This document shows, in pieces, positions 1-64,000 of a stretch of DNA of 64,000 nucleotides. Source of the DNA: a virus. Location: positions 89,953-153,952 of the IMG/VR virus record IMGVR_UViG_3300041964_000083. One strand, given 5' to 3'. Within the stretch, counting starts at the first letter, position 1. The number at the start of each line of letters is the position of its first letter. A model generated the notes under the pieces. It saw only the letters and a list, made by a program, of their open reading frames with translations, had not been told where the DNA came from and ran no database searches. The translations under genes and the position numbers were made by a program.

Positions 1-109
1 CTTGGCGTGCAGATCTCGCGCTATACCCAGCCCGTATAGCCGCCTGAGTCCCATTCAGGTCAACAATGTACTCTATACAGAACTGGCGTTGTTTGTTTGT
101 TAAAGACAA
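1..109 (-). CDS. terS: Phage terminase small subunit (N-terminal part, runs off window)
   Basis: Manual translation gives LSLTNKQRQFCIEYIVDLNGTQAAIRAGYSARSARQ, the typical Terminase_2 N-terminal HTH; probable TTG start at 109; not in ORF track. Confidence 0.85.
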   Translation of the reverse strand, partial: MSLTNKQRQFCIEYIVDLNGTQAAIRAGYSARSARQ

Positions 110-279
110 TTCTCGTGGGAGATAGACTATTACTAGTTTACGTTATGCGATCGCACACCAAAGACATATGGAAAAAAATAGAAGTTAGCTTCTATAGCAA
201 ACGATCGCGCACACAAACATTGATGATAACGGGGAAGCGATCGCACACATCTGCCAAAATTACTTAACCAAGCGTTGAA

Positions 280-519
280 ATGCTGTTATCGGAACTATGC
301 GATCGCGCAAAAATCAAATATTCAACCGCGATCGCAGTAGTACTCGGCTGCAAGAAGCTCAAACCGTCACTGGCAATATTCCACACCTGCCAGCCAAAAC
401 CTGTCCAACTTAAGAAATTCGGCACAGGTTTCCCCAACACCCCATACCGTTGCCCTTGCTGTGATGTGTTGGTTAGAAACCCAAATGAGTTGAATTACGA
501 TGTTTTAGTGAGCAAATGA
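280..519 (+). CDS. Small Cys-rich (Zn-ribbon-like) hypothetical protein
   Basis: ORF with CPCC motif; TGA stop overlaps palindrome at 517. Confidence 0.4.
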   Translation: MLLSELCDRAKIKYSTAIAVVLGCKKLKPSLAIFHTCQPKPVQLKKFGTGFPNTPYRCPCCDVLVRNPNELNYDVLVSK

Positions 520-535
520 CAACGCATCGTTGTCA
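517..535. promoter_or_regulatory. Dispersed 19-bp palindrome, copy 1 of 13
   Basis: TGACAACG-CAT-CGTTGTCA; other copies start at 4721, 5321, 6820, 9714, 10557, 15071, 19549, 28927, 31366, 39533, 52268, 59557. Confidence 0.85.
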
Positions 536-542
536 AACAAAA

Positions 543-567
543 ACACCCCGTCACAACGACGGGGTGT
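543..567. terminator. Hairpin terminator between convergent genes
   Basis: acaccccgtc-acaac-gacggggtgt preceded by an A-tract. Confidence 0.7.
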
Positions 568-673
568 GTCGCCCAAGACAAGCGACGATAAGAAAATTGT
601 TCCAGAATTCTATTCTACTGCCTTGTAAACGTGAACGTTATTTCTTAACTAATGCGATCGCGTCTCCCTTTGT

Positions 674-1063
674 TCAATTTTTGAACCCGTACACGTAATA
701 TTCGTAACCGTTAGATAAGTTGCATCCACCCATAACGCAAATAAGTTTCAACTTGGGGTTATCAAAATACGCTCTCAAAAACGCTTCTGCGTATCGGGCT
801 GTTCTTGGTGATGCGCCTGAATCCTTTGCTTTCTCGCTTGCCGCTTCTGCTTTCGTCCTATCCCATTGCCAGATGCGATCGCTATACTCCCATGTCAAAC
901 CATCTTCTTGATGACCATAAATAACTTGAGGCTTTTTCCAGATTTTTTGCTGATAACTTGGGTACTGAAGGCGTTGATCTGGGTCTAATGTTGGAATAAT
1001 TGCTGGTAGCTGATATTCTTTGGCAATGCCATGCGCCATTTCAAACCATTCTTCGTCCATCAT
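674..1063 (-). CDS. Hypothetical phage protein
   Basis: 129-aa ORF in minus-strand operon downstream of dnaN. Confidence 0.6.
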   Translation of the reverse strand: MMDEEWFEMAHGIAKEYQLPAIIPTLDPDQRLQYPSYQQKIWKKPQVIYGHQEDGLTWEYSDRIWQWDRTKAEAASEKAKDSGASPRTARYAEAFLRAYFDNPKLKLICVMGGCNLSNGYEYYVYGFKN

Positions 1064-1132
1064 CGCTTTATCCTTGCAATTTGTTGAGTAGACGCAAGTC
1101 CTAATAATGTACGGTGCGATCGCGTCTCCCCT

Positions 1133-2290
1133 TTAGTCTCTAATCTGTACGGGCATATCAGGTAAGTCATCTTCAACTCACCTAGGGGTACGAGTATGAC
1201 CGGAGTATCAGCGGTATTAATCAACATCTGAATCTCTGTAGTCGCAAGCGTCTTTAAGCCATCAATTAAGTATTTAACATTGAAGGCTATAAGTAAGTCA
1301 TCACCTGATACCTGAATAGGCATTGACTCTTGTCCACTACCAACATCTTGAGCATCAACCGATAAAGTAAGCTGCTGGTTAATGCTGTCAATGCTGAACT
1401 TAACCGTATTGTTTTTCTGGTCAGCTAGTACGCCGATGCGCTCCACTGCACCAAGTAACTGCCGTCGATCAATTGTGACTTGCCGCTGGAACTGAACTGG
1501 AATCAACTGCCGATAGGCTGGGTATGTTCCTTCTAGTGTGCGACTCGTTAAGCGCTGCTCTCCCTCCTGAAAGACAAGCTGACCTTGCTCAAAATGAAGC
1601 ATAACCGTATCTACTGGTTGCTTGGTGGCAATCATCCGTTCAAGCTCTTTTAGCGCTCTAGTGGGCACGGTGACTTGAAATGGCTCAACACTTTCTTGAT
1701 TGTCTTCGCTCTGATTTTTTGTTTCTACAACGGCAAGGCGATGCCCATCTGTGGCAGCAAACTCTAAGCCATCTTGCTGAACAGTTAAGTGAACACCAGT
1801 TAGTACCTGTTTGGTTTCATCGGGACTAGTGGCAAACAGCGTGCTACCCAACCCTTGCTTTAGCGCTTCAACGGGGTAGGCTAATTGCCGTCTCTGATTG
1901 CACCTGTGGAAGTGCTGGGAATTCATCAGCACTCATCCCGCGCATTTGATAGCGCCCAGATGCTGAAGTTAGCGTGACGATATGGCTACCTTCAGCATCG
2001 CCTTCTCCTGATTTCTCAGATAACGTGATTTCCCCTTCAGATAGACGAGAAACAATATCACTAAGTAGTTTTGCCGGAATGGTTAGTTTTCCGCTCGTTT
2101 CTACCGTAGCGGCAAAACTGGTCTGAATGCCAAGACTCAGATCAAATGCGGTAAGCGTCACCTTCTGTGCTTCGGCATCAGCCACGAGCAGCACATTACC
2201 CAATATTGGGTGGGTAGGACGAGAGGGAACCGCTCGACTTACTAGAGAGAGGTTTGTGTTGAGTTCGCTTTGGATGCAGGTTAGTTTCAT
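1133..2290 (-). CDS. dnaN: DNA polymerase III beta sliding clamp (frameshifted near 1875 and 1160)
   Basis: MKLTC..SRAVPSRPTHPILGNVLL, AATDGHRLA, EGTYPAYRQLIP, IAFNVKYLIDGL; restoring the indels gives the usual MPVQIRD* end. Confidence 0.93.
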
Positions 2291-2325
2291 GGTTTTGTCC
2301 AATGTTGGTTGTTGTGTGCGATCGC

Positions 2326-2577
2326 CTAATAACTGTCAGTGCCTAAAATCTTAGATTTTGGTTTGGGTTTGTTTACCCGCCACTTTTTAAAGCTACGTTC
2401 GCTATACCATTGAGGAGGACTACCATTCCAAGAAGCAAATACTTTTTGGTTGTCGATATCAACCTCAATTATTTTGAGCGTGTAGAGCGCGCCGTATGAA
2501 ATCTTGACCACACCCATCTGCTGACGACGCACTTCATAGACGATTTGCTCTGGCTTAAGTCGATTAATTGATGCCAT
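2326..2577 (-). CDS. Hypothetical phage protein
   Basis: 83-aa ORF in operon. Confidence 0.6.
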   Translation of the reverse strand: MASINRLKPEQIVYEVRRQQMGVVKISYGALYTLKIIEVDIDNQKVFASWNGSPPQWYSERSFKKWRVNKPKPKSKILGTDSY

Positions 2578-2614
2578 GTTTATGCCTCATTAATGAAAGT
2601 TAGTTGCAAATAAA

Positions 2615-3037
2615 TTATGTGCGATCGCGCTCCTCTTTATCTGGAAAAGTTGCCCAAACAGGAACTTCGCCTAAACAAATCCAAATAAACAAGTCTTCCC
2701 AGTACCCAGATTGAGCCTGAAGAGTTATTGATTCTGTTAACAAAGAAAGCGATCGTGCATTACGAAATGAGCAAGCGTGCGATCGCTTTACAACTTTAAA
2801 AGGTATATGTGCCGTACCCTTAAAATTGTTGTGTATAGAATCTGAATCCACAAAAACGCTCATTGGATGTACGTTTAATTGTTGTGCTGATTCATACATT
2901 TGCCGAGTGATGTCAAACAGCAGTACAACTTCATCACCAATCATAAAACTGGCAAATGAAGATAAATCGTTACCGTCGTATAGATTGAAACTACAGTCTA
3001 TTGCAGTTTCGTATTTGCGAGATTGAAAATATACCAT
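2615..3037 (-). CDS. Hypothetical protein (likely start 3037)
   Basis: ATG preceded by AGGA-CGCGATCGCAC. Confidence 0.55.
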   Translation of the reverse strand: MVYFQSRKYETAIDCSFNLYDGNDLSSFASFMIGDEVVLLFDITRQMYESAQQLNVHPMSVFVDSDSIHNNFKGTAHIPFKVVKRSHACSFRNARSLSLLTESITLQAQSGYWEDLFIWICLGEVPVWATFPDKEERDRT

Positions 3038-3054
3038 GTGCGATCGCGTCCTGT

Positions 3055-3507
3055 TTAAAACAAATTTAACTGTCCTGGAACTTCTGCTAAACATCGCTCC
3101 ACTTCATCAATCACAGCTTTAGCGAAGTCTCTGATAAGTGTGTCGTGATAGTAGCCAAACTCTTCATCCGTAGGGCGACCCCACCAACCCGACTCGTGGA
3201 TGATATCAACAGCAAGAATACCCCCATTGGGAATATCGAGGTAAATACCCCATCCTCTGTACGGTTGGATTTCGTTCTCAGGATAGTCACACTCCTCACC
3301 CATATGAATAAAACCAAATTGGTCTACAAGCTGATCAATCCTGCCAGCTAATCCAGTCAAATGAGAGGCTCTTAGCTTGTTGGTGTCAATTTTGAAAACT
3401 TCAGGCAACTCTAACAAGACACCACCACAGTCTTCATGCTCCATCTCACTTAAGTTTTCGAGGCTATCGATGATTTCGTCACAGCGGGAACAACGGTACT
3501 TAGTCAT
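3055..3507 (-). CDS. Hypothetical protein with N-terminal CxxC and C-terminal clamp-binding-like QLNLF
   Basis: YRCSRC...HEDCGG; ends GQLNLF. Confidence 0.65.
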   Translation of the reverse strand: MTKYRCSRCDEIIDSLENLSEMEHEDCGGVLLELPEVFKIDTNKLRASHLTGLAGRIDQLVDQFGFIHMGEECDYPENEIQPYRGWGIYLDIPNGGILAVDIIHESGWWGRPTDEEFGYYHDTLIRDFAKAVIDEVERCLAEVPGQLNLF

Positions 3508-3668
3508 GTGCGATCGCGTCCTCCAATCTTTTCGTAAATAAACTCTCTAACTGCATCCGCCATAGTGGTTTTGTTTTTTTGACACCACTCAGCAAATGCC
3601 TCTTTGTCGGATTTCTCCAAATGAACATGGATATCCGCAGGCTCTTTATATCTCTTAGGTCGTGGCAT
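3504..3668 (-). CDS. Ribbon-helix-helix (CopG-like) regulator, 54 aa
   Basis: Manual translation MPRPKRYKEPADIHVHLEKSDKEAFAEWCQKNKTTMADAVREFIYEKIGGRDRT; divergent from 3801 gene. Confidence 0.75.
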   Translation of the reverse strand: MPRPKRYKEPADIHVHLEKSDKEAFAEWCQKNKTTMADAVREFIYEKIGGRDRT

Positions 3669-3800
3669 TTCTTTAATTCGGTCTATGGGTTATACTATAT
3701 ACCATAAACCAATAATTGCAAAGCAAAAGCGATCGCGCACCTCGGACTGGAAATCTGGTTACGCGATCGCCTAGCACTACCCAACTACTTAGGAGCACCA

Positions 3801-4705
3801 ATGGAAATCATACGTCGCGTTGACAACAACGTCGAGTTTTACACAGTAACTGCTACCGGAAAATCTGGAATGAGTCAAAGTGGTTTATCAATTCTTTCTG
3901 GAGTTACCCGCCAAGCTATTATCAAAATCGAAAAGACCCTTGTAACCGAAGCACCATCTAAAACGCTGGAAAGGTTTGTGGGTAAGGATTTTACCCTTGT
4001 AACCGAAAATGCAATGATTGATGGTAAACCAACCGGAAACCTCAATGTTTACGCTTCGCCGTTTTGCGGAGCAGTGATTCGTCACTATGCATACAAAGGT
4101 AACGATACGGCACAATATAGCCTTGAACAGTTCTCTGATATGGGGATAGAGAAGTGGATTCAAGAGATTACTGGATGGACTAAACCCAATCAACCGTCTC
4201 AAGCATCAATGGTTGGGTACTGGGCAGAGCGGCAGCGGCTATTCATCCAGAAGACTACAATCCCTAGTGGGTGGTTCTGTGTCTTTGAGGAATTGGCTAA
4301 GTTGATGTGGCAGCTTGAGAACTTGGGTATGTTATCCCCGACTACAGTCCAGTAACCAACAAACGGATTATGCCCGATATATCGATTGGTAAAATATTCT
4401 GCAAATATATGCGGAAGAATGGCTACGCTGTTGACTCTACTGTTCGCAGCTACCCGCATTATTATCCCGGATGGGCGTTACCCGTAAACGCTAACATTTA
4501 CCCCAATGCTTGGTTAGAAGTGTTTCGAGCTTGGTTTGATGAGCAGTGGAAGCCGCAACGGTTGGTTAAGTATTTAGGAAAGCGCGACCCCGATAGTATG
4601 CCTTCAATCTGCAAATTGTTAGGTTTACCTGAAGCGCCAGTGCAACTTGAACTACTTACTGTTAAAAATGGCGAGATTCTAGTACTCAAAGATTGCAACA
4701 GCTAA
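3801..4705 (+). CDS. KilA/antirepressor-like protein with BstA-like C-terminal domain (frameshift near 4325)
   Basis: Joined frames read IPSGWFCVFEELA..GYVIPDYSPVTNKRIMPDISIG..YPHYYP..IYP..FRAWF..KYL. Confidence 0.6.
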
Positions 4706-4769
4706 CTCAATTATCTAGACTGACAACGTTTCGTTGTCAGTCTACCACTAGAACCAATACCCAAACCTT

Positions 4770-5300
4770 ATGTCAACCTACACAGAACTCCGACAAGAAC
4801 TAGATCGCATTGAGAAGTATATTCAAGACGCGATCGCGCAATTAGTCAACGCTAAAGAACCAAAGGACAAATTGCGAGAAGAATTAAATCGTGTGATGGG
4901 CGAACAAATCAGAGTGCGAGTTGAGCTATCCAGTTTGCTAGAGCGTGAAGCAAAGGAAATTGCTGCATCATCCGACCTTGACGATATTAAATTCTTGTAC
5001 CGGGGGAGACGATATTCGGCAAGTGGTTGGTGGCACGTCTACTACGAGAAGTGCCAAGTCATCGAACGTAAGCCCAATTATCTCACTGTGGTGTCTCAAG
5101 ATATGGATATCCCAGGCTTTTATAAAGGTGGAAAGTTTCGGGTTAAGCGTGATGAGCTTCAGTCTGAGGCAAAGCCTACCATAGCCGACATGGAGAATTC
5201 TTTTACATCGAACCCCTTAGCGACAGTTCACCCCTCCCCGGTAGTGCGGTCATTGGCTCAAACCTTACGGCTACTCCAGAGCAAGGCGCAATGGTGCTAG
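4770..5300 (+). CDS. Hypothetical protein, coiled-coil N-terminus (3' end possibly frameshifted)
   Basis: ORF track; bracketed by palindromes at 4721 and 5321. Confidence 0.55.
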   Translation: MSTYTELRQELDRIEKYIQDAIAQLVNAKEPKDKLREELNRVMGEQIRVRVELSSLLEREAKEIAASSDLDDIKFLYRGRRYSASGWWHVYYEKCQVIERKPNYLTVVSQDMDIPGFYKGGKFRVKRDELQSEAKPTIADMENSFTSNPLATVHPSPVVRSLAQTLRLLQSKAQWC

Positions 5301-5452
5301 GTACACCCCATCAATTACGTTGACAACGAATAGTTGTCATTTGAAAGCCCACCCTCAGCGATAGGGTGGTTTTTGTTTGGAGATGGTGCGATCGCGCAAT
5401 ATTAAATAGTTGGTGCTGCTTATTCCAGAATGATTGCTGTGTCTAAGCTTCG

Positions 5453-5761
5453 ATGGAACCGTTACACCTACTCCTCAAATCAGAGACGGTTCAAGCTCCA
5501 AATCTAGGTAGTGTATTAATTGTATGCGATCATTCTAATATGGCTGGAATTTGCTCAAAACACCAACACCACGAGGTTGGATGCCCGCTTTGTGAGGCGT
5601 CACCAACAGATTTGTTCCCTGATTGGCACGAGAAGAAAGCTGCTGCTATACTGGCTGGAACTCAGGTGTGTGCGTATTGTGGTTTTGAATCATACAAAAC
5701 AACTTCATCTTGCCCAAAATGTCGGGCGCATTTTCCTGAAGATAAAAGTTTGCTGAATTAG
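5453..5761 (+). CDS. Multi-CxxC zinc-ribbon protein
   Basis: CPLC, CAYC, CPKC motifs. Confidence 0.55.
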   Translation: MEPLHLLLKSETVQAPNLGSVLIVCDHSNMAGICSKHQHHEVGCPLCEASPTDLFPDWHEKKAAAILAGTQVCAYCGFESYKTTSSCPKCRAHFPEDKSLLN

Positions 5762-6546
5762 ATTTGGTGTGATCGCGTATCAATCCACTCCGGCGACACA
5801 TCCGCAGATTCCTCAGTATCTAAGCAAACTCCGCCAAAGATGTTGTAGGAAATACCATTTTCCCAGTACACAGCAACGTGTTTGGGGTCTACTTCTGGTT
5901 TGCCAACGCTGTCAGTCTTGCGACGGAATCGGGTTACCCCTTCAAAAACAGCGTTGAAGAGCAGCCGGACGATCGCGCCTCTATGTTTAGGTAAATCGTG
6001 CAAATCACTATGCCAGCGCCAGCAGAAGAACTCTTCTAAGCTTTCGTAGAGTATCAGTGCCTTTACCATATCGAAGTTTTCAATGTCGGGTGCTGTGCCG
6101 CGCTTTTTCTCACCAGGGTTGAAACTCTGCTTTTGGTAGCGGAAAATCCCAAACACATCAGCAAGCATATCCCGCATTTTCCACATAGTTGTTCGTCCAG
6201 AGGCAGCACCCGTCCAATGCTCTTTGAGGTAAGTGCAGATGGCTTGCTGTGTGATGTTGAAGCACTCAACGCCTTGTCGTGCGATCGCAGTGAGTCTATT
6301 GGTTACGTGGTGGCGTGTACCTTTCTTCTTCAGGCTTAGGGTATCCATTGCGGCACGGTATAGGTAAGCGTTGAGTACGCCCATTGCCGTTAGCACCTGC
6401 TTCTTAGTCCAGTTGGCGACGATACCGAAGATGTCTTGTCGAATGCTATGGAGTTGCGATCGCGTCGGTAAGGTTAAGCCAAACCCTGTGCGAACACTTG
6501 TACTCTGTTGATTTGCGGGAAATTGCATTATACTTTCCATATTCAC
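5758..6546 (-). CDS. Putative winged-HTH DNA-binding / replication-initiator-like protein, paralog A
   Basis: Clear similarity to 13858..14793 (WTKKQVLTAMGVLNAYLYRAA vs WSKEKILTTMGLLNILIYRAA; YLKEHWTGAASGRTTMWK vs YLKTYWKGANTGRTTLWK; LPKHRGAI vs LPEHKGAI). Confidence 0.6.
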   Translation of the reverse strand: MNMESIMQFPANQQSTSVRTGFGLTLPTRSQLHSIRQDIFGIVANWTKKQVLTAMGVLNAYLYRAAMDTLSLKKKGTRHHVTNRLTAIARQGVECFNITQQAICTYLKEHWTGAASGRTTMWKMRDMLADVFGIFRYQKQSFNPGEKKRGTAPDIENFDMVKALILYESLEEFFCWRWHSDLHDLPKHRGAIVRLLFNAVFEGVTRFRRKTDSVGKPEVDPKHVAVYWENGISYNIFGGVCLDTEESADVSPEWIDTRSHQI

Positions 6547-6652
6547 GGATGGGAAACCGAGAATTTATTGAAAGCCGTCGAGGGGTAAGAATGCTCGGCG
6601 GCTTTCGCTATTGGTTGAAATTATCGCACAAAACTCCGTCGAAAACCAAAGA

Positions 6653-6788
6653 TGAACGCTTAAGCCTCTTTATTAATTTTGAGTGAAGATTTTCTTCTTT
6701 CCAACGAAGTTTTGTCTTTCTAGCAGGGTTTGTCTTGTTAAAAAAAATCAATTCAGACAAACTCCTCATCCCAAAGCTTAAGCGTTCA
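6653..6788. repeat. 13-bp inverted repeats 110 bp apart
   Basis: tgaacgcttaagc at 6653-6665 and gcttaagcgttca at 6776-6788. Confidence 0.85.
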
Positions 6789-6847
6789 CACCTTGTTAAA
6801 ATAAGCTTTCTGCAAAATTTGACATCGTTTCGTTGTCAGCATTAATT

Positions 6848-7057
6848 TTAATCGTCTGCCATCTCATATCCTTTCAAGCTTCTAACAATGCGATAAATAA
6901 CCCCACAATTTTCGTATTCAACATACTTGTTAGATAAGTTTTCAAGTATTGCCCACCCTAATCGCTCTGTTCCCATAGTCCAATTAGGATTACTGACAAC
7001 CGTCCACTGACTTTTATCAACCTGCCGACAAATTAAATATTGAATCGGTTTTTTCAT
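6848..7057 (-). CDS. Hypothetical protein
   Basis: 69-aa ORF. Confidence 0.5.
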   Translation of the reverse strand: MKKPIQYLICRQVDKSQWTVVSNPNWTMGTERLGWAILENLSNKYVEYENCGVIYRIVRSLKGYEMADD

Positions 7058-7089
7058 ATTTCGTCAAACTAAATCAGAAGCGATCGCGT

Positions 7090-7344
7090 CTAATCGTCTC
7101 TCAAATTTCCATTCTCTAGGGCACGCTCAACAAGTAAGTCGGCTGCCTCTAAAATACTTGTACCAGTTGCCCAGCAGGGGTTGGCATTCAAAGAGCACCA
7201 GTCGGTTAAAGCTATTGCTAGAGCTTCTTCTAGTTCACCGCTTCGTTCTAACTCTCCCTCAAATTGCACTGGGGTACTAACACAAGTACAAATTAACTCA
7301 ACACCCATATCTTTTAGTGTTATCAGCAATTCATCAGTGTCCAT
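7090..7344 (-). CDS. Hypothetical protein
   Basis: 84-aa ORF abutting recombinase stop. Confidence 0.55.
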   Translation of the reverse strand: MDTDELLITLKDMGVELICTCVSTPVQFEGELERSGELEEALAIALTDWCSLNANPCWATGTSILEAADLLVERALENGNLRDD

Positions 7345-8310
7345 CTAAATTAATCCTGAAACAATTTCCGACATCTCTCCCTGAGCATTCTTCCGATTGT
7401 CATCATAGATCAGTAAGGTGTCAGACTTACTATGGCGAGAGAGCTTCTGCACCCGCCTCACGTCTCCATTCGTCGCATCCAGTGCCGCTGTTAAGGTCGA
7501 GTGCCGGATGCGGTGAGGTGAGAATATCTTTTTAATACCAGCTTGAGTCGCAATTTCTCGAACAATCCGATACACACCATCACCCGTGAGAGGATGCCCG
7601 TAGTGGGCATTATTGAGTGCGATAAATAACGGGTCGCCTTCCTCCACCTCGCCTCGGCAATCCAACCATTCCTGAATTGCCACTACGGTTGTAGGTGGCA
7701 ATTCAACCCGCTCCACCTGAGTCCCCCGACCTTTTCCTAAAATACTGAGCGTTCGTTTTCTCGCATCAAAATCCCCAACCTTTACCAGCGCCTCACTGCG
7801 CCGCAGAGCATTGGACCAGAATAATCGAAGCAGTGCATAATCTCGCTTCCCTTTCAACGTTGCGCGATCGCACACTTCAAGCATCGCCTTAAATTCATCA
7901 ACGCTCACCCCAGAGGTATCCCGATACGTCCGGCATCGTTCACCCTTAATTTCCTCAAGGGTAAATTTACATTTATCAAGTTTACGTGCATAAGCCGTCA
8001 ACGACTTAATCGCTGCTAGCCGTCGATTAACCGTCGCCTCTTTCAACCCCTGCGCCAACAACTGAGCTTTATACTTCAGCACCACCTTAATCGCATCTGC
8101 CCGCGCCAACCCCAAAAACTGTCCAACAGCTTCTGGGGTTGGTTTGGTTTTAGTCAAGAACTCGAAGAAGTACCCCAAGTCTTTCTCATATGCACGACGG
8201 GTGTTACGCGATCGCTTATCAGCCAGCAAGTCACGAATTAAGTCATCATCTTCAATGTGTTCAGCAAGCCAAGATGGTTGCTGAGTTGCGAGGTTACTCA
8301 CGCTCAACAC
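7345..8310 (-). CDS. Tyrosine recombinase (XerC/XerD-like, cyanobacterial plasmid/phage type)
   Basis: SAM-like N-terminus (NTRRAYEKDL, ATVNRRLAAIKSL); catalytic R (LRRSE), K (GKG), HRIRH, SRH, IYDD. Confidence 0.92.
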   Translation of the reverse strand: MLSVSNLATQQPSWLAEHIEDDDLIRDLLADKRSRNTRRAYEKDLGYFFEFLTKTKPTPEAVGQFLGLARADAIKVVLKYKAQLLAQGLKEATVNRRLAAIKSLTAYARKLDKCKFTLEEIKGERCRTYRDTSGVSVDEFKAMLEVCDRATLKGKRDYALLRLFWSNALRRSEALVKVGDFDARKRTLSILGKGRGTQVERVELPPTTVVAIQEWLDCRGEVEEGDPLFIALNNAHYGHPLTGDGVYRIVREIATQAGIKKIFSPHRIRHSTLTAALDATNGDVRRVQKLSRHSKSDTLLIYDDNRKNAQGEMSEIVSGLI

Positions 8311-8686
8311 CTGGTGTCAATGAGTATGAGTATTGTTCACTTGATAATGGTTCTGGATCTAGATAGATTTCAACACTATCTTTATCCATATCCTCTCCTA
8401 GTGTTAATGCCCAATCATTACCCAACGCGGCTACTTCAACGTTAATCCGCAATACATTAAATTCAGAAAAATAAGAAAGTAACCCTTTGTAAATCTTTGA
8501 ACTACCATCGCGCCATGTTCGCTTCATGAGAATGGGTGTGTTAGCAGGGAGCGATCGCGCTTCGATAAAACTAAGCGATTGTTGAGTTATGCGGTTACTC
8601 AGCAATACATCGCTGTCAAGGGTATGTATAGTACACACACCCTTTTCATCATGAATTAGCGATTCAAGCTGTTCTTGGGGCTGCAT
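8294..8686 (-). CDS. Hypothetical protein
   Basis: 130-aa ORF upstream of recombinase. Confidence 0.55.
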   Translation of the reverse strand: MQPQEQLESLIHDEKGVCTIHTLDSDVLLSNRITQQSLSFIEARSLPANTPILMKRTWRDGSSKIYKGLLSYFSEFNVLRINVEVAALGNDWALTLGEDMDKDSVEIYLDPEPLSSEQYSYSLTPGVERE

Positions 8687-8803
8687 AAGAGCTTTTAGGC
8701 TATATAAATATCTGACTAGTATACCCTCAACTCATGATAATGAGCGTTTACAAGAGTTAGGTAGGGTTGGGTAGAATTTAAGAGTAGCGTTACGCGATCG
8801 CAC

Positions 8804-9052
8804 ATGAGCAAATGGTGGCTATTATCAGACGAAGACTTTTGCAGCATTGCAAAGAATCTTACCCAAGCAATTGAAGAATGCTGCGATGCCGATAAGAAAA
8901 GGTTGCTAGAAGATACGCGGCATACATTGGAAACGGGACTGCACGTTACGGATGCCGTGCCGAGTGACTTCAAGAACAAAGAGCATCGATCAGCACCAGA
9001 GTACCCACCAGCAACACCAAAGCACCTTCGCACAAACAGTCGTGAATTATGA
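8804..9052 (+). CDS. Hypothetical protein
   Basis: ORF with HIP1-AC-ATG start context; ATGA overlap with next gene. Confidence 0.55.
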   Translation: MSKWWLLSDEDFCSIAKNLTQAIEECCDADKKRLLEDTRHTLETGLHVTDAVPSDFKNKEHRSAPEYPPATPKHLRTNSREL

Positions 9053-9471
9053 GTAATCTACAGCAGTATTTTGAAGAACTCCTTTCATCATTGTTGACTC
9101 AAGAAGCCCATTTTCACAAACGCTTTGCCAATCCAAAAGCAACTGATATCCTCAACAGCAAATATACACTAGCAAGATTTTGTACCTACCTCAGAAACTT
9201 GCAAGAATTAGAACCAGCGCAAGCCGCAAAATCACTCGTTGATAAAATAAATTGTTCCCCTCAGTACTGGTATACAAGAGAGCAAGATGGTGCATTATTG
9301 CGGAAGGTTGAAACGCTTGAACCAATGATAGCTTGTGCAATGAGAGACGCGATCACGCAAGTTGATTGGGTAGAGTTGTGGAACTCGCTACAACCACACA
9401 TTGAACCATTTCTGATTAGGTATGAGTATGAAGGATTAGTAATTAGCAAAATACAAAATAATCGCACATGA
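9049..9471 (+). CDS. Hypothetical protein
   Basis: 140-aa ORF, translationally coupled. Confidence 0.6.
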   Translation: MSNLQQYFEELLSSLLTQEAHFHKRFANPKATDILNSKYTLARFCTYLRNLQELEPAQAAKSLVDKINCSPQYWYTREQDGALLRKVETLEPMIACAMRDAITQVDWVELWNSLQPHIEPFLIRYEYEGLVISKIQNNRT

Positions 9472-9716
9472 CCTTATCAACAAGCTGCCCTCGCTGCTAT
9501 GGAGAGTCAACGCTATTTCACAAAAGCCAGTACAAGGGCGACATCTTCAAGTGCAAATCTTGTTTGATTCCTCATCCAACAAAAGAGGAAAAGATACCGC
9601 TGTTGTGGTTTTGGGAGAGCGATCGCTTATGGGAAGGATTAGATCAACCGGAAGGTGAAAATAAGCCGGAACTTGTCAAGGTAATCTTAGGAACCGAGCC
9701 AGAGAAAATTGTTTGA
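9468..9716 (+). CDS. Zinc-ribbon protein
   Basis: CPRC...CKSC. Confidence 0.6.
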   Translation: MTLSTSCPRCYGESTLFHKSQYKGDIFKCKSCLIPHPTKEEKIPLLWFWESDRLWEGLDQPEGENKPELVKVILGTEPEKIV

Positions 9717-9741
9717 CATCTAATCGTTGTCAGTTAAAAAT

Positions 9742-10104
9742 TTAGATTGCGATCGCGTATCCTTGTTCAGCTTGTGCAGCAAGTTCTTTGAGGCGTTCCC
9801 AGCAATAAGGGTCACGATTTATTGGTTTAATTTCAAATTTGGGAAATAGCTGATTAATCTGGTTCTCAGTTATGGATTCAGGTAACGCCATAAGAATTCG
9901 GGTAACTGTTGCCAAGAGAATAAGTGCAAATTCTCTATCCGCACCTGCACAATAATCAAGCGTCACCCAATCTCTACCAACTAATCCTACCCTAACTCGA
10001 ACTCCATACATAACTGGAAGAAAACCAATTTCCCAAATCTGGTTTTCAGACACCCAACGACCTGCGGGGAAGTTTTGGTTTGATTCTACTTTGGTGAAGT
10101 TCAT
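9742..10104 (-). CDS. Hypothetical phage protein
   Basis: 120-aa ORF. Confidence 0.6.
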   Translation of the reverse strand: MNFTKVESNQNFPAGRWVSENQIWEIGFLPVMYGVRVRVGLVGRDWVTLDYCAGADREFALILLATVTRILMALPESITENQINQLFPKFEIKPINRDPYCWERLKELAAQAEQGYAIAI

Positions 10105-10109
10105 TTTGC

Positions 10110-10592
10110 TTATGCAACCTCATCATCCAACACCCAATACTTAAAGGTTACACCCAATGCTGGTGTAGGCTTTACCGCAATACCAACAGCTAGCAAACTC
10201 GCTACACAAATTGCCAGTGTAGGTGTATCAGCCGTAGCATCACAAAACCCCATGTGACAGTGCCAAGCACGGATAGGGTGTTTAAGCCATCCTTTTTCAA
10301 GCGTAAATTCATGATTTGGGTACATCTTTTCTGCTACAGCCCAAGCCAAAGCCATAGAGCGACTTGGATTCCAAGATGTACCACGCAATCCAATACTATC
10401 TACTTGATAGAGCGCCCAACCATTACATTCTTTTGGCTCGAATATCTCGTAGATTAGGATTTCCCCTTCTTCGGGAACGGTTTCATCCCAATCGATTACT
10501 CGCCAACCCATCACCTTCTCGGCAACTAATCGATCTAAAGCGTTGTAAGAGTCAACTGACAACGTTTCGATGTCATTACGGTTTCTTCTCAT
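10110..10592 (-). CDS. Phage ABA-sandwich (BC1872-like) domain protein
   Basis: LDRLVAEKVMGW...WNPSRSMALAWAVAEKM...ADTPTLAICVASL pattern. Confidence 0.7.
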   Translation of the reverse strand: MRRNRNDIETLSVDSYNALDRLVAEKVMGWRVIDWDETVPEEGEILIYEIFEPKECNGWALYQVDSIGLRGTSWNPSRSMALAWAVAEKMYPNHEFTLEKGWLKHPIRAWHCHMGFCDATADTPTLAICVASLLAVGIAVKPTPALGVTFKYWVLDDEVA

Positions 10593-11038
10593 GATTTGCC
10601 TTCAATGCGTCGTTGTTCTTGCTCTATCATGCTTAGAAATTTCTCTCGAACTTCCCATGCTCGCTGGAGTTTCGGAACATCAGCTGAATTTGCTTCTTTA
10701 GCTTGGGATAGTGCGATCGCGTATGCATGACGTTCTAGATAAATCTGGTGCAGCGATATCTCCGTAGAGATGATCGCAATTGGTAACTTTTTCAGGTCAC
10801 TTGTCATGTACACAAATGGCTGACCCTTCACCTCGACATAACAATCACCCAATGGGTTAACCAGCATAACGATGCCGCGCTCTCCGGTTGGTAACTCCGC
10901 GCAGCTACCTTGACTGATTTTTTGTTCTTTCTCAACTTTGACCAGCTTTTCGAGTTTTACGGGTTCGATGCGGTTTTCTACTTCGGTGTTGGGAACCAAA
11001 TCCGGAAATAGAGATGGTTGGATTGGTTGGTTGTTCAT
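10589..11038 (-). CDS. Hypothetical protein with QPSLF motif
   Basis: 149-aa ORF, coupled to neighbours. Confidence 0.6.
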   Translation of the reverse strand: MNNQPIQPSLFPDLVPNTEVENRIEPVKLEKLVKVEKEQKISQGSCAELPTGERGIVMLVNPLGDCYVEVKGQPFVYMTSDLKKLPIAIISTEISLHQIYLERHAYAIALSQAKEANSADVPKLQRAWEVREKFLSMIEQEQRRIEGKS

Positions 11039-11595
11039 ACGCGATCGCCTCCTCTACGAGTTTCCCTTAACTGCTGAAACTCTTCAATTGTCGATTCAAC
11101 ATCAAACAGACTATCAGCAGGTTTGCCACTTGACTCTTTAACCTTCTCAAAAAAGTCTTTTAGAAATTCATCGCTTTCCATTGTTTCTGCCGCCCTTAAG
11201 ATATCTAGCGCCTGCCCTCGCCATGCCGTAAAACGACTAGGATTCTCCTCCCTAAACTTCCTAAATTCTAAGAGTAGCGCACCAGCAATTTCCAGCTCCA
11301 CGCCTATAACACGAGTCATCCATTCAATAAGTAGGCTATCAGTTTCAGCTGCAATCGCGCACTGCATTATCCCTAGGGCAAACTCGAAAGCTTCGGTGGG
11401 TGTGAATTCTGTCCTGTTTTTGTCCCAAGCCACATCAACCATTGGCTTTTTGTCGCGACTATTTACCCGTGAGTGAACATAAATTTCACCAGCACTGTAT
11501 TCAGTCAATACCCCAATTTTCTTTTTCTCAGATGGAGGTAAGCGCTTGAGTTCCGCAAACGTTGTTTTCCTGGCGGTTTTACCAAATCCTTTCAT
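11035..11595 (-). CDS. Hypothetical phage protein
   Basis: 186-aa ORF starting MKGFG. Confidence 0.65.
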   Translation of the reverse strand: MKGFGKTARKTTFAELKRLPPSEKKKIGVLTEYSAGEIYVHSRVNSRDKKPMVDVAWDKNRTEFTPTEAFEFALGIMQCAIAAETDSLLIEWMTRVIGVELEIAGALLLEFRKFREENPSRFTAWRGQALDILRAAETMESDEFLKDFFEKVKESSGKPADSLFDVESTIEEFQQLRETRRGGDRV

Positions 11596-12788
11596 CAGTT
11601 ATCTATAATCTCCAATCCTGTCTCTCTTGCAACTTGCTGGGTAAATGATTCCCAGTTCTCACCGCCATACTTTAAACGGGTGCGTTGAACGCTACTGATA
11701 GCATTATCAATCGCTTCAACGACTAAATCATCCCAAGGCGTATCGAGGTTCGTTGTAGATGCGCCCGTACCAAATAGCGCATCGTCACCGCAGTCATAAG
11801 AATTCTCGCCCTTTCCTGGCATGGGAATCCCACCCACAATTTCAAGCCCAACATCTTTTCGGGTTCGCTTGAGGAAAGGGAAACGCGATCGCGTCCATGT
11901 TCTGATTTCTAGCTTGGCATTGGCTTTGTAGATTCGGTTATCGAAATGAATATCAACAGGTCGTTCGCCCTCAACTTGTGTAGTGCAACGCTCCCGTCCA
12001 AGTAGTAAATCGGTTGGATGAATAACGATTCGTCGCCAATCATTATTCCTCCAGCAGTCAACTTCCGCAAATAGATAAATCCAAATAATGCCGTGATGAA
12101 TTCTAAAGCTGAGTTCTCGTTCGTCTTCAGATAACCAGCTTACCCAATGGTGAGGCAGTTTTTCAATGGATAGAAAAACACTAAATAGAAGTAACCCAAC
12201 ATGGAAAGTTACTACATTCTCAATCCCGCCCACATTAATACTGAGAGCTAAACTATCCCATTGTGGAATAGTCCAGCTGCCATGCAATGCCCACACATCT
12301 TGCGCAGGTTCATTTTTGGAATTGAGTTTCCAATAAGTGAGGGTTCGACTTCCTGCAATCCATGCTCTACCTCTATCATCTCGATTATTGTCTACAGACC
12401 AGAAAGTGTAATGTAGCTTCCATTTGAGAAACAAATGCCAATTAATTCGCGCTAAACCGTTAACTAACCCGATGATGGGGTTATCTAATAGTCGATAAAA
12501 TTCATCCGCGCAAGGCTCAATTAGCGTCAACATATCCATGTAGTTGTCAGCTAGCCAGTTTCTTTCAGTGTCACTAGCAGCACGCCTAAACAACGTTGAT
12601 ATGTATTCACCCAACTTAGCTAAATTAAAATCTGGGAAACTTAGTATTTCCTGAACAAATACGCGATCGCACCCGTTCTCTACCATGTAAGCCTCTATCC
12701 ATTTGAGTTCGCGCCACTCGTCTCCATGCACGTTAGCAATTAGTTCCCAGTCCCGCATTAGCATAAGTGCCACTCTTCCTGATAACAA
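11595..12788 (-). CDS. Hypothetical Trp-rich phage protein (start uncertain)
   Basis: 397-aa ORF containing GKGENSYDCGDDA. Confidence 0.65.
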   Translation of the reverse strand: MLSGRVALMLMRDWELIANVHGDEWRELKWIEAYMVENGCDRVFVQEILSFPDFNLAKLGEYISTLFRRAASDTERNWLADNYMDMLTLIEPCADEFYRLLDNPIIGLVNGLARINWHLFLKWKLHYTFWSVDNNRDDRGRAWIAGSRTLTYWKLNSKNEPAQDVWALHGSWTIPQWDSLALSINVGGIENVVTFHVGLLLFSVFLSIEKLPHHWVSWLSEDERELSFRIHHGIIWIYLFAEVDCWRNNDWRRIVIHPTDLLLGRERCTTQVEGERPVDIHFDNRIYKANAKLEIRTWTRSRFPFLKRTRKDVGLEIVGGIPMPGKGENSYDCGDDALFGTGASTTNLDTPWDDLVVEAIDNAISSVQRTRLKYGGENWESFTQQVARETGLEIIDN

Positions 12789-12995
12789 TAGTGATAGAAC
12801 CTTTAGGTAAGCCTCACACTAAATCTACCTCAATATGCCTTGGTTTGTTATTGTTCAGTCTGCTACAGAAAAACCAGACCATCTGACTGTTTGGACTCGA
12901 TTTCCCGTAGGAACAGAACGATACGCTTATGTGGGTAGCGTATCTCACGAAGATTTTGCAGAATTAAAGGAACAACACCGAGTAGTTGTCGCAAA

Positions 12996-13268
12996 GTGGC
13001 TAAAAAAGTACGTACTGCAACCAAAACAGTAAAAGTGAAGGTAAAGCGTAAACCAATTCCTCCGGGTATTCGTTATGACGCACTCTCTAAAGCTAATTTT
13101 CGCTGCCAGTCTTGCGGTGTGCTATCTCGAAATGCACGGCTGGAAATCGATCACAAAATACCCGTGGCGAAAGGTGGGACTAATGCGATCGCGAACCTAC
13201 AAGTTTTATGCGTTGCCTGTAATCGCGGGAAAGGTGCAAAGCTCAAGCGCAAGAGAAAACAGATATGA
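12996..13268 (+). CDS. HNH endonuclease
   Basis: CQSCG...EIDHKIPVAKGGTNAIANLQVLCVACNRGK. Confidence 0.92.
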   Translation: MAKKVRTATKTVKVKVKRKPIPPGIRYDALSKANFRCQSCGVLSRNARLEIDHKIPVAKGGTNAIANLQVLCVACNRGKGAKLKRKRKQI

Positions 13269-13597
13269 AAAAGAATAAGGGTTTTGGTACTCCACAGGAG
13301 AAATGTCAACCTTTGCTACTTTTGGTAGGTGATGGCGTTTCACCAGATGTTTTGGCAAAAGATCCAAACATTCAAAAAACTTACCCTGGTATCACCGCAA
13401 AGGAATTCATATGGATAAAAGCAACCAGAATGGAAGAGTTTGGGTCTTTTCCTAAAACAATAGAATTACAAACTGACGACGGAAAGATTCAACGTATTTA
13501 CAAAATACCAAAAGACACAGCAACGCAACTCAAGAAAACAAGACGAGTTTATATCGAATCTGACATAAACTGGAGTAAGTTTGACGGCTTATCCTAG
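13265..13597 (+). CDS. Hypothetical protein
   Basis: 110-aa ORF with KGFG. Confidence 0.6.
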   Translation: MKKNKGFGTPQEKCQPLLLLVGDGVSPDVLAKDPNIQKTYPGITAKEFIWIKATRMEEFGSFPKTIELQTDDGKIQRIYKIPKDTATQLKKTRRVYIESDINWSKFDGLS

Positions 13598-13617
13598 AGC
13601 TACATTTGAATGTGCGA

Positions 13618-13851
13618 TTATTCTTGCGATCGCGTGTTAACCACAGCGGCTTGACCCCTCTCCCCTATCTGCAAACCAAGTCGAGAGAGATAGTTATCGC
13701 CATAATCAACTCTCCATGCGTCCGATGGTGAAGTGGCTTCTACTTTGACAACTACTCCGGTATCCCCGTCTGGGTGTCTAATCGTGTCGCCTTCATGGAT
13801 TGGTTTTTCTGCGAAGTCACTCCACGGTGCTTTTTCAGGTTGTTTAGTCAT
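13618..13851 (-). CDS. Small YopX-like hypothetical protein
   Basis: DFAEKPIHEGDTI resembles the YopX D..GK.IYEGDI motif. Confidence 0.5.
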   Translation of the reverse strand: MTKQPEKAPWSDFAEKPIHEGDTIRHPDGDTGVVVKVEATSPSDAWRVDYGDNYLSRLGLQIGERGQAAVVNTRSQE

Positions 13852-13857
13852 GCGTTT

Positions 13858-14793
13858 TTAATATGGAAGTTCGTTCTCAGGGAACGGTGTGTCAACTTGA
13901 AGACTGGGTTCAGCTTCGTGTCGAGTGAATCGTTGTCGCCACAATTCATGAGCTTTCTTTGCGCTCATGACACACCCATCTTCACAAACAATTAAAACAG
14001 CTAATGGTAATCCTCCATCTTTTAAAATGTACTCGCAATCATGCTCAAAGGTAAAGTTACGGGGTTTTACGTACTGGTTAGACTCAACCTGTGATGCTCT
14101 ATCTAGTACTTCTTCGCGAGGGTCGGGCAGAGCAAGTTCTTTGCGACGGTAGCGAACAACGCCCGCAAAGAACTTGTTAAATACAAGAGAGATAATCGCA
14201 CCCTTATGCTCTGGTAATCCATCAAACCCATCCTTCTCTTCGCCGTAATGCTGACGCAGCAGATTCTCTAGGTGTTCGTAGAGCAGAAGTGCTTTGGCAA
14301 AATTAAAGTTTTGAATAACTGTTGCTTGCCCCCATTGACCCGCTTTGAACTTACGCTCTTCACAGGTGAATAAGTTAAAGGTATCCGAAAGCATTTTCTT
14401 GGTTTTCCAAAGCGTCGTGCGTCCGGTGTTGGCTCCTTTCCAATAAGTTTTGAGGTATAGTGCAACCGTTTGCATCCCACACCGGAACTTTCTAACACCA
14501 CGGGATAGAGCTTGTCCAATATTCTCGACAACTCGGTGGAAGCCTGATTGTTTATAGGTTTTGGTTCTAAATGCTTTCTTGACTTGCACCAACACCTTCA
14601 TCTCTCTTGCAGCGCGATAGATGAGGATGTTGAGAAGTCCCATCGTGGTTAAAATCTTTTCTTTACTCCATACCCTCGTGGCTGTGGCGATGTTGCCAGA
14701 GGTAATGGCAGTAAATTCAGTGACGCAATCGGTTATCTGCTGGGCAGTTAGGGGTTTTGGAGCGAAGCCTTTGGGAAATGTAGGGATAACCAT
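13858..14793 (-). CDS. Putative winged-HTH DNA-binding / replication-initiator-like protein, paralog B
   Basis: Paralog of 5758..6546 with the same upstream architecture. Confidence 0.6.
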   Translation of the reverse strand: MVIPTFPKGFAPKPLTAQQITDCVTEFTAITSGNIATATRVWSKEKILTTMGLLNILIYRAAREMKVLVQVKKAFRTKTYKQSGFHRVVENIGQALSRGVRKFRCGMQTVALYLKTYWKGANTGRTTLWKTKKMLSDTFNLFTCEERKFKAGQWGQATVIQNFNFAKALLLYEHLENLLRQHYGEEKDGFDGLPEHKGAIISLVFNKFFAGVVRYRRKELALPDPREEVLDRASQVESNQYVKPRNFTFEHDCEYILKDGGLPLAVLIVCEDGCVMSAKKAHELWRQRFTRHEAEPSLQVDTPFPENELPY

Positions 14794-14889
14794 GTTACGA
14801 TGGGGATGCTTTTTTGATAAATTGGTAAGCCGCTCGTTGTTGAAGCAACTGGCGGCTATTTTTTTGTATTATGCCACGGAAAGCTAGTT

Positions 14890-15048
14890 AAACGCACCGT
14901 GAACGTATAAGCATTTTTGTTAATCTTGTAAGTCTATTTGTTAACCCAAAGTGGTAGGAAGGGATCAATGGACTAGAGCGAACAAGCAAAAGTGAAAAAT
15001 AAAACTCTTTAACTTTAAGACTGATGCTTATACGTTCACGGTGCGTTT
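14890..15048. repeat. Perfect 25-bp inverted repeats 109 bp apart
   Basis: aaacgcaccgtgaacgtataagcat at 14890-14914 and atgcttatacgttcacggtgcgttt at 15024-15048. Confidence 0.92.
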
Positions 15049-15161
15049 TGTGTAAAGATATGTAACAAGCTGACAACGAATCGTTGTCAGCTTGGGGCGT
15101 GGTTGTAGCTTAAAATGAATAGTGAGATCGCACTATTCGAGTTAAAGCAAATAGCCCAACT

Positions 15162-15893
15162 ATGTCAATCACTAATCAACCTGTTGCATTCCCAAAGGCA
15201 ATATGTGAAAACGAAATGATAGCTTGGTTGCTGGATCAGTTTGTATGTGAAGCCGACATAGACAAAACTCCTTTTTCTTTAATGGCATGGGCTGATTTAA
15301 TGAAACAAGGACTTGTTGATGTTTTTAAAACTCCAGCAGGTTATAAAGACCCGTCAGGAGATCTTGTTTTGCGAGGTATAGTTAGAATCAAAACTGACGC
15401 ATCGCCTGAGTCTTTAACTATCTTTGGAGAAAGAGCAAAGGTTGATTTTTTCGACAATATTAGTGTTTCTGAAATTGCGCCATCCCCCGCTGTTTTAGAT
15501 AACCCAACAATCAATCAAGGACGGGGTGCTGTAATTAAATGGAAATATTTATCTTTCCGCTCTGAGCATGAGGTCGTAATCGCGTCTTCTTTTGATGCCC
15601 TCGGCGTGATGTTCTTTCCCAATGCTGCCGTAAGATTGACTGAGAATGGCAAACGAGTCACCAAAGAAGTAGATTTTCTTGTTTGCAAAAATGGACGTTG
15701 GGGAATTCTAGAAGTTGACGGCTCCCAGCATAGAGAAAGTAGAGCAGAAGATATGATGCGAGATGATGCTTTTACTGATGCAGGCGTTTGGTTTATTCGT
15801 CGCTACCCCGCAAGTGTTTGTATACAAAAATCAGAATGGGTAGTACAAGACTTCATCTCACGTCTAGACGCTTACTACTTGCGATTGAAATAA
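15162..15893 (+). CDS. PD-(D/E)xK nuclease, DUF559/Vsr-like C-terminal domain
   Basis: EVDFLV...GILEVDGSQH...D..RD. Confidence 0.7.
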   Translation: MSITNQPVAFPKAICENEMIAWLLDQFVCEADIDKTPFSLMAWADLMKQGLVDVFKTPAGYKDPSGDLVLRGIVRIKTDASPESLTIFGERAKVDFFDNISVSEIAPSPAVLDNPTINQGRGAVIKWKYLSFRSEHEVVIASSFDALGVMFFPNAAVRLTENGKRVTKEVDFLVCKNGRWGILEVDGSQHRESRAEDMMRDDAFTDAGVWFIRRYPASVCIQKSEWVVQDFISRLDAYYLRLK

Positions 15894-15946
15894 CTTAATT
15901 ATTATTAAAGCGGGGATTCTATGATTTTCGGCTGTTCGTTCCATAT

Positions 15947-16669
15947 TCACCATCCCTCCGGTAACTCCACACCGATCGCGCACAAACTTCTGGTAATCCT
16001 TTCCTTATTCTCCTCGAACAGTGGGTGGTCGGGTACATCGCCACCAATAGAGGCTAGCGGGATACTGAGGGTTTCTTTGTTCTCGTCTTCCTTATCGGGT
16101 GGCGTAAGGCGATGATTAGCTTGGACGAGCATCTTGGCTAGGTCTTGAGTACCGAACTGCTGAAATAGGTCTTTGGCACGAAGCTTGAATATCAGGAGAG
16201 TGTCTACCCAAATATCAAGCTCACTATCCCCCGTGGTGTGTTTGGGTGGAGTGTCGTCCCCTGTTGAGTAGGTGTACCCCATAAGTTGGGATAGCTTTGA
16301 TAAGCCCACAACGAGTTCGTTTGTGACGGGGTGAGTAACGGGGTCGGTGCAGATGAAGAATTTGTGGCGGCAAAGGGAGGTGATGCGATCGCAGTTCACT
16401 ACCCACCCACTACTTACTTGCTTTAAATTCTCGCTCAATTCTTGTACCCCTGCAAGGGGGAGTTGATTGGCAATCTTCTGGTAGTAGCGCTTAAGAGTTT
16501 CGTAGATTTGGTACTCGACTACTTCGTTGTAGGGATAGATTTCATAGCCCTCAAGCTGGGTGAGGAGCGCTAGATGATATTGGCGGATGAGGGAAGAGTG
16601 CGCGATCGCAGGCGTCTTGATAAACGCAAAATCACCGTCGATAAAATCAATCTGCTCCCAGTTCGGCAT
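15947..16669 (-). CDS. Hypothetical protein, possible tail assembly chaperone
   Basis: 240-aa ORF at end of structural operon. Confidence 0.45.
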   Translation of the reverse strand: MPNWEQIDFIDGDFAFIKTPAIAHSSLIRQYHLALLTQLEGYEIYPYNEVVEYQIYETLKRYYQKIANQLPLAGVQELSENLKQVSSGWVVNCDRITSLCRHKFFICTDPVTHPVTNELVVGLSKLSQLMGYTYSTGDDTPPKHTTGDSELDIWVDTLLIFKLRAKDLFQQFGTQDLAKMLVQANHRLTPPDKEDENKETLSIPLASIGGDVPDHPLFEENKERITRSLCAIGVELPEGW

Positions 16670-18144
16670 CAGGCGTAATAACTCGCAGCGATAACCACAG
16701 CCCCTATTGATAACGGATAAAATTTATTTACTTTAATATCTTCTTCTACTTCAATCGTATTGTTTATGAGATTGATAACTGCTTTCCATACAGGAATATC
16801 TTTTAATTCCGCGTTTGGTGTTTTATAAATGTTTGAACTATTTTGATAAAGAGCTAATGTTTTGGTCTGCCATAACCCCTGCTGAAATTGTCCAGAATTA
16901 GCTGGGGGAAGAACTAGATAATAATTGTTATCAATTAAACTTGCACCACGCTGCGAATTTAATGATTGAAATTTATCAATGTTATAAGGAATATCAATTT
17001 TATCTTTGTTATTAGGTTTTTCATTAACAAAAACCAAGTTATTTTCTTGAGTTTCAGTTCGATCTCCATTAACCGTATTAGAAACATTCTCCTCTTGTTG
17101 GTAAATGTAAGCATTTTTCCCTGATATCTGTGGTGTAACGGTTAAAGATCGTGTTCCTGATATAACAGGTCCTGTAACACCTGTATCTGTTTGTACCGTA
17201 TCCTCATTTAAACTATATTGATATTCGGTGTTGATAATTTTTTTTGATAAACTCTTTGAATATAAAACATAAGTTGGTGTGATAGACGATTGATTTCTAA
17301 TGTCTTTAATTTTAGTTATAAAACTAGAAGAAACATTAGAAATTTGCACAGAAATTATTTCGTGAGTACGATTCATCTCATAAGATAATGCGCCTATCGT
17401 TACGTCTACCGTTTTATTAAACGCAAAACCAATATTCCCAACAGAATAAATATTATTTGTTTGTTGAAAATTATCACTTTGAGTGTAGTTAAAACTTCCT
17501 GATCCAAAAACCAAAGGACTTGTGCTTTCGTAGCTCCAGGAAGATGAGGTATCTGTGTATGTTTGCCCAATAGCTCTAACGCTCCCTTGAAATGTCCCTA
17601 CCCAATTTCCAAATCCGATCCAATTCAACAAGTATGTCCACGGCTCGGTACAGGTGTAAATTTTGTTGTTATAAACATTAACAACGCGATCACTAAACTT
17701 AAACCCAGCGACCCAATCATTCTTCCCTCGTCCCGTATTTGAAAACTGGACTACAGGAAGTGTAGTTGTAGTGTAAATTTGAACAGGTTTTTTGCGATCA
17801 CCGCCAACATACCAATCGTATCCTTGAGCGGTTCTGATATAGAAAAGAACTTTGATGGGTCCTGTGTCCACCTGAATATTGTTAGGACGCGATCGCCTAG
17901 AGATTAACGTGTTGTCAGATATAGTTTGGTTAGGAGACTGGAAGGCATACCAGGTACCATTAGCGCGTTGCAGCAAGGTAGGTTGAGTTGTACAGGGGGT
18001 AGCTGCGATCGCGTTAACACTACCATTTTCGCCCTGCACATTTACCGTACCATCAGCATTCATCCCCGTCGCTAACCCAATCGCTTCGTCTGGGTCATTG
18101 GTAAGAAAGTCGTGAAGCTCTTTGGAGGTGTCTTGGTCGCTCAA
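16669..18144 (-). CDS. Putative virion/tail protein
   Basis: 491 aa, S/T/N-rich beta composition, AT-rich central part. Confidence 0.5.
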   Translation of the reverse strand: MSDQDTSKELHDFLTNDPDEAIGLATGMNADGTVNVQGENGSVNAIAATPCTTQPTLLQRANGTWYAFQSPNQTISDNTLISRRSRPNNIQVDTGPIKVLFYIRTAQGYDWYVGGDRKKPVQIYTTTTLPVVQFSNTGRGKNDWVAGFKFSDRVVNVYNNKIYTCTEPWTYLLNWIGFGNWVGTFQGSVRAIGQTYTDTSSSWSYESTSPLVFGSGSFNYTQSDNFQQTNNIYSVGNIGFAFNKTVDVTIGALSYEMNRTHEIISVQISNVSSSFITKIKDIRNQSSITPTYVLYSKSLSKKIINTEYQYSLNEDTVQTDTGVTGPVISGTRSLTVTPQISGKNAYIYQQEENVSNTVNGDRTETQENNLVFVNEKPNNKDKIDIPYNIDKFQSLNSQRGASLIDNNYYLVLPPANSGQFQQGLWQTKTLALYQNSSNIYKTPNAELKDIPVWKAVINLINNTIEVEEDIKVNKFYPLSIGAVVIAASYYA

Positions 18145-18794
18145 AGTAAATGAAATGTTGTGCGATCGTGTAAATAAACTAACTCAATTCTACGACGTTC
18201 CTGCTCGATGTGCTGAGAGCTACGGATAAGGTCTACAAAGCTTGAAGCTAAATAGAATTCGTTGTTGTCAGCAAAAACTATCTTTGCTTCGAGGTGTTTA
18301 AATTGTTCTTGGGAGATGGATACAGCAGGCGGTTGAATAACGGGAAATTTGGCAAACTTGATGTGCTTGCCAGCGAGATCAGGGGATACTTCGATAATGC
18401 CGCCCTCGGCAATTGTAAGTTGTCCAGTTCCCGTGATTTGGGAGACTATACTCACACCCTGAGCTTCGCCTTTGGCTGGGAGATACGCGATCGCAGGTGT
18501 AGTTTCATCCTGAGCCATAATTCGCCCGGTTTTACCCAGTAGATGTAATTGCCCTTTTGTCCCATGTAGGTAGGTTTCAGCTTCAGCGTACATGGCTGGT
18601 GTTTCATCAACCTTGTACTTGCTGCCAATACTAATTGCATACAATTCAGCTCCCCCACCTAAAAAGGAGAGGGAGATGCGATCCGATGTAATCGTAATGT
18701 CGGGAGGTTTGGCGATCGCGGGTACTACTGCACCATCAGCAACAAGCCAAGCGCGAAGCGGTGTAGTATCTTCAAGCGGGGCGGGGAATACCAT
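18141..18794 (-). CDS. Putative virion structural protein
   Basis: 217-aa ORF coupled within operon. Confidence 0.45.
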   Translation of the reverse strand: MVFPAPLEDTTPLRAWLVADGAVVPAIAKPPDITITSDRISLSFLGGGAELYAISIGSKYKVDETPAMYAEAETYLHGTKGQLHLLGKTGRIMAQDETTPAIAYLPAKGEAQGVSIVSQITGTGQLTIAEGGIIEVSPDLAGKHIKFAKFPVIQPPAVSISQEQFKHLEAKIVFADNNEFYLASSFVDLIRSSQHIEQERRRIELVYLHDRTTFHLL

Positions 18795-19461
18795 TGTCTA
18801 TCTGAATGGTGTCTAGGGAACGCGGACCTTTAGCGGCATACTTCACCGGCGCTTGAAATTCAACGCTAGTTGCAGCACCCGTAAACCACTGTACCGTGAT
18901 ATCACATAGCGGTAGACCGGTGGGGTCAACTGAGTAAATAAGGTTAGCCTCCATGATTTTCACATGGCGCACACTACCAGATGCTGGGGTTGTCGTCGCG
19001 ATCGTCACGTTTCCAACAGCGGTACTACCCGCGTTGTCGAGCGTGAAAGCCAAGCCCGCTACAGCACCGGTTATCGTGATTGTGCCGTTACTGGCTTTGG
19101 CGTTTACCCTAGGGTCTTCGTTGAGCTGTTTAGCGAGGTTTTGGGCAATGATTGTCACCGTGTCAGCATTCTTTTGGCGATAGAGTGCTGTTCCTGGTGC
19201 TAGCGTCACGTTGGACGTACCACTGGTTGGTGGGGCATCACCTGCGATCGCAAGAGAATAAACGTCACCCGTTGCACCGGCTGTAATAGTAACGGTAGAT
19301 GTTTGGATTGCCGCTGCGGGGTCGAGGGAGATGTATTGCTCGACTTTGACTTGATTTTCGTTTGGCGTAGCTACCCGGCACTCTGAAACAACAGACGCTG
19401 GTGCAGTTTGAGATAGTTTTGGTCGATTAAAAGTAAGTGTTCCAGTAGCTTGATCTGGCAT
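18772..19461 (-). CDS. Putative virion/tail structural protein
   Basis: T/A-rich; IAQNLAKQLN..VNAKASNGTITITG sheath-like segment. Confidence 0.55.
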   Translation of the reverse strand: MPDQATGTLTFNRPKLSQTAPASVVSECRVATPNENQVKVEQYISLDPAAAIQTSTVTITAGATGDVYSLAIAGDAPPTSGTSNVTLAPGTALYRQKNADTVTIIAQNLAKQLNEDPRVNAKASNGTITITGAVAGLAFTLDNAGSTAVGNVTIATTTPASGSVRHVKIMEANLIYSVDPTGLPLCDITVQWFTGAATSVEFQAPVKYAAKGPRSLDTIQIDNGIPRPA

Positions 19462-19564
19462 AGCTGGTATAGGTTTTGAGTTGCAACTACTTCAACTTCT
19501 AACCTATGTAGTAGTTCAATCGACTGAATCACTCGAAATTGCATCGGCTGACAACGATTCGTTG

Positions 19565-19780
19565 TCAGTCATCGGCTGTTGGGTTGTTTAGCGATCGCGC
19601 ATACCTCTCTACTAACTCGCTCCGACTAATCCCCAACCTTGTAGCTTCGGCATCAAGATTGGTGCGTGCCGTAGGCGTAAGCGATAAGTTGACATTTACC
19701 TTAGCTTCGCCATGTTCTGTTCTAGCCTCCCCTTTCTTCGGTTTTGTTTTAGTGAATCTTGTTTTTCCCATTATTGACAA
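19565..19780 (-). CDS. Ribbon-helix-helix regulator
   Basis: KVNVNLSLTPTARTNLDAEATRLGISRSELVER. Confidence 0.85.
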   Translation of the reverse strand: MSIMGKTRFTKTKPKKGEARTEHGEAKVNVNLSLTPTARTNLDAEATRLGISRSELVERYARSLNNPTADD

Positions 19781-19817
19781 CGTTTTGAATATTGCGTATT
19801 ATTAAGTTATCAACTTT

Positions 19818-20579
19818 ATGAGAAAAGGTCAAATGACTCAATTTAAAGGATTTGGTTCAGCCCCAAAACTAATAAAAGGATGGCTGCTCCCAGAGTTGCA
19901 AGAGAATTACACCGACAACGCATACAACATGGCGTCATTAAAAACAACGATAAACCTATGGACTGGTTATCTTTGTTACCGAAAAGTAGACAAAAGTGAT
20001 TGTTTTGAGCGTCGAGTTGAAGTGGCGTCATCTTGTTTTGCTTTGTTATGCCAAATAGATTCCGAGCTTGACAAACTAACAGCCGATGAAACAAACTTTA
20101 AGTCTTTGATTAATCGATTGAAAAATGATGATGACTTTTATATTTCGTTTATCAACAAAAGGTACGAATTAGTCAAAGCTCGGACACTTGCAGGAGATAC
20201 CGAAGATTTGAATGTACTGATCAAAGAGTCATACGACTACAAGGATTGGCTTAAAGAATCTGGTGTTTTGTCTGCTGGTATTGAGTTAGTTGATGGCTGG
20301 GGGCATCCATTATCAGCAGCAGGTAAGGTAATTGACGGCGAAGAAACAATGAATACTTGGGCATTTGCCAGCATGATTTGCGCTACAGCCACAAAACGAC
20401 TAGAAGGTGGAAATCAAGAAAAAGCCGTTTCTATGTTGATTACATTTGGCGTACTTGAACCTGAAACATGGCAAACAAAAGTTGAAATATGTCGGCAAAT
20501 AGACGCTGAGTACATTCAAATAATCAATCGCTGCCACGCTGAACTTGAAAACAAGCTGGAAAAAGCTTTTGAGAAGTAG
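19818..20579 (+). CDS. Hypothetical protein
   Basis: 253-aa ORF divergent from RHH. Confidence 0.65.
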   Translation: MRKGQMTQFKGFGSAPKLIKGWLLPELQENYTDNAYNMASLKTTINLWTGYLCYRKVDKSDCFERRVEVASSCFALLCQIDSELDKLTADETNFKSLINRLKNDDDFYISFINKRYELVKARTLAGDTEDLNVLIKESYDYKDWLKESGVLSAGIELVDGWGHPLSAAGKVIDGEETMNTWAFASMICATATKRLEGGNQEKAVSMLITFGVLEPETWQTKVEICRQIDAEYIQIINRCHAELENKLEKAFEK

Positions 20580-20681
20580 TGTAGCCTTCTAGGTAAACAC
20601 TGTATGCGATCGCGTCTTGTCTGGAAAACTTACGCGATCGCACGTCCACTAACCCACAAGCTAATGGAGCAACTATCCATC

Positions 20682-21560
20682 ATGACACAAATTGAGCAAG
20701 TTGTTAAACAAATTCAATCAGAGTTCCGCGTAAACCCCAATGGGCAAGTATTTACCAGTATTCGCGGTGCAGCAAGGTTAGCCGATATTGATGAATCGTC
20801 AATTAGAACAGCTCTCCATAGTGCGGGACAAAAACCATCGCGTTTAGCTGAATTCCTTATCCAACAAGGATTTGAAAGTGCGGAGCTAATTTCGTGGGTA
20901 ACTACAAGGATACCCGATATTGCACTTGCGTTGATTCTTGAGTACTACGCTTACGAGTGCCAAGAACGCTATCGCTCAGAGCAAGCCAAGCTTTGTTGTC
21001 GCGCATTTAATTCCGTAGGTATCAGGGATTGGGTTAAAAAATCAATAGGGTGGGAGGTACAACTAGCAAGCGGGATAACCAAAACCGAAAGCCGTATAGA
21101 AGAAATACTGGCTCAAAACCAGCAAATGATGCAGCAAAGTCAGCAAATGATGATGGCAATCGCGATGATGTGTCAGCAGCAAGGAATCCAAATGGAATCA
21201 CTTGCATCACAGGTTTCTTCTGTTGATACCCGACTAACGCGCATCGAATCAGACCGCGATGATGCAATTGCAGAACTCGATGAAGCCGAACCCCCATCTG
21301 TTGAAGCAGAAGACCTAACCACCCGTGCCAAACTTAATCGCTTGGTTCGCGATTATAGTGCGGCTACCGCTATTCCGTTTAGCGAAGTGTGGAAGCGAGT
21401 ATATCGAGAATTCCGCGATCGATATCATGTTGATCTCAAGCGGCGGTCTAAAAATATCCAAGAAAGTGGCGGCAAAAAGCTAAGTTCTTTAGATGTTTGC
21501 GAACACCTCGGCATGATAGAACAGCTATACGCTGTAGCATTTGCGCTATTAAAAGCTTAA
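20682..21560 (+). CDS. Antirepressor-like protein (DNA-binding N-terminus, coiled coil, ORF6C-like C-terminus)
   Basis: SIRGAARLADID; RAKLNRLVRDYS..WKRVYREFRDRYHVDL; GGAG upstream of 20682. Confidence 0.7.
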   Translation: MTQIEQVVKQIQSEFRVNPNGQVFTSIRGAARLADIDESSIRTALHSAGQKPSRLAEFLIQQGFESAELISWVTTRIPDIALALILEYYAYECQERYRSEQAKLCCRAFNSVGIRDWVKKSIGWEVQLASGITKTESRIEEILAQNQQMMQQSQQMMMAIAMMCQQQGIQMESLASQVSSVDTRLTRIESDRDDAIAELDEAEPPSVEAEDLTTRAKLNRLVRDYSAATAIPFSEVWKRVYREFRDRYHVDLKRRSKNIQESGGKKLSSLDVCEHLGMIEQLYAVAFALLKA

Positions 21561-21651
21561 TTCGCTTAGGCTTTTGTCAACCTGCCATTCTCTTTGTAGT
21601 TGGCAGGTTGGGCAAATCGCCCTTGTCAACACACAACACCCAACAAGTAAA

Positions 21652-21885
21652 ATGGCTGAATCAATCAAGGTAACTGTCAAGAAAGAATTAGAAATTGACT
21701 TAGACACTCTTCAAAACCATTGCTCTGATGATGCTGAAAAAATGGAAAAGATGCTTAATTTATTTCAAAGCATTGAGAAAGAAGACGATTTGTTTAAGCG
21801 TGAAAACGAAGACTTGCTTATCTTATTAGGGGAAATTACCGAAGAAGACGGGGATTCAGACACAAGGTTTGAAATTTACGTTTAA
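21652..21885 (+). CDS. Small acidic hypothetical protein
   Basis: ORF after a leader hairpin at about 21574-21616. Confidence 0.55.
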   Translation: MAESIKVTVKKELEIDLDTLQNHCSDDAEKMEKMLNLFQSIEKEDDLFKRENEDLLILLGEITEEDGDSDTRFEIYV

Positions 21886-22252
21886 GTTTATTTGCGATCG
21901 CGTACTGCTTCCCTTAAAGATTAGGAATACGCGATCGCGCAACTACATCAACAATCAAAGGAGCAAAACAATGGTAGAATACACAGTTCGATTTAGAGTT
22001 GAAATCAAATACCTCACAGAGGAAGAACAAGAAGAAGCGATTTTGTTAGAAAAAATGAATGTTTATGAAAACAAACTTGTATCTTTAACACCCGAACAGG
22101 TTTTTCAAGAGGATGCCGTGTATATTTGGGATACGTATATTTGGTTTGAGCAAAGCTTAAATTTTGTGCCTCAAATTGGAATGGAGTTCCCCGATGTTTT
22201 TGATAACTTGAAATGGTGGAAACCTGATGACATACCAATCGTGTCACATATA

Positions 22253-23393
22253 TAGCCAGTCTAAATGATTCGTGAAAGCGAATGCCGCGAATAAGTGATA
22301 AAGTAGAAAGTTATTTTAGGGAAATAATAATGATATCTGAGTCGAGAGAGAAAGAAATTAAGACTTTAACAGACTTCATCACTAGTAATCCAGACCCCAG
22401 AGAGTTGAAGAGAGCCTTGGCGATAAAATTAGCACTAGAAGGCTATGCTTATCGAGCTATTAAACAAAGTTTAGGAGTGTCTTATGGATTTATAAGTAAA
22501 TGGAAAACAAGTTTTGAAGCCTGGGGAATATCCGGAATTAAATTAGCTCATAAAGGGAGCCAAAGTTTCTTGACTGAAGAACAAATAGAACAAGTAATAA
22601 CTTGGCTATTTTCCCAAAATCATTGGGATATATCCGAATTAGAAGTTTATCTAATAGACCATTATGACGTGGTCTTTCAATCACCGCAGAGTTATTATGC
22701 GCTGCTGAAGAAAGCTCGGATAAGTTGGCAAAAAGCTCAACAAGTCAATCCTCGCCAAAACCCGGAATTGGTAAAAAAAAGAACTCAAGAACTCGCCAAT
22801 CTCCTGGAAAATAGACGCCAAGAGATAGAAGCGGGAAGCCTTGTCGTCTATCTTATAGACGAATGTCATCTGCTGTGGAATGATATTTGTGGTTACCTAT
22901 GGAATTTCATTAAAAATCCTCGAAAAGTTCCCCTGCTCAATCCTAAAGAAAGACAAACTTACTATGGAGCCTTAAATTTAATGTCTCCGGACTTTGTTCT
23001 ATCAGCTTATCAGGCTGGAAATGGGGAATGTACGGTAGATTTTGTCAAGAAATTACTGGAAAGAAATAAACGGGCGAAACTTTTGCTGATTTGGGATGGA
23101 GCCATCTATCATCGTGGTCAAGAAATGCAGGAATTTTTAGCTCAACACAATGATGGTTTATCTCCCGATGAATGGCGAATTACTTGTGAGTTATTTCCTG
23201 CCTATGCTCCCGAAGAAAATCCGGTTGAAGCCATTTGGTTACAATTAAAAAGTTTACTGAGAAGATTTTATAGATTTGGGAAGAATTTTAACATAGTTAA
23301 ACGTCTTTTCAAAATGTTTGCTGACCTAAAACTTTTCAATTTTCCTAATCTTGAAAGGTATCAGGCATTTTCACAATTCATTTAGACTAGCTA
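22253..23393 (+). mobile_element. IS630-family insertion sequence
   Basis: TIRs tagccagtctaaatga / tcatttagactagcta; TA duplication at 22251-52 and 23394-95. Confidence 0.92.
22282..23385 (+). CDS. tnp: IS630-family transposase
   Basis: HTH N-terminus; DDE triad in IDEC, IWDGAIYH, PEENPVEAIW. Confidence 0.95.
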   Translation: MPRISDKVESYFREIIMISESREKEIKTLTDFITSNPDPRELKRALAIKLALEGYAYRAIKQSLGVSYGFISKWKTSFEAWGISGIKLAHKGSQSFLTEEQIEQVITWLFSQNHWDISELEVYLIDHYDVVFQSPQSYYALLKKARISWQKAQQVNPRQNPELVKKRTQELANLLENRRQEIEAGSLVVYLIDECHLLWNDICGYLWNFIKNPRKVPLLNPKERQTYYGALNLMSPDFVLSAYQAGNGECTVDFVKKLLERNKRAKLLLIWDGAIYHRGQEMQEFLAQHNDGLSPDEWRITCELFPAYAPEENPVEAIWLQLKSLLRRFYRFGKNFNIVKRLFKMFADLKLFNFPNLERYQAFSQFI

Positions 23394-23531
23394 TAGCTTA
23401 TTACTTTAAACACAGTGTCTTCATTGTTGATTTAGATTATGGGTGTAACTACCTAGATACAATCAGACGAATAGCAGTAAGACAGATTCAAAGTTTATAA
23501 TCGCACAATTCAATTAACAATCAAAAAAACA

Positions 23532-23864
23532 ATGAGTTACTTGGACGATCTAATAGTAATCAAATACATAGGGACAATTTTTTACGTTAGTCCTGATAAA
23601 AACAAACAGTTTTACACCGTTGAAAGCAAAGTTCCTCTAATAACAACAGAGAATGTACCTTTTGATAAAATCCAGGAAGCTGTACAAAAGCAATGTTTGC
23701 TTAAGGATGCGTATTACAAAGCAACAAAATCAACGTGTGGTTATGAAACTGTGGCTGAATTAGAAGCAATGCATCCTTTCGCGTCGTGGGCAGAAATCTC
23801 TGCGGGTAATAAAGAACTGGAAAATGTCTTGATAAATCAACTCAATCTCAATAACACAGATTGA
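23532..23864 (+). CDS. Hypothetical protein
   Basis: 110-aa ORF. Confidence 0.55.
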   Translation: MSYLDDLIVIKYIGTIFYVSPDKNKQFYTVESKVPLITTENVPFDKIQEAVQKQCLLKDAYYKATKSTCGYETVAELEAMHPFASWAEISAGNKELENVLINQLNLNNTD

Positions 23865-23897
23865 GTAAGACTACCCAACTAACAACTAATCGATGTT

Positions 23898-23924
23898 AAA
23901 CCCCACTAAACGTGGGGTTTTTTG
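23898..23924. terminator. Bidirectional intrinsic terminator
   Basis: aaaccccac-taaac-gtggggttttttt between convergent genes. Confidence 0.75.
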
Positions 23925-26279
23925 TTAGAACTGTCTGCGGCTCTGCCCTTTGGTGGCAATCATACCGAGTGTGTTACTCGTTCCACCTCCGGTGGTTTCA
24001 AGTTTGGGTTCACCGGATGCACCGTCACCTGCACCAGCATCCTCGACTTCCTCTATTCGATAGTCAACAGCGCGGTTATGGTCGATACCTAACGTTAAAC
24101 TTGTGCCATCACAGAGGCAGATAGGAGATAGTCCGTGATTGGTGCTAACACCTGAATAATTTAATGTCCACGACACGCCCAACACACGCTCTCTGCCGAA
24201 TTTAGCGAAGCGATCGCTGCCAACACTCACTACATCGCCATCTCTGACATTGGGGTAGTACCAAGAAACTTTCTTCGAGGATTGGCACGCTTGCAGGTCT
24301 TTGATGCGTAAATCCAATATGGCGGCATTGAGCGCTTGTTGGAATGTGGCGGCTTCTGGGTAAGACTTGGATGATTCAATTGCAGTGAATTCGGTGAGTA
24401 GATCGGAGGTGAGGAGGTATTTCTTAGTTTTGCCCGCTTTGGGTTTACCAAAAGTCACCCAACGATCCGGTGGAACTTCCTGCTTCTCCCATTGGGTATC
24501 GCGAGTCGAGGCTTCGGGTGGGCGTCCAATCACTTCTTTAAAGTTTGCGTGTTCGGCACTGGTAAGAAAGCCCGAATCCTGGAATGATGAGTTGGTAACC
24601 CGCTCCCGATACTTATTGGCAGAACCAATTGTGCGATCAACTTGATAGTAACTCTCTTCTCCCGTCGTTAGTGGCGCTTTGTAGTCGTCTGGGGGAGCTG
24701 AATTTGGGTTTGCTGCCCAGAGGAAGGTGTTGACTACCTTAGATTCAGTTTTAATGAACATCGGTTCTTTAAACGCTGGATCTGGGGTAAGAATCCCCAC
24801 CATGCCGCTTGACGTAATATTTTGCGTAGCTACAAGGCGTTTGAAGCGTTCCTCAAGCTCGTCGTATTTGCGCCACTCTACAGAGAAGGGGGAACCAACA
24901 TCTGTACCGTATTCTTTGCGTGTAGATTTAAGTAGGTAGGCTTGGATTTGCTGTCCTGTAACTTTTTTGTACCGAACCAAGTTGTAGTAAGGATTTTCTT
25001 CATCAATAGACGCATAACCCACTTCACCCCCTTCAGCTTCCTTAGCCAAACGAACCAATTTAGTTGTTGTGGTTTGAATTTGAGTTAAATATTGCGTCGT
25101 GTTTTGAAACGTAACCGTCCCACCCAACGCTGAACCTGAAACTAAATGGGCATAATCGGGGTGAATAATTAGGTTAACAAAGCCCGCCACACTACTTTGT
25201 GCATATTTGGGGTTAGGGTCTTTAGCACGAACGGTAAAAGTAGTTGCAGGTAGGGATTCGTAGATATGTTGCGTTTCCTGGCGCTCAACTAACTTCCAAA
25301 ATTGACCTGGGTTTGAAGAAAACAACATATCCCCAGTCCAGATATCGGATGCAATGTAGCAAAACTTGTAAATCTCTATTATTTCGCGTTCTGGCGTACC
25401 GTTTATGGTCGTAGTTTTTTTTACGGTCTTGGGTGGGCTACTCTCATCACAAGTTGAGGAGAGGTCTTTTAAAATAAACGTGTTGGGTGGAGGACTTGCG
25501 TAGTCTTCATCCCCTTCCACAATCGTCTCAATTTGCGGCTCTTTTCGTACCAGTTGTGTGCCATTAGTCGGAGTTGTAGATTCAGGACTATCTTTGGATT
25601 TCCCCCAAGTCAGTTCAGTATCACGATACCCGTTCCACCCCGATCGCGTATTTTGCCCATCTACAATCACATCGGGTGTCGCAAACGTCCAGTTTGCTGC
25701 GCCAGAGTCAAAGTTTTTAAAGTGACAGCCATTCGTCCAGCTTACATAACACCCATTAATCCGAAGGTGGGCATTAACGGCATCTTGAACACTGATTGTT
25801 AGGTTGGCATCAGAGTTGGGCGGAATGGGAATGTTGATGTTGGGTCCTATGTAGGGAATTTGAGCAGCCCGACATAACGCCGATAAGGAAACGTATGGAG
25901 AATTACGGCTTGCAACACTAAATACCTTAATGGGTTTAGCTGACCGCAACTCATAAAGAGATTTTAGAGCGATGCTGACTTTATAAGTTGCAAACGGCTG
26001 CTGCTTACTGGGGTGGCGTTCGCGATCAAAACCAAACGACATTACAACAAAGGGTGTAATGTTATTGTTTAGTACAACTTGAGTAACGTTTGGTACATAC
26101 GTATTTTCATATCGCGCAATGTCTACTTCCCGCACCCCTTCATAGCTAAAACTTGCTGATGGATGCCCTTCAAAGCTTAAGCCAAGATTCAAGCTCCCAA
26201 AGTAAATAGGGATAGTCGGCTGGGGTGGGTTGCGGACAATACTTGGTTTAGTTTTATTAATGCGTCCCGTTACTGGCAT
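23925..26279 (-). CDS. Putative tail/baseplate hub-like virion protein
   Basis: 784-aa ORF in structural operon. Confidence 0.5.
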   Translation of the reverse strand: MPVTGRINKTKPSIVRNPPQPTIPIYFGSLNLGLSFEGHPSASFSYEGVREVDIARYENTYVPNVTQVVLNNNITPFVVMSFGFDRERHPSKQQPFATYKVSIALKSLYELRSAKPIKVFSVASRNSPYVSLSALCRAAQIPYIGPNINIPIPPNSDANLTISVQDAVNAHLRINGCYVSWTNGCHFKNFDSGAANWTFATPDVIVDGQNTRSGWNGYRDTELTWGKSKDSPESTTPTNGTQLVRKEPQIETIVEGDEDYASPPPNTFILKDLSSTCDESSPPKTVKKTTTINGTPEREIIEIYKFCYIASDIWTGDMLFSSNPGQFWKLVERQETQHIYESLPATTFTVRAKDPNPKYAQSSVAGFVNLIIHPDYAHLVSGSALGGTVTFQNTTQYLTQIQTTTTKLVRLAKEAEGGEVGYASIDEENPYYNLVRYKKVTGQQIQAYLLKSTRKEYGTDVGSPFSVEWRKYDELEERFKRLVATQNITSSGMVGILTPDPAFKEPMFIKTESKVVNTFLWAANPNSAPPDDYKAPLTTGEESYYQVDRTIGSANKYRERVTNSSFQDSGFLTSAEHANFKEVIGRPPEASTRDTQWEKQEVPPDRWVTFGKPKAGKTKKYLLTSDLLTEFTAIESSKSYPEAATFQQALNAAILDLRIKDLQACQSSKKVSWYYPNVRDGDVVSVGSDRFAKFGRERVLGVSWTLNYSGVSTNHGLSPICLCDGTSLTLGIDHNRAVDYRIEEVEDAGAGDGASGEPKLETTGGGTSNTLGMIATKGQSRRQF

Positions 26280-26297
26280 TACGTTTCCCTAATACCG

Positions 26298-26984
26298 CTA
26301 TACATCAACCTTTATCTGTCTTAGCGTAAATCCTCGTGTTGCCCCTTGTGCGATCGTCTGGGTTGCCGGTAATTGACCTGCACTCGGACCTGTAGGTGGC
26401 TCAAACTGATCAATTGTACCCGTTGTTGCCTGGTATACGGCTGTACCACCTCTAATTAACACTAGATAGTTATAGGTAATATTTCCCGTGGTTGGGGTAA
26501 AAGTGACAGTCACAGGTGGTGTGGCAGCACGGTTATTGGCAGCATCTTGTACGGCTGCTCCAGGGGCGTAAGGTTGCCTTGCCGAACCAAAATACTGGGA
26601 TTCATAACGCGCCCATATTGTTAAGTCGTCGGTTTGATCCGGTACTTGTTCTGTTGCTGTGTGCGCTCCCGTTCCTACATCCGTAATAACTACGGCTGTG
26701 CCACCTCTTGTTAAGGATAACTGGAACGTTGTAGCAGTTCGGTTGATAACAAAGTAAGTGGTGTTGGTATTGAGTCCTGCCGGTAGCGTACCTGCTGATG
26801 AGACTCTGATTCGGTTACCATTTACAAAGTTATGTCCGCCCGCAACCGTAAAAGTACTTGGTGTAGCAGCGGTAAACGTTGGTGTTGCTATCTGATAATT
26901 GACAAGCAACACAAAAAAACCAGTTTGGCTGTTGTAGCAAAAGTCAATTTGGTTAGCAAGTGTTTGTAAACTATGAACTGGCAC
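26298..26984 (-). CDS. Virion protein with beta-barrel insertion domain
   Basis: GHNFVNGNRIRVSSAGTLPAGLNTNTTYFVINRTATTFQLS..GGTAV.ITDVGTG.HT, common in phage tail proteins. Confidence 0.65.
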   Translation of the reverse strand: MPVHSLQTLANQIDFCYNSQTGFFVLLVNYQIATPTFTAATPSTFTVAGGHNFVNGNRIRVSSAGTLPAGLNTNTTYFVINRTATTFQLSLTRGGTAVVITDVGTGAHTATEQVPDQTDDLTIWARYESQYFGSARQPYAPGAAVQDAANNRAATPPVTVTFTPTTGNITYNYLVLIRGGTAVYQATTGTIDQFEPPTGPSAGQLPATQTIAQGATRGFTLRQIKVDV

Positions 26985-26994
26985 GAATTAACTC

Positions 26995-28464
26995 CTAAGA
27001 CATTATAGATGTTGCGTTAACAATGGACACAATGGGTACTGCGTTTTGAGTTACTGATTGCCACTGTGTTGTCAGTGAAAAATTGGCTGCCGGATTAACA
27101 AACGATAACCAACCACTGGTTAGCGGCAGTGATACCCCTGGTGTCTCTTGTACTGCGATCGCGCTTATTACCCAACCCGTAGTTGAAGGGAAAGTAGTGA
27201 AATCGTCGGTAGACGTGAACCCTATTTGATTGCCGACTGTACTAAAAACATTTGTTGGTAACGTAACTGTACTTTGCCAACCAGTTGTTGCTTGAATAAG
27301 TGTTGTCGCTGCTTCTTCTGCAATAACTGAACTTGCCCAGCCACTTGTTAATGAGACAAGATCTGGATTTACTACAGAAAATCCAAACCCATTACCTACA
27401 ACACCAGCAACTGCCGTTACAACAGTTGGCAAAAACGTGCTTTGCCAAGCTGCTGTTAATGAAAGTTGTATTGTCGGCGTATCTGCTATCTGGATAGGAT
27501 TATCAACCCAACCACCGCTTGCTGTGAGTGTTACGTAGTCAGTTTGAGTGAAAACAACTCCAGTGCAAGCGGTAGTAAGGTATATTTCACCACCAAAGTC
27601 TTCTGTAATCGCTATTTCACTCGACCAAGAGCTAATAGCGATCGCGTCTTTAGTTTTGCTCTGGGTACTACTTCCTGATACGTTGCTTAATTGCGAAGTG
27701 CGCTTCGAGTAATTCCATAGTGCGGGTGTAGGCGCATCGATAAGGATTGGGCTAAATACGGTGCAGAGTTTTGAAACTTCATTCCATATAAATTGCCCAA
27801 CTTGGGGATTATTGGCATCCGGTGCAGGTGCAAAACTTACCCCCATCCAATCAAATCGATCTATATGATCGATTCCAGGAAACTTGAATGTCGCCGCATA
27901 AGCAACAAATTCCGTTGACGCGCTGTACGTGCCACTAATTTCTAATTCCTCCCCAACTGCGATCGCGTAATCAGTCGAGATTGTTAGCGTTTGCTCTTGC
28001 TGAGTAAAAGATAACCGTAACCCTCTGTACTCAACACTTTTCACCGTCAACCCAGAAGCAATCGCGATCGCTTGTCCTGGAATCGGTGCACCCGTTAATA
28101 GGACGACATAAAAAAGAGCCGGGATAGCAAGCGCTGGGGAGTAGAGGTTAACTGCCTCATCTCCTAACCAAAGCGTTTTGATTAATGGATTAGTCGGATC
28201 GGGTAATAGCGCAAAACCTTCAAGGCTTGGTGACCTGAAGGTAAACGGTAATAGAAACTTGAGGAGATAACCTGTCGCGATCGGAGGAGGGATGTCAACT
28301 TCTTCTACCCCAAACCCTGGTGTGTCGTAATTGGCGTAAGTATTGATACGCGCAAGCACACCCAATCCTCTACTTTCCCCCTGCCAAACACGAAAAGTAG
28401 GAGGAATAGTATTGGCTGATGCGGACTTACTGGTCGGTAGATCTGCTCCAGTGAGCCGAAACAT
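26995..28464 (-). CDS. Putative virion protein with C-terminal TxGW repeats
   Basis: Repeated (T/S)xGW(Q/V/A)S motifs. Confidence 0.5.
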   Translation of the reverse strand: MFRLTGADLPTSKSASANTIPPTFRVWQGESRGLGVLARINTYANYDTPGFGVEEVDIPPPIATGYLLKFLLPFTFRSPSLEGFALLPDPTNPLIKTLWLGDEAVNLYSPALAIPALFYVVLLTGAPIPGQAIAIASGLTVKSVEYRGLRLSFTQQEQTLTISTDYAIAVGEELEISGTYSASTEFVAYAATFKFPGIDHIDRFDWMGVSFAPAPDANNPQVGQFIWNEVSKLCTVFSPILIDAPTPALWNYSKRTSQLSNVSGSSTQSKTKDAIAISSWSSEIAITEDFGGEIYLTTACTGVVFTQTDYVTLTASGGWVDNPIQIADTPTIQLSLTAAWQSTFLPTVVTAVAGVVGNGFGFSVVNPDLVSLTSGWASSVIAEEAATTLIQATTGWQSTVTLPTNVFSTVGNQIGFTSTDDFTTFPSTTGWVISAIAVQETPGVSLPLTSGWLSFVNPAANFSLTTQWQSVTQNAVPIVSIVNATSIMS

Positions 28465-28847
28465 TACACGTAATCCAAACTGATATACGTAAGCTTCAGT
28501 TCGCTGAACACGATTCGACCATTGATGTTGATAGCTCCGCTCTGGGTCACGTCATCAAGGTAAGCGTTGGTGATGGTTTGACCAAACAGGGTGATGTCTT
28601 CCCCTGTTAGCTGCCCATTAATAGCTGAAAGGGTGTTGTTGTAGCGCTCTGTCTCGAATTCATCGAAGCGACTGCCAACGGGACCTTTAAACGTGAATTC
28701 AACCTGCTTCTTCTTGAGCTTGACGTTGATAATCCCACCTTCGCCTAGGTTGATGGGGACATCCTTCGTCTCTGCATCGGAAACTGAGATGCCGTCCGGC
28801 TCAACGGCTAAATCTTTGAAAACAAATCTAATGTAAGGAATCGGCAT
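28464..28847 (-). CDS. Putative tail-tube/structural protein (start uncertain)
   Basis: MPIPYIRFVFK...; first gene of structural operon. Confidence 0.45.
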   Translation of the reverse strand: MPIPYIRFVFKDLAVEPDGISVSDAETKDVPINLGEGGIINVKLKKKQVEFTFKGPVGSRFDEFETERYNNTLSAINGQLTGEDITLFGQTITNAYLDDVTQSGAININGRIVFSELKLTYISLDYV

Positions 28848-29013
28848 CTTTCGCGATCGCGTACTACTCCTTAAAGTTAGGAGAAGATATTGTGCGATCG
28901 GCTGAAACACTCACTATTGCATCATCCGACAACTATTCGTTGTCAAACAAAAACCCTTTTGATTTAATCAAGAGGGTTGTATACGAATTATTCAGATGCG
29001 GTGTTTATGTGAC

Positions 29014-29721
29014 TTAGCTTGCTTTTAGAACTGACGCGATCGCTTCTGCCAATACATCATCAGGATAGCTATTGACAGTTCCGTGTCGTTCATCAGGCAC
29101 TTGCCCCATCGGATAACCCTTGGCTCGACAAATCTTACCCGCAACAGTTCCAACTCGGCGTGCCATTGCTTCACCAATCCGAATTCGCTTTACTCGGCAG
29201 TATGCCCGCACAGTAGAGTAGTTAGATGCACCGTTAAGTGCTGCAACCTTTTCCTCCACAACCTCAGTACGACACTCTAGTTGATGTTGTTTCGATTCGA
29301 TTTCAGCTTGGCGACGTTCTTGTTCTAGCATCTGATGACCAATCATAACGATGGTTTCAGCAAGAGATTTGGGTTGAGGTTGAACCGCCTCTGATGTGAC
29401 TTTATACCCAGCTAACTTATGCAGAAAGACTCGAACACCAGCTTTGAGCAGTTGTTTTGCCATCATTGGGTTATCATCGACAATCCAGTCTGTAATCAGA
29501 TCTTCATTCACCAATACAACACCTTGTATTCCTCCTGGGGTAAGGATTTCATCTGTTTTTGCTTCGTTTGATGCAACGGCTTTTAATCGTCGAGAAATAG
29601 TTCCTTTGTCTTTTCCGCTCATCCGAGCATAGCCAGACACAGAGCAAAAACTTTCGCCTGTCTGCTGATTGATAATAATTTCGATTCCGTTATCCGACTT
29701 AAAAGCTGATAAATTAGACAT
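29014..29721 (-). CDS. Antirepressor-like protein
   Basis: GESFCSVSGYARMSG N-terminus; C-terminal YSTVRAY..GKICRAKGY..VPDERHGTVNSYP domain. Confidence 0.75.
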   Translation of the reverse strand: MSNLSAFKSDNGIEIIINQQTGESFCSVSGYARMSGKDKGTISRRLKAVASNEAKTDEILTPGGIQGVVLVNEDLITDWIVDDNPMMAKQLLKAGVRVFLHKLAGYKVTSEAVQPQPKSLAETIVMIGHQMLEQERRQAEIESKQHQLECRTEVVEEKVAALNGASNYSTVRAYCRVKRIRIGEAMARRVGTVAGKICRAKGYPMGQVPDERHGTVNSYPDDVLAEAIASVLKAS

Positions 29722-29854
29722 TGCTCATTTCCTTTTGTAGGTTAGTGGGCAGCAGCCACCCTGCGTGTGTTCAATTCGACAGGGTGGCTGCGTTTACTTG
29801 CTAAGTGAATTCAGTACATCTATAATTATGGATGTACATAACATAATAAGTCAA

Positions 29855-30115
29855 ATGGTTAGACCTACATATTGGGATGAAACAAAAGAGCGACATCAAA
29901 TTAGACTTACGCCAACGTGTTGGCAACATTTAGATGATATAGCAGCAGCAAATGCCCTACCTAGTAGAGCAGAAGCGATTGAATACTTGTCTCGGTTTGC
30001 AGCTAGGAATTACATCATATTCAAAAAAGATAGTAGAGCGATCGCACATGACTCAACACAGACTTTACGGACTGCGGGGAAAAGCATACGTCACTCGCTA
30101 CAAACAAATCTTTGA
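29855..30115 (+). CDS. Ribbon-helix-helix regulator
   Basis: KERHQIRLTPTCWQHLDDIAAANALPSRAEAIE; divergent from 29721 gene. Confidence 0.75.
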   Translation: MVRPTYWDETKERHQIRLTPTCWQHLDDIAAANALPSRAEAIEYLSRFAARNYIIFKKDSRAIAHDSTQTLRTAGKSIRHSLQTNL

Positions 30116-30353
30116 AAGCGATCACGCCGCCATTCTTGCTGCATTCAACGGCTTGGTTGAACGTGATGGGAAGTTTACGCCTGTGCATTTAGGACAACTT
30201 TGCAACGAGTTCCAGCTGCCTGTAAAGGTAATGGACGATTTCTTGCCAGAGATCACTAACCGCAGGTATTCTGCTGGAACATGGGAGCGACTGCAAGATA
30301 GAGGGTGCAAGGCAAAAGATATTGGTGTTACTTGGGAGCGCGATCGCACATGA
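30048..30353 (+). CDS. Hypothetical protein
   Basis: HIP1-AC-ATG start context. Confidence 0.6.
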   Translation: MTQHRLYGLRGKAYVTRYKQIFESDHAAILAAFNGLVERDGKFTPVHLGQLCNEFQLPVKVMDDFLPEITNRRYSAGTWERLQDRGCKAKDIGVTWERDRT

Positions 30354-30943
30354 CAAATCAACCAACCAACACAGACGCCGTACTAGGCGGTAACAATCAA
30401 ACAACTGCTGCGGTGCTTGGAGGTATCGAAGGAGCAAAGCGAAGATTTCATCAAGCCAAAGAATTCCAGCAGCGATACGCCGCATGGCTGGAGATAGCCA
30501 AATATGACCCAGCAGAAGCAGAGCGATTGAGCAACCAGTTGATTAGGTTAAATATCGAAATTGATGAAGCTGGGGTGCAGAAGCTTCGTGATGCGATCGC
30601 GTCAGCACAACAAGCCATTGCAAATATGGCAACCACAATCGCACCAACATTTAAAAATGTTATTGATACATATCAGTATTTGGAGCAATTACGGAGAAAT
30701 GGCGTTATTAGCGACTACGAATATGTAAGTAGTTTGCGAGAACTTCAAAATATGAATACGCCTTCATTTCCAGAAAAGAAAGCTGAAAGTAAAGGAATAC
30801 TTCTTCAGATATGGGATGCTAAGGATGAAGCTGAGTGGAGAAAAGAGAAAGAACTGGAGAAAAAACATATAGCCAAGTTAAAACAATCTTCTTATCTAGA
30901 TGGGGTTGAGCGCATTATTGGGAAACGCAAGCGGAAATATTAA
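30350..30943 (+). CDS. Hypothetical protein with DAVLGG/AAVLGG cyanobacterial N-terminal motif
   Basis: MTNQPTNTDAVLGG...AAVLGGIEG. Confidence 0.65.
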   Translation: MTNQPTNTDAVLGGNNQTTAAVLGGIEGAKRRFHQAKEFQQRYAAWLEIAKYDPAEAERLSNQLIRLNIEIDEAGVQKLRDAIASAQQAIANMATTIAPTFKNVIDTYQYLEQLRRNGVISDYEYVSSLRELQNMNTPSFPEKKAESKGILLQIWDAKDEAEWRKEKELEKKHIAKLKQSSYLDGVERIIGKRKRKY

Positions 30944-30958
30944 GCGTATTTAATTCAC

Positions 30959-31312
30959 ATGATAGATCAATCAACACAACACAAAGATTTCCAATTTACA
31001 ATTGCTGGTAAAGTTTACACTGTACCTGCTGCGGTATTCGTAGAAGCCACAAAAGATGTTACTGCTACTAAATGGCATGACAAAGACAAAAATTGTTTAT
31101 TTGCAGCAAAAGAGGCTTTCTTTAAATCTATTAACGCAATTTACTATCTTGATGACTCGCGTAGTTTTCGCCACACGCTTCATATCGATGGTGTTTTGGT
31201 TTGGGTAGATTATTGGAAAGATAGGGCAAAAGAGAATTTAATGGCAAATCTGTTTGAATCACTAGCAGACTACATCTACGAGATTGGAATAATCTCTAAA
31301 CCTCTAAATTAA
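30959..31312 (+). CDS. Hypothetical protein
   Basis: 117-aa ORF. Confidence 0.55.
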   Translation: MIDQSTQHKDFQFTIAGKVYTVPAAVFVEATKDVTATKWHDKDKNCLFAAKEAFFKSINAIYYLDDSRSFRHTLHIDGVLVWVDYWKDRAKENLMANLFESLADYIYEIGIISKPLN

Positions 31313-31332
31313 TTGCGCGATCGCACATAACA

Positions 31333-31361
31333 AACCCCTCGGCTCACACTGAGGGGTTTTT
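31333..31361. terminator. Bidirectional terminator
   Basis: aaacccctcg-gctcaca-ctgaggggttttt between convergent genes. Confidence 0.7.
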
Positions 31362-31381
31362 GATTTGACAACGAAACGATG

Positions 31382-31636
31382 TCAAGGCTTAGGCGATTCG
31401 TTTGAGATTTCATCGGAGAGAATGTGCAATCCTGTGCCTTCTTGTAAAATTACAGTGTTGGTTAGTCCAGTTGAGTAGTGGCGCAGGAACTCCTCTTTCG
31501 TCTTACCAGAAGCTTCCTGATCCATCAGGTACGTTGCGATCGCGTCTTCACTCCCCTCCAGTAGTTCAACCTCATTATCTGTAACTTTGAACTTGGCGAG
31601 TATTTCGCCTCCGCTAAGAATTTGTGCGTTGAACAT
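31382..31636 (-). CDS. Hypothetical protein downstream of portal
   Basis: 84-aa ORF. Confidence 0.55.
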   Translation of the reverse strand: MFNAQILSGGEILAKFKVTDNEVELLEGSEDAIATYLMDQEASGKTKEEFLRHYSTGLTNTVILQEGTGLHILSDEISNESPKP

Positions 31637-33363
31637 TTAGCAACTCCTTGTATCGCTTTGCAATCCACACCTCAGCCCAACGACTAGGGTAAACTTTGAA
31701 TTTCTTTTTGGCTTCCGCGATCGCCTGATTATGTAGCTTCGCATCAGCAAATCCTTGGGAAAGAGAATCTGTTTGTACTACCGCTTCTTCCGGTGCTGGT
31801 GTTGTCTCTTCTGGCGCAGCAACCGCTTCCTCCTCAGGTACTGCTGCCTCATCCGTTGGAGCAGCTTCTGCACCCCCACCAAAGTCACCATAGCTGCCAT
31901 ACCCCCCTAATGCTTCCTGTTCAGCTTGGGCTTTCTTCTTATCCCATTCTTTCTTATCGAGTGTGATGTCAATACTGAACTGACTGCCACCAAATAAGCT
32001 ATCTCTGACCTCTTCTTTAGTTAACACCTTCTTGTTGAACGCAGCTAAGATACGCATTAATTGCCGCTGCCCGCAGCTCTACTTTCTCTGAGGGTGATTC
32101 TAAGATTAAAGGTCTAAAGTGAAGATCCCAGCCATCCGGTTCCTTCCCTTTAGTTGGTCCATCTTTGGCAAGGAAAATTAACTGGTAAAGTCGGCGTAGT
32201 TTGGATTTAAGTGTGCTGGATTGGTACTGTCCAACTAACTTCGCCCACACTCGTTCCTCGGCATCCCCCGTCCCTTGCGCCGCCATTCCCAACGGACCAC
32301 GCCCCAGGATTACGGTAGTTGGTAATCCACTAACAGCAACGAGTAAGTAGAGGAATTTATCGGCTAAAGTGTCGAGTCCCGCAAAGGTACGGGTAACGAA
32401 CTCGATCCGCTCTTTCTTGGCGTCAAGTGCCACACCACCAAGCATATTCCCACCTTTGCGTAGGAGTCGCAGGCGGTTTTTGATCTTATCCTCTGCACCA
32501 TCGGATATCTTGTCAGAAAGTCCGTCAAGGAAATATACAAACAAGCTGTAGTCGGCAATGATTGCGCCAATCTCAGCCATGATTTCGCCAAATTGCTTAA
32601 ACTCTGTCCAAATTGCATCGAGCAAGCTTTGTCCCCAGCCAGGGCATTCGCGATTGTCCCTCATGGCATCGGAGGGTAAAGCAATGCCATCAAATCGAAT
32701 TATTCGCGATCTGTGAATCTTGTAGCTATATTTGTTTTTTCCTTTAATCGCTTTTTCGCCAAACATATTCTGTAGGCGATCGCCATGCTGCATCCCCCCT
32801 AACAATAAGTCGTAGTGCATGGGACGATTAGCACTCCAACTTGTTGTTAAGTCAGGTTGCAATTGGTACGAGTGCAGCATCTCAACCGAGCGGACGGTTT
32901 TAATAAAGTTTTTGCGAATCGGCTCATCGGGTGGTGCGCCATCATCAACATCAAGCACGAGCGCAGCACCACCATACGTATTGGCATGAATGCCCGCGCT
33001 TTGAACTAAGTCGTAGTCAGAAATACCTTCTTCGTCATCAAGCAGATTGGGATCTTTGATTGATGCGCCTACTTGCGATCGGTAGTTGTTGAGTTCTTGG
33101 AGGATGCCATTATCTTGATCGTCTCCGCCGAATGTAATGTCCCACCCTTCTCTCGTCGCTTCTAATGGGTAGGCATGACAAATCCGCCGAGGTATCTCAC
33201 GACGAATCAGTTCTTCTTTTTGAATTTTGCTGAGTTGGGGTACGTAGCCAAGTTGTGTTTGCTCGGTTTTGTCTAATTCTGTACCAATTCCAATCAGCGC
33301 GTTGGCAAACGCACCGTCGTTGCGGATCTCTGAGCTATGCCCGTTATCACTGGTTGCAACCAA
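31614..33363 (-). CDS. Phage portal protein, DUF1073 type (frameshift near 32030)
   Basis: NDGAFANALIGIGTELDK, YGGAALVL, IHRSRIIRFDG, GWGQSLL, SGLPTTVILGRGPLG, FRPL; C-terminus continues VLTKEEVRDS.FGG. Confidence 0.85.
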
Positions 33364-33493
33364 AATTTATGCATAAAAACAACCCCAGCACGATTGTATG
33401 CACTGGAATTGGGTATCAATGATTCAATTTTGAGTAACGTGTTGAGCGGATAGCTTGATTTGTAACAAATGAGTCATTACTACATTTCATTAG

Positions 33494-35482
33494 TTACATC
33501 TCAGTGAACTTAATTTCGCAAGAGTGACACAAGGGCATCGAGAACAAATTTAATTGACCTTGTTCCTCCAGCTGAAGCATTTTGCATTTTTTCACCCACC
33601 ACGCAGGGGGTTGCTCTTCCCACCCCCACGGAAACCCTTGAGCCTTTACGTCAGCTTCTAATGACTTGATTCTTGCGGCTATTTCTGGGTAGAAAAACTC
33701 TAGCTGCTCTAACTCATTAGGTTGAGCGTATGCTCCGCAGTTATGAACCAATCCACCATGAGTAAGATAATTGGGTTCGCCAGCAATAGTAAGATTCTAT
33801 GTTTGCTGAATTTCACTTTCGCTAACTGACTGAACAGTAGCCCACAACCATCCATCCTCAAGAAAAGCGTATCGAGTTCTTTCGTTAGAGCGACCCACTT
33901 GATACATATGGCGAAATCCAGCAGAAATTGAGCTAGTTGATTTCTCTCTGGGCTTGGTTGTGCGAATACCATAAACTTTTCCTTGCCTTAAAAGCATTTC
34001 GTGAACTTGAAGCGCCAAAACTTTTGAAGTGGTGCAGTAAACCGAGTTCTTCTCTGTTTTCCCTTCTCTGTGTCGGGTATATTCAGATCCATCTCCAGTC
34101 CACATTGCTTCTAGTATTTTTGACTGCATGGCAACAGGCGCTAGCATTATTGATTGGTTGAACGACTTCTCCCAACAGTATCGACCATCGATAAAACAAG
34201 AAACCCAGTCAGATGAACGCTTTCCGCAGTTCCTGACGGTAATAAATCTCCTACCCGTTCTGTCATCTACCCAATCTCTCCAGTGTGTTGGCAGTCCAAG
34301 CCCTTTTTCTATACAGAGCTTGATATCTAATGCCATTGTTTCGCTTTTAACAGAAACCGTAAAAATTATGCCGCCTTTACTGTTACGGTATTTATCTCTT
34401 CTCCAGTTGTAAGCCCCCTCTGCCATGAAATAGCCAAGCAATCTAAGTTGCTCATCTGTTAAGTTAATTGGTATTTCTTCTGTTCTAAATGGATAGCCCA
34501 CGTAAAACTTTTGTTGGTTCCATACTGTTTGAGTTTTTCCTTGTGCAAACTTCTGTTCGATTTCTCCAGCTTCTATGTAAATTGGTGCATCTATTTGAGC
34601 GCGACTGGTTCTTACTCCTTCTATTTTGGTTGTTTTATGTTGATATGGTCTGACATAAATAGGATGATTGCGTGTGATGTCTATTGCTGGTAAAAAATAC
34701 GCTTTTAATGAAATCATTGGTTTTGGATCGTTACAATGAACTTTATAAATGGGTTGAGGTGTAATACAACCTTCAATTGAACTGTGGATAACGTCACCGA
34801 CTTCTAGATTGGCTATTTCAATCCATCCATTCGGTATTGAGATTAATGTGTCACCAGCAATACATAAACATTCTCCACTCATGCACAAGTTGTCTTTAAC
34901 TGGGTTGCGGGGTAGGTTGTAAGACTTCATATAGCTTTGACAATCATCATCACTAAACAACAAGGTAGGCGCAATCCAAACCCGGCTACCTTCTCGACGG
35001 TGAATTTCAGCTCCTTGTTTAAAATTACGCTTACGTCGATCGCTTTCAGCAATCCTTGCTCCCGTAACCAAACCAATTCGTTTTGCGCCTAATGTTTTGC
35101 GATCGCGCATAAACCTAGCAATTTACCGTTCTTTTAACCGCGTATACATAAACTGATGCAAGTTTGCTCCTGGAAACCCCCAACGAAGAACTAAGTCTCG
35201 ATAAATCATTGGATCTGGCGTACCGTCAGCGCGGGTATTTTCAACAGCTCGATAAATCTCTAAATGCCAGTTGTAGCGATTACAGGTATCTACGACGTAT
35301 TGCTGTGTATCTGGAATACCTGTTCCGGTGTCTATATGCAAGATGCCTTTAAATTGGGGAGCTAAACTTGCAATGTGTGAAGAGACTAAAGAATCGTGAC
35401 CCCCACTAAACATTCCCCAAATCTCGTCAACTTTATGTGTAGCAACAGCATCTTGAATTATTTCTACTGGCGTTAATTTCAT
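33494..35482 (-). pseudogene. PAPS-reductase-family protein with intein; two in-frame stops (TAA 35123, TAG 33797)
   Basis: FSGGHDS, HIDTGTG, GFPG..H..MY.RLKER, TGARIAES.RR, SGECL|CGAYA; three track ORFs are all in one frame. Confidence 0.8.
33740..34864 (-). mobile_element. Intein with LAGLIDADG homing endonuclease (375 codons)
   Basis: N-terminal CIAGDT..I..LEVGD, TRNHP block B, LLGYFMAEG and AMWTGDG motifs, C-terminal VHN followed by Cys. Confidence 0.9.
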
Positions 35483-35580
35483 TTTTGTGGCGATCCAAAA
35501 AACTTTAAGATGTTATTGCGAAAACCCTATTCGCGATATTTATAAGGTAACATAAACATCAATAATCATAAATTTACACT

Positions 35581-35814
35581 ATGCGATCGCGTATTCAAAT
35601 TGATATGGAATACCTCAAGCAAGTCTACGCCGAGGAAAACTCGATTCCAAAAACAGCTGCACGATCTGGGTTGTCGTATGGAACTGTGCGATCGCGCTTG
35701 CTTGAAGCTGGAGTAACACTCAAGTCTCGTGGTGGGCAGTGCGTTGGAGACGAGAAAATGACCAATGCAGAGCGAACTTACAAACACCGTAAGCAGAAAA
35801 AGAAGGCGATCTGA
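35581..35814 (+). CDS. Small HTH DNA-binding protein
   Basis: SIPKTAARSGLSYGTVRSRLLEAGV; MTNAERTYKHR. Confidence 0.75.
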   Translation: MRSRIQIDMEYLKQVYAEENSIPKTAARSGLSYGTVRSRLLEAGVTLKSRGGQCVGDEKMTNAERTYKHRKQKKKAI

Positions 35815-35981
35815 TCTGCAAAAAGCCGATCTGATCCTCGATCTACAATACCCTAATTTACGTCATAGCAGTATAAGATCAGATCATAATTAATGTTATT
35901 TGCTTAATTTTTGTTATGTTGATCGTTTGCTAACACACTAAGTATTTATACTCACCTAATAAAATATTTCTGACATTCATG

Positions 35982-36009
35982 TTGCATTAGTTGATATTTG
36001 CGTTACTAT
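35982..36009 (+). promoter_or_regulatory. Putative sigma70 promoter of early-gene region
   Basis: TTGCAT-16 bp-TACTAT upstream of a long + strand gene run. Confidence 0.5.
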
Positions 36010-36066
36010 AAAGAGGTGATGCAAAAGCAAGCGATTTCAATCAACAAACACACACGAGTAATTAAA

Positions 36067-36414
36067 ATGAACTTCCATAAAATCGAAGCAGGACAATATA
36101 AATCAGAAGAGGGTAGATTCCTAATCAAGAACACATACCACTCAAGATGTCCGTGGATTGTGCAAGACGAGAAAGACGCAGAACCATTTAATACTGATAG
36201 ATACGAAACGTTAACCGAAGCAAAAGCAGCAATTGTATTTCTCTGTCAGGTAGAAGTTAAACACCAACAGCTTTTAGATGCTGGGTACATCTTTGTACCT
36301 AATGAAAAGTTACCAGGCTTATGCTGGAAGTCACCATTCTCTAATCAACTGTTTACTCGCGATGTTGCATTAGATGAGTTAGCCGCGAATCAATACTTAC
36401 AAAGTTTAGCGTAA
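36067..36414 (+). CDS. Small hypothetical early protein
   Basis: ORF, MNFHKIEAG start. Confidence 0.6.
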   Translation: MNFHKIEAGQYKSEEGRFLIKNTYHSRCPWIVQDEKDAEPFNTDRYETLTEAKAAIVFLCQVEVKHQQLLDAGYIFVPNEKLPGLCWKSPFSNQLFTRDVALDELAANQYLQSLA

Positions 36415-36524
36415 TTGTCTTTTATAGTTCATAGCGATCGCGTGTAATTAAGCACCTAGCTAGTGGCAGAGACTGGCGATCGCATGGGGTAACTCCAATG
36501 CACAAACTCAACACAAACAAAGTA

Positions 36525-36842
36525 ATGAACAATTCACAGCGATTTACACTAGCTAATGTTATCTCTAAGAGAATATACGACGACAAGAAAGGCTGGATTG
36601 ATTTTGAGATTAACTTAACCGATGAACACAAAGCAGCGTTTGTAGATTTGTTTGGAAAACGCTGCCACGAGAAAACCAAAAGACGCTTACAGTCATTTAT
36701 AAATTATCCTAGCGGTGCTGAAAATCACGGTATCTATGAGCGTGTAGTGTTTAATCATTATGGACAACCATGCCATTATGTTGCAGGGCAAAGCTATCCT
36801 GATGAGTTAAGAATAGTTCGTAATCTAATTTGCAATAGATAA
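36525..36842 (+). CDS. Small hypothetical early protein
   Basis: Ends YVAGQSYPDELRIVR. Confidence 0.65.
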   Translation: MNNSQRFTLANVISKRIYDDKKGWIDFEINLTDEHKAAFVDLFGKRCHEKTKRRLQSFINYPSGAENHGIYERVVFNHYGQPCHYVAGQSYPDELRIVRNLICNR

Positions 36843-36937
36843 AACAGCAGCGATCGCGGGTACTCAAACCCCTAGCCAGATGGTAGTGACTGGCGATCGC
36901 ATGGGGCAACCCAACAAACCAACACAAAGGAATCAAG

Positions 36938-37546
36938 ATGCTTACAGACGAAATGAAAGACGCTGCATTAGTTGCTAAACTTCTTCAGGAGATGCACGAG
37001 CTATTGATACTGATTCAAGATGTATATGATCCAAAAGTTGGCTTAATGATTTATGCCAATCTTACAGGAAAGCTTATCAGCGAAGAATACGAAAAGCCTT
37101 ATACGTTGTTTGAATTCAGCTCTTATGAAGATGCTGTAGAGAAGCTAAAAGATTTTTACAATAGTTATACAACAGCAACTACAGTGACTTGGGATTGTCC
37201 TAAAACCAAAATACTTTACTATCATTGCGGATTACCAATTATAAGCATTGATGGTAATGATTACGCAGTTGCTATCAATAGGGCAAAGTCACTAGAAGCG
37301 GCTACAGAACTAATTGAAGCAGAGATTGAAGATTACGACGAAGCTTTGGAAGAAAGCTGGGATAAAGACTTGTTAGATGAGTATCAGAAAATTGGTGCTG
37401 AAGCATTTTTTAAGAAACATGGCTACAGTTTCCTTGCAACTTACGACGAAGAAGAGATCACATTTGATAAATTAACATTTGAGCAACAATCGCAAGTGTT
37501 AGAAATTCTACCTAACGCTACGCAGTCTTTGTTGTATCGATTGTAG
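36938..37546 (+). CDS. Acidic hypothetical protein
   Basis: 202 aa; FLATYDEEE. Confidence 0.65.
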   Translation: MLTDEMKDAALVAKLLQEMHELLILIQDVYDPKVGLMIYANLTGKLISEEYEKPYTLFEFSSYEDAVEKLKDFYNSYTTATTVTWDCPKTKILYYHCGLPIISIDGNDYAVAINRAKSLEAATELIEAEIEDYDEALEESWDKDLLDEYQKIGAEAFFKKHGYSFLATYDEEEITFDKLTFEQQSQVLEILPNATQSLLYRL

Positions 37547-37634
37547 AAAGTGCGATCGCGTAGTCGTGATGAATGAGATCGAATCTCTCGCGATCACATG
37601 GGATTATTCCCAACAAACAAACACTTAGAGAATC

Positions 37635-38018
37635 ATGAAATTTACTCGTACATTCATAGGTAGCGCTAAATCGGAAGCCGATCAAGAAGTTTTTAAGGTG
37701 ATGTCAAAGTCTGCTTATTTTGGCAGATCTAATCAAATCACAACATCATCGATTAATCACTTTATTAATCAGGTTTTACTTTCTGGGTATTTCAATTTTG
37801 AGGTTAAGCTTCTTGATGGAGGCTCAGAAACTTTTGAAGTTATCGGCTGGGTAGGAGACAAAGCAGACGGTATTGATTGGCAAGTGTTTGTTACATCCTC
37901 TGATAGTTTGGGCTGTATGTGTGATAACGGCTTCAAACCTTGCGGGAAGCAATGCATACCTATCGGAACATACTGTGATCCAGAATACGTAAGAGAAGAA
38001 GAAGCTTGTTTTAGTTAA
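37635..38018 (+). CDS. Hypothetical protein with Cys-rich C-terminus
   Basis: CMC..GFKPCGKQCIP...C. Confidence 0.6.
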   Translation: MKFTRTFIGSAKSEADQEVFKVMSKSAYFGRSNQITTSSINHFINQVLLSGYFNFEVKLLDGGSETFEVIGWVGDKADGIDWQVFVTSSDSLGCMCDNGFKPCGKQCIPIGTYCDPEYVREEEACFS

Positions 38019-38116
38019 TTGAATTACGCGATCGCACCTATCGGAGGTTTAGCAGTAGTCGGAGACTGGCGATCGCATGGGGCAACCCAACAAACCACAA
38101 ACACAAAGGATAAATT

Positions 38117-38308
38117 ATGTACGCAATTGCCAACCCTATAGAATTTGGGCTAGTTGTCATCTGGACATACAGAACAAAGGATAACGCTTGGTATGTTTTC
38201 GACAAAGATCGCATAGCCACTTATACAGAAGAAGAGGCAAACGCGATCGCACAAAACTATCCAAAAGCAAAAGTGATCGAAGCCACACAAGCTGGGAACC
38301 TGTACTAA
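38117..38308 (+). CDS. Small hypothetical protein
   Basis: 63 aa with AAGGA SD. Confidence 0.6.
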   Translation: MYAIANPIEFGLVVIWTYRTKDNAWYVFDKDRIATYTEEEANAIAQNYPKAKVIEATQAGNLY

Positions 38309-38344
38309 GTTATTGTACACAAATCAACCATAAGGATCTCTAAC

Positions 38345-38524
38345 ATGAAAACAATGCACACAGATAAGCTAATAGGGGTAATCTTTGGGATAGAGGCAAT
38401 TACACAAAAACATTACCTCTCATTAACCTCAGACTCTATTCGCTTTAGAGTCAGAAAATACCCAAACGGCGCAAGATTAACAGTTTTTCTGTTTTGTCAC
38501 TATATCCAGATTAACTGGAACTAA
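38345..38524 (+). CDS. Small hypothetical protein (59 aa)
   Basis: Manual ORF with AAGGA SD. Confidence 0.45.
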   Translation: MKTMHTDKLIGVIFGIEAITQKHYLSLTSDSIRFRVRKYPNGARLTVFLFCHYIQINWN

Positions 38525-38613
38525 CTCGAAAAATTACCTGATCGCGTCCCAAGATTGCCCATCAAAGACGCGATCAGGTTGCCTGAAAAGCAACGTTACT
38601 CATCCATAATACA

Positions 38614-40380
38614 ATGATCATCAACTTAGCCAAAACCGTACAGACTGAACTAGCAAGCGAAGACGACGCATATATTCATCAGGAATACAGGATAAAGCGC
38701 ATCAGTCAGGATGAATACAGCAGCCTAGCTTGGCAACACCGCAAGGATACATCAGATCAGGGTGATATTCCTATCGTTTTTGAACGTCGAACCGTTCGCA
38801 CTGTTGCTGGAGTAGAGAAGCCGGATGAGTGGGAGTTGTTCGACTTTAGCGGTAAAGCGGCAGTGTTCCTACTAGATCGTGTACCCACCCACGCTAGCAA
38901 TGAGAGTCAGCATCCCATACACGAAAGCTTAAAGGTTTGTGTTGAAGCTATACGGGCATTAGAGAAGGAGAAAACCGATCTAACGTATTGGTTTGAATCT
39001 GAGCCTAGTACATGGAATAAAACACGGCTACAAGCTAAATATGCGGAAGAGTTCGAGACACAACTCAAGCGATCGCGTTTACATAAAGCATGGAAAGAAA
39101 ACCGAGCAAACGTTGATAAAGTCGCCAAGATTCAGGAGCGAGTTACAGCAGAGTATCGGGTAGAACGCGATCGCATAACCACACGCCTAGAGGAGATAGA
39201 GAAGGAGATTACAACGCTTCGAGGGAGCTTTGAGGATGAAGTTTTTCAGCTACTAACAGAGAAGCCGGAAGAACCCACTACCACCACACAACCGAAACAA
39301 AACACCATGATCGCAGATATCCCCAACCTTACCCAAGAACAACAACACACCGAGGAGAAAGGAGGGATCGAGATACGGTTTAAGTCAAGAGTACCAGAAG
39401 AAACTGTACAACCGTTGCGAGATATGGGTTATAAGTGGGCAAGGCGTAAACCCTCTTACCTATACGCAAAGTATACAGAGCAAAGATGGAATTGTGCGAT
39501 CGCGCTTGCTGCAACATTGAACGGTGAGCAAATGACATCGGATCGTTGTCAGTCTACCGAATCAGAAACAGAAGAAGTGGAAGACGCGATCGCACAAGAT
39601 ACCGTCGAACCAGAGCAAGCTCCGAACATTACCGTAGATAACTCCGAACATTACAGCACGACTCCGAACATTAGCCCCATAGATAGCGAATCTAGCCCGC
39701 TAGATAAGCCTGAGATTGTACATACACCATCAGATTTGCAACGCTTTGATTTTACAGGTATCACGCTGGAAGTTTGGGAAGCCCCCCAGTTCGGTGCTTA
39801 CTTTGTAACCGATGAAACAGGAAAGAATATCAAAAGTAATGAAGATCGCTTATTTCATGCGACAAGCCACTATGAAGCCGCTGTAGCCGCGCTTGACTTG
39901 TGGGAACGTAATCAAGAACTAGAACAACTCAAGGCTGAACTTGAGCGCACCAAGCAGGAAAACCAGCAACTTAAGGAAGAGATCGAACGACTCACCCCAC
40001 CACCCACACCCCCAAGCGGTAAACCACCAGAGCGATCAAACAACGTTGTTGAGCTTTCAGGTAAGCGCGAGGAGAAGGCAGCAGCAACGCCAATCAGCGA
40101 AGCCGAACAAGTGTTGATTGATATTGTCAAAGCTCAATCAGAATGCTTCGGATCAGATGTCGTGGCACTACTTGAAGAAAACCGTGCATTGATGCGGAAT
40201 GTTCTGGCAGAGCAAAAGCCAAAACAGACACGCAAGCCTAAAACAGAGAAACTCGCACCAGTAGCGGCAAAGCCACGGGGACGCCGCAAAAAGGACAAAG
40301 TTGTAGAGGGTCAAATGGCTTTATTCAGCTTCTCAGACTTCACCAAGATGCCTCCGAAGCGGGAAGCCCTGTCTCTTTAG
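38614..40380 (+). CDS. Polyvalent-protein-like multidomain protein; native C-terminus displaced by IS
   Basis: EEKGGIEIRF..P....LRDMGYKW...YAK domain; coiled coil; removing the IS gives ...FSDFTQLNLFAV* (41678-41702). Confidence 0.6.
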   Translation: MIINLAKTVQTELASEDDAYIHQEYRIKRISQDEYSSLAWQHRKDTSDQGDIPIVFERRTVRTVAGVEKPDEWELFDFSGKAAVFLLDRVPTHASNESQHPIHESLKVCVEAIRALEKEKTDLTYWFESEPSTWNKTRLQAKYAEEFETQLKRSRLHKAWKENRANVDKVAKIQERVTAEYRVERDRITTRLEEIEKEITTLRGSFEDEVFQLLTEKPEEPTTTTQPKQNTMIADIPNLTQEQQHTEEKGGIEIRFKSRVPEETVQPLRDMGYKWARRKPSYLYAKYTEQRWNCAIALAATLNGEQMTSDRCQSTESETEEVEDAIAQDTVEPEQAPNITVDNSEHYSTTPNISPIDSESSPLDKPEIVHTPSDLQRFDFTGITLEVWEAPQFGAYFVTDETGKNIKSNEDRLFHATSHYEAAVAALDLWERNQELEQLKAELERTKQENQQLKEEIERLTPPPTPPSGKPPERSNNVVELSGKREEKAAATPISEAEQVLIDIVKAQSECFGSDVVALLEENRALMRNVLAEQKPKQTRKPKTEKLAPVAAKPRGRRKKDKVVEGQMALFSFSDFTKMPPKREALSL

Positions 40381-41677
40381 AACAGGGAGGAACGCAAGTG
40401 TGCGGTTTTAACCGCCTACAGTCTATTGGTATTTTCATAGATTTTGGTGTACGATAAACATTATTCACTTGTGAGATTTTACTGACTTGAAACAAGTTCT
40501 GACTATAGCTTGTAAGCTTCAACCAAGCCTTGAGCAGGTTTTCAAAATAGAAGAACTGCTCAAGGCTTTTGCTGATGGCTGCAACTATGCGAATCAGAAC
40601 GTCAAAGTTTCGATAACCAGTAAAACAACTATTCAGAACTTGGTGTATCAATCCCTGCGAGAGCAGTTTGGATTGAGCGCCAACCAAGCCGTTAGAGTGT
40701 GCGCCAGAGTTGGAGCTAATCGAAAGACAGCAAAACTCAAAGGTAAACCTGTTAAGGAATTCAAGCCAACCAGTGCTGACTATGATGCTAGGATCTTCTC
40801 GTTTAGAGAAAAAGACTGGACAGTTAGCTTGACACTCCTCAATGGTCGAGAACACATCAAAATAGATGCGGGAAACTACCAAAGAGGAAAACTTAAAGGT
40901 AGAACACCAACATCTGCTCAGTTGTGTAAACACCGCGACGGCAAGTACTACATCCACATTCAGATTAAGGATGACGCGCCTGATCCTGTTAAGACAAAAA
41001 ACGTTATCGGTGTTGATTTTGGAAGGCGTGACATAGCCGTAACTAGCAATGGGGACAAATGGGATGGAACTGGAATAACCAAAGCCAGAGATAAGTTTTC
41101 CAAGCTCAGAGCTTCTCTCCAAGCAAAAGCCTCGAAAGGCACAAGAACGAATCGAAGACGAGTTAGAAATATCTTGAAACGGTTGTCGGGGCGTGAGAGA
41201 AGATATCAAACGTGGTTGAACCACACAATTAGTCGAGCAATCATTCAGGATGCCTTGAAGTCTAGCAGCCTTGTCGCTATTGAGGACTTGACTGGCATCC
41301 GAGATAGAACCAATCAACAACCCCGCAATAAAACAGAACGTAGGCGCTCCAACTCGTGGGCATTCTATCAACTTCGACAGTTTCTTGAATACAAAGGTAT
41401 TCGAGCGGGAATCGAAGTGATAGCTGTCTCCCCTAGGTACACAAGCCAAACGTGCCATCAATGCCTGCATATTGGATTGAGGTCTGGAAAGCGGTTTGGT
41501 TGTACCAATAAAAGCTGTGGTTGGCATGGGGATGCTGATTGCAATGGTTCTGAAATGATTCGGCTCGTGGGCTTGTCCGTAACGCAAGCTGAAGGCTCGA
41601 AGATTCTTAGCTGTGAACTCAGTTGGGACTCTTCAGGGCTATTGAAAGCCCCGTCTCTTTAGAGCGGGGAAGTTTAC
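40344..41677 (+). mobile_element. IS200/IS605-group TnpB-only (IS1341-like) element
   Basis: Subterminal hairpins aagccctgtctctttagaacaggg and aagccccgtctctttagagcgggg; ends GTTTAC; 5' TCAC target; no TSD; host frame restored on removal. Confidence 0.88.
40487..41662 (+). CDS. tnpB: RNA-guided endonuclease TnpB
   Basis: RuvC D/E/D in GVDFG, AIEDL, DADCNG; YTSQTCHQC..C..C zinc finger. Confidence 0.95.
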   Translation: MKQVLTIACKLQPSLEQVFKIEELLKAFADGCNYANQNVKVSITSKTTIQNLVYQSLREQFGLSANQAVRVCARVGANRKTAKLKGKPVKEFKPTSADYDARIFSFREKDWTVSLTLLNGREHIKIDAGNYQRGKLKGRTPTSAQLCKHRDGKYYIHIQIKDDAPDPVKTKNVIGVDFGRRDIAVTSNGDKWDGTGITKARDKFSKLRASLQAKASKGTRTNRRRVRNILKRLSGRERRYQTWLNHTISRAIIQDALKSSSLVAIEDLTGIRDRTNQQPRNKTERRRSNSWAFYQLRQFLEYKGIRAGIEVIAVSPRYTSQTCHQCLHIGLRSGKRFGCTNKSCGWHGDADCNGSEMIRLVGLSVTQAEGSKILSCELSWDSSGLLKAPSL

Positions 41678-41740
41678 TCAGTTAAACCTATTTGCGGTTT
41701 AATAGTACACATTTGTAAAGCAATATGCTTTAATAAAGGT

Positions 41741-41884
41741 ATGGACAAAAAACAGATGCTTAACGTGCGAGTGCCTGAATCTGAGATGAAAATCTTAAAA
41801 GATTATTGCGATCGCACAACCAGAACCCAAACCGAAGTAATCCGTGAGTTGATTCGTTCGCTTGCTGAGAAAAACAAAAATTAG
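41741..41884 (+). CDS. Ribbon-helix-helix regulator (47 aa)
   Basis: Manual translation MDKKQMLNVRVPESEMKILKDYCDRTTRTQTEVIRELIRSL. Confidence 0.8.
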   Translation: MDKKQMLNVRVPESEMKILKDYCDRTTRTQTEVIRELIRSLAEKNKN

Positions 41885-41962
41885 TTTATGCGATCGCGCT
41901 TTGCCTTGAGAACTTACGCGATCGCGCATCAAATAACCAACATTAATGGAGCAAGGAGAATT

Positions 41963-42463
41963 ATGGCAACGCTTTATATAGGGCATAGATTAATCGCTAG
42001 CAATGCTAACGACGCAGCAAAGAAAGGAGTAAAAGAATTACAAATACTATGGGAAAAGATTAGCGCAGGTTTATTAGACATAGAGAAAGATTGTCAAGTA
42101 AAATTTCCAGATTTATGTTTTGAAATCGAAGAGCTTGATTTAGCAAATGTAGATGTTGATTTAGTCTACGAAAACAAAGACGAGAAAATTTGGGAATTAT
42201 GCGCGAATGTGTGCATTAAAACTACACACCCTGACGAAATTCCTGAATGTGATTATGAATTTTGTGCCATTAGTCGATGGAAACAAATCGGAGAACCAAC
42301 ACAAAACGAAATTTATGAACCACTGTATGAATGCGATTGGACTACCATTAAACCTTTAATTTCAGGAAGCTTAGAAACAATAGCCGATAATGTTTCGGTT
42401 TGTTTTACAGGTATTTATGTAGATGCCTATTCAGAAATACATGATCGCGAACACTGGCTATAA
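41963..42463 (+). CDS. Acidic hypothetical protein
   Basis: AGGAG SD before 41963. Confidence 0.6.
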   Translation: MATLYIGHRLIASNANDAAKKGVKELQILWEKISAGLLDIEKDCQVKFPDLCFEIEELDLANVDVDLVYENKDEKIWELCANVCIKTTHPDEIPECDYEFCAISRWKQIGEPTQNEIYEPLYECDWTTIKPLISGSLETIADNVSVCFTGIYVDAYSEIHDREHWL

Positions 42464-42553
42464 CAGCGTTAGAGGCTATTTGATTTTAACTATTGCGAAC
42501 TGTAACGGAAGCCCTAAAAAGCCGTTAAATGTAAACCACACAAACATAGAACC

Positions 42554-42805
42554 ATGACACAAACTACAAACAAAACAACACAATTTAGCCACAGGACTTT
42601 CAAGGATCTGCCCGTTCCAGCCTATTTCGTATTTTGGGATGCATCCATTCAACCCGGTTTTCTTGAGCCAAAAGAGCATAGCTTCTTTGTCAAGACAAGT
42701 AAGGGTAAAATCTGTAAAGTTGGAGGCGATACGGAGATTGTCTGGCGTAAGGATTGTTTAGTCCGATACTACGGGCAGGATGTTACAAATTTACCTATTA
42801 AGTAA
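42554..42805 (+). CDS. Small hypothetical protein
   Basis: 83-aa ORF. Confidence 0.6.
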   Translation: MTQTTNKTTQFSHRTFKDLPVPAYFVFWDASIQPGFLEPKEHSFFVKTSKGKICKVGGDTEIVWRKDCLVRYYGQDVTNLPIK

Positions 42806-42890
42806 TACAAGCAAAGCGATCGCGCAATTCAACCCACGCGATCGCTTTACTAAATGATCTAAGACAATACACACTTAAAGGATAACGAAA

Positions 42891-43133
42891 ATGACCAACA
42901 CATACCTAACCCAGCGCGAAGTAAACTTGCTAGAGCTTCTACAAACAGGATGCGCGGCTTACTCTGTTAATCCTAAAGACACCGCAGCTTTAAAGTCTCT
43001 TCAGTTGAAGAAATTGATTTTAGTTTGGCGTAACTCAAACTGGGACAAACAGAGTTTTGATGTGACCTATCAATCGTATGGTTGCTATCCAAACTACGTA
43101 GAAGACGGGAAGCGTTATCAAATTATCGAGTAG
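42891..43133 (+). CDS. Small hypothetical protein
   Basis: 80-aa ORF, AAGGA SD. Confidence 0.6.
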   Translation: MTNTYLTQREVNLLELLQTGCAAYSVNPKDTAALKSLQLKKLILVWRNSNWDKQSFDVTYQSYGCYPNYVEDGKRYQIIE

Positions 43134-43250
43134 CTAACAACCAAACACAAAACGCGATCAGGATTCTCTCCTCCTGATTGCGTGATAGATAAAACAAAAT
43201 CATATCTGTTTTATCTCTAAAACGAGAAAACCATAACACACAAAGGAAAA

Positions 43251-43640
43251 GTGATGAAAATTAAAGTCAAAAGAGACGCTGATTCTGTTTTCGTTGGGAC
43301 AATAAAAGCCACTGTAGGGATGACTTTTGAATCTGGTGTAAAAATCACAAAAGTTAACGAAAAAAGTATTTCATTAGAAGGAAGCGATTGGTCGGATAAA
43401 CTAACAGATTATACGATCTGGTATACCGAAGCTATCGCTTATGGTTTCGAGAAAATAGAATCGCACGAGTTTGAATTAATAGCCGCAAAGGAACGAAAGT
43501 TCAAAGAAGGCGAATGGTGGTATCACCAAAAAGGTGACGATGTCTACCCCAACATTATCGAAGATCCAATAATGAAAGCTGGCTGGGAATTTGCAAAATC
43601 TGTACAGACGCTTCGAGATTTAGCGCTTAAAAACTTGTAA
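43251..43640 (+). CDS. Hypothetical protein
   Basis: 129-aa ORF. Confidence 0.6.
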   Translation: MMKIKVKRDADSVFVGTIKATVGMTFESGVKITKVNEKSISLEGSDWSDKLTDYTIWYTEAIAYGFEKIESHEFELIAAKERKFKEGEWWYHQKGDDVYPNIIEDPIMKAGWEFAKSVQTLRDLALKNL

Positions 43641-43727
43641 CGCTTGACCAAAAAGCGATCGCGTAATCCCGTCAAAGACCGCGATCGCCTTTTTCGTGCA
43701 GAAACACTACAACTACAATTTTAGATC

Positions 43728-46700
43728 ATGTATTCATTCCAAAATCTAACCCGCCCCACAGGAACAAAAGCCAAGCTACAAGCCAACCTTGAGGCAGTGA
43801 GACTGCTCAAAGAGCTAGAACACCATACACCCACATCAGCCGAGAAAGATATACTTGCTCAGTTTGTAGGATGGGGTACAGTTGCCAGCGCGATTAATAA
43901 AGAAGTGCTAGAGCTTCTGCCCAACGCTGACTTAAATAGCGATAACGCTTTCCAAACTTCTAAGCCAATTATCGAGGCAATGTGGGAGGTATTAGCCCAG
44001 CTTGGGTTTACTAGCGGGCGGATATTAGAGCCAAGCGCAAATATTGGTTTATTTCCTGGACTACAACCGATTACGCATAGAGAAAAATCTGAATGGTGTT
44101 TAGTTGAAATTGATCCAACCGCCAGCGCGATCGCACAACACCTACACACCGACGTGATCGTTTATCCCAAAGGTTTTGAGAAAGTACCCCTACCCAGTGA
44201 GTTTGATTTAGTCGTTGGTAACTTTCCATTCGGTAAAACCGCACCGTTTGATCCCAATTATACAGACTTCTCATTATCTCTTCATAATTACTTCTGGCTA
44301 AAATCCTTTGATGTTTTGCGAGTCGGTGGAATTGTTGCAGCTATCACCAGCACTGGAACGCTGGACACCAAGCCAGAAGTATTCTGTAAGTTATTGGCTG
44401 AGAAGGGGGCTAAGTTAATCGATGCAGTGCGACTCCCCAACACAGCATTCAAAGATATGGGTACAAGCGTTACTGCTGACCTTATTATCCTACAGAAGTC
44501 AGCCACACCCCAGTCTGGAGTGTGGCTGGAGACAGTTGAAAGCGAGGTTTTAGATAACAACGGAAACCCGATTGAGATAAACCGCTATTTTGCCGAGAAC
44601 CCGGATAAGGTGCTCGGTACTCTCGCCAACTGTACGCTGTATGACGGCGATCGCATAGCGGTTAAAGATGACGGGCGAGATATTAAGCAAGCAATCATTA
44701 AAGCATTTGACATCGAAACGATGTCAGTTTACAAACCGTTACGCAATCCAGTCAGCTTACGGGGGAAACTTCTGCCATCTGAGTTAATTGGTATTAACCC
44801 GTATTCATTCTTACTTCAAGACGGAAAAGTTTACCAGCTACGACCTGATGAGGGTTTAGTGTTGGTAACGCTGAACTCAGACCGAATTAAGGCTGGGTTA
44901 GCACTGAAGTCCACCTTAACTGAGCTTGTAGAAGCGGAAGTAAATGATCGAGAGTGCGAGGGGTTGCGATCACGTCTTAACTTCCAGTACGACCAATTTG
45001 TAAGGCAGTACGGGAACCTACTCAACCCGTACAAGAAGACTCGATCTATATTCACAGACGATAGCGAACTCTATTCGATGCTTTTTGCGCTAGAGGAGAA
45101 ACATGAACTAGAGGATGAGCTGTCAGAAGAAGAGAATCAGGGCTTCGGTGAAGAAATACCTAAGACTCGGAAAAAACTAAAAAAGGAGGTTTACTACACC
45201 AAAGCGGATATTTTCTACAAGAAAGTATCGGGAAGCATCAGAACGCGATCGCACGCTATCACTCAACCCATCGACGCGGTGCATGAGTGCTTAGACAGCT
45301 TAGGTTATCTGGACATCAAGCGAATAGCCGCACAGTTAGACAAGAGTGAGGAAGACGCGATCTTAACTCTTAAGGCTGAGGAGCTAATGTTTTTTGACCC
45401 ACAATTAAAAAAGTGGGTAGTACGGGATGAGTACATTAGTGGTGATACACGCGCCAAGTTACGGCTAATCAGAACGATTAAGCAACTTGATCCGAAGTGT
45501 TTTGCGGAGTGGAAACTAGCTGATAATGAAAACATTCTGACTCGTAGAGACAGTAAGGGGCGATACGTTAATATTTCCCCTTACCTGCTTCCCCCCGCTA
45601 GCGCTGAAATTAAAGCCGATATCGCCCACCGGTTAAAGATTCAGTTTGATATTGACTGCGATGAAGACCCAGAAGCCTATATAAGAGTTGGACTTGGAGC
45701 TAACTTTTTATCAACTCAGGATATAAAAGAGTTTGCCGCTCATATTATTGGTTCTCTTAATGCACAATCTATCAAGTGCGATCGCGTACCAGGATTGGCG
45801 CTTTGGGCAGTCAAGGGCGACAAAAACCTTGCAGCTAAATCTCAGTATGCATCGGAGGGTAGTAGCGGTAATGGTAAGATGGACGCCTTAAAGCTGCTTG
45901 AACATGGCTTAAACCATGCACCCATCAAAATCAAGATTACCTACAAGGCAGCAGACGGTACAGAGTACACCGATCAAAAGGCTACTGAAGAGGCAACAAA
46001 CAACGCCGTAGCAGCACTTGAGCGAATTAAGACTGAGTTTAAACAGTGGTTGTGGCAATGCCCTGAGCGGGCATGGAGAATTACACAAGAATACAACCAC
46101 CTTTATCCACGTCCATTACGGCGCACATATGACGGTAGTTTTTTAACACTACCAGACAGCAACGGTGCAATTAAGCTTAAGACGCATCAGTTAAATGCTG
46201 TAGCACGAATGCGGCAAACTAATCGCTGTTTTCTGCTGCATGAAGTTGGAGTAGGAAAAACATTTAGTCTGATTGCTGGCGCTTATGAGTCAAAGCGGTT
46301 AGGGAAAGCTAATAAACCGCTAATCGTAGTTTTGAAGGCGACATTAGGGCAGTTTGCCGCCAGTTACCGCGCACTTTACCCAAACGCTAAGTTACTAATA
46401 GCTGATGAAGATAGCTTCAACGCCGAGAACCGAAACAAACTAATTGCGAAAATCCAGACAGGTGATTATGACAGCATCATCATGACCCATGATCAGTTCT
46501 ATGCAATCCCTATCAGTTTTGCCGCCAAGATGCAGTGGATTGAAGGGCAGTTGAAGATAGCTCAAGACTATCTGAGTACTGGTGATAAGGCGGATCGTCT
46601 GTTACATCGGGAACTAGAACGACAAGTTGAAGACCTACAAGACCAGTTGAATCAGCTCAAGATTGAAGAAGAGATTGCAGCCGTTAAGCATGATGCGATC

Positions 46701-49106
46701 GCGCTGAAGTCTCTACTCAAACAATTGGAAGCTGATGGCAAAATTGTTATTGATGTTAAAGGCGCGATCGTTTTTAAGGATAAAAAAGGCAAACACGCTA
46801 AGAAAACAGAAAAAACAGCCAAGGTACTGAGCCAGAAAAACAAAGACAAGAAACGGGATACACTCTCTAACTCAATTGATAAAGCTTTCAACCACTACAC
46901 CCGTAACACGATAAATATTGAGTGGGAACAGCTGGGAATCGATTGGATAAATTTTGACGAGTTTCACGCTCTCAAGAATAAAAAGCTGCAAACCAAGCAG
47001 GTAGGTACTGCCGGGATTACCAACAGCGACACGCAGCGGACGCTTAACTGTTATCTCAAATTTCGCCAAGTTTACGAAAATGGTGGTTTTATCGGAGGCG
47101 CTACCGGAACCTACCCGACTAGCTCAATAACAGAACTTTATAATTTGCTGGATTTCTTTGCTCTTGAAGAGTTGAAGAGTACTGGTACTGAGCATTTTGA
47201 CAGTTGGTGTAGTCAATTTGCTGAATCTACGACCGAGCTAGAGTTTACTAGCACTGGGGGATTGAAGCAGAAAACACGGATATCTCGCTTCAAAAATCTA
47301 CCTATCCTTATGGATATGCTGGCAGAGTTTACCGACTTTGCTACAGCGACGGAGTAGGAGTACCGCGTCCTGATGTAGCGCGATAACAATTACAGCCCCA
47401 TTATCAAACGAGCAAGATAAGCTCAATCAGATAATTGCGGGGTATATGGAGCAGGTGCGTCGTGGTCCAGATTATGCACCAACTTACACCAATAAAGAGG
47501 GAAGACGGTTGCTCATAACCCGCTTACTTTAACGGGTATGGGAAGCGCGATCGCGATTGACCCACGGCTTGTTTACCCAAAGGCTAAAAACTTTCGGGAT
47601 AGTAAACTCAACAAACTTATCCACAATGTTTTCCACATCTGGGAAGCAACACAAGAGCAGAAGTTAACTCAGTTAATTTTTTGCGATGCATCCACGCCTA
47701 AAACCGATGGGAGTCTGAACACGTATCAGTACATTAAGGATGCACTCGTTGCACTAGGAAAAAACCCCAAGGAAATAGCTTTTATCCACGACTACGAAGG
47801 GCAAAAGAGAGCGCGGTTATTTGAAAAGATAACTCAGGGTGAGGTCAGAGTGATGATCGCCTCAACTCAGAAAGGGGGAATAGGTGTAAACGTTCAAGGT
47901 AACCAGAAACTACTAACAGGTGGAGTAGTTGCAGTTCATCACCTCGACCTGCACTGGACACCCGCCAGTATGGAGCAGCGCAACGGACGTGCACATCGTC
48001 AAGGCAATCCATGTCAAAAACATGGCAGTTTTATTACGGTACTAGCGGTAAGGGTGATTCACCTGGGTTTGATGCCTACAAATTCGACTTGGTACGCAAA
48101 AAAGCCGCGATGAATTATCAGATTATGTCAGGTAAGGTGACGGCTTGGGAGTGTGAAGATATTGGTGCTGATGCTTCAACCTATATGATGGCAGCGGCAG
48201 CACTTAGCGGCAAAACTGAGGCGATTGAACACGCTAAAGTACTCGATAAACTGCGGAAACTTGACGCCAATGATCGGCAGTTAGGCAATAAGCTTTTAGG
48301 TCAATCGATGAGCAAAAGGAAATTGATAGTGCGATCGCACAAGCTATTAAAGATTTAGCCAACGCAACAACCGATCAGGAGCAGGCACTAGAAGCAGGAG
48401 AGCTGACAGGTAAGTCGTTCAAGGTTGTAATTGAGAAACGCACCTACAAGAATTGGACGAATGCAGACGAAGCATTTAAAGATGCTGTAAGGAGTACGCA
48501 AGGGGTATTTAACGAGCAAAAGCTAGGCAGCATTGCGGGATTCAGCATCATCAAAAAGCAGACGTATGTGTATCTGGTCGGAAAGCAAGACTACTAACAG
48601 CGCGTAATAGCCTAGATTCGGTGCGAGACAAGGTAAAAGACATTGCTGAGGGTAAGTATGTCGATGAGGCTAAAGATCAGCTGGCATACCTAGAGAAGCG
48701 CAAACTAGACTTGCCCAGTGAAATAACCAAACTCTCAGCCGAGTTGAAAATCCTCAAGCATGAGATTGAAGGTTTAGTAACACGGGAGAAGGAGATCAAG
48801 GCTATCCTCACGGCTACCAAGAAAGAAGATGAGAAGGATAAGCCCAAGGAAACAGTAAAACTAATTGATGGTGTACTTGCTCCAGTGCCATCTGTTTACA
48901 AAGGGGTTGAGCCAAAAATTGTTGATTACATCAAATCGCTACCCGAACCCACCAGCATCGACACCGATAAGGTGGAGCTTCGCTGGATAGACGAGATGCG
49001 AAATTTAGAGCGCGTGTTTGTGGAGTCAGTCGCAGATGTTGAAGTAGCGCGGCAGAAGTTAGAGCAAGTTTATCAAACGACCGAACTCAGACTGAACTCA
49101 GCCTGA
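43728..49106 (+). CDS. DarB-like N6-methylase + SNF2 helicase fusion (several frameshifts after 47340)
   Basis: ANLEAVRLLKEL..QFVGWG, ILEPSANIGLF, VVGNFPFG, DAVRLPNTAF, HEVGVGKT, FDEFH, GATGT, QLIFCD, WTPASMEQRNGRAHRQGN. Confidence 0.85.
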
Positions 49107-49520
49107 ACTTAGAACTAACTCAGGCTGAACATCAAGTGAACGTTCAATCAAATTTCAATGTAGATTCAGAGTTAACTCAGACCGAGTTCAGCCAAACCTC
49201 AGAAGTAACTCAGACCGAATTCACCAAAACCAAGAGGAAGTACACACGACACGCCTCTACCAAAATAGACCGAACTCACTCTGAACTCAGTCTGAACTTG
49301 CCTAGAACTCAGACTGAACAGTCAGTGAAGATTCAATCTAATTTCAGTTCCAATTCAGTCCCAATTCAGCCTGAGTTCAGTCCTACCTCAGCGTTAACTC
49401 AGGCTGAACCTACTAAAGCTAAGAAGAATACGCGATCGGCTAGTTTTGCTAAACCAAGTAGAACTCAGAGTGAACTCAGAGTGAACTCACCCGCAACTCA
49501 GACTGAAGTTCAACAGAAGT
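49081..49520. repeat. 11-bp periodic tandem array (approx. CTGAACTCAGN) with 189-bp higher-order repeat
   Basis: ccgaactcaga ctgaactcagc ctgaacttaga...; blocks restart at 49081, 49270, 49459. Confidence 0.85.
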
Positions 49521-49642
49521 CTGAGAATTCTTCTAAGGTGGCTGCATATCGTCAGAAGCTGGCAGGGAGTTTGGCAAAGTTGGGGCTAGGGAAAGACGCG
49601 ATCGCACGGATTGATGCAAAGGTACGTGATCGCATTTCTTGA
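49136..49642 (+). CDS. Low-complexity ORF over the repeat array (coding status uncertain)
   Basis: TQTE repeats derive from the DNA array. Confidence 0.35.
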   Translation: MNVQSNFNVDSELTQTEFSQTSEVTQTEFTKTKRKYTRHASTKIDRTHSELSLNLPRTQTEQSVKIQSNFSSNSVPIQPEFSPTSALTQAEPTKAKKNTRSASFAKPSRTQSELRVNSPATQTEVQQKSENSSKVAAYRQKLAGSLAKLGLGKDAIARIDAKVRDRIS

Positions 49643-49655
49643 TATTAATCGTTGT

Positions 49656-49692
49656 CTACTTGTTTTAAAAGTGCTACTATTAAAACAAGTAG
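49656..49692 (+). promoter_or_regulatory. 13-bp inverted-repeat operator around a -10 box
   Basis: ctacttgttttaa-aagtgctacta-ttaaaacaagtag containing TACTAT. Confidence 0.65.
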
Positions 49693-49707
49693 TTATTTAG
49701 GCTAAAA

Positions 49708-50202
49708 ATGAGCATTACATCAAGACTAGAAAACATCCAACAAACTCACCAGCAATATCTCACCTTAATAGGTATAGAAGATAGAGCAGATGAGTTAGCA
49801 TCGAACAACTTAAACATTGGAGGGTATAGCGAATATCAAAGAATGGCAGCAGTGTCTGTTGTTGAAACGCTGGGATTAGAACAACCTGCAACCGTTCGCT
49901 CTATTGATGCTGTCGCAGAAGTTCTTTACGTTTGTGCGGCTACCCGTCCACCAGCCCTTAAATGGAACGATAACAATCTTCGCCACTATGAAAATTGGAG
50001 AAATCAGCATAACGATTCAAACCTTGCACAGACCTGGATAAACGAAATTCAAGCAATGAGCAATCGAAAGCTAGAAGAGATGGCGTCACATCTCAGGGTA
50101 GATGATGTAAGCAACGAAGTATTTGTAACTTCTTTCAAAGAAGGAAGTGTACATCGTCATGACGGACAGCACGGCGACTTGATGGATTTCGTCCATGCCT
50201 AA
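49708..50202 (+). CDS. Hypothetical protein
   Basis: 164-aa ORF. Confidence 0.6.
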   Translation: MSITSRLENIQQTHQQYLTLIGIEDRADELASNNLNIGGYSEYQRMAAVSVVETLGLEQPATVRSIDAVAEVLYVCAATRPPALKWNDNNLRHYENWRNQHNDSNLAQTWINEIQAMSNRKLEEMASHLRVDDVSNEVFVTSFKEGSVHRHDGQHGDLMDFVHA

Positions 50203-50569
50203 GCCGCCTAAACCTAATAAATCGGGAAACCTACGAGGAACAAACCCCAACAGTCGCGGCAACAACAATAAAGGTGGTAAGGTAAAAAAAAGTTTTTCTC
50301 TACGTCCTGAAACAATAGCGCGATCGCGTCAACTGGGAACGTCTGCTTCAGACGGAATAGACAAAGGGATTGACAAGCTTTTTGTGATGCTTCCCGTGTT
50401 TAGTAAAGCAAAACTCGCGATTGCGTTGTTGATTCAAAAGCATCCTAAAGCTGAAGAATATGCCGAGTCGGTACTTTTAGAATTAGAAGACTTGGAGATT
50501 GACGCCCTGTACAAAGAGTGCGAAACGGAAGGATTAATTGCGTCTAAGCCAGACGCTTGGATTATTTGA
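50195..50569 (+). CDS. Putative RHH-type DNA-binding protein
   Basis: RGTNPNSRGN..KVKKSFSLRPETIAR...SASDGID. Confidence 0.55.
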   Translation: MPKPPKPNKSGNLRGTNPNSRGNNNKGGKVKKSFSLRPETIARSRQLGTSASDGIDKGIDKLFVMLPVFSKAKLAIALLIQKHPKAEEYAESVLLELEDLEIDALYKECETEGLIASKPDAWII

Positions 50570-50712
50570 GCAGTGTGTATAATCATGGGAGTGATTCAGG
50601 AATCCTGGAAACGGTGAACTGCTGCTTGGCAAAAGCCCTAATCACTCCCTCGAATGAATCCCGCGTGCGGGACTGCCACCATTCCATACATTGGCAGTAA
50701 ACGAGGAAAACA

Positions 50713-50991
50713 ATGCAAATTCAAGTCAAATCAAGAATTACTGGAAAACTTACAACAGTCACGCTTGACTATGAGTACGTAACCTTCCATGATGCCTATC
50801 ATCTGAGTACCAATGACGGTCAATCTCCACAAGATTTTGCCTTAGGTTTGTCTTCTCGATTACGCAAGCCAATTGAGAGAACAGCACCGATGGAAGTATA
50901 CGAGTGGATTGGAAAAAACATCTTAGCTAAAAATGGGGTGTGGATACCTTCATCAATTTCAGGTGATGAGGAATATCACCCAATTAAATGA
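50713..50991 (+). CDS. Small hypothetical protein
   Basis: 92 aa, GAGG SD. Confidence 0.6.
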   Translation: MQIQVKSRITGKLTTVTLDYEYVTFHDAYHLSTNDGQSPQDFALGLSSRLRKPIERTAPMEVYEWIGKNILAKNGVWIPSSISGDEEYHPIK

Positions 50992-51130
50992 TGTATATTT
51001 TAACTGTGAGCGAGAGCAATACCTATCAGGTTGGGTGGCGACCCTTATTAGTAATACGTGCTTTAAGACCTCACAGTAATCCCTATTAGGGCTGGTTATA
51101 AACCAGAGTACTGATTAGAGGAATTACAAA

Positions 51131-51421
51131 ATGACAAACTGGAAGTTATTGACAGGATGCTTTGCAGGTTCAGTAATTGAAGAGGGAAAAATTCTAGATG
51201 TTCCTTTCAATGAGCTGGATGATGACTTGCAACTACGGATTCGAGATTGGGCTGATAGCAAGCTTTCAATTATTGATGATGGCGAAAACTGGGCAGTTCC
51301 AGGTGGTAGTGATAAACCAATATCTTTAGAAGATATTAAGGAACAATACGAACATTCTTGGGAATCAGAAGAAACTGATGAACCAGTAGATTTGATACCT
51401 GTTTCTCAGTGGAAAGATTAA
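51131..51421 (+). CDS. Small acidic hypothetical protein
   Basis: 96 aa, GAGG SD. Confidence 0.6.
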   Translation: MTNWKLLTGCFAGSVIEEGKILDVPFNELDDDLQLRIRDWADSKLSIIDDGENWAVPGGSDKPISLEDIKEQYEHSWESEETDEPVDLIPVSQWKD

Positions 51422-51601
51422 TGTCTAGTCGATTAATGAGTTCAGTGTTTGCGGCGCTAGTAGGTGAGTAGAGGATGAGTTAAAACTACCTACCCTAGCC
51501 TGTAATTGGCGTCACAGTACAACTGTTGCGCTGGAAAGAAACTCACTGGCAAAACAGAGAGGATAGTGAAAGAACACGGATTTAGAGCGGAATTAGTGAC
51601 A

Positions 51602-52165
51602 ATGAAGCTTTTACTTTTGGACATGGATGGAACTGTCAGAATGCCAATCTCTGACAACAAGTTTATCAATCAGCCGGACGACCAACGCCTGATTGATGGT
51701 GTATCAGAAGCGATCGCGCATTACTCCGACTGGACAATTATCGGCATCACCAATCAAGCGGGTGTGGCAGCAGGACATAAAAGTTTAGAAGACGCGATCG
51801 CAGAACAGCAATACACACTAAAACTTTGTCCTTGGTTAGACGCTATCTATTTTTGTCCTGATTTTGAAGGAAATTCATGTTTCTACGTCAACAAAGAAGA
51901 GCGCGTAGTTGCGGTACATGAACACTGGGGAAAATATCGCCACATGATCGGCTCATTCAGAAAACCTAATCCAGGTATGCTCCTATTAGCCGTAGAGCGA
52001 TTTTTATGGAATCTCATGCCAATCAGTAGAAAACCTAATAAAGAATTTGTTCTCTACGCAGGAGATAGGGAAGAAGACCAGTTAGCCGCGCAAGCCGCAT
52101 ATATACCTTTTATATGGGCTGACAACTGGAGAAAGGAAGAAGGTCAACATAGCTCTCAGATTTAG
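51602..52165 (+). CDS. HAD-IIIA phosphatase (polynucleotide 3'-phosphatase/GmhB-like)
   Basis: LLLDMDGT, ITNQAGV, RKPNPGML, YAGDREED. Confidence 0.88.
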   Translation: MKLLLLDMDGTVRMPISDNKFINQPDDQRLIDGVSEAIAHYSDWTIIGITNQAGVAAGHKSLEDAIAEQQYTLKLCPWLDAIYFCPDFEGNSCFYVNKEERVVAVHEHWGKYRHMIGSFRKPNPGMLLLAVERFLWNLMPISRKPNKEFVLYAGDREEDQLAAQAAYIPFIWADNWRKEEGQHSSQI

Positions 52166-52270
52166 TTCGATGTTGCCGCGATCACAACATCGCTCGGTGG
52201 TGGCGGACATCTTAACGCCGCAAGCTGTGCGGTTGACCCAACAGACGAACGAATTAAAATATTTGTTTGA
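52166..52270 (+). pseudogene. DHHA1-domain C-terminal remnant
   Basis: FDVAAITTSLGGGGHLNAASC in frame after the HAD gene TAG. Confidence 0.65.
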
Positions 52271-52293
52271 CAACGTTTCGATGTCAGTCTGTC

Positions 52294-52324
52294 AAAACCC
52301 TTATCTATATAGATAAGGGTTTTT
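52294..52324. terminator. Bidirectional terminator
   Basis: aaaacccttatcta-ta-tagataagggttttt. Confidence 0.75.
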
Positions 52325-52338
52325 CTTTGCAAATCAAC

Positions 52339-52698
52339 TTAATGCTTCTTTCTGCGACTGCCTGAGCGGTGAGGCGATCGCGCATAATGTTTCTCGCAAT
52401 ATGGATGTTTTGCCCCTGGTTTGATTAGCACCTCTTGCTGTAGTTCCTGCCAACACCCCAAACATGGGAGTTGCGTCTCAATAACTTCGCTTCGTATTCG
52501 AGTAGCGCCTCCAAACGAATTACCGACAAGAACGCCCAGTAACTTAGCGTTGTAAGCACCTTGCCATTGAGAGCGATTGCGATACCAAGAGAATAAATCC
52601 CCTACTATCGACCAGTCTGTTTCAGGTGAACCTGCGATCGCAACGCCCTTAGTCCCATCTACTTCAGGGTAGATGGATTTTATTTTCTCAATATCCAA
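52339..52698 (-). CDS. Hypothetical protein with C-terminal CxxC..CxxH zinc finger
   Basis: CLGC...YCEKH; divergent from csx3. Confidence 0.55.
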   Translation of the reverse strand: MDIEKIKSIYPEVDGTKGVAIAGSPETDWSIVGDLFSWYRNRSQWQGAYNAKLLGVLVGNSFGGATRIRSEVIETQLPCLGCWQELQQEVLIKPGAKHPYCEKHYARSPHRSGSRRKKH

Positions 52699-52788
52699 AG
52701 CCTGAAACGCCCTAGCCTCAACAACTAGCAGCGTGTATTCGTCCCTGTTAAAGGAATAGATTCAATCATTGTTAAGCAATTGTAAAGA

Positions 52789-52821
52789 ATGTAACCAAGA
52801 TACTAGACAACTTGGTTACAT
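52789..52821. promoter_or_regulatory. 11-bp inverted-repeat operator overlapping csx3 promoter
   Basis: atgtaaccaag-11 bp-cttggttacat around TAGACA (-35); TATATT follows. Confidence 0.7.
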
Positions 52822-52872
52822 CTAATCTATATTGGATTTAGTGAAGCAAACAAGGTTACGGAGATACTACAA

Positions 52873-53173
52873 ATGAGTCTTTACAATATCGAATTGGTTG
52901 ATGGCGTTCTTAAAGTTGGTTTTGGTGATGAGCCAGCAGGTAATGACGTGATCGTTCCTGAAGCAGTAGCCAAAGCATCTGCTCTCAAAGATGAAGTGAT
53001 GGGTAAAGTTCTGAAAATCAATGGTCCAGCATCATTACCTGTTGCGATCGCGATTGGTCATGAATTAAGTCATGTCGTTCCCGCAGTTGCTTGCTTCGAT
53101 CCAAAACTAGGTGGCTATGTGGTGAGCGTATCCCATAGCCCTGAATACAAGCTAGGGTCAAATCATCCAGTAA
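52873..53173 (+). CDS. csx3: CRISPR-associated ring nuclease Csx3/Crn3-like (extra G at ~53155 fuses it to next ORF)
   Basis: LKINGPASLPVA..GHELSH...VACFDPKLGGYVVSVSHSPEYKLG; the duplicate 3' end at 54112 reads LGQIIQ*. Confidence 0.82.
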
Positions 53174-53202
53174 TACATAGCAACAACAAAGGGAAAAACA
53201 AA

Positions 53203-53553
53203 ATGCTTGCATATCACGGCGAAAAAATTGGAGAAAGAGGCGGATTTATCCATTCATACGGAGGAAACTTTTACTTTGTGGTAACGGGTTTCTTTCTTCA
53301 AGGAGATGGCTGTATGGCAGTTGGTATTAGAGAAGAAGACGGTCGCGTTGATACAGGTTGGGCTTATGGCTTTAACCGCTCTAAAGAAGAGGTTGTTAAA
53401 CAGGTTAATGCTCTCCCACTAACTAAGGAGCAAAGGCTAGAACTCTTGCAAAATGGCATTTATCCCAAAGAGATAAAAATCGAAAGCCACCAATACTACA
53501 AAGGGTATCCACGAGCTGGAATGTTTGACGAATTACTGCATCTGGTTGAGTAA
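53203..53553 (+). CDS. Hypothetical protein
   Basis: Own ATG after AAGGG/A-rich leader. Confidence 0.55.
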   Translation: MLAYHGEKIGERGGFIHSYGGNFYFVVTGFFLQGDGCMAVGIREEDGRVDTGWAYGFNRSKEEVVKQVNALPLTKEQRLELLQNGIYPKEIKIESHQYYKGYPRAGMFDELLHLVE

Positions 53554-53672
53554 CATTAATCGAATGCCGTCTTAGATTAATGGTCTAAAACGGCATTCTA
53601 AAAGGTTAGAAGACTAACCCAGTCTGTTTCCATTCAATTAGTTACCCCGTTAAGGGATATTTAGAGAGTACC

Positions 53673-54068
53673 ATGATTAAGTTAATGTCAGCACTACCCA
53701 ATTCATTGATAGCTGCCCAAGATAAATACACCGTAACCGTTACAGGCATTCTTGAGGTAAAGGTTATTGAATATTTAGTCTGCCGACGCTTTGTTTCTTG
53801 CGTTGGGCATGAGTCAACCGCAAAGCTTTTCAGTGAGAGACTTGACCTGAGTGTATCTATGAACCGAGAGCAGGTTGATTTGAATGTAGGAGACACGATC
53901 ATTGCTGGCTTATTTACTCCTCCTCGCAGGCTAGCAGAAGGAATACTATGGACAGAGGAAGAGATTTTAGCCATGCCCATTAACTGGGTGTTAGTGCAAA
54001 AGCACGTAACAGAATGCATTCAGATTGTTGAGGGGAGTAATAATTATCAACCTTATCTGCTTGTTTGA
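53673..54068 (+). CDS. DUF1874/YddF (AcrIII-1-like) viral ring nuclease
   Basis: FVSCVGHESTAKLFS..L...V.MNREQVDLNVGD..I....RRL.EG matches the STIV B116/AcrIII-1 SxxGHxxTA and NR pattern. Confidence 0.78.
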   Translation: MIKLMSALPNSLIAAQDKYTVTVTGILEVKVIEYLVCRRFVSCVGHESTAKLFSERLDLSVSMNREQVDLNVGDTIIAGLFTPPRRLAEGILWTEEEILAMPINWVLVQKHVTECIQIVEGSNNYQPYLLV

Positions 54069-54240
54069 TTAATCTTTTGGGATTGGCTACGTTTTTGTTA
54101 CAAGTGTGAACGTAGTAAGCGTATCTCATAGCCCTGAATACAAGCTAGGTCAAATCATCCAGTAATACCGTTAGGTGGCTGGAAGTAGAGGCTTCCAGCC
54201 ACACGTAAGATAAGCAGAGTCAACCTATCAATTATCTATC

Positions 54241-54957
54241 ATGGCAAAATTCACAGAAACCCCAATATTGAGCAATCGCTTTTCTCATGCCGTCAACCTT
54301 GCTCTTCTGTGGCATCGCAATCAGGTTAGAAAACAAGGCGTGCCTTATGTGTCTCACTTACTCCAAGTCTCAGGTCTAGTCATCGAACATGGCGGTAGTG
54401 AAGATGAAGCGATCGCAGCCGTCTTACACGATGCAGTTGAAGATGTTGACATCCCCATCGAACACATCAGAGAGTTGTTTGGCGAGAAGGTTGCCAAAAT
54501 CGTCAATGCGGTATCAGAGGATAAAGCACTTCCACGAGAGCAACGCAAAGCCGCTTATGTGTTGTCGATTGGAAATAGCGATCGCTCTGTAGGCTTGGTA
54601 AGTGCAGCAGACAAGCTACACAACCTACGGTGTTACGCTAATCAGCCTGAGTTGTTAGATGAAGGTGTTTGCTTGTTCTACTGCCGATTGATTCCAGAAT
54701 ATGCAGCAGTATTGAATGAAACAACCGCTTCCTATGATTTTCGAGTAGAAGAGGAACATCCTATGGTTGCTGAGATGAAAGCAATCTTGCTAGCCAAAAT
54801 TCTTCCTGTGGTTTCAAACCAATGGGTCGTTGGTGATGCTGACTGGAATGAAGATAGTTTTATGTATGGTGAAGCGCGAGTTGTTAAATCTGTTGATTTA
54901 AAGCTTTGGGATATTGGGTACATTCGCGCAATCACAGCTACTAGCGTGATTGCTTAA
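54241..54957 (+). CDS. HD-domain hydrolase, small alarmone hydrolase (Mesh1/SpoT-HD-like)
   Basis: HRNQVRK..PYVSHL..V, AAVLHDAVED, FGEKVA.IV, ADKLHNLR. Confidence 0.88.
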   Translation: MAKFTETPILSNRFSHAVNLALLWHRNQVRKQGVPYVSHLLQVSGLVIEHGGSEDEAIAAVLHDAVEDVDIPIEHIRELFGEKVAKIVNAVSEDKALPREQRKAAYVLSIGNSDRSVGLVSAADKLHNLRCYANQPELLDEGVCLFYCRLIPEYAAVLNETTASYDFRVEEEHPMVAEMKAILLAKILPVVSNQWVVGDADWNEDSFMYGEARVVKSVDLKLWDIGYIRAITATSVIA

Positions 54958-55026
54958 AGCAACAAAAGCACCCTCTTAAAAAATTGGGGTGAGATTCCCC
55001 ATTAATTAACAATTAAGGAGTTCGCT

Positions 55027-55521
55027 ATGACAGCTGAATTAAAACAACAACTGGAGCAAGCCATCAAGCACCGATTAAAGTGCAAAGAAACTTTAGAGGC
55101 TTTGTCTGAGTGGCAGTTTTTACAAGAAGCTAACCAACTTGTAAGCCAACTGGAAACAGAAATCCGGACAGAAGAAAAGCGTTTAAAAAAGGAAAGTGAA
55201 GAGCGCTCCAAGCAAGAAATCATTGATGCTGGGTTTGAAGTCCGAACAGGACATACAACAGGAAGCACCAATCATCGAGACTGGCAGTCTGATGATGGGG
55301 AGCCGTGGACGTTTTTGATTGTCCATTCCTCTAGACCACAAGTTAAACACGTTTCAGAATCATCTCGCGGAGAATCTATCTCTACTATTGATGGTTCGGA
55401 CTTTAATGAAGAATGGTTGCTGGGGCATGGCGAAACTGAGGAAGAAGCTTGGGAAGATGCTATTGAAAACTGGGTGGACAGTGAAACTAAGGAGTTAGCG
55501 CTTCAGCTATGTAACCATTAG
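55027..55521 (+). CDS. Acidic hypothetical protein
   Basis: 164 aa, AAGGAG SD. Confidence 0.65.
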   Translation: MTAELKQQLEQAIKHRLKCKETLEALSEWQFLQEANQLVSQLETEIRTEEKRLKKESEERSKQEIIDAGFEVRTGHTTGSTNHRDWQSDDGEPWTFLIVHSSRPQVKHVSESSRGESISTIDGSDFNEEWLLGHGETEEEAWEDAIENWVDSETKELALQLCNH

Positions 55522-55800
55522 CAATTGATCAACTAAAGACTTGGGGAAAAAGGAATGAAAATCAGAACTAGGGGAAGTTTCTATTAGTCCATCTACATGG
55601 AACTATATGAAATACAATCCCATCCGAATTTGTTCTTGTTCTGCTTGTCGTCGTGGTAGTCTTCGTCGCTTCTACTTCAAAGTAGCTAATCGCAAACTTC
55701 GCCATCGCAGTAAGCAGCAACTCAAAACCCTCAGCGATTACGAAGCATTTGAAAAAATATTGATTGCTGGAGGATACACCGACTAAACTCAATACTTTCA

Positions 55801-55830
55801 AAAACCCCTATTAACACCATAGGGGTTTTT
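55801..55830. terminator. Terminator hairpin
   Basis: aaaacccctat-taacacc-ataggggttttt. Confidence 0.7.
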
Positions 55831-55871
55831 CTTTGGAGATATGCTAAAGGGAGGAAGAATTACCCTAAAGT

Positions 55872-58800
55872 ATGTCGCGATCGCAATACGCCTCAGCCAC
55901 AACCCCACCTGCACCCACTCTTACCGTTGGAACCGGAGCAGCCGCCACACAATCCGGAACAAAATACGTATGGCTATACAACCGAACTAGAGCAGGTGTT
56001 ACGTTATTTTCACCTGCTACGAGTATTGCGATCGCGCCTACCCAATCACTAAAAGTTACCATCCCCGCTGCTGTTAAAACACCAGCGTCAGATATTAGAT
56101 ACACCGGGATAGTGCTATCTAATGACAGTAATCCAACCAATGGTGCTGTCGTCGCTTGCTATTCTGGAAACTTACCTGCAACCATCACGCTCGATAAAGA
56201 CGCACATTTTGCCGTTGGTGTAACTGCACAGAAGGTAGCAACACGGAATACGCTACCCAATGATCGGATAGTGGGGATGAGGCGGTACGTGGAGGGAGAA
56301 GCACTCATCTTAGAGTGGTCGGGTACTGATTGGAAGGTAGTGCAGCCGCAGACGCTAAACCCGTACCTTACAAATACGTTGGGGATTGGTGGGTGCGATC
56401 GCGCATTAAATGCCATAACTGACACGACGGGTATCATCTTCCCTGACTACGACGGGAATGGGGGAGTGAGTGAGCGCGTTGACTATTGGATCGTCAACGA
56501 TACCCCCTTACCTCTCCCCACTTCGGTAAGAATCGGCATTACCGCAGCTATTGATAAACTTCCATTTGCGCCTGTACCCAATGACTCAATTCTAAAAGCT
56601 GGGTTACTACAACTGACGTTTTTAGGGTACGTCAACACAACTACGGGGGCATTGGATACAACAGATGCACCGGTTACCGTGACATACCAAGGGAATAACC
56701 CAATGTCACTGACATTACCCAGAGAACTACCACCCAATCATGCTTATGTGTTGGGAATACAGGCAGAGTTTCGTAACTCCGACTTACATAACACAGCGCT
56801 GCAAGGGTCGTTAATTCAGATTTATCCGTATTTTGAAGAGAATTACTCCATCTATGTCCCATTTGGTGACATATTCGGTGACTTTGTTTCAAGAGATGGC
56901 GATCGCCGACGCATCGTACCATCAGGTTCAGGTTTAAACCTTAAAGCACTATCCGGTAGCGGGTGCGTCAAGAGCTACGGCTTTAAGAATGTTGGTGAGA
57001 GCCTTGTTGTAGGGCTTGCAATAAATACCGATAACCAAAAGGTTTTAATCTCCAACAACGCAACGTGTTTTGTTGGAAGTGATGTGGGGGACACAACAGC
57101 ATTACGGGCTATAGTCTCAACCGTTAATGGTTCAGGTAGCGCATCGAGTTGGAGTAGTCCAGTAGCGTTGAATACCGCATCGAGTTTAGAACTAACCCTC
57201 ACCCACCCTACTGCTATTCGCGCCAGTTACCCCGATGTAATCGGTGGAATATCCGCAACACTCAATGCGCTAAAGGTGCGGGTTTATTTGCGGGATACGG
57301 CTACTGGAACAATTCATTATGCCGAGGCATTGATTTCGGGGTTATCGGATGAAACGGTACTTATTGGATCGGTTATCGGAACGATTAACTTTTTACCCGC
57401 TGTTGCACAAGACTTCGGATTATTCGATCCACCAAGCTACACCTCAGTATTAATGCCCGGAGGCAGTAGCCTACCTGTTGGTAACTTTGAAATTGCGATC
57501 GCGTATTTGTACGAAAATACCGTAACCAAAATCAACCACTCGCTTGATGCAGGTTGCATCGATGAGTGGGAGACAGATTTTGTTGAACTGCTAAAAATTC
57601 AAAATAGTTGGGGAAGTACGGTTATTCCGGCGTCTGGACAAAGTGTTGATGATGCGATTCGCAATGTTAGCCAAGGAGACACAAGCAATGGACAGACACG
57701 CCGAGTAGTCGGCAACCCATTTATCTTCTATGACGCAACATTAACGTCAGCCGAAGTGTTGCTGGGAAATTGGAATAATCGCGTATGGCGTCCAATTTGG
57801 CGCACACCAGAACAACCCGGACGCTGGCGGGGGGATATTGGGATATCGGTAAGCGGAAGCATCTTGTCCTACGACGCTCTAATGCTTGACTCCCAAAGCA
57901 ATAGACCAGCTACAGATAATTCACAACTTGCGCTATTTAACGAAAGCGGTATAGCATCACTACGGATGCCAAATTCTGGTGCTGTGTATCCTGTAGCAAC
58001 ACTCGGATCGCCTTCTAGTATCCGCGCTAACAACGCTTTAATCAACGGGTTATTCCAAGTCAGTCAAACTGCAAATTCGTGGACGCTAACAGCAGGTGCA
58101 GGCTTTAACTACATTGCTGACCTATGGCATGGAGCCGCAGGTATTGCAGGTGGTGCAACCGTTTCAATTGTTAACTTCCTTGTGACCGATGGGAGTATTG
58201 GGGCAGGTACGGCTAATGCACTGCGATGGAATCAAACCACTGCCGCAAACGACAATCCGAGGTTGCGATCGCGTATTGAAAGTGTGGCGACGTTAGCTGG
58301 ACATGCTGTAACCCTTGTCGTTTTACGCTGTAGCCACCGCACCAATCACCATATCAACTAACTTCTCTCAAAACTTTGGCGTTGGGGGAGTGGTGCAGCC
58401 GATGTCAATCCAAAAAGCTTCACAGTTGGAACGACGCGATCGCGCTATACGTATACAACTACAATCCCTAACCTCAGCGCTAAAGTAATCGGCACGGCAG
58501 ATGACAGCTTGGATGTAATTTTCAGCTTACCTGCGGGCAGTTTGTTCCAAATTGATATTGATTCCGTGGAGTTGATTATCGGCAATACCCCTAGTTTTAT
58601 TACCCCACCACATATATCCCAAACGCTCAACGGGTGCTTGCGGTACTTATATCGATTAGCGGGTAGTGCAAATCAAGCGATCGGGTCAGGGCGTGCCAAC
58701 GTTGCCAATATTGCCCAAATAGCTGTCAACTTCCCAACTCCTATGCGTACTGCACCGAAAACTCTCAGGGTTTAATGATTTGATACTCAATGCAAATGTC

Positions 58801-58959
58801 GCTGTTACACAGGTAGCCTTAAATGGTGTTGGCGTAAACAGTGCGACGGTAGAATTAACAACAACAATCGCAGCAGGCGGCGCGTGTATAGGTAAGCTCA
58901 ACTCAGCCGCTAGCTTTGTAATATTTGATGCCCGGATGCCGCTCAGCTTAAAACCATGA
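55872..58959 (+). CDS. Large virion/tail-fibre protein (frameshifts after about 58310)
   Basis: T/S/G-rich; C-terminal NALINGLFQVSQ..YIADLW..CLRYLY..FPTPMRTAP tail-fibre pattern spread across frames. Confidence 0.7.
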
Positions 58960-59522
58960 ACAGAGAAGAATTAATCAACCTTTGTAAGTACGACTTCCTC
59001 ACCTACAATGATGCTTTAGCTTTCTCTCCGTATCAGTGCGATCGCATTAAGTACAGAAAGGAAGAAGAACCTTTTGTTATTTGTGATCTAAATTCATACC
59101 CAACAAATGCCCTACCAGCCACCTACGAGATTCGCATTCAGAAAAACTCGTTCGGATTCTACAGCTGGGTTACTAATTGCAAAGATGATCACGCTTTAAT
59201 TAGTGAGTACAAAACTAAACCTCAGTTTTATACAGAACACGAGATTAAAGACACAGAATCAGCCAACTTTATCTGTTCAACTATTGAAAATATTATTGCC
59301 AGCACAGGTTTACTTGCTGGTGTGACGTGTATGGAGGAGTTTGAAGACCACAAACATTTTATCGTGGGGTTTACCGCTTGGTCTTTAAATCCGGCTATTT
59401 TCCTTAATTTTTCAATATCCAACGAAGAGATAGCTATGCGTGACCAACAAGGGAAAGTTAATTACCTGTTTTTGGTTACAGAACATTTGTTACGCGATCG
59501 CATGAAGCTCATGCAGCTATGA
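58956..59522 (+). CDS. Hypothetical protein
   Basis: 188-aa ORF coupled to tail-fibre gene. Confidence 0.6.
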   Translation: MNREELINLCKYDFLTYNDALAFSPYQCDRIKYRKEEEPFVICDLNSYPTNALPATYEIRIQKNSFGFYSWVTNCKDDHALISEYKTKPQFYTEHEIKDTESANFICSTIENIIASTGLLAGVTCMEEFEDHKHFIVGFTAWSLNPAIFLNFSISNEEIAMRDQQGKVNYLFLVTEHLLRDRMKLMQL

Positions 59523-59579
59523 AAAACCACCAGATTTTACACTGGTGGTTCTAATTTGACATCGAAACGTTGTCAATTG

Positions 59580-60344
59580 TTATTCCAAAGCTTTTTTAAC
59601 TTGATTACCCGACTCGGTACAGGCATCACGACAATCTTTAAACCCTTGCAGATCTTCAGTTCGCATCTTCTTTCGTGCCAATGCCTCAGCAAGAGTGATA
59701 GCCGCATTCTCTACATCATCTAGGGAATCCCGTAGGTTTGTTCTGGCTGGAATATTTCTTTCTTGCTTAACCTTTTTGGTTTCGCCTCCTAAAATTGGTT
59801 TGTAAATTTCATTGGTGCAGACGCCATACTGCCACGGTTGGTCAATACCTCGATTTTGCAGTTCCTCTGTTAAGTAGTTACGTCCTTCAATCTCCTTCAG
59901 CCGAGTACTAATCCAATCATCGGATTTACCATCACGCTTCCATTTGGCAATAGCTCGGTTACGGGAGCGGGTTATCCCTAACTCAGGATCAGCGTCTTCC
60001 TCAATCCGCTCAACCAGCGCACCTAGCGCCCAAGAGTGAAATTCAGGACTAAGGTATTCGGCATAAGCCAAGGCTAGCTTGGGGATACCAAACGTTCCAC
60101 CGCCTTTCCCCTTGCGGGTTTCGTAAATATGGGATAATCCCCCATTTTCTTTTTTGAGGACAGCTAGCAGTTTTTCTGTGTCAGGCAAACGCAGCCATTG
60201 AGCCGGGTTGCGGTTCTCTGGGCTACCTTGCGCCCTCCACATATCGGTCAGACTCACCCATTGGTCTGATACTCTGATATTGATTGGGCATTCGTTGTAT
60301 TCCACTGCACGAAACTTTTTTGAAATCGATTCTGATTGTGGCAT
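59580..60344 (-). CDS. KilA-N domain antirepressor-like protein
   Basis: WVSLTDMWRA..NPAQWLRLPDT..GGGTF..LALAYAEYLSPEFH; C-terminal TNEIYK..NLRD domain. Confidence 0.9.
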   Translation of the reverse strand: MPQSESISKKFRAVEYNECPINIRVSDQWVSLTDMWRAQGSPENRNPAQWLRLPDTEKLLAVLKKENGGLSHIYETRKGKGGGTFGIPKLALAYAEYLSPEFHSWALGALVERIEEDADPELGITRSRNRAIAKWKRDGKSDDWISTRLKEIEGRNYLTEELQNRGIDQPWQYGVCTNEIYKPILGGETKKVKQERNIPARTNLRDSLDDVENAAITLAEALARKKMRTEDLQGFKDCRDACTESGNQVKKALE

Positions 60345-60430
60345 GATGATGGATGCTCCATTTAGGCGTGTACTGGATGGGCAGCAGTCATCCTGTAGGT
60401 GTCCAATCTGTCAGGATGACTGCAATGGTT

Positions 60431-60700
60431 TCAGCGAGTTTCGTTAAGTCTACGCAAAGCGACTAAAGCGTCTTCATACGCTTGTCGTTGTTCGGGTGTC
60501 TTTAGCCACATTGCTACTTTTTCTCCAGTAGTAGTCTCAACTACTCTGACACCATCAAAAGCTAGGCATTGATTCCACCAATCAATATCGGCGTTTTCGT
60601 CTGATTCATCATAAACATAGACCGCGACTTGCTTATACGAAGAATCAACTTTGTGTTCCGCTTCATATGCTCGTACTATTTGCTCTATCTCGTCATTCAT
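60431..60700 (-). CDS. Hypothetical protein
   Basis: 89-aa ORF. Confidence 0.55.
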   Translation of the reverse strand: MNDEIEQIVRAYEAEHKVDSSYKQVAVYVYDESDENADIDWWNQCLAFDGVRVVETTTGEKVAMWLKTPEQRQAYEDALVALRRLNETR

Positions 60701-60736
60701 TGCATTGACTCCATTTAACTTGTTTTGAGTGCGCGA

Positions 60737-61204
60737 TCAAAAATCTATGCTATCTAACGCATCATTCTGTTCTACATTGTTTTGTTTTCCGCCATCAACA
60801 ACACGTATATCTGAAGCATTATTATTAACCGCTTCAGATATATCAAGTTTTTGTTTTGGAAAGACTTCGTAAATGTCTTTGCCGCCAACCAAAAAATATT
60901 TGTTATTGATTTCAAACAAATCACCGACTTTTGTTGAACGAACTTCTTCAGGTTTAATTGTTGAATTCAATGTAACCCTATCATTAGCCGCCCAGTCTTT
61001 ATCTGTATCTTGACTAAAAGAGAACAAATCACGTAGATTGAATACCTCGCTAACTTCTGCAATCAATTCAAAGTCATCTAAATAAATGTTAGGCTCTGGT
61101 GTTTGGTTTTCAGCAATTAGCTGGTAACGTTTAAAAGCAAAATTGTTTTGTTTTTTGGGCTTTAAAAACCAAATTTTTGCAGTATTGCTGTTTGATTTGT
61201 GCAT
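60737..61204 (-). CDS. YodL-like domain protein
   Basis: RSTKVGDLFEINNKYFLV resembles the RSxSVGDV YodL motif. Confidence 0.55.
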   Translation of the reverse strand: MHKSNSNTAKIWFLKPKKQNNFAFKRYQLIAENQTPEPNIYLDDFELIAEVSEVFNLRDLFSFSQDTDKDWAANDRVTLNSTIKPEEVRSTKVGDLFEINNKYFLVGGKDIYEVFPKQKLDISEAVNNNASDIRVVDGGKQNNVEQNDALDSIDF

Positions 61205-61278
61205 TGTCTTTATTTTCTCCTTTTAATGTTGTATTCTGCTGCGTGAGCGTGGCTGTGCGATCGCTTTGGGTTGCCGAG

Positions 61279-61515
61279 TTAGCTTCGTTCGTAGTCCATC
61301 CAGTGATCAGCTCGTTGATAAAGAGTCTCTATGTCTTCCTCTCCACCTTGAATAGCACAGAAAGCAGCATAGAGAATACGCTCAAGCTTTGGGTTCTCTG
61401 GATTGAGAACCGAGAGAATCTCCATCACCTCATCATCAGTCAAGATTTGGTCTGTACAGAGCTTTTTTAGAGAATCTTTGAGGGCTACTACTTGCTGACT
61501 GTTTAGTTGTGTCAT
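61279..61515 (-). CDS. Hypothetical protein
   Basis: 78-aa ORF divergent from RHH. Confidence 0.55.
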   Translation of the reverse strand: MTQLNSQQVVALKDSLKKLCTDQILTDDEVMEILSVLNPENPKLERILYAAFCAIQGGEEDIETLYQRADHWMDYERS

Positions 61516-61576
61516 TTGACTGAATCCTTTTTAGATAATATACTTAGCTTACCCACACAAGCAAAGATTGTCAACC

Positions 61577-61789
61577 ATGCCAAAGCGAATCAGAGGGAAG
61601 AAAGATATCCCCATGTACTATGACGAAACGAAAAAGAAAGTGCATTTGATGCTCACCCCTACAGCGATCGCGCAGGGAACATCAGCCGCCACTGCCCTCG
61701 GCATTAGTCGCAGCGAATTACTGGAGAGATTGTTGCGAAAAGGGGAAGCTTGGCTAATTGACACCGCTAAATTAAATGATGATGGTTAG
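61577..61789 (+). CDS. Ribbon-helix-helix regulator
   Basis: YDETKKKVHLMLTPTA...ALGISRSELLERLLR. Confidence 0.85.
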   Translation: MPKRIRGKKDIPMYYDETKKKVHLMLTPTAIAQGTSAATALGISRSELLERLLRKGEAWLIDTAKLNDDG

Positions 61790-61913
61790 GAGTGGTGTGC
61801 GATCGCGCACTATACCTCTCTAAAACTTAAAATAGTAGTAACGCTCGCCGCACAAGCATCTAGCTAAGATTTCCCGCGTAGAAGACGACGTAGCGCTTCA
61901 AGCACTTAAAAAA

Positions 61914-63293
61914 ATGAGCTTCTTTCGTCACCTCTACCGTCGCACCATCGCTGCTAGTGTTTCCGTCGCTATTCTTTCCTTCCCATTCAGCGCAATGTTT
62001 TACTTTCGGTTGCAGGAGGAGAAGAAGGCATCTGAGCAGTTAACAGTAGTCCGGGAAGAAATTCAAGTAACAGACGAACTCCTGACCCAACTTCTTAATT
62101 TAGAAACAGGGTTGCGGGGTTATGCAAGTACTGGTGATAAGCGATTTTTGGATACGCATTGGGAAGGCAAGCGGCAAGTTCCTCTAGTGTTGTCCCGATT
62201 AGAACAAATAAAGCCTAATCAGAGAACTCAAGGAGAAAGTCCGTAAGGTACTTGAGCTATCAGATTTAGCCATTCAGCAAGGACCAAGCCTTGCAAAATT
62301 AGAAGTTGGCAAAGATACGATGGATGAAATTCGCCAGACTGCTGGGGGATTTTAAGCGCGAAAATGAGTTGATACGCGATCGCATAATTCAAGAGCGTCA
62401 AACGAGAGAACAACGCGATATTGCATTAGTAACGGGTTCAAGCGGCACAACACTTTTGTTATTGTGGCTTGTATATCAAAGTGCCACAAATATGAAAACA
62501 GCATTTAGAAAAGCTGAAAAAGCGCTAGGACTTGAGGAAGAGCTTAGGCGCAAAGCTGAAGAGTCATTAGCACTAGAAGAGCGACTGCGATCATCTGAAG
62601 AGTTGGCAAGAGTAGAAGCTCAAAAAAGCTTAAAGAAAGAACGAGAGTTAAGTGAATCTAAATCTAGGGTGATCTCGGTAATATCCCACGAATATCGCAA
62701 CCCACTAACGGCTATCTATACCGCAGCGGAACTGCTAGAAAATCCCAACATTACATCCGACAAAAAAGCGCGACACCTGCACCAAATTAAGCAAGCGGTA
62801 AATCGATTAACGGACATGACCAACGATGTACTCGCTTTGCTGCAATTTGAAGCAGCAGCTGTTTCTGTAAAGATACAAGAAATTAATCTACCTTCTTGGT
62901 TTACTGGACTAATTGAGTCATTCCACGATTGCGATCGCGTAATTCTTGACATAAAAGTCGAGCGTATCAATTGTGATGAGAGTTTACTCTACAAAATATT
63001 CTCAAACCTGATTAGCAACGCGCTTAAGTATTCTCGCGACCCTGTTTTTCGTATCGGTAGTCGCCAAAAACGACAAGATTCAATTCAAGGTAAAAGATTC
63101 AGGAATTGGTATACCCGAATCAATGCGAATCTTTCAAGCGTTTGAGCGTGGGAGATAACGTTGGAACTATTCAAGGCAATGGTTTGGGGCTTTCGATTGT
63201 AAAAAGAGCCACAGATTTGTTAAATGGTGAGATTGAGTTGACCTCAACTGAAGGTAAGGGTCAGAGTTTTTGGTAATTATACCTGGTTCATGA
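61914..63293 (+). CDS. CHASE3 sensor histidine kinase (frameshifted)
   Basis: TM, LLNLETGLRGY..TGD..FL (CHASE3), ISHEYRNPLT (H box), NLISNALKYS (N box), GNGLGLSIVK (G2) in a later frame. Confidence 0.85.
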
Positions 63294-63867
63294 TGACACT
63301 ACGCAATCTTGTGAATACTTGTTTAGAAATTCCCATGCTTGCTTATTCCATCTGGCATCAACTAAAGCGTTGTGTCTTCCCTGCGTGGGTTTTTTAGGAA
63401 GTTGGGGATTACCGAGCTGGTCGCACCACTGCTTAATGTCATAACAAATGTGGGGGAAATCTTTAGGTTTATCAACAAGCCGACCAAATAACTGATAAAA
63501 AACAACCCAATCTGTAGCTGAATACCATCCCCAAATTTCAGGTTTGTTTGTTAGTTCAACGGCGTTGAGTCTCTGATAAATATGGTCATTATCAATAAAT
63601 CCGCCTGCATCTCCTGCATCTGATTTTATAAAGCGAAGGACATCTAATCGAATATGCGATCGCGGCTTCCAAAATGTTGCGCCGACTTGATTGCGTGGTT
63701 CTAATTGATTAATCACATTATCTTTAACCCAGTCACTTGCCTTTGATTCATCAAATTCTGTACTGATAGCGTAATATTCTCTTCCATCCTCAGCAACAAT
63801 TCCAATACTAATTAGGTCAATCGTCATGCCGTCTTCTATAAACTCGGTATCCAAAAAAGAATCGCAT
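63288..63867 (-). CDS. DEDDh 3'-5' exoribonuclease (Rv2179c/DUF5051-like)
   Basis: FLDTEF..IDLISIGIVAEDGREYYA..DWV..HNALVDARWN; start ATG 63867 needs one T removed from a T run. Confidence 0.85.
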
Positions 63868-63923
63868 AGTTTATTACCTTTAATGCAAAGCCTAGAATAA
63901 AGATAACACTCGCCACACATCTC

Positions 63924-64000
63924 ATGCCCAAGATTTTAGTCATTGAAGATGAGCTGATATCCGAAACATCCTAGAAAACCCTCTTGGACAAGAGGTGTAC
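63924..64000 (+). CDS. Response-regulator receiver N-terminus (partial, frameshifted)
   Basis: MPKILVIEDE then DIRNILE in an adjacent frame. Confidence 0.6.

Follow-up and report, generated by a model that had tools for sequence, protein, structure and literature searches.

The 19-bp palindrome that recurs along the genome of this cyanophage is a real and phage-specific element, which occurs only as a dyad and is concentrated at gene 3′ ends and terminators. Its copies are probably docking sites for a dimer of an undescribed DNA-binding domain (X) that is fused to the DNA methyltransferases of the phage, a binding that we infer from sequence comparison. This reading is the most likely one, as the palindrome also lies within the X gene and, in related phages, all copies have shifted in concert.

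A dyad-only palindrome at gene 3′ ends and terminators

The window (the whole 64,000-nt stretch analysed, positions 89,953 to 153,952 of IMG/VR record IMGVR_UViG_3300041964_000083) contains 14 sites that match TGACAWCGNNNCGWTGTCA with two mismatches at most, versus 0.04 expected, and none of 100 shuffles of the window attained that number (Table 1). Across the whole 153,952-bp record, 25 sites were found at one mismatch or fewer (0 in the reversed control) and 28 at two or fewer, plus one three-mismatch copy at window position 23880, with a spacing of about one copy per 5 kb. The consensus is Y-TGACAWCG-NAW-CGWTGTCA-R (unit of 19–21 bp), conservation of the flanks ends 2 nt out, and no other recurrent palindrome family is present in the phage genome. 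A sequence-only reading had already listed 13 of these copies at correct coordinates, each with 0–2 mismatches (28927 has two), yet it overlooked the perfect copy at 44708 and counted two copies inside genes where the window has three (10557, 39533 and 44708).

Table 1. Copies of the palindrome in the window (window coordinates; + and −, strands)
Feature	Position	Match	Context
Palindrome copy	517..535	perfect	Centre CAT; TGA ends 79-aa ORF on + strand; 8 nt from − strand terminator hairpin 543–567
Palindrome copy	4721..4739	perfect	15 nt past one gene's stop, 30 nt ahead of next start
Palindrome copy	5321..5339	1 mismatch (C12 to A)	20 nt past stop, 10 nt ahead of + strand terminator 5349–5369; convergent junction
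Palindrome copy	6820..6838	perfect	9 nt past stop of last gene in − strand run holding tyrosine recombinase (7345–8301)
Palindrome copy	9714..9732	1 mismatch	TGA is stop of + gene, − gene ends 9 nt further; sole sequence between two convergent genes
Palindrome copy	10557..10575	perfect	Within first 12 codons of − strand gene
Palindrome copy	15071..15089	perfect	Only copy in divergent intergenic region
Palindrome copy	19549..19567	perfect	TCA is stop of − strand 68-aa ribbon-helix-helix-like gene; left edge of + strand island
Degenerate copy	23880..23898	3 mismatches, symmetric G2/C18 change	+ strand terminator directly after; right edge of island with IS630-like transposase
Palindrome copy	28927..28945	2 mismatches	Just downstream of − strand terminator hairpin
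Palindrome copy	31366..31384	perfect	TCA is stop of − gene; terminator hairpin 7 nt off; convergent junction
Palindrome copy	39533..39551	perfect	Inside 588-aa gene, reads MTSDRCQ
Palindrome copy	44708..44726	perfect	Inside 1209-aa DarB-like gene
Palindrome copy	52268..52286	perfect	+ strand hairpin with T run after; convergent junction; TGA closes 34-codon in-frame extension of upstream gene
Palindrome copy	59557..59575	perfect	Between hairpin and stop of − gene 4 nt off; convergent junction

Isolated half-sites are not enriched (5 versus 8 expected), so that half-sites occur only as dyads. At position 6, the choice of A or T per copy (15 AA, 3 TT and 10 mixed, with 14.3, 2.3 and 11.4 expected) is independent between the arms, while the arm mismatches seen are A-A, T-T, C-A, T-C and G-A, with G-T wobble absent. 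Two protein subunits therefore fit better than a selected hairpin, in agreement with the earlier proposal that the 8-3-8 symmetry reflects a dimeric DNA-binding protein. The 3-nt centre is the only asymmetry of the site, and its orientation is unrelated to the strand of the flanking genes.

Most copies (21 of 28) are non-coding (P = 2e-15), with the nearest gene 3′ end at a median of 25 nt versus 112 nt for random intergenic positions, and a copy is present at 8 of the 20 convergent junctions, compared with 1 of 19 where the genes diverge and 12 of 162 where they run in tandem. Among the 29 strong terminator-like hairpins genome-wide, 10 lie within 25 nt of a site (one of the 10 being the palindrome itself), and the two best ones in window positions 1–20000 lie 8–10 nt from the sites at 517 and 5321. 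Of six copies that had been placed next to terminators, those at 517, 5321 and 31366 stand, whereas the hairpins at 28927, 52268 and 59557 are visible in the sequence but fall below our strict scan. Likewise, stop codons are supplied as proposed at 9714, 19549, 31366 and 517, yet the TGA of 52268 only closes an extension past the called stop that has no start codon of its own. Overlap with promoters, previously described as not obvious at any copy, is limited to 9714, which shares in a promoter-like consensus match. Placement at the convergent junctions, where a copy is sometimes the sole sequence between two stops, is compatible with a role as transcriptional roadblock.

The 3′-end and convergent placement would also suit a palindrome that acts as an RNA (or single-stranded DNA) hairpin, either as a REP-like stabiliser or processor of transcript 3′ ends or as a protein-independent terminator in a phylum that, to our knowledge, lacks Rho. 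Copies sit tight against terminator hairpins, and homologues of the X gene (see below) change both arms of their palindromes together. We nevertheless regard a hairpin function as improbable, since the mismatches never take the form of a G-T wobble, position 6 varies freely between the arms, and terminators have copies on either side with respect to transcription. Moreover, what stays constant (the outer TG/CA and an A/T-rich centre) and what changes (the inner bases) match the expectation for reading by related proteins of one family, and a hairpin leaves unexplained both the fixed linker position of the palindrome in one protein family and the joint dialect shift of in-gene and dispersed copies. 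Identity with intrinsic (Rho-independent) terminators was rejected: only one of 29 copies (genome position 54626) passes the terminator scan unaided, while the others have four G-C stem pairs and no T run and adjoin separate terminators.

The X domain as candidate reader

Although the cognate protein had been called unknown, a strong candidate is the X domain, the C-terminal 300 residues of a Dcm-Dam methyltransferase fusion encoded in the replication module, about 68 kb before the window. The fusion gene (genome 19465–22182) holds three copies of the palindrome, two of them internal and 237 bp apart (21284 and 21521) and one at its stop (22180); its C5-methylase part begins in an overlapping ORF (18776–19495). 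In Pfam scans, residues 180–905 of the fusion matched Dam only and the first 178 residues the C5-methylase family only. In the AF2 model a low-confidence linker (X-domain residues 92–106) adjoins the palindrome codons (residues 86–92), and the N-terminal domain of X is modelled with pLDDT of at least 90 over residues 1–70. As a homodimer this domain was predicted with an ipSAE of 0.71 versus 0.00 for the best control, a mark that, among proteins of solved structure, 20 of 30 pairs and 1 of 23 single chains attained; contacts agreed by at least 95% among the runs, with partner pLDDT of at least 87. The putative recognition helix falls outside the predicted interface. The helical N-terminal domain would dimerise via its long first helix, and each subunit would read one half-site. 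Foldseek returned no match for the domain, and no fold or family match was significant; among weak structural matches (best Z 5.5) is the helix-turn-helix of a SopB-DNA complex (Z 4.3, rmsd 3.0 over 53 residues). DUF3102, a lead from an atlas search, failed as its family in an HMM test. Other possible readers in the phage are six XRE-type helix-turn-helix matches (four above the family cut-off), a ribbon-helix-helix gene and the tyrosine recombinase.

Homologues of X number over 750, are mostly plasmid proteins of filamentous cyanobacteria and have no Pfam family. An 8-3-8 palindrome private to the gene lies at the linker codons in 28 of 29 X genes examined (21 perfect, 7 with one or two mismatches) and is missing from one; by our own estimate, a perfect one would be expected about 0.0015 times by chance in such a stretch. 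The phage copy at 21521 aligns with the linker codons where Crocosphaera homologues carry the identical palindrome, and in 10 Calothrix homologues the same codons hold palindromes that differ in sequence, two being imperfect. Among the 29 genes at least 12 different arm sequences are found, both arms having changed together, and the class of arm sequence varies in step with that of the putative recognition helix. This match could reflect co-inheritance. A comparison of two homologues also counts against docking by X: the palindrome of the phage recurs in a Crocosphaera X that is 33% identical and whose helix is different, whereas P0003, which is closer at 44%, has TGACAAGC.

The X genes of host genomes often come after primase-helicase genes. 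For one Calothrix plasmid paralogue, two perfect TGACAAC-type palindromes lie upstream of the primase-helicase/X operon, in addition to an in-gene near-copy. As a host plasmid has only a single copy of its X palindrome, dispersal does not characterise the family as a whole. In one homologue (P0131) a ParB_N-containing module replaces the N-terminal domain of X ahead of the same C-terminal part, which argues for an analogous role and not for ParB membership; none of 32 X homologues gave a ParB-family match.

Dialects of related phages and remaining alternatives

In related phages with the same fusion, the dialect of the dispersed network matches that of their own in-gene copies. The X domain of one such phage (contig G244:C295) is 72% identical, and 22 exact copies are found on its 130 kb, with none in the remaining 8.3 Mb of the 8.4-Mb assembly. 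Position 8 is T in 44 of its 50 half-sites versus G in 45 of 56 in our phage (P = 4e-14), giving a T8/A12 dialect; the spacing between its two in-gene copies, 237 bp, is identical to that in our phage, and of its 25 sites 23 are intergenic and 11 supply stop codons. In a third lineage (X domain 63% identical), whose putative recognition helix differs most from that of our phage, TGTACACG-AAT-CGTGTACA occurs both inside the gene and, 11.5 kb away, at a junction of convergent genes. Our phage and the one on contig G244:C295 share only 27 reciprocal best-hit genes, and in both genomes a copy marks the end of two of these orthologues (70 and 45% identical); the copies at 4721 and 5321 bracket a 176-aa gene whose orthologue in the related phage likewise ends at a copy. 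The Y1_Tnp gene in the relative belongs to an IS605-type insertion.

The copies might instead mark recombination boundaries, either as core sites of the tyrosine recombinase or as short shared sequences for cassette exchange between phages (integron-like or PeSL-like). The phage recombinase is 51% identical to a Crocosphaera one adjoining an X gene with the identical palindrome; a Stanieria plasmid and contig L238 likewise have X genes next to tyrosine recombinases. Copy pairs bracket single genes and islands, including the one with an IS630-like transposase, and, in addition to the gene ends shared by the two phages, no two minus-oriented copies are neighbours among the 29 centres (P about 0.01, post hoc). 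Such boundaries are nonetheless unlikely. A homologue of the phage recombinase lies within 1.5 kb at only 1 of 40 X loci, no such palindrome was found near 11 of 12 recombinase loci in Calothrix and Crocosphaera, and a site of 19 bp with arms of 8 bp is on the short side for a recombinase core. Furthermore, since identical centres are common among the copies, an active recombinase would excise essential genes, and a reader that evolves along with its sites accounts better than a passive boundary for dialects that shift in place at orthologous junctions.

Borrowing or soaking up of a host protein, be it a host regulator or a plasmid-borne X paralogue, has very little probability, although exact copies are present in 6 of 7 genomes of one Calothrix genus versus 1 of 200 other genomes of the order, occupy conserved intergenic spots there, and the hosts encode 4–9 X paralogues each. 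Against it, hosts have 0.2–0.9 copies per Mb whereas the phage has about 160 (a density at least 200-fold higher than in every cyanobacterial genome searched), the exact palindrome is in none of the Calothrix X genes examined, the related phage's assembly has no copy outside the phage contig, and the phages carry their own candidate reader, whose in-gene copies match their dialect. A host motif or MITE was rejected on the same density, the flanks not being conserved. Host chromosomes and related phages, two comparisons that the sequence-only reading had named as able to refute a phage-wide system, both speak for it: the sites are phage-borne, far denser than in all chromosomes searched, and kept in relatives with a shifted dialect.

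Implications and comparison with known systems

If the sites dock X, the roughly 28 copies would keep the methyltransferases on the chromosome of the phage and off host DNA, and would lie in gene ends that are transcriptionally quiet, so that a bound protein is harmless there; at a site alone between two convergent stops, the bound protein may double as a two-way roadblock. Tethering of the methyltransferases as the main purpose is a tentative proposal that we infer, and roadblock or insulation appears less probable still. A broader scenario, which we offer as speculation, is that a cyanophage lineage acquired the DNA-binding domain of plasmid maintenance genes of cyanobacteria, joined it to a Dcm-Dam pair and seeded its own chromosome with 20–30 cognate gene-end palindromes that hold the enzymes in cis. 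This would amount to a self-addressed epigenetic protection, the bound sites doubling as two-way stop signs for translation (TGA/TCA) and perhaps for transcription in a Rho-less phylum, and the domain would define a large undescribed family of plasmid proteins with their own site in the gene.

Should X bind these sites, it would represent a new DNA-binding family that is common on filamentous cyanobacterial plasmids, in organisms where genetic tools are scarce. Each member would bring a ready-made site, because the gene itself reveals the operator, and the variety of arm sequences would offer natural orthogonal protein-site pairs for cyanobacterial synthetic biology. It would also be a first example of DNA methyltransferases with a sequence-specific anchor matched by dozens of sites in the same genome, suggesting how a phage might steer protective methylation towards its own DNA, and would show that a regulatory or organisational site can be built with both ends as stop codons of convergent genes.

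Several known systems resemble this network in part. Integron attC sites are imperfect palindromes of 57–141 bp at the 3′ ends of cassettes that lie in one orientation beside the IntI gene; they were rejected as a match since our unit is 19–21 bp without conserved flanks and the flanked genes lie on both strands. REP/BIME elements are likewise short palindromes at gene 3′ ends and convergent junctions and beside terminators; they belong to host chromosomes, are imperfect and 20–40 bp long, number in the hundreds and go with RAYT transposases. They were also rejected, as the copies here are phage-borne, near-perfect, free of wobble pairing and tied to the X-domain gene, and Calothrix and Crocosphaera have only 2–8 copies per 6–12 Mb.

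ParB-parS and Noc-NBS rely on palindromes of 14–16 bp that recur several times on a replicon; Bacillus spo0J, for instance, contains a site for the protein that it encodes. The phage has several palindromes per replicon too, and 3 of its 28 copies lie in or at the candidate reader's gene, but its site is 19 bp with 8-3-8 symmetry and neither a ParB domain nor a ParA was found. Specifically, PF02195 (ParB_N) was not found in the phage genome at E up to 1, where control genomes gave matches, nor PF13614 (ParA-type ATPase) at E up to 0.1, where 14 of 14 control genomes did; the partition function suggested earlier is hence unsupported in its ParABS form.

In mycobacteriophage L5 and cluster A phages, stoperators are 13 bp long and asymmetric, are oriented with transcription and are read by the immunity repressor during lysogeny; with about 25–30 per phage genome, mostly in short intergenic gaps, and dialects that differ by lineage, they share with our sites the number, the placement, a single phage reader (here a candidate) and the lineage dialects. 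The likeness noted in the sequence-only reading does not make them stoperators, however, because the phage sites are symmetric and the orientation of their centres is independent of transcription; moreover, their candidate reader is a methyltransferase fusion whose gene belongs to the replication module.

Phage lambda O reads four ori iterons, 19-bp dyads in one cluster within the linker-coding part of gene O beside an AT-rich flank, and in its relatives sites and N-terminal domain change together. Dyad sites in the linker-coding part of the candidate binder's gene, varying together with X, recall this arrangement; unlike it, there are one to three in-gene sites, two of them 237 bp apart, plus about 25 dispersed ones.

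Finally, KorB of the IncP plasmid RK2, a ParB-family protein with a ParB N-terminal domain and the ParA partner IncC, reads 12 OB operators. Both networks consist of a short palindrome repeated round a mobile replicon, with some copies far from promoters and one dimeric reader, which here is a candidate. Unlike KorB, that candidate is a domain fused to two DNA methyltransferases, with no ParB_N or ParA-like ATPase found, and unlike the OB operators, the phage sites avoid promoters, sit at gene 3′ ends and often supply the stops.

Copy number and anatomy of the palindrome

Rescanning of the window for the 19-bp dyad TGACAWCG-N3-CGWTGTCA (two 8-bp arms around a 3-nt centre) at up to two mismatches returned 14 matches, versus 0.04 expected from shuffled sequences. 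The 13 sites listed in the sequence-only reading were all correctly placed, but the list was incomplete, with a perfect copy at 44708 overlooked. The full virus record (153,952 bp, rated 98% complete; the window is bases 89953-153952) harbours 25 copies at ≤1 mismatch (none for the reversed control) and 28 at ≤2 mismatches, plus one three-mismatch copy with a symmetric change; no other palindrome family recurs in the genome.

Information content is high across the 19 bp and at background level from 2 nt beyond, so a larger repeat or a MITE can be ruled out as the source of the copies. T or C precedes the site, A or G follows it, and the middle base of the centre is A or T in every copy. Half-sites are found almost exclusively as dyads (43 of 48 fall within palindromes; 5 are isolated versus 8 expected), the A/T choice at position 6 of one arm is independent of that in the other, and G-T wobble pairs are never among the observed arm mismatches. 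Because of these dyad-bound half-sites, independent arms, lack of wobble and other features of its anatomy, two protein subunits on double-stranded DNA fit the site better than a selected hairpin does, leaving a hairpin role as a minor rival. Two of the five isolated half-sites, 19 bp apart and ~200 bp from a full site outside the window, may constitute a variant site with a different spacing.

Orientation by the centre classed ten of the 29 sites as minus, none of them adjacent to another minus site (P~0.01, post hoc), and orientation alternates over eleven consecutive sites from window 517 to 31366. Across the 29 sites of the whole genome, no link between centre orientation and gene strand was seen.

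The cyanobacterial HIP1 octamer GCGATCGC occurs 247 times in the genome versus ~2 expected, and the capsid protein shares 50% identity with its counterpart in Aphanizomenon phage vB_AphaS-CL131; on the strength of these two sequence features, the virus is a tailed phage of a cyanobacterium. A related 130-kb contig carries 210 HIP1 copies, and both mirror the oligonucleotide habit of cyanobacterial hosts. In the 41 kb read of CL131, the nearest named phage, neither a copy at ≤3 mismatches nor a recurrent palindrome was found. The capsid protein retrieved no close relative from IMG/VR, the single metagenome match being the same phage, and literature searches on the motif and on palindromes in cyanophages found nothing relevant.

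Position relative to genes and terminators

Based on our own simple gene calls, 21 of 28 copies fall in non-coding DNA, which makes up 10.6% of the genome (P=2e-15). The copies lie a median of 25 nt from the closest gene 3′ end; for randomly chosen intergenic positions, the figure is 112 nt (P=2e-4). Copies are present at 8 of 20 convergent and 12 of 162 tandem junctions but at only 1 of 19 divergent ones, divergent regions thus being avoided. Eight copies supply, through their outer TGA or TCA, the stop codon of a neighbouring called gene; the TGA of the window 517 copy also terminates a 79-aa ORF absent from the gene calls. Beyond the stop codon of one further gene, the frame stays open for 34 codons, up to a palindrome TGA, an arrangement resembling a recent nonsense mutation or an extension reached by read-through.

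Among the 29 strongest terminator-like hairpins, ten lie within 25 nt of a copy (nine of them within 10 nt), and one of the ten is a palindrome copy itself. Within window 1-20000, the copies at 517 and 5321 adjoin the two top-scoring terminator predictions, and copies are found on both sides of terminators relative to transcription. A promoter built on the TTGACA of the site was ruled out, as a consensus -10 was joined to it in only one of the six sites in the first 20 kb, where promoter-like matches were not above those in shuffles.

Some sites are the sole DNA separating two stop codons. Gene ends may be a harmless location for a 19-bp site that itself holds stop codons in one frame per strand, or the bound protein may insulate convergent transcription units. 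Pairs of copies bracket islands, and a role at recombination boundaries is a minor rival. One such plus-strand island interrupts a minus-strand gene run and holds an IS630-like transposase gene and a gene of 292 aa whose product is 50% identical to that of an X-adjacent gene on a Nostoc plasmid (X is the C-terminal domain of a phage methyltransferase, described below).

Coordinates of features in the window, the phage genome and cyanobacterial loci
Feature	Reference	Coordinates	Strand
Putative "wHTH" paralogue	window	5758-6540	
Tyrosine recombinase gene	window	7345-8301	
Putative "wHTH" paralogue	window	13858-14793	
Island bracketed by two copies	window	19549-23898	+
IS630-like transposase gene in the island	window	22282-23385	
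Gene preceding the 34-codon extension	window	51566-52165	
Stop, extension and palindrome TGA	window	52163-52270	
Upstream ORF, N-terminal part of C5-cytosine methylase	genome (outside window)	18776-19495	
Methyltransferase-X fusion gene	genome (outside window)	19465-22182	
Split C5-cytosine methylase	phage locus L169	18776-20000	
Copies in the fusion gene	genome	21284; 21521; 22180 (stop)	
Full site near the half-site pair	genome (outside window)	85170	
Isolated half-site pair	genome	85374; 85393	
Putative PrimPol-like gene, Crocosphaera watsonii	locus L185	2742-3608	
Three tandem recombinase homologues, Calothrix plasmid	G002:C3	35476-38704	

A candidate reader at the end of a methyltransferase fusion

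All phage proteins were searched against the Crocosphaera loci that carry the palindrome, with two matches. One is the phage tyrosine recombinase, 51% identical to a Crocosphaera recombinase; the other is the C-terminal 300 residues (the X domain) of a 905-aa phage protein, which match the neighbouring Crocosphaera ORF containing the palindrome. The phage gene harbours three copies, the last at its stop codon, and the second (read as LTSNHCQ) aligns with the Crocosphaera copy (LTTNRCQ). Besides X at its C terminus, the 905-aa protein contains a Dam-type methylase domain and the C-terminal part of a C5-cytosine methylase. The N-terminal part of the C5 methylase is encoded in an upstream ORF with an overlap of 31 nt (the first ORF covers Pfam positions 13-165, the second 244-312), a split for which a frameshift, a programmed shift or a sequencing error could account; in relatives, a single protein of 1054-1551 aa is encoded.

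Over 750 homologues of X were found at E<1e-5, mostly ~300-aa proteins of filamentous cyanobacteria, many of them plasmid-borne and none with a Pfam family; on cyanobacterial plasmids they occupy 121 places on 69 plasmids. No match to X was found in 50,697 phage records. X genes are often preceded by primase- or helicase-like genes of replication and in some cases adjoin a tyrosine recombinase. Among 29 X genes read together with their DNA, the linker codons flanked by conserved VVDNL and LPT form a perfect 8-3-8 palindrome in 21, with ~0.0015 expected by chance in such a stretch by our estimate; of the remaining eight, seven have a palindrome with one or two mismatches at the same codons and one has none. 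At least 12 different arm sequences occur (for example, TGACAACC, TGTGATCC, TGTGAACG, TGTGTCCG, TGTCCACA and TGGGAACA), the outer TG/CA being mostly retained and the centre being mostly AAT or ATT. The two arms vary in concert, and arm classes track the classes of the helix directly upstream, a correspondence that shared ancestry could explain; an exception to a simple helix-site code is the Crocosphaera X, which has the phage's palindrome but a different helix. Some X proteins have two or three copies, visible as repeated linker peptides, and one Calothrix plasmid paralogue has two further perfect copies upstream of its primase-helicase/X operon. On a complete 108-kb Stanieria plasmid, the palindrome of the X gene is found only once, within that gene, so dispersal is not a trait of the X family.

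In the AlphaFold model, X divides into four parts: an N-terminal helical domain modelled with confidence, a linker of low confidence adjoining where the palindrome is encoded, a barrel and a helical C-terminal part. The barrel is KOW/Tudor/SH3-like (Z 8-9.7), a match that says little. For the N-domain, nothing was retrieved from Pfam, PDB sequence profiles, Foldseek or VIA-align, and DUF3102 failed an HMM test; its best PDB matches were weak (Z 4-5.5) and included helix-turn-helix domains (sigma region 4, DeoR and SopB), none of them significant. Pairing prediction for two copies of the N-domain gave an ipSAE of 0.71 versus 0.00 for the best control; 20 of 30 proteins whose structures were solved as pairs reach this mark, as does 1 of 23 solved as single chains. 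Agreement among runs extended to at least 95% of contacts, with a partner pLDDT of at least 87, and the predicted interface is formed by the long first helix, leaving the putative recognition helix free. The modelling thus supports dimer formation by the N-domain.

Occurrence in related phages and cyanobacterial genomes

A search for longer relatives yielded Dcm/Dam-X fusions with X domains 63-97% identical, and on the contigs read, which are phage-like, the fusion genes adjoin those for DnaB and a DNA polymerase. Two relatives were read beyond 20 kb. Contig G244:C295 (130,130 bp; X domain 72% identical) has a nucleotide-metabolism and replication module in common with the studied phage, but just 27 reciprocal best-hit genes link the two overall. 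With positions 8-12 left open, the pattern has 22 exact matches on this contig and none in the other 8.3 Mb of its assembly. Position 8 is T in 44 of 50 half-sites there versus G in 45 of 56 in the studied phage (P=4e-14). Two copies lie within its fusion gene at a spacing of 237 bp, identical in both phages; one of them is a perfect T8/A12 dyad, while the second combines a T8 arm with a C8 arm. On this contig 23 of 25 sites are intergenic and 11 supply stop codons, two of these for both convergent genes simultaneously, and two orthologous genes (70 and 45% identical) terminate at a copy in both phages. A second relative (X domain 63% identical), whose putative recognition helix is the most divergent from the phage's, carries TGTACACG-AAT-CGTGTACA once within the fusion gene and again, perfectly, at a convergent junction 11.5 kb away. 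A third (76% identical) has two in-gene copies and one in a convergent junction beside the portal gene. Given these site patterns, the dispersed network is conserved in the phage lineage, its base choice following that of the in-gene copies.

Scanning IMG/VR and a collection holding a single genome for each prokaryote species for the pattern returned only single chance-level matches per contig; standing out among the species genomes were three of Calothrix and one of Crocosphaera, with 2-8 copies (≤1 mismatch) per 6-12 Mb and none for the control. Copies are so sparse in the genomes searched (0.2-0.9 per Mb versus ~160 per Mb in the phage) that the equal density on the host chromosome envisaged in the sequence-only reading for a host-factor site does not hold, and a host-factor role is a minor rival. 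Exact copies occur in six of seven genomes of one Calothrix genus, compared with 1 of 200 genomes elsewhere in the order, which rules out a general cyanobacterial motif.

In this Calothrix genus (genomes G001, G002, G003, G205, G206 and G208; loci L160-L168 and L242-L246), exact copies extend to TTGACAACG-N3-CGTTGTCAA and occupy conserved AT-rich intergenic spots, frequently directly after a stop codon. These adjoin housekeeping genes (xseA/recA, a ketoacyl synthase/deaminase pair and a D-glutamate cyclase operon); at one orthologous spot the site is kept in four species, decayed in a fifth and absent from two others. Reading the one copy between xseA and recA as a LexA (SOS) box was rejected, a separate LexA-like box adjoining recA. 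At two spots a sister palindrome, TGACAACC-N3-GGTTGTCA, lies 38-750 bp from the copy. The phage tyrosine recombinase family has 2-7 copies per Calothrix genome, and the three tandem homologues on a Calothrix plasmid resemble recombinase-in-trio elements. Crocosphaera copies are situated in mobile-element DNA. In C. watsonii, the putative PrimPol-like gene (read from sequence) upstream of the recombinase/X pair contains, within its coding sequence, a perfect 8-3-8 palindrome of another sequence, TGTGTCCA-AAT-TGGACACA, so X genes are not alone in having in-gene palindromes of this type.

The best-supported reading, in which binding is inferred, is that the palindrome is a docking site for a dimer of the X domain of the phage methyltransferase fusion. 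The conserved fusion, the location of its gene in the replication module, the recurrence of sites about every 5 kb and their scarcity or absence in the host DNA searched suggest, with less confidence, that the sites keep the methyltransferases on phage DNA. Other DNA-binding proteins of the phage are possible alternative readers; two putative "wHTH" paralogues were tried and set aside, having no Pfam match and no profile-search link to X.

X is neither CyRepA nor CyRepX, both of which are different, helicase-type proteins. The partition system proposed in the sequence-only reading is not supported in a ParABS-type form, since neither ParB_N nor a ParA-like ATPase was found in the phage genome. 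In P0131, a 1292-aa protein encoded on a 4979-bp ENA contig and containing RNase HII and ParB_N domains, a ParB_N-containing module replaces the N-domain of X and is followed by the same C-terminal part (56% identical), a swap that points to an analogous DNA-binding role.

Follow-up and report, generated by a model that had tools for sequence, protein, structure and literature searches.

The window analysed here, 64 kb in length, forms the end of a cyanophage record of 154 kb (153,952 bp as a whole) and carries two modules, each of which is best explained as a self-contained unit consisting of a phage-specific winged-helix protein and its cognate putative bipartite site. The paired inverted sites most likely mark the places where the neighboring winged-helix protein binds, and putative binding at these paired sites possibly starts the replication of phage DNA. 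The genes of the two modules are paralogs, as stated in the original prediction (39% identity over 186 residues, E = 1e-40), and share the same upstream order, in which a pair of inverted repeats (IRs) with the core TGAACG(C/T)(T/A)TAAGC is followed by a predicted extended -10 promoter, a GC-rich hairpin, and the gene itself (Table 1).

Table 1. Features of the two modules and their neighboring palindromes, in window coordinates
Feature	Position	Strand	Basis
Paralog 1, P0001, 262 residues, without the C-terminal [LIV]-P-[FY] tip	5758..6546	-	ORF, similarity, tree
Paralog 1 GC-rich leader hairpin, between predicted promoter and start codon	6571..6605	-	Sequence, fold
Paralog 1 predicted extended -10 element, TGCGATAAT	6620..6628	-	Sequence prediction
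Module 1 gene-proximal arm, TGAACGCTTAAGC	6653..6665		Core search, IR search
Module 1 spacer, 110 bp, 68% A+T, sequence not conserved	6666..6775		Alignment, composition
Module 1 gene-distal arm, reverse complement of the core	6776..6788		Core search, IR search
Copy of the 19-bp genome-wide palindrome, neighbor of module 1	6820..6838		Pattern searches
Paralog 2, P0002, 311 residues, ends in ENELPY (SSB-tail-like tip)	13858..14793	-	ORF, similarity, model
Paralog 2 GC-rich leader hairpin	14828..14857	-	Sequence, fold
Paralog 2 predicted extended -10 element, TGGCATAAT	14868..14876	-	Sequence prediction
Module 2 gene-proximal arm, 25 nt, core at 14900-14912	14890..14914		Repeat, core, and IR searches
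Module 2 spacer, 109 bp (113 bp core to core), 67% A+T	14915..15023		IR search, composition
Module 2 gene-distal arm, 25 nt, perfect complement	15024..15048		Repeat and IR searches
Copy of the 19-bp genome-wide palindrome, neighbor of module 2	15071..15089		Pattern searches

The window contains exactly four copies of the core, at 6653 (+) and 6776 (-) in module 1 and at 14900 (+) and 15026 (-) in module 2, against a chance expectation of 0.5, and the rest of the genome contains none. Perfect IR pairs that contain it (at least 12 bp long and 60-200 bp apart) are limited to these two in the 153,952 bp. The two arms of module 2 match at 25 of 25 positions, as had been predicted; a perfect arm of 25 bp exceeds what a protein site needs. 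The distance from the left core to the start codon is also the same in both modules, 107 bp, provided that gene 1 starts with the GTG at 6546. The gaps of 110 and 109 bp that completed the proposed near base-exact geometry resulted from a comparison of arms of unequal length; measured from core to core they are 110 and 113 bp, with the core centers separated by 123 and 126 bp. The spacers are indeed A+T-rich (67-68% vs 57% for the genome) and display no clear pairwise similarity, but the conservation of their length is not exact. The small ORFs that they contain are unrelated, and the regions upstream of both genes hold no iterons, only two-copy direct repeats at the chance level. The modules are separated by 8 kb, and both are distant from the gene for the phage DnaB (at 13.8 kb). 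The GC skew turns just locally, close to module 2, and this signal is confounded by gene orientation.

A TGACA palindrome had been counted as a further part of the layout. It does start 32 and 33 bp past the right core (at 6820 and 15071), but it is a genome-wide element and not part of the module: the loose pattern TGACA-N9-TGTCA has 14 matches in the window and 27 in the genome, 26 of which fit the consensus half-sites of TGACAWCG-N3-CGWTGTCA, and most of the copies are intergenic.

The predicted promoter elements, of either the extended -10 or the -35/-10 type, are conserved and are located 3' of the proximal arm and 5' of the gene, outside the IR. The element of paralog 1 is identical in the orthologous locus L032, and the nonamer of paralog 2 is also present in L008 and L033. 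Relative to the predicted start site, the proximal core of modules 1 and 2 lies at about -39 to -51, whereas the arm center is found at about -67 in L008, -108 in L007, and -85 in gp052 of phage CL131 (described below), a range of about -40 to about -110 across loci. The GC hairpins of the original prediction were recovered in both leaders from sequence and fold, and equivalent hairpins are present at homologous loci. On the opposite strand, the hairpin of paralog 2 is followed by a T-run and is terminator-like.

P0001 and P0002 are members of an unannotated, phrog_34986-like family (P0001 matches phrog_34986 at E = 4e-15) that has 112 representatives and no Pfam entry, and whose members are found in phage or phage-like contexts. 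P0001 clusters with P0006 and P0008 in the tree. Searches of P0001 and P0002 against Pfam and NCBIfam (E <= 1) returned nothing except a sub-threshold and unrelated match of P0002 to Phage_TreK (E = 0.19), and 79 members of the family compared with Rep_3, RepA_N, IncFII_repA, Phage_P1_RepL, Phage_rep_O, and DnaD-like families gave no match at E <= 5. Neither Rep, nor an initiator, nor any other family was matched by sequence in Pfam, NCBIfam, or the PDB, and no Pfam match to an AAA+ ATPase domain was found in P0001, P0002, or the members searched. The gene is often the first in a run of small early-type ORFs; in L011, a gene of an SF2 helicase is located directly 3' of it.

The presence of a winged helix, as originally proposed, is well supported by the structural model. 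The AlphaFold2 model, built with 79 sequences, has a pLDDT of 80 overall and above 90 across residues 40-180, comprises helical and winged-helix elements only, and presents the H-B-H-H-B-B topology confidently; its best structural matches are winged-helix DNA-binding domains, with Z of ~6-7. Among solved structures these are domains of CRP/FNR, PadR, MarR, and RTP (Z 5.5-7.1), that is, generic winged helices, with Z not exceeding 7.1 and TM below 0.5 by query. The nearest shapes of P0002 in the ESM Atlas are mostly the lid and winged-helix domains of Cdc6/ORC, with TM of 0.28-0.33 by query and up to 0.56 by match. VIA Z scores of 6.0-6.4 to 1fnn (6.4) and 1w5s are tied by many other winged helices. 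Language-model feature neighbors, which we treat as leads only, include RepL and IncFII RepA.

The C terminus of many members follows a distinct pattern. In 44 of 115 members (~40%) it ends in [LIVMA]P[FYW], preceded in 26 of those by an acidic residue; the tip of P0002 has an acidic residue ahead of [LIV]-P-[FY], while P0001 and its orthologs lack it, so that paralog 1 may be a specialized or regulatory copy. Judged by sequence, the [DE]-[LIV]-P-[FY] ending resembles the DDIPF tail of cyanobacterial SSBs. In SSB, this tip (D-D-[IL]-P-F) is the hub for SSB-interacting proteins, and the likeness lies in the acidic and [LIV]-P-[FY] residues at the very C terminus. Unlike in SSB, however, the tip is carried by a putative double-strand-binding winged-helix protein without an OB fold, and Tyr often replaces Phe. 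PF00436 (SSB) was not found in the phage genome.

Homologs in other phages keep the proposed arrangement of a protein with a cis site, since the gene is preceded by a long-range IR, a promoter, and a hairpin, and arm sequence varies together with the protein. The exact spacing is not kept. Of 14 loci, 6 have an IR upstream of the gene that scores above each of 100 shuffles, and 4 more are borderline; L032 and both CL131 loci, examined apart from the 14, all carry one. Related cores are retained at the orthologous loci L008, L007, and L032, whereas more distant members (L009, L011, L010, L016, L020, and both CL131 genes) have arms of other sequence in the same position. The gaps range from 59 to 242 bp and the arm-to-start distances from 97 to 299 bp. 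As the gaps and the distance from arm to promoter vary, exact geometry is not conserved family-wide, and the relatives do not support near base-exact geometry as a functional constraint. What persists is an inner AAGC(A) motif, present in 8 of 9 IRs of the window and the metagenomic loci (AAG only in L020, and looser in CL131) across proteins only ~20-25% identical; its occurrence in such distant members points to recognition by the protein. The spacers of modules 1 and 2, L010, L016, and L020 are A+T-rich, as are those of both CL131 loci by inspection, but not those of L009 and L011 (51% and 45%). No IR accompanies the gene's own promoter at four loci. A nearby IR is lacking for four members that carry the C-terminal tip, which is compatible with a site elsewhere in those genomes.

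The closest counterpart in an isolated, cultivable cyanophage is provided by Aphanizomenon phage vB_AphaS-CL131 (MG209611.1), in which gp018 and gp052, annotated merely as hypothetical proteins, belong to the same family. They are also a pair of paralogs (42% identical), each with an upstream IR of 24-27 nt, a sigma70-type promoter, and a leader hairpin, and both end in EVPF or EVPY. In contrast to the modules of the window, their arms are of other sequence and imperfect (complementarity of 81-88%), with 82 and 59 bp between them, and the modules are 40 kb apart, on either side of the structural gene block. An HU gene is located three genes downstream. The names gp018 and gp052 are absent from the text of the genome paper (PMC6293099). 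According to that paper, the majority of replication genes are missing from CL131, and host proteins are presumably recruited in their place.

Indirect evidence leans toward a role in replication, based on the SSB-like tip, the Cdc6/ORC-like nearest shapes, and the helicase neighbor at one locus, and we tentatively consider each module a candidate origin-organizer, whose protein would bind both arms and recruit host replication proteins. The variable outer ~10 nt of each arm would set specificity, and the flexible C terminus ending in [DE]-[LIV]-P-[FY] would bring to the site host proteins that dock on the SSB tail, candidates being primase, PriA, and the chi subunit of the clamp loader, to yield an origin or a site of replisome assembly. 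The gene would be transcribed from its own extended -10 promoter 3' of the proximal arm, as an mRNA beginning with a stabilizing hairpin. That the arms lie at variable distances from the promoter is easier to reconcile with an independent element than with an operator. Several observations speak against this reading: the lack of a sequence match to known initiators, the generic structural scores, the absence of iterons and of an ATPase domain, the two spacers that are not A+T-rich (L009 and L011), the location of the modules far from the DnaB gene and 8 kb from each other, the GC skew, the long perfect arms of module 2, and the tipless paralog 1 and its orthologs. We can speculate further, with considerable doubt, that the family represents a new ATPase-less winged-helix replication organizer that clamps inverted arms around a meltable spacer and redirects the host SSB interactome by mimicry of the SSB tail, the unit having been duplicated independently in several cyanophage lineages to give two initiation sites per genome.

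Two groups of known initiators offer parallels. In archaeal origins, ORB elements adjoin orc1/cdc6 as the site adjoins the gene here, two inverted elements flank an A+T-rich stretch (a likeness of architecture only), and the putative DNA contact is made through a winged helix; however, the present proteins have no AAA+ ATPase domain and no detectable sequence homology to Orc1/Cdc6, their structural scores fall in the generic winged-helix range, and the setting is a phage rather than a cellular chromosome. With RepA/RepE/pi, P1 RepL, and lambda O they share a winged-helix protein encoded beside a cis site, both of which change together between relatives, but these initiators have a WH1-WH2 pair instead of one winged helix, and the present family differs from them in having no Pfam/NCBIfam match, no iteron arrays, and inverted arms separated by 59-242 bp.

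The main alternative, possible but doubtful, is an early transcription factor autoregulating its operon, and possibly others, either by looping the arms in the manner of GalR, AraC, or LacI or by using them as an upstream activating site. The IR is located directly 5' of the gene's own predicted promoter, with the proximal core of both modules close to it; the best solved-structure matches are winged helices of transcription factors (CRP/FNR, PadR, MarR), the gaps fall within the known range of regulatory loops, the gene often heads an early-type ORF run, and HU is encoded nearby in CL131. Looping repressors also have two sites ~100 bp apart near a promoter (GalR OE/OI, 113 bp apart; AraC O2/I1; LacI O1/O3), and the bendable A+T-rich spacer and the HU gene add to the likeness. 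Yet the arms have no conserved position relative to -10/-35, the calculated center-to-center distances do not consistently amount to whole helical turns, an IR at the gene's own promoter is missing from four loci, and this reading does not explain the SSB-like tip. Moreover, the putative loop would not enclose the predicted promoter, relatives differ in both spacing and phase, and the protein families of the looping repressors are unrelated to the present one.

It is improbable that the IR acts as a nucleic-acid structure or a recombination substrate, whether an invertible segment, a cruciform or single-stranded hairpin, or, in RNA, a long stem (for RNase III-type processing or for pairing of the RNA ends). 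Complementarity between the arms is perfect for 13-25 bp, but relatives do not share the outer arm sequence, as would be expected if pairing is selected or if the two arms homogenize each other; the region folds far better than its shuffles (z of -8.5, -6.8, and -4.5), and a tyrosine recombinase gene is found upstream of module 1 and of L010. No recombinase is present, however, near module 2 or nine other loci, neither the sequence nor the length of the spacer is conserved, and the inner AAGC(A) is common to very distant members. The invertible segment and the end-paired RNA raised in the original prediction found no support: the predicted promoter lies outside the repeat and not between the arms as in fimS-like switches, no strand-change joint at the arms was reported in four metagenome runs, as far as assembled contigs show, and positions 5000-16000 of the window have no Rfam match at E <= 1. 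Least probable by far is a MITE-like non-autonomous element inserted 5' of both genes, or a chance similarity. Terminal IRs do enclose 136-159 bp of non-coding A+T-rich DNA, but there are just two copies in 154 kb, in the same position relative to paralogous genes, no target-site duplication is evident in the flanks, and the same layout with different arm sequences recurs in many unrelated phages.

To our knowledge, phages of filamentous cyanobacteria, including those of biocrust and bloom-forming hosts, are poorly understood, and their origins and early regulators are essentially unknown. The present analysis defines the phrog_34986-like family together with its likely DNA target, its promoter-leader layout, and its tail resembling the SSB tip, and offers a concrete hypothesis for the takeover of the host replisome by phages like CL131, which is testable because CL131 is cultivable and has two copies of the module. 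Should the module turn out to be an origin, genetic work in cyanobacteria could use it as a replicon part; should it turn out to be a regulator, the family would provide a set of orthogonal protein/operator pairs.

Modules 1 and 2 are a real, conserved gene-plus-site unit of an uncharacterised cyanophage winged-helix family. Their genes, encoding P0001 in module 1 and P0002 in module 2, are paralogous (39% identity, E = 1e-40), and each is accompanied by a pair of inverted-repeat (IR) arms built around the core TGAACG(C/T)(T/A)TAAGC. The window contains this core four times, arranged in two inverted pairs, against a chance expectation of 0.5. Perfect inverted pairs of at least 12 bp, 60–200 bp apart, number six in the whole phage genome; two of them are the modules, and of the remaining four, at least two centre on the HIP1-type sequence GCGATCGC. 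The same search led to the rejection of a MITE, since only two such pairs carry the core, both at the paralogs. The arms of module 2 are complementary in 25 of 25 positions. If gene 1 begins at GTG 6546, 107 bp separate the proximal (gene-side) core from the start codon in each module, as originally noted, but the core-to-core gaps are 110 and 113 bp rather than 110 and 109 bp. The spacers, originally seen as A+T-rich and mutually dissimilar, contain 67–68% A+T and display no clear similarity in pairwise alignment; their small ORFs show no relationship and are regarded as non-coding. The sequence TAAG-N-TTTGTTAA is present as a direct repeat of two copies 21 bp apart (14908–14944), the first starting within the module-2 proximal arm; the copies could be additional half-sites or a product of chance. 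A simple promoter/terminator scan of the upstream regions yielded nothing useful. Near module 2 the cumulative GC skew passes through a local minimum, but the skew follows gene orientation and is not used as evidence.

The 19-bp TGACA palindrome does start 32 bp (module 1) and 33 bp (module 2) beyond the distal core, although it is a mere neighbour of the modules. Its loose pattern has 14 matches in the window (517–59575) and 27 in the genome, 26 of which fit the consensus TGACAWCG-N3-CGWTGTCA; because the copies, mostly intergenic and at gene ends, are dispersed genome-wide, the palindrome borders the modules without belonging to them. A similar palindrome, TGACAAC…GTTGTCA, is present upstream of the IR in the related contig L032 (about 2238–2258). 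The element could serve the whole phage as an operator, terminator or insulator. Loose contig ends at 6819 and 10555 had suggested cassette replacement, a reading dropped since these ends are cross-matches to other palindrome copies at 44.5 and 94.6 kb of the genome.

The layout was compared statistically in 14 homologous loci (100 dinucleotide shuffles each), with L032 and two genes of Aphanizomenon phage vB_AphaS-CL131 (CL131) considered separately. A long-range IR upstream of the gene beats all 100 shuffles in six of the 14 loci and is borderline in four, whereas it is absent upstream in the remaining four. Cores related to that of the window are found in orthologous loci, namely L008 (TGTGAACGTA(C/T)AAGCAT) and L007 (GAACGTAGAAG), as well as in L032, with its perfect 21-mer arm TTTTTGACGCTTAAGCTTTTT; more distant members have an unrelated outer arm sequence in an equivalent position. 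The inner motif AAGC(A) is common to eight of the nine IRs listed, with only AAG in L020. The predicted protein-plus-cis-site unit is thus borne out as a type, with an IR upstream of the gene in relatives and arms that change with the protein. Its near-identical distances do not extend to the family, in which the IR gap ranges from 59 to 242 bp and measures 69 bp in a module-1 ortholog. The proximal arm ends 97–166 bp from the start codon (299 bp in L010). A promoter-like element lies regularly between arm and gene, followed by a GC-rich hairpin. The predicted promoter element TG(G/C)(C/G)ATAAT is shared by modules 1 and 2, L008 and L032; TGGCATAAT is also found on the short contig L033, L007 has TGGCAAAAT, and L013 has TGCAATAAT, found by eye.

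In the cultivated phage CL131, the paralogs gp018 and gp052 (42% identical) each have their own 24–27-nt IR, predicted promoter (TTGACA-N18-TAGAAT) and hairpin. The two modules are located at opposite ends of a 40-kb structural gene block; gp018 has an HU gene in its vicinity, and gp052 a FinO-like gene. Both proteins are annotated as hypothetical, and neither name occurs in the text of the CL131 genome paper (PMC6293099). Two family copies are likewise found in a Symploca metagenome bin. A quick tree joins the CL131 pair as sisters (SH-aLRT 88), does the same for the Symploca pair (SH-aLRT 99), and puts the window pair inside one eight-member clade (support 90). Since the two copies of any one phage or bin are closely related in this tree, duplication looks to have occurred more than once.

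Searches of P0001 and P0002 against Pfam, NCBIfam and PDB sequences gave no convincing match, apart from one sub-threshold, unrelated Pfam match for P0002, and a 79-member family profile found nothing usable in the same databases. Both proteins match phrog_34986, a family of unknown function. An exhaustive profile search (E ≤ 0.001) yielded 112 representatives, mostly of 250–300 residues. The AlphaFold2 model built from 79 sequences (pLDDT 80) comprises helices at the N-terminus, a canonical winged helix (residues ~84–163), a long helix and a conserved L-P-x-H-x-G loop, with a poorly modelled C-terminal part; the predicted fold agrees with the wHTH assignment made originally. Its closest matches in structure comparison are generic winged helices (CRP/FNR, PadR, MarR, RTP and Cdc6/ORC, all with Z ≤ 7.1), and Foldseek found nothing in the PDB at E ≤ 0.001. 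BFVD contains one real relative, A0A2H4PAW0. The nearest shapes in the ESM Atlas are mostly the Cdc6 lid and WHD, with RepL and IncFII RepA among the feature neighbours; these model-based resemblances may serve as leads, not as signs of membership. Few cyanobacterial genomes carry the family (two of 401 sampled), and all recovered contexts are phage- or provirus-like. No matches to P0002 were found by tblastn in isolated phages and plasmids, and a scan of metagenome contigs and two of three scans of viral contigs returned little or nothing.

Judged from the sequences, an SSB-like C-terminal tip is a newly noticed feature of the family. The ending [LIVMA]-P-[FYW] is found in 44 of 115 members, including P0002 (…ENELPY), and in 26 of these it is immediately preceded by an acidic residue, as in DIPF, DLPY, ELPF and EVPY. 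In two cyanobacterial genomes, the long-form SSBs carry DDIPF at their C-terminus. The tip is missing from P0001 and from its orthologs, P0006 and P0008. Prediction of a complex between the C-terminal 80 residues of P0002 and the phage beta-clamp fragment gave neither a verdict nor support, and was counted neither for nor against.

The window covers bases 89,953–153,952 of a 153,952-bp IMG/VR record with 98% completeness (CheckV) and 43% G+C. The 247 HIP1 sites (GCGATCGC) of the genome indicate that the host is a HIP1-rich cyanobacterium, and metagenomes of biocrust and soil, from several studies, contain the phage DNA; among the sequencing runs listed, none is of RNA. No SSB (PF00436) was found in the phage. 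The sliding clamp ORF carries domains 2 and 3 only, and domain 1 may be encoded by a 144-residue ORF that overlaps it upstream in a different frame, an arrangement possibly due to a frameshift, gene splitting or an assembly error. Metagenome contigs match the window to 8220 and then switch to the reverse strand of the genome at ~44.4 kb (about 44379), a possible sign of a repeat common to both places or of a rearranged variant. The genes flanking module 2 may be homing-type genes. The phage may be temperate, and in L010 a recombinase gene lies directly upstream of the IR. An attP site was rejected, since an integrase is missing from most loci and the recombinase of the window is of XerC/D-like type, with an N-terminal domain that is SAM-like.

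Features of the modules and their surroundings (window positions unless stated otherwise)
Feature	Position	Strand	Remark
P0001, paralog 1	5758–6546	-	262 aa; start taken as GTG 6546
P0002, paralog 2	13858–14793	-	311 aa
Module 1 cores	6653/6776		inverted pair
Module 2 cores	14900/15026		inverted pair
Spacer ORFs	6608–6769; 14888–15076
DnaB helicase gene	genome 13.8 kb
Sliding clamp (DNA polymerase III beta)	1060–1932	-	290 aa ORF
ORF overlapping clamp	1868–2302	-	144 aa
Match to PHROG annotated BstA abortive-infection/replication inhibitor	3801–4355	+
Match to the same BstA PHROG	20604–21560	+	also matches an anti-repressor PHROG
Tyrosine recombinase (Phage_integrase)	7345–8310	-	~560 bp from module-1 distal arm
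HNH endonuclease	12996–13268	+	one flank of module 2
DUF559 (Vsr-like) protein	15162–15893	+	other flank of module 2
IS630-like DDE_3 transposase with HTH domains	22282–23385	+	inside phage genome
CL131 (MG209611.1) gp018 repeat module	L028 5641–5776
CL131 (MG209611.1) gp052 repeat module	L031 5242–5348

The proteins probably bind their own arms, since the arms track the protein across lineages, pair a variable part with an inner motif common to most lineages, and have sequences that occur nowhere else in the genome. What such putative binding would serve can be stated with less confidence, and we tentatively favour an origin or replisome-assembly site. As in archaeal ORB origins, inverted sites flank an often A+T-rich spacer beside the gene. 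These phages apparently depend on host replication functions (PMC6293099), which also argues for an origin, and host partners of SSB could be drawn in by the SSB-like tip. Further points in favour are the helicase gene that comes after the family gene in L011, the variable position of the arms relative to the promoter, and the existence of tip-bearing loci without a local repeat. On the other hand, homology to known initiators, iterons and an ATPase are all missing, part of the spacers are not A+T-rich, the two modules lie 8 kb apart, and one paralog has no tip.

The main rival to an origin, an autoregulatory or looping transcription factor, appears somewhat unlikely. That the IR itself has a structural or recombinational role is improbable: the perfect 25-bp arms suggest it, but there is no consistent recombinase near the loci, the predicted promoter is not internal to the IR, and neither an Rfam match (window 5000–16000) nor an inversion signal (assembled contigs of four metagenome runs) was found. 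The invertible segment and the end-paired ncRNA entertained originally gained no support.

Genes of DNA-binding proteins located beside their cognate sites are a known theme, of which the modules are a variation, with a cognate site that may be an origin or an operator. The function of the modules is open to experiment in CL131 and is of moderate interest.

Follow-up and report, generated by a model that had tools for sequence, protein, structure and literature searches.

Repeated non-coding units between the small orphan genes of a 154-kb cyanobacterial virus

Phages renew their accessory genes fast, and the DNA signals that enable this renewal are documented in few lineages, mainly as the promoter-early stem-loops (PeSLs) of T4-type phages. 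In a 154-kb virus of HIP1-rich, probably filamentous cyanobacteria, four folded non-coding units of approximately 90 bases each separate small orphan genes, which raises the question of what these units do and whether genes are exchanged at them. We analyzed a 64,000-nucleotide stretch of the virus record (hereafter the window) and compared this phage (W) with three sister phage lineages from metagenomes (R, S, and T).

Position, sequence, and relatives of the units

A preliminary description of the locus, made from the sequence alone, reported four intergenic units, a 34-bp identity between the second and the fourth, and a divergent third copy, and all of these were found. The units lie between consecutive genes on the + strand, and each consists of a body and a CA-rich leader of 22–28 nt (Table 1). 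Their 5′ parts begin 5–19 nt past the upstream stop codon, and their layout comprises two pairable HIP1 octamers (P1), two small inner hairpins, a GGG..CCC hairpin (P4), and the leader. The pattern GCGATCRCATGGGR occurs four times in the 64-kb window, against 0.01 occurrences expected, and neither pattern nor covariance-model searches found a further copy in the 153,952-bp virus record. The units have short stretches of identical sequence in common, 6 to 34 nt long, the one of 34 bases being shared by units 2 and 4 (36888-36921 = 38064-38097). Unit 3 is a distinct subtype (type B), and its relatives are a unit of R (R_u), a unit of S (S_u3), and two units of a phage contig, L026 (L026a and L026b). 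All complete units (10 of 10, those of L026 included) are oriented alike relative to the genes.

Table 1. Genes, non-coding elements, and predicted stems of the array, with positions in the window
Feature	Position	Strand	Remarks
HTH_58-type small regulator gene	35581..35814	+	Heads the rightward array; L383 homologue with PF19575; weak NCBIfam HTH match
AT-rich non-coding region before g1	35815..36066	+	CGATCTGATC direct and inverted repeats (repeat family D20); weak promoter-like hexamers, sites at 35970 and 36041 (consensus scan); ~90% identical in phage S
g1	36067..36414	+	115 aa, no family; conserved left anchor; 94% identical in phage S
Unit 1 (type A)	36434..36524	+	Body without leader 36434-36496; 5′ HIP1 from 36434; 3′ HIP1 + ATGGG at 36476; leader up to ATG at 36525
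Unit 1 P1	36434-36441 with 36476-36483		HIP1 with HIP1
Unit 1 P2	36442-36455		GUGU-AAUUAA-GCAC
Unit 1 P3			CUAGU/ACUGG
Unit 1 P4	36486-36496		GGGGUAACUCC; GUAA loop variant
g2	36525..36842	+	105 aa; orphan cassette; absent from phages R and S
Unit 2 (type A)	36850..36937	+	Body without leader 36850-36912; 5′ HIP1 from 36850; 3′ HIP1 + ATGGG at 36893; P4 end 36912; leader AACAAACCAACACAAAGGAAUCAAG
Unit 2 stems			P2 GGGU-ACUCAA-ACCC; P3 CCAG/CUGG; P4 GGG-GCAA-CCC
g3	36938..37546	+	202 aa; orphan; identical product on 5 other contigs (phage R)
Unit 3 (type B)	37552..37634	+	Body without leader 37552-37611; 5′ HIP1 from 37552; 3′ HIP1 + ATGGG at 37590, reading GCGATCAC; P4 end 37611; leader up to ATG at 37635
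Unit 3 P1			GCGAUCGC with GCGAUCAC
Unit 3 inner part			CGUGAUG motif and hairpin GAGAU-CGA-AUCUC
Unit 3 P4			GGGA-UUAU-UCCC
g4	37635..38018	+	127 aa; orphan cassette; absent from R, S, and T
Unit 4 (type A)	38028..38116	+	Body without leader 38028-38088; 5′ HIP1 from 38028; 3′ HIP1 + ATGGG at 38069; P4 end 38088; next ATG 38117
Unit 4 stems			P2 ACCU-AUCGG-AGGU; P3 CAGU/ACUG; P4 GGG-GCAA-CCC
g5	38117..38308	+	63 aa; conserved right anchor
g6	38345..38524	+	59 aa; without preceding unit; absent from R
Fifth intercistronic element	38537-38594	+	Sequence unrelated to the units, layout alike
g7	38614..40380	+	588 aa; homologues in R (1247 aa) and S (1529 aa) with LPD29, a domain of polyvalent proteins

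Among 5.8 billion proteins searched, g3 and g4 had no relatives beyond this phage lineage, and no other genome was found to carry a relative of g4. Residues 1–77 of g3 are approximately 42% identical to 82-aa genes of S and T. Distant homologues of g1 (33–44% identical) were found in arrays without such units. Judged by position, the array may consist of "early" or "host-takeover" genes, because an HTH gene adjoins it, a divergent non-coding region precedes it, and an LPD29 polyvalent-protein gene follows it.

The units matched no Rfam family at the gathering score in the 64-kb window and none at E values up to 5, and ARAGORN found no tRNA. BLAST searches of cultured phages and plasmids with the region and with single units returned no match or chance matches only, a strict pattern had no match over 185,579 genomes, and a metagenome pattern scan gave chance matches only among the matches listed. 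In IMG/VR, scanned by DNA pattern and by protein, L026 was the only true relative found; each of the other matches was a pair of HIP1 copies within coding sequence or GC-rich DNA. Two covariance models (R1 and R2) run over 151 Cyanobacteriales genomes yielded weak HIP1-pair matches only, most of which apparently lie inside coding sequence and one of which is intergenic. R1 was also run on two Coleofasciculaceae metagenome-assembled genomes (MAGs), one of them already among the 151 genomes. The searched cyanobacteria include two genomes with 89–91% identical TnpB, and no units were found there. An intergenic look-alike from the cyanobacterial genome scan (L349) was judged to be a chance match. 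These searches support the proposal of a repeated, structured, non-coding cis element that is neither a known Rfam family nor a host repeat.

Predicted fold and compensatory changes

On inspection of the sequence and folds, the P2, P3, and P4 stem sequences were as described, but of the covariation claimed for the stems, that of P2 and the type-B inner hairpin was confirmed and that of P1, P3, and P4 was not. Among few independent sequences (3 to 5 per type), P2 shows changes on both sides in three of its four pairs with 100% of cells paired, and the type-B inner hairpin shows both-sided changes in four of six pairs across W, R, S, and the unrelated contig L026, which contributes two units to the comparison. 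The UCGAA loop of the type-B hairpin is kept while the stem pairs change. For P1, the two pairable HIP1 copies are present as proposed, but their sequence is invariant and so yields no covariation evidence of pairing; the palindrome itself is frequent for other reasons, with 247 copies genome-wide. Unit 3 and S_u3 have a C-A mismatch in P1, where the antisense strand would have a G-U pair. Since the 3′ strand of P3 is invariant (ACUG), this stem represents conservation rather than covariation, and no covariation was found within a type for P3 or P4. Folded as single sequences, the units have modest z-scores (−1.8 to −2.9). In all four, folding favors the sense over the antisense strand, and unit 1 has three G-U pairs.

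The preliminary description also considered antitermination by a boxB-like hairpin and a small-RNA gene. P4 of units 2 and 4 resembles a lambdoid nut site in having a 3-bp stem and a GCAA tetraloop in the leader, but the P4 loop is not conserved among units (GCAA, GUAA, UUAU, and 13 nt in L026), which argues against boxB; moreover, the units have no boxA-like block and occur once per gene, whereas nut sites occur once per operon. The small-RNA reading is not supported either, because no unit contains a promoter or terminator consensus. Several smaller candidates were set aside. The ATG in GCGATCGCATGGGG is not a plausible start codon, as its frame differs in each unit, an immediate stop follows in unit 1, and phage T has CTG there. 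A C/D-box or kink-turn reading of CGUGAUGA conflicts with CGUGAAGC in R and S, and a hammerhead core was rejected because the hairpin is not followed by GAAA and Rfam gave no match. A T-arm reading of the UCGAA loop is unsupported, given 5 nt instead of 7 and no tRNA model match.

Cassette differences among sister phages

The orphan genes in the array of all three sister lineages differ from those of W, and the similarity switch points fall in short conserved blocks inside the units, namely the 5′ HIP1, CATGGG, CCCAACAAAC, and the leader. The place of unit 3, g4, and unit 4 is taken in R by one chimeric unit, which combines the body and P4 of unit 3 with the leader of unit 4. In S, a junction after g1 links the flank of unit 1 to the body of unit 2, the genes that come next (82 aa and 67 aa) are different ones, and ahead of g5 a type-B body is fused to a P4 of type A. 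The genes that precede g5 in T are different again. The switches in S and T are located at the 5′ HIP1, CATGGG, and CCCAACAAAC, and the unit body preceding g5 differs in each of W, R, S, and T. The suggestion that the units act as a recombination point for gene swapping is therefore directly supported by three sister lineages whose gene content differs at junctions inside units. The g6 indel in R is not located at a unit, and no gene-order variation was found among L026-like contigs. Selection against breakpoints inside genes would by itself also favor intergenic breakpoints.

Truncated units were also found: S holds HIP1, GTG, and the leader, and T holds HIP1, P2, and the leader. In R, g3 follows not a unit but 250 nt of AT-rich non-coding sequence that contains an inverted repeat. 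These truncated units, together with the lack of any unit before g6 and before g3 of R, show that the full structure is not needed for expression of the next gene.

Three other explanations were considered. Dedicated site-specific recombination, with the units capturing gene cassettes as integron attC sites do, is very unlikely. Module switches fall at four or more different places in the unit, with no single fixed crossover point. The ACCCAAC that fits the RYYYAAC core has no inverted GTTRRRY partner, and the R″/R′ core pair of attC is lacking. A tyrosine recombinase is encoded in the genome (7345-8310), the only one found among ten large window ORFs scanned, but it is Xer-like and lies 28 kb off, and its score on the integron-integrase model TIGR02249 is 36 bits, where the cut-off is 265; no integron integrase (IntI) is adjacent. 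The array does resemble attC cassettes in that structured imperfect inverted repeats, able to form hairpins, separate small promoter-less genes in one orientation, although the conserved part of a unit goes with the leader of the downstream gene, whereas attC stands at the 3′ end of its cassette.

We give equally little credence to a selfish MITE-like element, possibly moved by an IS200/IS605 system, with no role for the phage. Repetition, the inverted HIP1 copies at the boundaries, a TnpB gene 2.4 kb away, and the type-B form common to an otherwise unrelated phage contig would fit such an element. However, there are only four copies, in one orientation, always between a stop and a start codon and without target duplications; none was found in the 151 Cyanobacteriales genomes or the two MAGs; the inner stems are kept by compensatory change; and R carries a unit without the TnpB insertion.

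In a third explanation, each cassette is transcribed separately, with the conserved 3′ block (GACUGGCGAUCGCAUGGGGCAACCCAAC...) acting as a promoter specific to the phage or as a site to which a DNA-binding regulator binds. We regard this as decidedly improbable, even though the 34-nt identical block lies 25–50 nt upstream of two start codons, PeSLs carry promoters, and the AT-rich region of R occupies the position of unit 2, as though one could stand in for the other. A consensus scan found no −10/−35 consensus in any of the four units and did not call the AT-rich region of R a promoter either, a TAnnnT hexamer is conserved nowhere in the unit alignments, the stems covary while their sequence changes, and the conserved block is itself mosaic between phages. 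In the 98%-complete genome, we found no sigma-70 region 2 (PF04542) and no T7-type RNA polymerase (PF00940), although the PF00940 model also matched none of its control genomes, so that this negative is weak.

A possible two-part module and its counterparts

The reading that we favor, if only somewhat, is that each unit is an intercistronic RNA module in two parts, and that the repetition of this module drives a shuffling of cassettes like that at PeSLs. We infer RNA folding, processing, and operon structure, as well as the action of the unit structure in RNA. A single rightward operon of small orphan genes would carry the module between its cistrons. In the sense transcript, the 5′ part would fold into a HIP1-clamped three-way junction (P1, P2, and P3) that would cap and insulate the upstream cistron by blocking 3′ exonucleases and/or by serving as an endonuclease processing signal, and it would not be an efficient terminator. 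The 3′ part, consisting of P4 and an unstructured CA-rich leader with a Shine-Dalgarno sequence, would supply a standard 5′ untranslated region to the next cistron. Because of the identical blocks that they share (6 to 34 nt), the modules would also be substrates for short-homology recombination, which would delete, insert, or replace single-gene cassettes, as at T4-type PeSLs.

PeSLs have been described in the T4-type phages RB49/phi1, PST/T4, and nt-1/KVP40 (Arbiol et al. 2010, PMC2839356; Comeau et al. 2014, PMC4122927). Both PeSLs and the present units are short composite non-coding motifs, repeated between small orphan genes that they flank in a hyperplastic region, and both combine a stem-loop with the Shine-Dalgarno region of the next gene. 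In both, single genes have been inserted, deleted, or replaced between close relatives, and the crossovers lie within the motifs. PeSL exchange also involves excised mini-circles, each with one gene and one chimeric motif. By contrast, PeSLs carry a strong sigma-70-like early promoter in each motif, whereas a consensus scan found no promoter-like site in the units, which also lack a terminator U-tract. The units are built on the iterated HIP1 palindrome of the host and combine a HIP1-clamped three-way junction, with compensated inner stems, and a second hairpin, where a PeSL has one hairpin; they number four, whereas PeSLs number dozens. The phage has a Phage_portal_3 portal and is not necessarily T4-like.

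PeSL-like behavior is seen here in natural populations of an uncultured phage. If the favored reading is correct, the locus offers a concrete, testable case of a non-coding module that organizes orphan-gene expression and serves as an exchange point. HIP1, whose function is unsettled, would then have a possible structural use in a phage. Units that mark cassette boundaries would also aid the annotation of accessory, possibly counter-defence, genes in such phages.

A more specific proposal, tentative and on present evidence fairly unlikely, is that the HIP1-clamped junction and P4 form a portable RNA "punctuation", at which a host endonuclease cuts the early polycistronic transcript at each unit. 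The cutter would be RNase E, RNase III, or RNase P/Z, the last acting on a tRNA-like acceptor/T-arm mimic, and each orphan cassette would be a self-contained, plug-and-play expression unit. This would explain why a 65-nt type-B module is common to two phage lineages (W and L026) without detectable protein homology; if true, such punctuation would represent cis-acting phage RNA of a class not yet described, one that links expression with gene exchange.

The RNase III processing signals of coliphage T7, located between its consecutive early cistrons (summarized in PMC4858673), are like the units structured elements between consecutive cistrons of a host-transcribed phage operon. By analogy, they could provide a model for unit action, in which a cut leaves a protective 3′ hairpin and a free leader. 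However, the T7 signals are irregular hairpins of ~20 bp, and what RNase III cuts in such signals is roughly two helical turns of duplex RNA, in many cases with an internal loop, whereas the units are branched, with a longest continuous helix of 8–10 bp (P1). A search of the phage genome found no RNase III of its own, and no RecT or ERF.

Enterobacteria offer another counterpart in REP/BIME elements, a host-genome family of hundreds of copies thought to stabilize upstream mRNA segments. Like these, the units are GC-rich intercistronic hairpins derived from a genome-wide iterated palindrome, but they are specific to the phage, have covarying inner stems in addition, and come with a fixed leader.

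The clamp also invites the explanation, which we consider unlikely, that the units terminate or attenuate transcription weakly and leakily and so set graded expression levels across the operon, much as the stem-loop half of PeSLs would, with recombination as a by-product. A GC-rich clamp of 8–10 bp lies just past each stop codon, PeSL stem-loops terminate effectively (PMC2839356), and elsewhere in the genome and in L026 the HIP1 clamp precedes a T-run and there has the look of a genuine terminator; furthermore, the fifth intercistronic element of the array is followed by CUUUU in R. On the other hand, the units are branched rather than simple hairpins and have no U-tract, P1 being followed by AUGGGG and P4 by a U-free CA-rich run, and a terminator scan called none of the four despite their stable stem-loops. 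The fifth element itself lies just beyond the range of the preliminary description. It consists of a 12-bp clamp (CCUGAUCGCGUC/GACGCGAUCAGG) and a hairpin (GUUGC..GCAAC), with z-scores of −5.1 and −7.4, and the pairing of its clamp is kept in R through a G-C to A-U double change.

Gene context and the four intergenic units

The IMG/VR virus record (153,952 bp, rated 98% complete; window, bases 89953–153952) has a G+C content of 43%. The cyanobacterial octamer HIP1 (GCGATCGC) occurs 247 times in it, 110 of these in the window against 0.6 expected. The closest copies of its TnpB, 89–91% identical, are found in two Coleofasciculaceae MAGs, a lead that may point to the host lineage rather than proof of it; the TnpB element is missing in the sister phage lineage R, where its flanks are contiguous. 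The PAPS-reductase-like gene is uninterrupted (253 aa) in the sister lineage S, and the LAGLIDADG ORF splitting it here appears to be an inserted mobile intein or homing endonuclease. Two direct copies of CGATCTGATC and one inverted GATCAGATC lie between the HTH gene and g1 (35800–35890), and may be operator sites for the HTH regulator. None of g1 to g7, the consecutive genes of the array, matched a Pfam family above the cut-off. Homologues of g7 in sister phages contain the LPD29 domain of polyvalent proteins and are 1247 aa (R) and 1529 aa (S) long, compared with 588 aa here; about 2.3 kb is lacking relative to R between 39272 and 39351.

Coordinates of the array, neighboring genes, and HIP1 clamps (window positions unless stated)
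Feature	Position	Strand	Remark
Xer-like tyrosine recombinase gene	7345-8310	-	
Portal gene	32017-33363	-	left of array
PAPS-reductase-like gene	33797-35482	-	split by LAGLIDADG ORF; adjoins portal gene
HTH gene	35581-35814	+	then AT-rich non-coding region, then g1
g1	36067-36414	+	
g2	36525-36842	+	
g3	36938-37546	+	
g4	37635-38018	+	
g5	38117-38308	+	
g6	38345-38524	+	
Fifth intergenic space of array	38537-38594		12-bp clamp and second hairpin; unrelated in sequence to units
g7	38614-40380	+	588 aa
IS605-family element	40340-41672		
TnpB gene	40487-41662		in IS605-family element
Intergenic HIP1 clamp	3729-3770		
Intergenic HIP1 clamp	20606-20641		
Intergenic HIP1 clamp	21894-21938		
Intergenic HIP1 clamp	41890-41925		
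Intergenic HIP1 clamp	42816-42845		
Intergenic HIP1 clamp	43655-43688		
Intergenic HIP1 clamp	genome 86823-86865		

The window sequence bore out the four units placed by the preliminary description at 36434, 36850, 37552, and 38028 (units 1 to 4), together with the 34 identical bases common to units 2 and 4. Each unit starts 5 to 19 nt past the upstream stop codon, ends 22 to 28 nt ahead of the next start codon, and is arranged, 5' to 3', as HIP1, 30 to 35 nt with two small hairpins (P2 and P3 in units 1, 2, and 4), a second HIP1 (GCGATCAC in unit 3), AU, the GGG..CCC hairpin P4, and a leader that is rich in CA and contains a Shine–Dalgarno sequence. The motif GCGATCRCATGGGR occurs four times (0.01 expected) and nowhere else in the genome, and covariance models built from the units gave convincing scores for these four copies only in a whole-genome search. 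A comparison with Rfam yielded no family, whether with the gathering score or with E values as high as 5, and no tRNA was detected.

Fold, subtypes, and covariation

The sense-strand fold energies of the units were −23 to −28 kcal/mol (z-scores −1.8 to −2.9), and the antisense fold was weaker in all four, by 0.3 to 4.5 kcal/mol. In units 1, 2, and 4 (type A), P2 is 4 bp long and the 3' strand of P3 is always ACUG; unit 3 (type B) is marked by the motif CGUGAUG together with a hairpin N4-5-U-CGA-A-N4-5. The covariation that had been claimed for a multi-stem RNA holds for two inner stems. Type-A P2 pairs as GGGU/ACCC, GUGU/GCAC, and ACCU/AGGU, with every cell paired and both-sided changes at three of the four pairs, and pairing fell to 25 to 49% when the partner was shifted; the type-B hairpin pairs as GAGAU/AUCUC, UUCCU/AGGAA, and CUACAU/AUGUAG, keeps its loop unchanged, and has both-sided changes at four of six pairs. 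The claim does not extend to P1, the HIP1/HIP1 pairing, which is invariant and therefore uninformative, or to P3 and P4, which showed no both-sided change within the type-A or type-B alignment; the fourth P4 pair is G-C in one type and A-U in the other. These sequences thus give good support to the two inner stems, short of proving the whole fold, because few of them are independent.

Gene exchange at the units in sister phages

Five further metagenome contigs encode a protein identical to the g3 product, two others one identical to the g5 product, and another a g5 version with 92% identity; these contigs define three lineages, R (L379–L382 and L387), S (L383/L384), and T (L388). R is 99% identical to 36916–37618 and its match resumes at 38066–38297; g4 is absent, and a single unit, with the body and P4 of unit 3 and the leader of unit 4, separates g3 from g5; the switch therefore lies within CCCAACAAAC. 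Ahead of g3, an AT-rich stretch of 250 nt that includes an inverted repeat replaces g1, unit 1, g2, and unit 2 in R, and similarity starts in the leader, approximately 4 nt past P4. In S, the 3' flank of g1 is joined to a unit-2 body at the 5' HIP1, followed by an 82-aa gene with 42% identity to the first part of g3, a remnant made up of HIP1, GTG, and leader, and a 67-aa orphan gene; the unit directly before g5 combines a type-B body with a type-A P4, switching within CATGGG. In T, the 82-aa gene comes first, then a remnant made up of HIP1, P2, and leader, then an 84-aa orphan gene, and finally a type-A unit ahead of g5; this unit is a mosaic of units 1 and 2 and reads CCUGGGG. Hence each of the four phages has a different unit body ahead of g5, and the two parts of a unit tend to stay with the genes they adjoin, the 5' part with the one upstream and the 3' part with the one downstream.

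This comparison, in which gene content between units varies across relatives, shows recombination at the units, as the preliminary description had suggested. Promoter-early stem-loops of T4-type phages are likewise described with the same switch pattern at cassette junctions (PMC2839356, PMC4122927). Similarity switches in at least four different conserved blocks, which argues against a single-site recombinase. A dedicated integron-type recombinase is unlikely: the one tyrosine recombinase detected among the ten large window ORFs scanned is Xer-like, its gene sits at a distance of 28 kb, and its score falls far under the integron-integrase cut-off. The Xer-like gene may indicate that the phage is temperate or resolves dimers. 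One indel, that of g6 in R, lies away from any unit. In the R-like contig L387 (255–270; cf. window 38105–38182), a microhomology deletion has taken out the beginning of g5, running from a copy of AAAGGATAA in the leader to a second copy inside the gene.

Possible RNA role and related elements

A consensus scan found neither promoter-like nor terminator-like features in any unit, and genome searches gave no match to a T7-type RNA polymerase, sigma-70 region 2, RNase III, RecT, or ERF. From position, orientation, covariation, and the missing promoter-like and terminator-like features, we infer an RNA role: each unit would be a two-part intercistronic module, its 5' part giving the upstream cistron a structured 3' cap or a processing signal, and P4 with the standard leader serving the downstream one. 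Cassette shuffling would then be a consequence of unit repetition. The RNase III sites between T7 early genes (PMC4858673) offer a functional model; the units do not fit the structural definition of that family.

The genome has 14 HIP1 pairs with a spacing of 20 to 50 nt, and at least 10 of these fall in non-coding DNA (~13% of the genome by a crude gene call). Some are followed by a T-run and are terminator-like (43655 on the + strand, 42816 on the − strand), and others precede a CA-rich leader and start codon; two small sequence subfamilies comprise window 3729 with genome 86823, and window 20606 with 41890. The fifth element of the array has fold z-scores of −5.1 and −7.4, and in R one of its pairs is A-U in place of G-C, a compensatory change. 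This phage therefore makes general use of strong intercistronic hairpins with an open leader after them, of which the four units form one family.

Covariance-model searches did not find the units in 153 cyanobacterial genomes. In IMG/VR pattern scans, the HIP1-rich contig IMGVR_UViG_3300034160_000177 (L026) carried two type-B units ahead of consecutive small genes, and shares no homologous ORF with the genome described here; the remaining matches listed from viral, metagenome, and genome collections were judged to be chance. The ~16.67 kb contig L026 recurs in several samples (L391–L395) with near-equal length and identical gene order, and may represent an entire small element, not a piece of one.

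Follow-up and report, generated by a model that had tools for sequence, protein, structure and literature searches.

The csx3 gene and its viral setting

The stretch of DNA analysed here (the window, 64 kb) carries, in one plus-strand run, a csx3/crn3-like gene, a small gene termed orf116, a DUF1874/AcrIII-1 gene and a gene for an HD_4 small alarmone hydrolase, with a second Csx3-related gene on the minus strand and a HAD phosphatase gene upstream. It belongs to an IMG/VR record of a virus of 153,952 bp, which is rated 98% complete and classed as linear, with end repeats absent. The HIP1 cyanobacterial palindrome occurs at 110 sites in the window against 0.6 expected, a richness that points to cyanobacteria as the probable host group of this ~154-kb virus. 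The virus encodes a portal protein and an integrase (7345–8310), and IS elements are present within the record. A cas operon elsewhere on the element, which the initial annotation regarded as incompatible with its anti-CRISPR reading, was looked for: no Cas10 or RAMP match was obtained on the virus and no CRISPR array was found on it, ruling out a virus that carries its own CRISPR system. RNA ligase and RtcB are likewise absent from the virus, which excludes an RNA-repair set with a ligase. At the DNA level the locus has no match among 50,697 deposited phages.

The csx3/crn3-like ring-nuclease gene (52873–53172, plus strand) would, by comparison with its relatives, have a natural product of 99 aa ending in ...LGQIIQ. 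The open reading frame in which it lies in the record (52873–53553) matches Pfam Cas_csx3 with 28.9 bits against a cut-off of 21, a partial match covering profile positions 41–75, and reaches 30.4 bits against the NCBIfam Crn3/Csx3 equivalog (TIGR02579), under the cut-off of 55.4. With the AF2 model of the protein (pLDDT 95, pTM 0.84), Foldseek ranks 1–13 are all chains of A. fulgidus Csx3 (AfCsx3; probability 1.0, TM 0.6–0.69), the best structures being 6yud, 3wzg, 6vjg and 3wzi. Together, the Pfam and fold matches uphold the Csx3-like gene proposed by the initial annotation, including its coordinates and strand. Residues H63, H67, D76 and H88, invariant or nearly so across 40 relatives, correspond to H57, H60, D69 and H80 of AfCsx3, which have been demonstrated to be essential or important (PMC7371418).

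AfCsx3 (3WZI, 6YUD, 6VJG; PF09620, TIGR02579) is a cellular, Mn-dependent cA4 ring nuclease of the Crn3/Csx3 type, whose members cleave cA4 as stacked dimers. The window protein shares its fold, the His/His/Asp/His set on two faces and the small, stand-alone form, and its own cellular relatives adjoin cas10. In contrast to AfCsx3, however, it is borne by a virus that gave no Cas10, RAMP or array matches, is only ~22% identical, falls under the equivalog cut-off and belongs to a subfamily of short proteins (~99 aa) in which those from phages group as a separate clade. The equivalent of AfCsx3 R71 is a lysine, K78, throughout this clade, and the two His residues stand at i+4 spacing instead of i+3.

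A tblastn search with this protein against the 50,697 deposited phages gave no match, nor did a single-sequence search of IMG/VR; a profile search of IMG/VR found four loci (L004–L007), none of which has HD_4, DUF1874 or the second Csx3-related gene nearby. The cellular relatives of the short Csx3 lie directly upstream of cas10/csm operons in cyanobacteria, a CARF protein included. In a short, unrooted tree the phage Csx3 proteins (n=8) form their own well-supported group, separate from the cas10-linked cyanobacterial clade, and nesting within that clade is ruled out. The initial annotation saw a host-type Csx3 co-opted as an anti-CRISPR; since the phage proteins stand apart, a recent host capture is not supported. 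That the virus gave no Cas10, RAMP or array matches agrees with what an anti-CRISPR copy would predict.

A divergent Csx3-zinc-ribbon gene and an inserted cassette

On the minus strand, at 52339–52769, lies a 'zinc-finger' gene, here called Csx3-ZnR, whose longest open ORF is shortened by a frameshift to 119 aa (52339–52698). This ORF was not recognised in the initial annotation as a member of the Csx3 superfamily, but a homologue and a fold search show its membership. The homologue, at 6256–6645 of the phage-like contig L088, matches Pfam Cas_csx3 with 51 bits and the window protein with a BLASTP E of 3e-30; with the AF2 model of Csx3-ZnR (pLDDT 80), the ten best Foldseek matches are all to A. 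fulgidus Csx3. A profile-profile comparison of the Csx3-ZnR and short Csx3 families gave a weak result (probability of 7%), though the expected YNP/FDP strand was aligned, so the homology rests on the L088 intermediate and the fold search. The protein, of a family of ~140 aa, combines a divergent Csx3-fold domain, from which the catalytic His/Asp set is missing, with a C-terminal zinc ribbon (CxxC...CxxH) and a basic tail. Profile scans confirmed no relatives in IMG/VR or in JGI metagenome contigs. The frameshift is a 1-base deletion at ~52760, just after ATGATTGAA (codon 3/4); the frame is otherwise open and conserved, with 74–76% identity to homologues.

Between the two genes lies a perfect 11-bp inverted repeat, ATGTAACCAAG-N11-CTTGGTTACAT (52789–52821), a candidate operator. 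It straddles the -35 box of a sigma-70-like promoter, TAGACA-18-TATATT (52804–52833, plus strand), which reads into csx3 and is identified by consensus match only (10/12). The identical repeat is found in the divergent intergenic region of two other phage-like contigs, L097 and L094/95. A further contig, L096, has it ahead of its Csx3-ZnR gene, and there the repeat and the regulator-like gene adjoin unrelated genes without assigned function. At least four phage-like contigs, namely the window, L097, L094/95 and L088, share the set of Csx3-ZnR, csx3 and HD_4 genes with the palindrome; across them csx3 is 54–90% and the HD gene 47–56% identical. Csx3-ZnR is transcribed divergently from csx3 except in L088, where the two are co-transcribed. 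In Acr-Aca operons, an anti-CRISPR gene is accompanied by an autorepressor that binds an inverted repeat in the acr promoter. The present arrangement is similar: the small gene is transcribed divergently, the inverted repeat at the -35 box is perfectly conserved, and the cargo varies. Unlike an Aca, Csx3-ZnR lacks a helix-turn-helix, having no HTH family match, and combines a CARF-like, ligand-binding Csx3 fold with a zinc ribbon, so that control by the signal molecule itself would be possible. In this respect cellular Csa3 (CARF-wHTH) is a closer parallel than any described Aca, and Csx3-ZnR may be a regulator or sensor of the module.

Upstream of Csx3-ZnR, a HAD-IIIA phosphatase gene of PNK3P/GmhB-like type (51506–52165, plus strand) likely has its true start at the Met before the DMDGT motif, at ~51602. 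Its Pfam PNK3P match (27.1 bits, cut-off 22) bears out the upstream HAD phosphatase of the initial annotation, while matches to NCBIfam HAD-IIIA/GmhB are under their cut-offs; a kinase+PNK3P gene that follows HD_4 in L094 shows weak similarity to it (31% across 75 aa). The DHHA1 remnant proposed in the same region is not supported: the match scores 12.2 bits (E 0.03, cut-off 25.9) over ~28 codons (84 bases, 52154–52237) that include an internal stop.

Downstream, the closest relative, L097, has the uninterrupted order csx3, hairpin, HD_4, and its blastn homology to the window resumes at 54110–54196. This order identifies 53174–54109 of the window as a 936-bp insertion. It comprises orf116 and the DUF1874 gene, and on its two sides lie duplicate copies of 58 bp from the csx3 3′ end. 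Copy 1 of this direct repeat (53119–53176, plus strand) is the present csx3 3′ end; copy 2 (54112–54168, plus strand) is an orphan that retains the ancestral frame (...SHSPEYKLGQIIQ, then stop). The copies differ by three synonymous changes and a 1-base indel. The indel is an extra G at ~53155 in csx3, where the record reads GGG and both the second copy and L097 read GG; the orthologue in L097, at 90% identity, keeps its C-terminus intact. The resulting frameshift lies five codons ahead of the stop and the frame is then open to 53553. The extra G therefore removes the natural csx3 stop and fuses csx3 with orf116 into one 226-aa frame, so the unknown gene that the initial annotation placed at 53203 is not separate from csx3 in the record as it stands. 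The csx3 end and HD_4 are separated by a GC-rich hairpin (54175–54202, plus strand), which has its counterpart at the same position in L097.

Within the cassette, orf116 (53203–53553, plus strand) has its own ATG, and a hairpin with a 15-bp stem follows it (53562–53598). Its homologues are stand-alone proteins of 108–116 aa, the best having 65% identity along its entire length, encoded on phage- or plasmid-like contigs where csx3 and DUF1874 are not adjacent; it has no match in Pfam, PHROGs or NCBIfam and no usable one in the Atlas.

The second cassette gene (53673–54068, plus strand) encodes a DUF1874/AcrIII-1 (Crn2-family) ring nuclease, matching Pfam STIV_B116-like/DUF1874 (PF08960) with 52.1 bits against a cut-off of 26, over profile positions 2–98 of 101, and PDB 2j6b (AFV3-109) with an E of 1.9e-9; the protein is assigned to PHROG 5063. 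In AcrIII-1 the catalytic His47 lies in a GH-x-S/T-T motif and Arg66 and Arg85 make contacts (10.1101/778746). The sequence GHEST of the window protein aligns with the catalytic His motif of AFV3-109 and STIV B116, and the NR and RLxEG motifs, which supply the Arg contacts, are conserved with respect to the same two proteins. The initial annotation was thus right to see a DUF1874-like gene here, with the Pfam match above cut-off and the catalytic His motif retained, and, as both genes are upheld, right also to see two unrelated ring-nuclease families stacked in one plus-strand run. The family, the catalytic His motif, the Arg contacts and the viral location are shared with known AcrIII-1/Crn2 proteins (SIRV1 gp29, AFV3-109 (2J6B), THSA-485A AcrIII-1). 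The window gene differs from these in being a recent cassette inside another ring-nuclease gene, in a C-terminal extension of ~25 aa, and in its nearest deposited relatives, which are genes without annotation in Microcystis phages (MaMV, 39.5% identity).

The HD_4 hydrolase and its possible substrates

The last gene of the run (54241–54957, plus strand) encodes an HD_4 small alarmone hydrolase (SAH) of the Mesh1/SpoT-hydrolase type. It scores 76.2 bits against Pfam HD_4 (cut-off 27.2), matches the small alarmone hydrolase 7qoe in the PDB (E 4.5e-21) as well as Mesh1, and is assigned to PHROG 990. All H...HD...ED...D..N motifs are intact when it is aligned with 7qoe, Mesh1 and Rel hydrolase domains. 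A C-terminal extension of ~100 aa, for which the Atlas look-up gave nothing usable, is seen also in the closest clade relatives (P0005, P0008/L088), and the L088 homologue is 47% identical over its full length. No RelA_SpoT synthetase domain occurs within the protein or anywhere on the virus, which rules out an antitoxin role in a phage toxSAS. The single HD_4 domain, the complete motifs, the phage location and the lack of a synthetase are shared with known SAHs (PVP-SE1, SSU5; ATfaRel; Mesh1); the operon with csx3 and the C-terminal extension set the window protein apart. As regards the initial annotation, the HD hydrolase itself stands, on a score far above cut-off and matches to SAH and Mesh1 structures, and so does its SAH-type family; its treatment as an incidental extra does not, because it is a conserved operon partner of csx3.

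The connection between the two families extends to cellular genomes, where HD_4 genes of a distinct clade neighbour csx3 and cas10 at 13 type III loci of cyanobacteria, spread over about nine genera; one arrangement, seen for example in a Tolypothrix or Scytonema strain, has the order HD_4, TIGR03985 gene, csx3, cas10. In the tree this host-linked clade is different from the phage HD_4 clade; the two are far apart, which excludes joint capture of HD_4 and csx3 from a host CRISPR locus. The linkage in both phage contigs and host loci means that the substrate may be a CRISPR-signal nucleotide and not (p)ppGpp. Candidate substrates are (p)ppNpp alarmones, tRNA pyrophosphorylated by toxSAS, and 3′-phosphorylated products of cA4 cleavage.

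The initial annotation's own view, for which we would give somewhat less than even odds, is that HD_4 acts independently against toxSAS/CapRel abortive infection or the stringent response. The enzyme would hydrolyse (p)ppGpp/(p)ppApp or remove pyrophosphate from tRNA, and would merely share an accessory island with the ring nucleases. Its nearest solved relatives are small alarmone hydrolases and Mesh1, the phage HD clade differs from the CRISPR-linked one, and every toxSAS toxin that was tested is neutralised by the SAHs of Salmonella phages PVP-SE1 and SSU5 (PMC7229694). This view leaves unexplained, however, both the retention of HD_4 directly behind csx3 across diverged contigs and the presence of another HD_4 clade at the edge of csx3-cas10 loci.

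Those same two observations are the starting point for a more tentative proposal, which we regard as possible but rather doubtful, that HD_4 is in this setting no alarmone hydrolase but carries out a second step after Csx3. Csx3 would open cA4 to linear A2 with a 3′-phosphate, and HD_4 would remove the 3′- or 2′,3′-cyclic phosphate, or hydrolyse another nucleotide derived from type III signalling; the HAD/PNK3P phosphatase would perhaps also remove phosphate, and host nano-RNases would then finish the process. The shared operon recurs in four diverged phage contigs, a HAD 3′-phosphatase lies in or beside the module in two contigs, and a RelA_SpoT synthetase partner is missing from the virus. 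AfCsx3 yields mainly A2-P (PMC7371418), and MESH1 is reported to remove the ribose 3′-phosphate of CoA (PMC13221220). On the other hand, the argument is solely one of guilt by association; the 13 host loci may share a single ancestral arrangement, four other viral csx3 loci are without HD_4, all SAH motifs for 3′-pyrophosphate hydrolysis are kept, and it is anti-toxSAS activity that has been demonstrated for stand-alone phage SAHs (PMC7229694).

A predicted counter-defence operon

We consider that the locus is probably a counter-defence operon of a large cyanobacterial virus, aimed at type III cyclic-oligoadenylate signalling. Its core consists of a promoter overlapped by a palindromic candidate operator, a predicted Mn-dependent cA4 ring nuclease of the Csx3/Crn3 type, an SAH-type HD_4 phosphohydrolase and a catalytically degenerate Csx3-zinc-ribbon gene as putative regulator or sensor of the module. 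The 936-bp cassette in the csx3 3′ end adds a second, unrelated predicted cA4 ring nuclease together with orf116, and its insertion accounts for two ring-nuclease folds in one transcription unit. Cleavage of cA4 by the Csx3 and DUF1874 proteins, and the anti-CRISPR role of the operon, are predictions from sequence and modelled structure. M. mazei Csx3 is known to weaken cA4-mediated immunity when expressed heterologously (PMC7371418). SIRV2 gp37, an AcrIII-1 homologue, has no anti-CRISPR action in native infection because it is expressed late (10.1101/2023.01.10.523387). In weighing the counter-defence reading we counted against it the low equivalog score, the Lys in place of Arg71, the His spacing and the frameshifts, as well as the SIRV2 gp37 precedent and the occurrence of L004–L007 without module partners.

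The frameshifts in csx3 and Csx3-ZnR, together with an SNF2-like helicase gene near the cluster that is broken in several places, mean that this copy may be decaying or the record misassembled. The two single-base changes themselves are either assembly errors or decay; indels in short homopolymer runs are typical of assembly errors. If they are real, the cluster would be partly dead, with only the inserted AcrIII-1 and HD_4 functional and AcrIII-1 replacing Csx3. We think this unlikely. The indels at ~53155 and ~52760 do depart from L097 or the family consensus, the helicase nearby is damaged and the insertion is located inside csx3, but both indels fall within short homopolymer runs, the Csx3 fold is intact through residue 95 of 99, and Csx3-ZnR is open and conserved apart from its single frameshift. 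Less probable again is a module serving lysogeny, in which low ring-nuclease expression tuned by Csx3-ZnR would restrain type III autoimmunity against prophage transcripts and so spare the lysogen: the integrase and IS elements, the promoter with its candidate operator control and the action of cellular ring nucleases as off-switches (PMC12409355) would suit it, but there is no sign of integration, the IMG/VR record is linear without end repeats, and the biochemistry is that of the counter-defence explanation, differing in timing and not in mechanism.

The counter-defence reading can be extended to a signal-sensing circuit with a two-step disposal pathway and the same Csx3 and HD_4 pair in host type III loci, a combination that we put forward as a long shot. 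The dead Csx3-zinc-ribbon protein would bind the palindrome and repress the operon until it bound cA4, and derepression by cA4 would turn on the ring nucleases only once type III CRISPR had fired. HD_4 would be a dedicated partner of Csx3, stripping the 3′-phosphate or another modification from the linear products, or would alternatively act on a still uncharacterised type III nucleotide, and in the type III loci of cyanobacteria Csx3 and HD_4 would work together as an accessory pair that has so far escaped recognition.

Among the known viral means of disarming cyclic-oligoadenylate signalling, ring nucleases are the principal one. Those in the published surveys consulted are AcrIII-1, Csx16, Csx20, Crn4b and a viral SAVED protein, with Crn3/Csx3 absent and no two families reported side by side (PMC12409355, PMC12830947, PMC12751052); Crn3 was not among the ring nucleases of 28,114 phage genomes in a 2025 survey, in which only ~4% of the CRISPR loci with a ring nuclease had more than one (PMC12409355). 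Viral Csx16/Csx20, Crn4b and the SAVED ring nuclease follow the same strategy, in which the virus degrades cOA, with different folds. The locus would thus add Csx3 to the viral ring-nuclease repertoire and offers a case of two unrelated ring nucleases stacked through a traceable insertion event. It also reveals a conserved module of three genes, in which csx3 is joined by the gene for an SAH-type hydrolase and by one for a zinc-ribbon protein of Csx3 fold, the latter with its operator. This zinc-ribbon protein is a candidate for a so far undescribed type of anti-CRISPR regulator, one under ligand control, and the SAH clade found at csx3-cas10 loci raises the question of whether enzymes of the alarmone-hydrolase type may take part in type III signalling or its clean-up.

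A plus-strand cluster of three predicted enzymes

The plus strand of the window between 52873 and 54957 carries three open frames. The three-gene cluster proposed in the initial annotation is thus confirmed, and each of its family assignments exceeds the Pfam cut-off. The first frame (52873-53553, 226 aa) matches Cas_csx3 in its N-terminal 100 residues (28.9 bits against a cut-off of 21), the second (53673-54068, 131 aa) matches STIV_B116-like/DUF1874, the AcrIII-1 family (52.1 bits against 26), and the third (54241-54957, 238 aa) matches HD_4 (76.2 bits against 27.2). Compared with solved structures, the DUF1874 protein matches AFV3-109 (E 1.9e-9) and also STIV B116, and its GH-E-ST, NR and RLxEG motifs align with both; in SIRV1 gp29 these motifs include the catalytic His47 and the contact residues Arg66 and Arg85 (10.1101/778746). 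The HD protein matches small alarmone hydrolases (SAHs) and Mesh1 (E 4.5e-21 to 1e-15), and all metal and substrate motifs are kept in the alignment. For the Csx3 part, the sole sequence match to a solved structure is a weak one (E 0.2) to AfCsx3, the cA4 ring nuclease of Archaeoglobus fulgidus. A model predicted with the help of 40 relatives has high confidence (pLDDT 95), and AfCsx3 chains fill the top 13 Foldseek places at probability 1.0. Residues H57, H60, D69 and H80 are essential or important for cA4 cleavage by AfCsx3 (PMC7371418); they correspond to H63, H67, D76 and H88 here, invariant or nearly so across the clade, whereas R71 is replaced by lysine. Upstream of the cluster, the HAD-IIIA/PNK3P phosphatase is real, and the supposed DHHA1 remnant, which scores 12 bits and contains an internal stop, is unsupported. 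Of the initial annotation, the gene identities and the counter-defence logic stand; its additional claims need correction.

A second Csx3-like gene and the phage module

Divergent from csx3, a minus-strand ORF (52339-52698) gives no Pfam match itself and nevertheless belongs to the Csx3 superfamily, as judged by homologue, fold and family alignment. A 130-aa protein of the phage-like contig L088 shares 48% identity with its product (E 3e-30) and scores 51 bits against Cas_csx3 across almost the full profile; the ten best fold matches of the model of the window protein (pLDDT 80) are all AfCsx3. In members of this family (~140 aa), here called Csx3-ZnR, a zinc ribbon with an invariant CxxC...CxxH pattern comes after the Csx3-like domain, and a basic tail comes last. 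Because the His pair is missing, the Asp69 position is mostly Asn and the H80 position is never His, an AfCsx3-type ring nuclease is unlikely. The window copy retains its first 23 codons, but out of frame: 1 base is missing right after ATGATTGAA (~52760).

The closest relatives of the Csx3-ZnR, Csx3 and HD_4 proteins are found together on three contigs, L097, L094/95 and L088, which look like phage from their gene content (TnpB, dCMP deaminase, ThyX, RecD2-like helicase). On L097, Csx3-ZnR (77% identical) and csx3 (90%) are divergent, and a hairpin and HD_4 (47%) come after csx3. L094/95 has Csx3-ZnR divergent from csx3 (74%), then a 79-aa gene, HD_4 (56%) and a gene encoding both a P-loop kinase and a PNK3P phosphatase. 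On L088 the order, on a single strand, is csx3, three small genes, HD_4 (47% identical over its full length, C-terminal extension included) and the Csx3-ZnR homologue. On L094 the gene following HD_4 (2425-3474, minus strand) joins a PNK3P domain to a region weakly matching P-loop kinases (AAA_33/Zeta-toxin-like). This is the domain arrangement of polynucleotide kinase-phosphatases, and it hints that 3′-end or 5′-end healing may be part of the module in some phages.

An 11-bp inverted repeat, ATGTAACCAAG-N11-CTTGGTTACAT, spans the -35 box of the predicted csx3 promoter and is unchanged among the window, L097 and L094/95, where the remaining intergenic sequence has diverged. A 22-nt direct repeat (77% identical) links the left arm of this putative operator (52784-52805) with the csx3 ribosome-binding-site region (52848-52869); it could mark an additional binding site of lower strength or be a chance match. 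The inverted repeat recurs upstream of the Csx3-ZnR gene on another contig, L096 (4671-4699), where the neighbours are unrelated unknown genes: a run of small genes (1502-4644, minus strand) without csx3 or a significant family match. A regulator-like gene moving with its palindrome beside variable cargo recalls Acr-Aca operons, although here the candidate regulator combines a zinc ribbon with the ligand-binding Csx3 fold and lacks a helix-turn-helix. If Csx3-ZnR is an Aca-like regulator, the small genes of L096 are candidate new counter-defence cargo.

Sequence comparison identifies the AcrIII-1 gene as a recent insertion. Homology between the window and L097 runs through csx3 up to 53173 and resumes at 54110; orf116 (a small plus-strand gene, 53203-53553), a hairpin and the DUF1874 segment are missing from L097. 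The csx3 3′ end forms a 58-bp direct repeat on either side of the inserted segment (53119-53176 and 54112-54168); its second copy retains the ancestral reading (...SHSPEYKLGQIIQ, then stop) with three synonymous differences from the first. The GG of copy 2 and L097 is GGG in copy 1, and the extra G shifts the frame five codons ahead of the natural stop, joining csx3 to orf116. Homologues of orf116 stand alone (108-116 aa) and start at the same Met, in contigs where neither csx3 nor DUF1874 was found, so the 226-aa 'fusion' is the product of a single extra base. Both this frameshift and that of Csx3-ZnR fall in short homopolymer runs and represent either assembly error or decay. Trust in them is affected by a SNF2/ResIII-like helicase gene 5 kb upstream (43728-48358, plus strand), which is also broken several times. 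It is split into at least three ORFs, with the frame changing several times at 47357-47538 and once more within an A5 run at ~48011, reflecting either local assembly errors in the record or gene decay.

The virus and the relatives of its Csx3

The window covers the final 64 kb of a 153,952-bp IMG/VR virus record, 98% complete by CheckV, with a portal protein, an integrase, a KilA-N protein and IS elements. TnpB (OrfB_IS605/Cas12f-like TNB) and DDE_3 transposase genes lie at 40487-41662 and 22282-23385 of the window, both on the plus strand. The window contains 110 copies of the cyanobacterial HIP1 octamer, where 0.6 would be expected. The cas operon that the initial annotation would have counted against an anti-defence role did not turn up: no Cas10, RAMP or CRISPR-like array was found on the record, nor was any RNA ligase, RtcB or RelA_SpoT synthetase.

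A profile scan for Csx3 recovered at least 117 loci from cellular genomes, and four additional viral contigs, of which three measure 136-155 kb. In cyanobacteria csx3 lies directly upstream of cas10/csm operons; in the Stigonema locus, csx3 is followed by a 198-aa gene and then by cas10, RAMPs and a CARF protein. CPR/Patescibacteria commonly carry the same short Csx3 (L008-L012, L020, L029, L038, L045, L054, L055, L062 and others), and in many CPR bacteria csx3 adjoins a TrmB-type regulator and/or an unknown gene of 138 aa; in those loci no cas10 was found within 7 kb. In a short, unrooted tree of 89 sequences, eight phage copies and five Saccharibacteria sequences form one group (96% support), apart from the cas10-linked cyanobacterial clade (97%). 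Recent co-option of a host-type Csx3 is not borne out by this tree, on which an old viral lineage is as likely. On one of the viral contigs (L004, IMGVR_UViG_3300005573_000055, 155 kb), a 164-aa ORF with a SAVED domain only (4251-4745, Pfam 30.7 bits) lies ~1.2 kb upstream of csx3, adjoining radical-SAM genes. In 2025 a viral SAVED protein was reported to act as a cA4 ring nuclease (PMC12751052), and L004 may hold a further stacked pair whose products bind or degrade the signal.

Among 50,697 deposited phage genomes, tblastn found no Csx3. A 2025 survey of 28,114 phage genomes reported AcrIII-1 in 36, Csx20 in 4 and Csx16 in 2, did not report Crn3 (Csx3), and found more than one ring nuclease in just ~4% of ring-nuclease-positive CRISPR loci (PMC12409355). 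A paper of December 2025 still treats Crn3 as a purely cellular enzyme (PMC12830947). Within the literature searched, viral Csx3 appears unpublished.

The HD hydrolase and the probable role of the cluster

HD_4 adjoins a TIGR03985 CRISPR-associated gene, divergent from csx3-cas10, at 13 loci in about nine genera of cyanobacteria. Loci with an SAH-like HD_4, the TIGR03985 protein and divergent csx3 with cas10/RAMPs/CARF include L013, L016, L018, L019, L023, L027, L028, L039, L040, L048, L058 and L061. HD_4 lies within 7 kb of csx3 in three more cellular loci (Entotheonella and two CPR bacteria), close to chance expectation. The 2018 catalogue of type III accessory genes (PMC6546367) mentions neither ppGpp, SpoT, 'phosphohydrolase' or 'HD domain' nor an alarmone-hydrolase-type gene as an accessory. 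As the CRISPR-linked HD_4 proteins are farthest from the phage HD in a tree of 135 sequences, the csx3-HD_4 pairing arose on at least two occasions and did not spread as one copied unit.

The initial annotation saw HD_4 as an alarmone-type hydrolase. Stand-alone phage SAHs neutralise every tested toxSAS toxin (PMC7229694), the main argument for this reading, which we consider plausible and somewhat short of probable. That HD_4 instead acts in the same pathway as Csx3, possibly on the A2-P product, is a tentative and somewhat less likely proposal; its main argument is the repeated linkage, and MESH1 is reported to take a ribose 3′-phosphate off CoA (PMC13221220).

One AcrIII-1 homologue failed as an anti-CRISPR in native infection because it was expressed late (preprint 10.1101/2023.01.10.523387). 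For the cluster described here, the most likely role is the destruction, by two unrelated predicted enzymes, of the cA4 signal of cyanobacterial type III CRISPR. An operator-controlled promoter would drive both predicted ring nucleases, and an SAH-type hydrolase would be their fixed partner.
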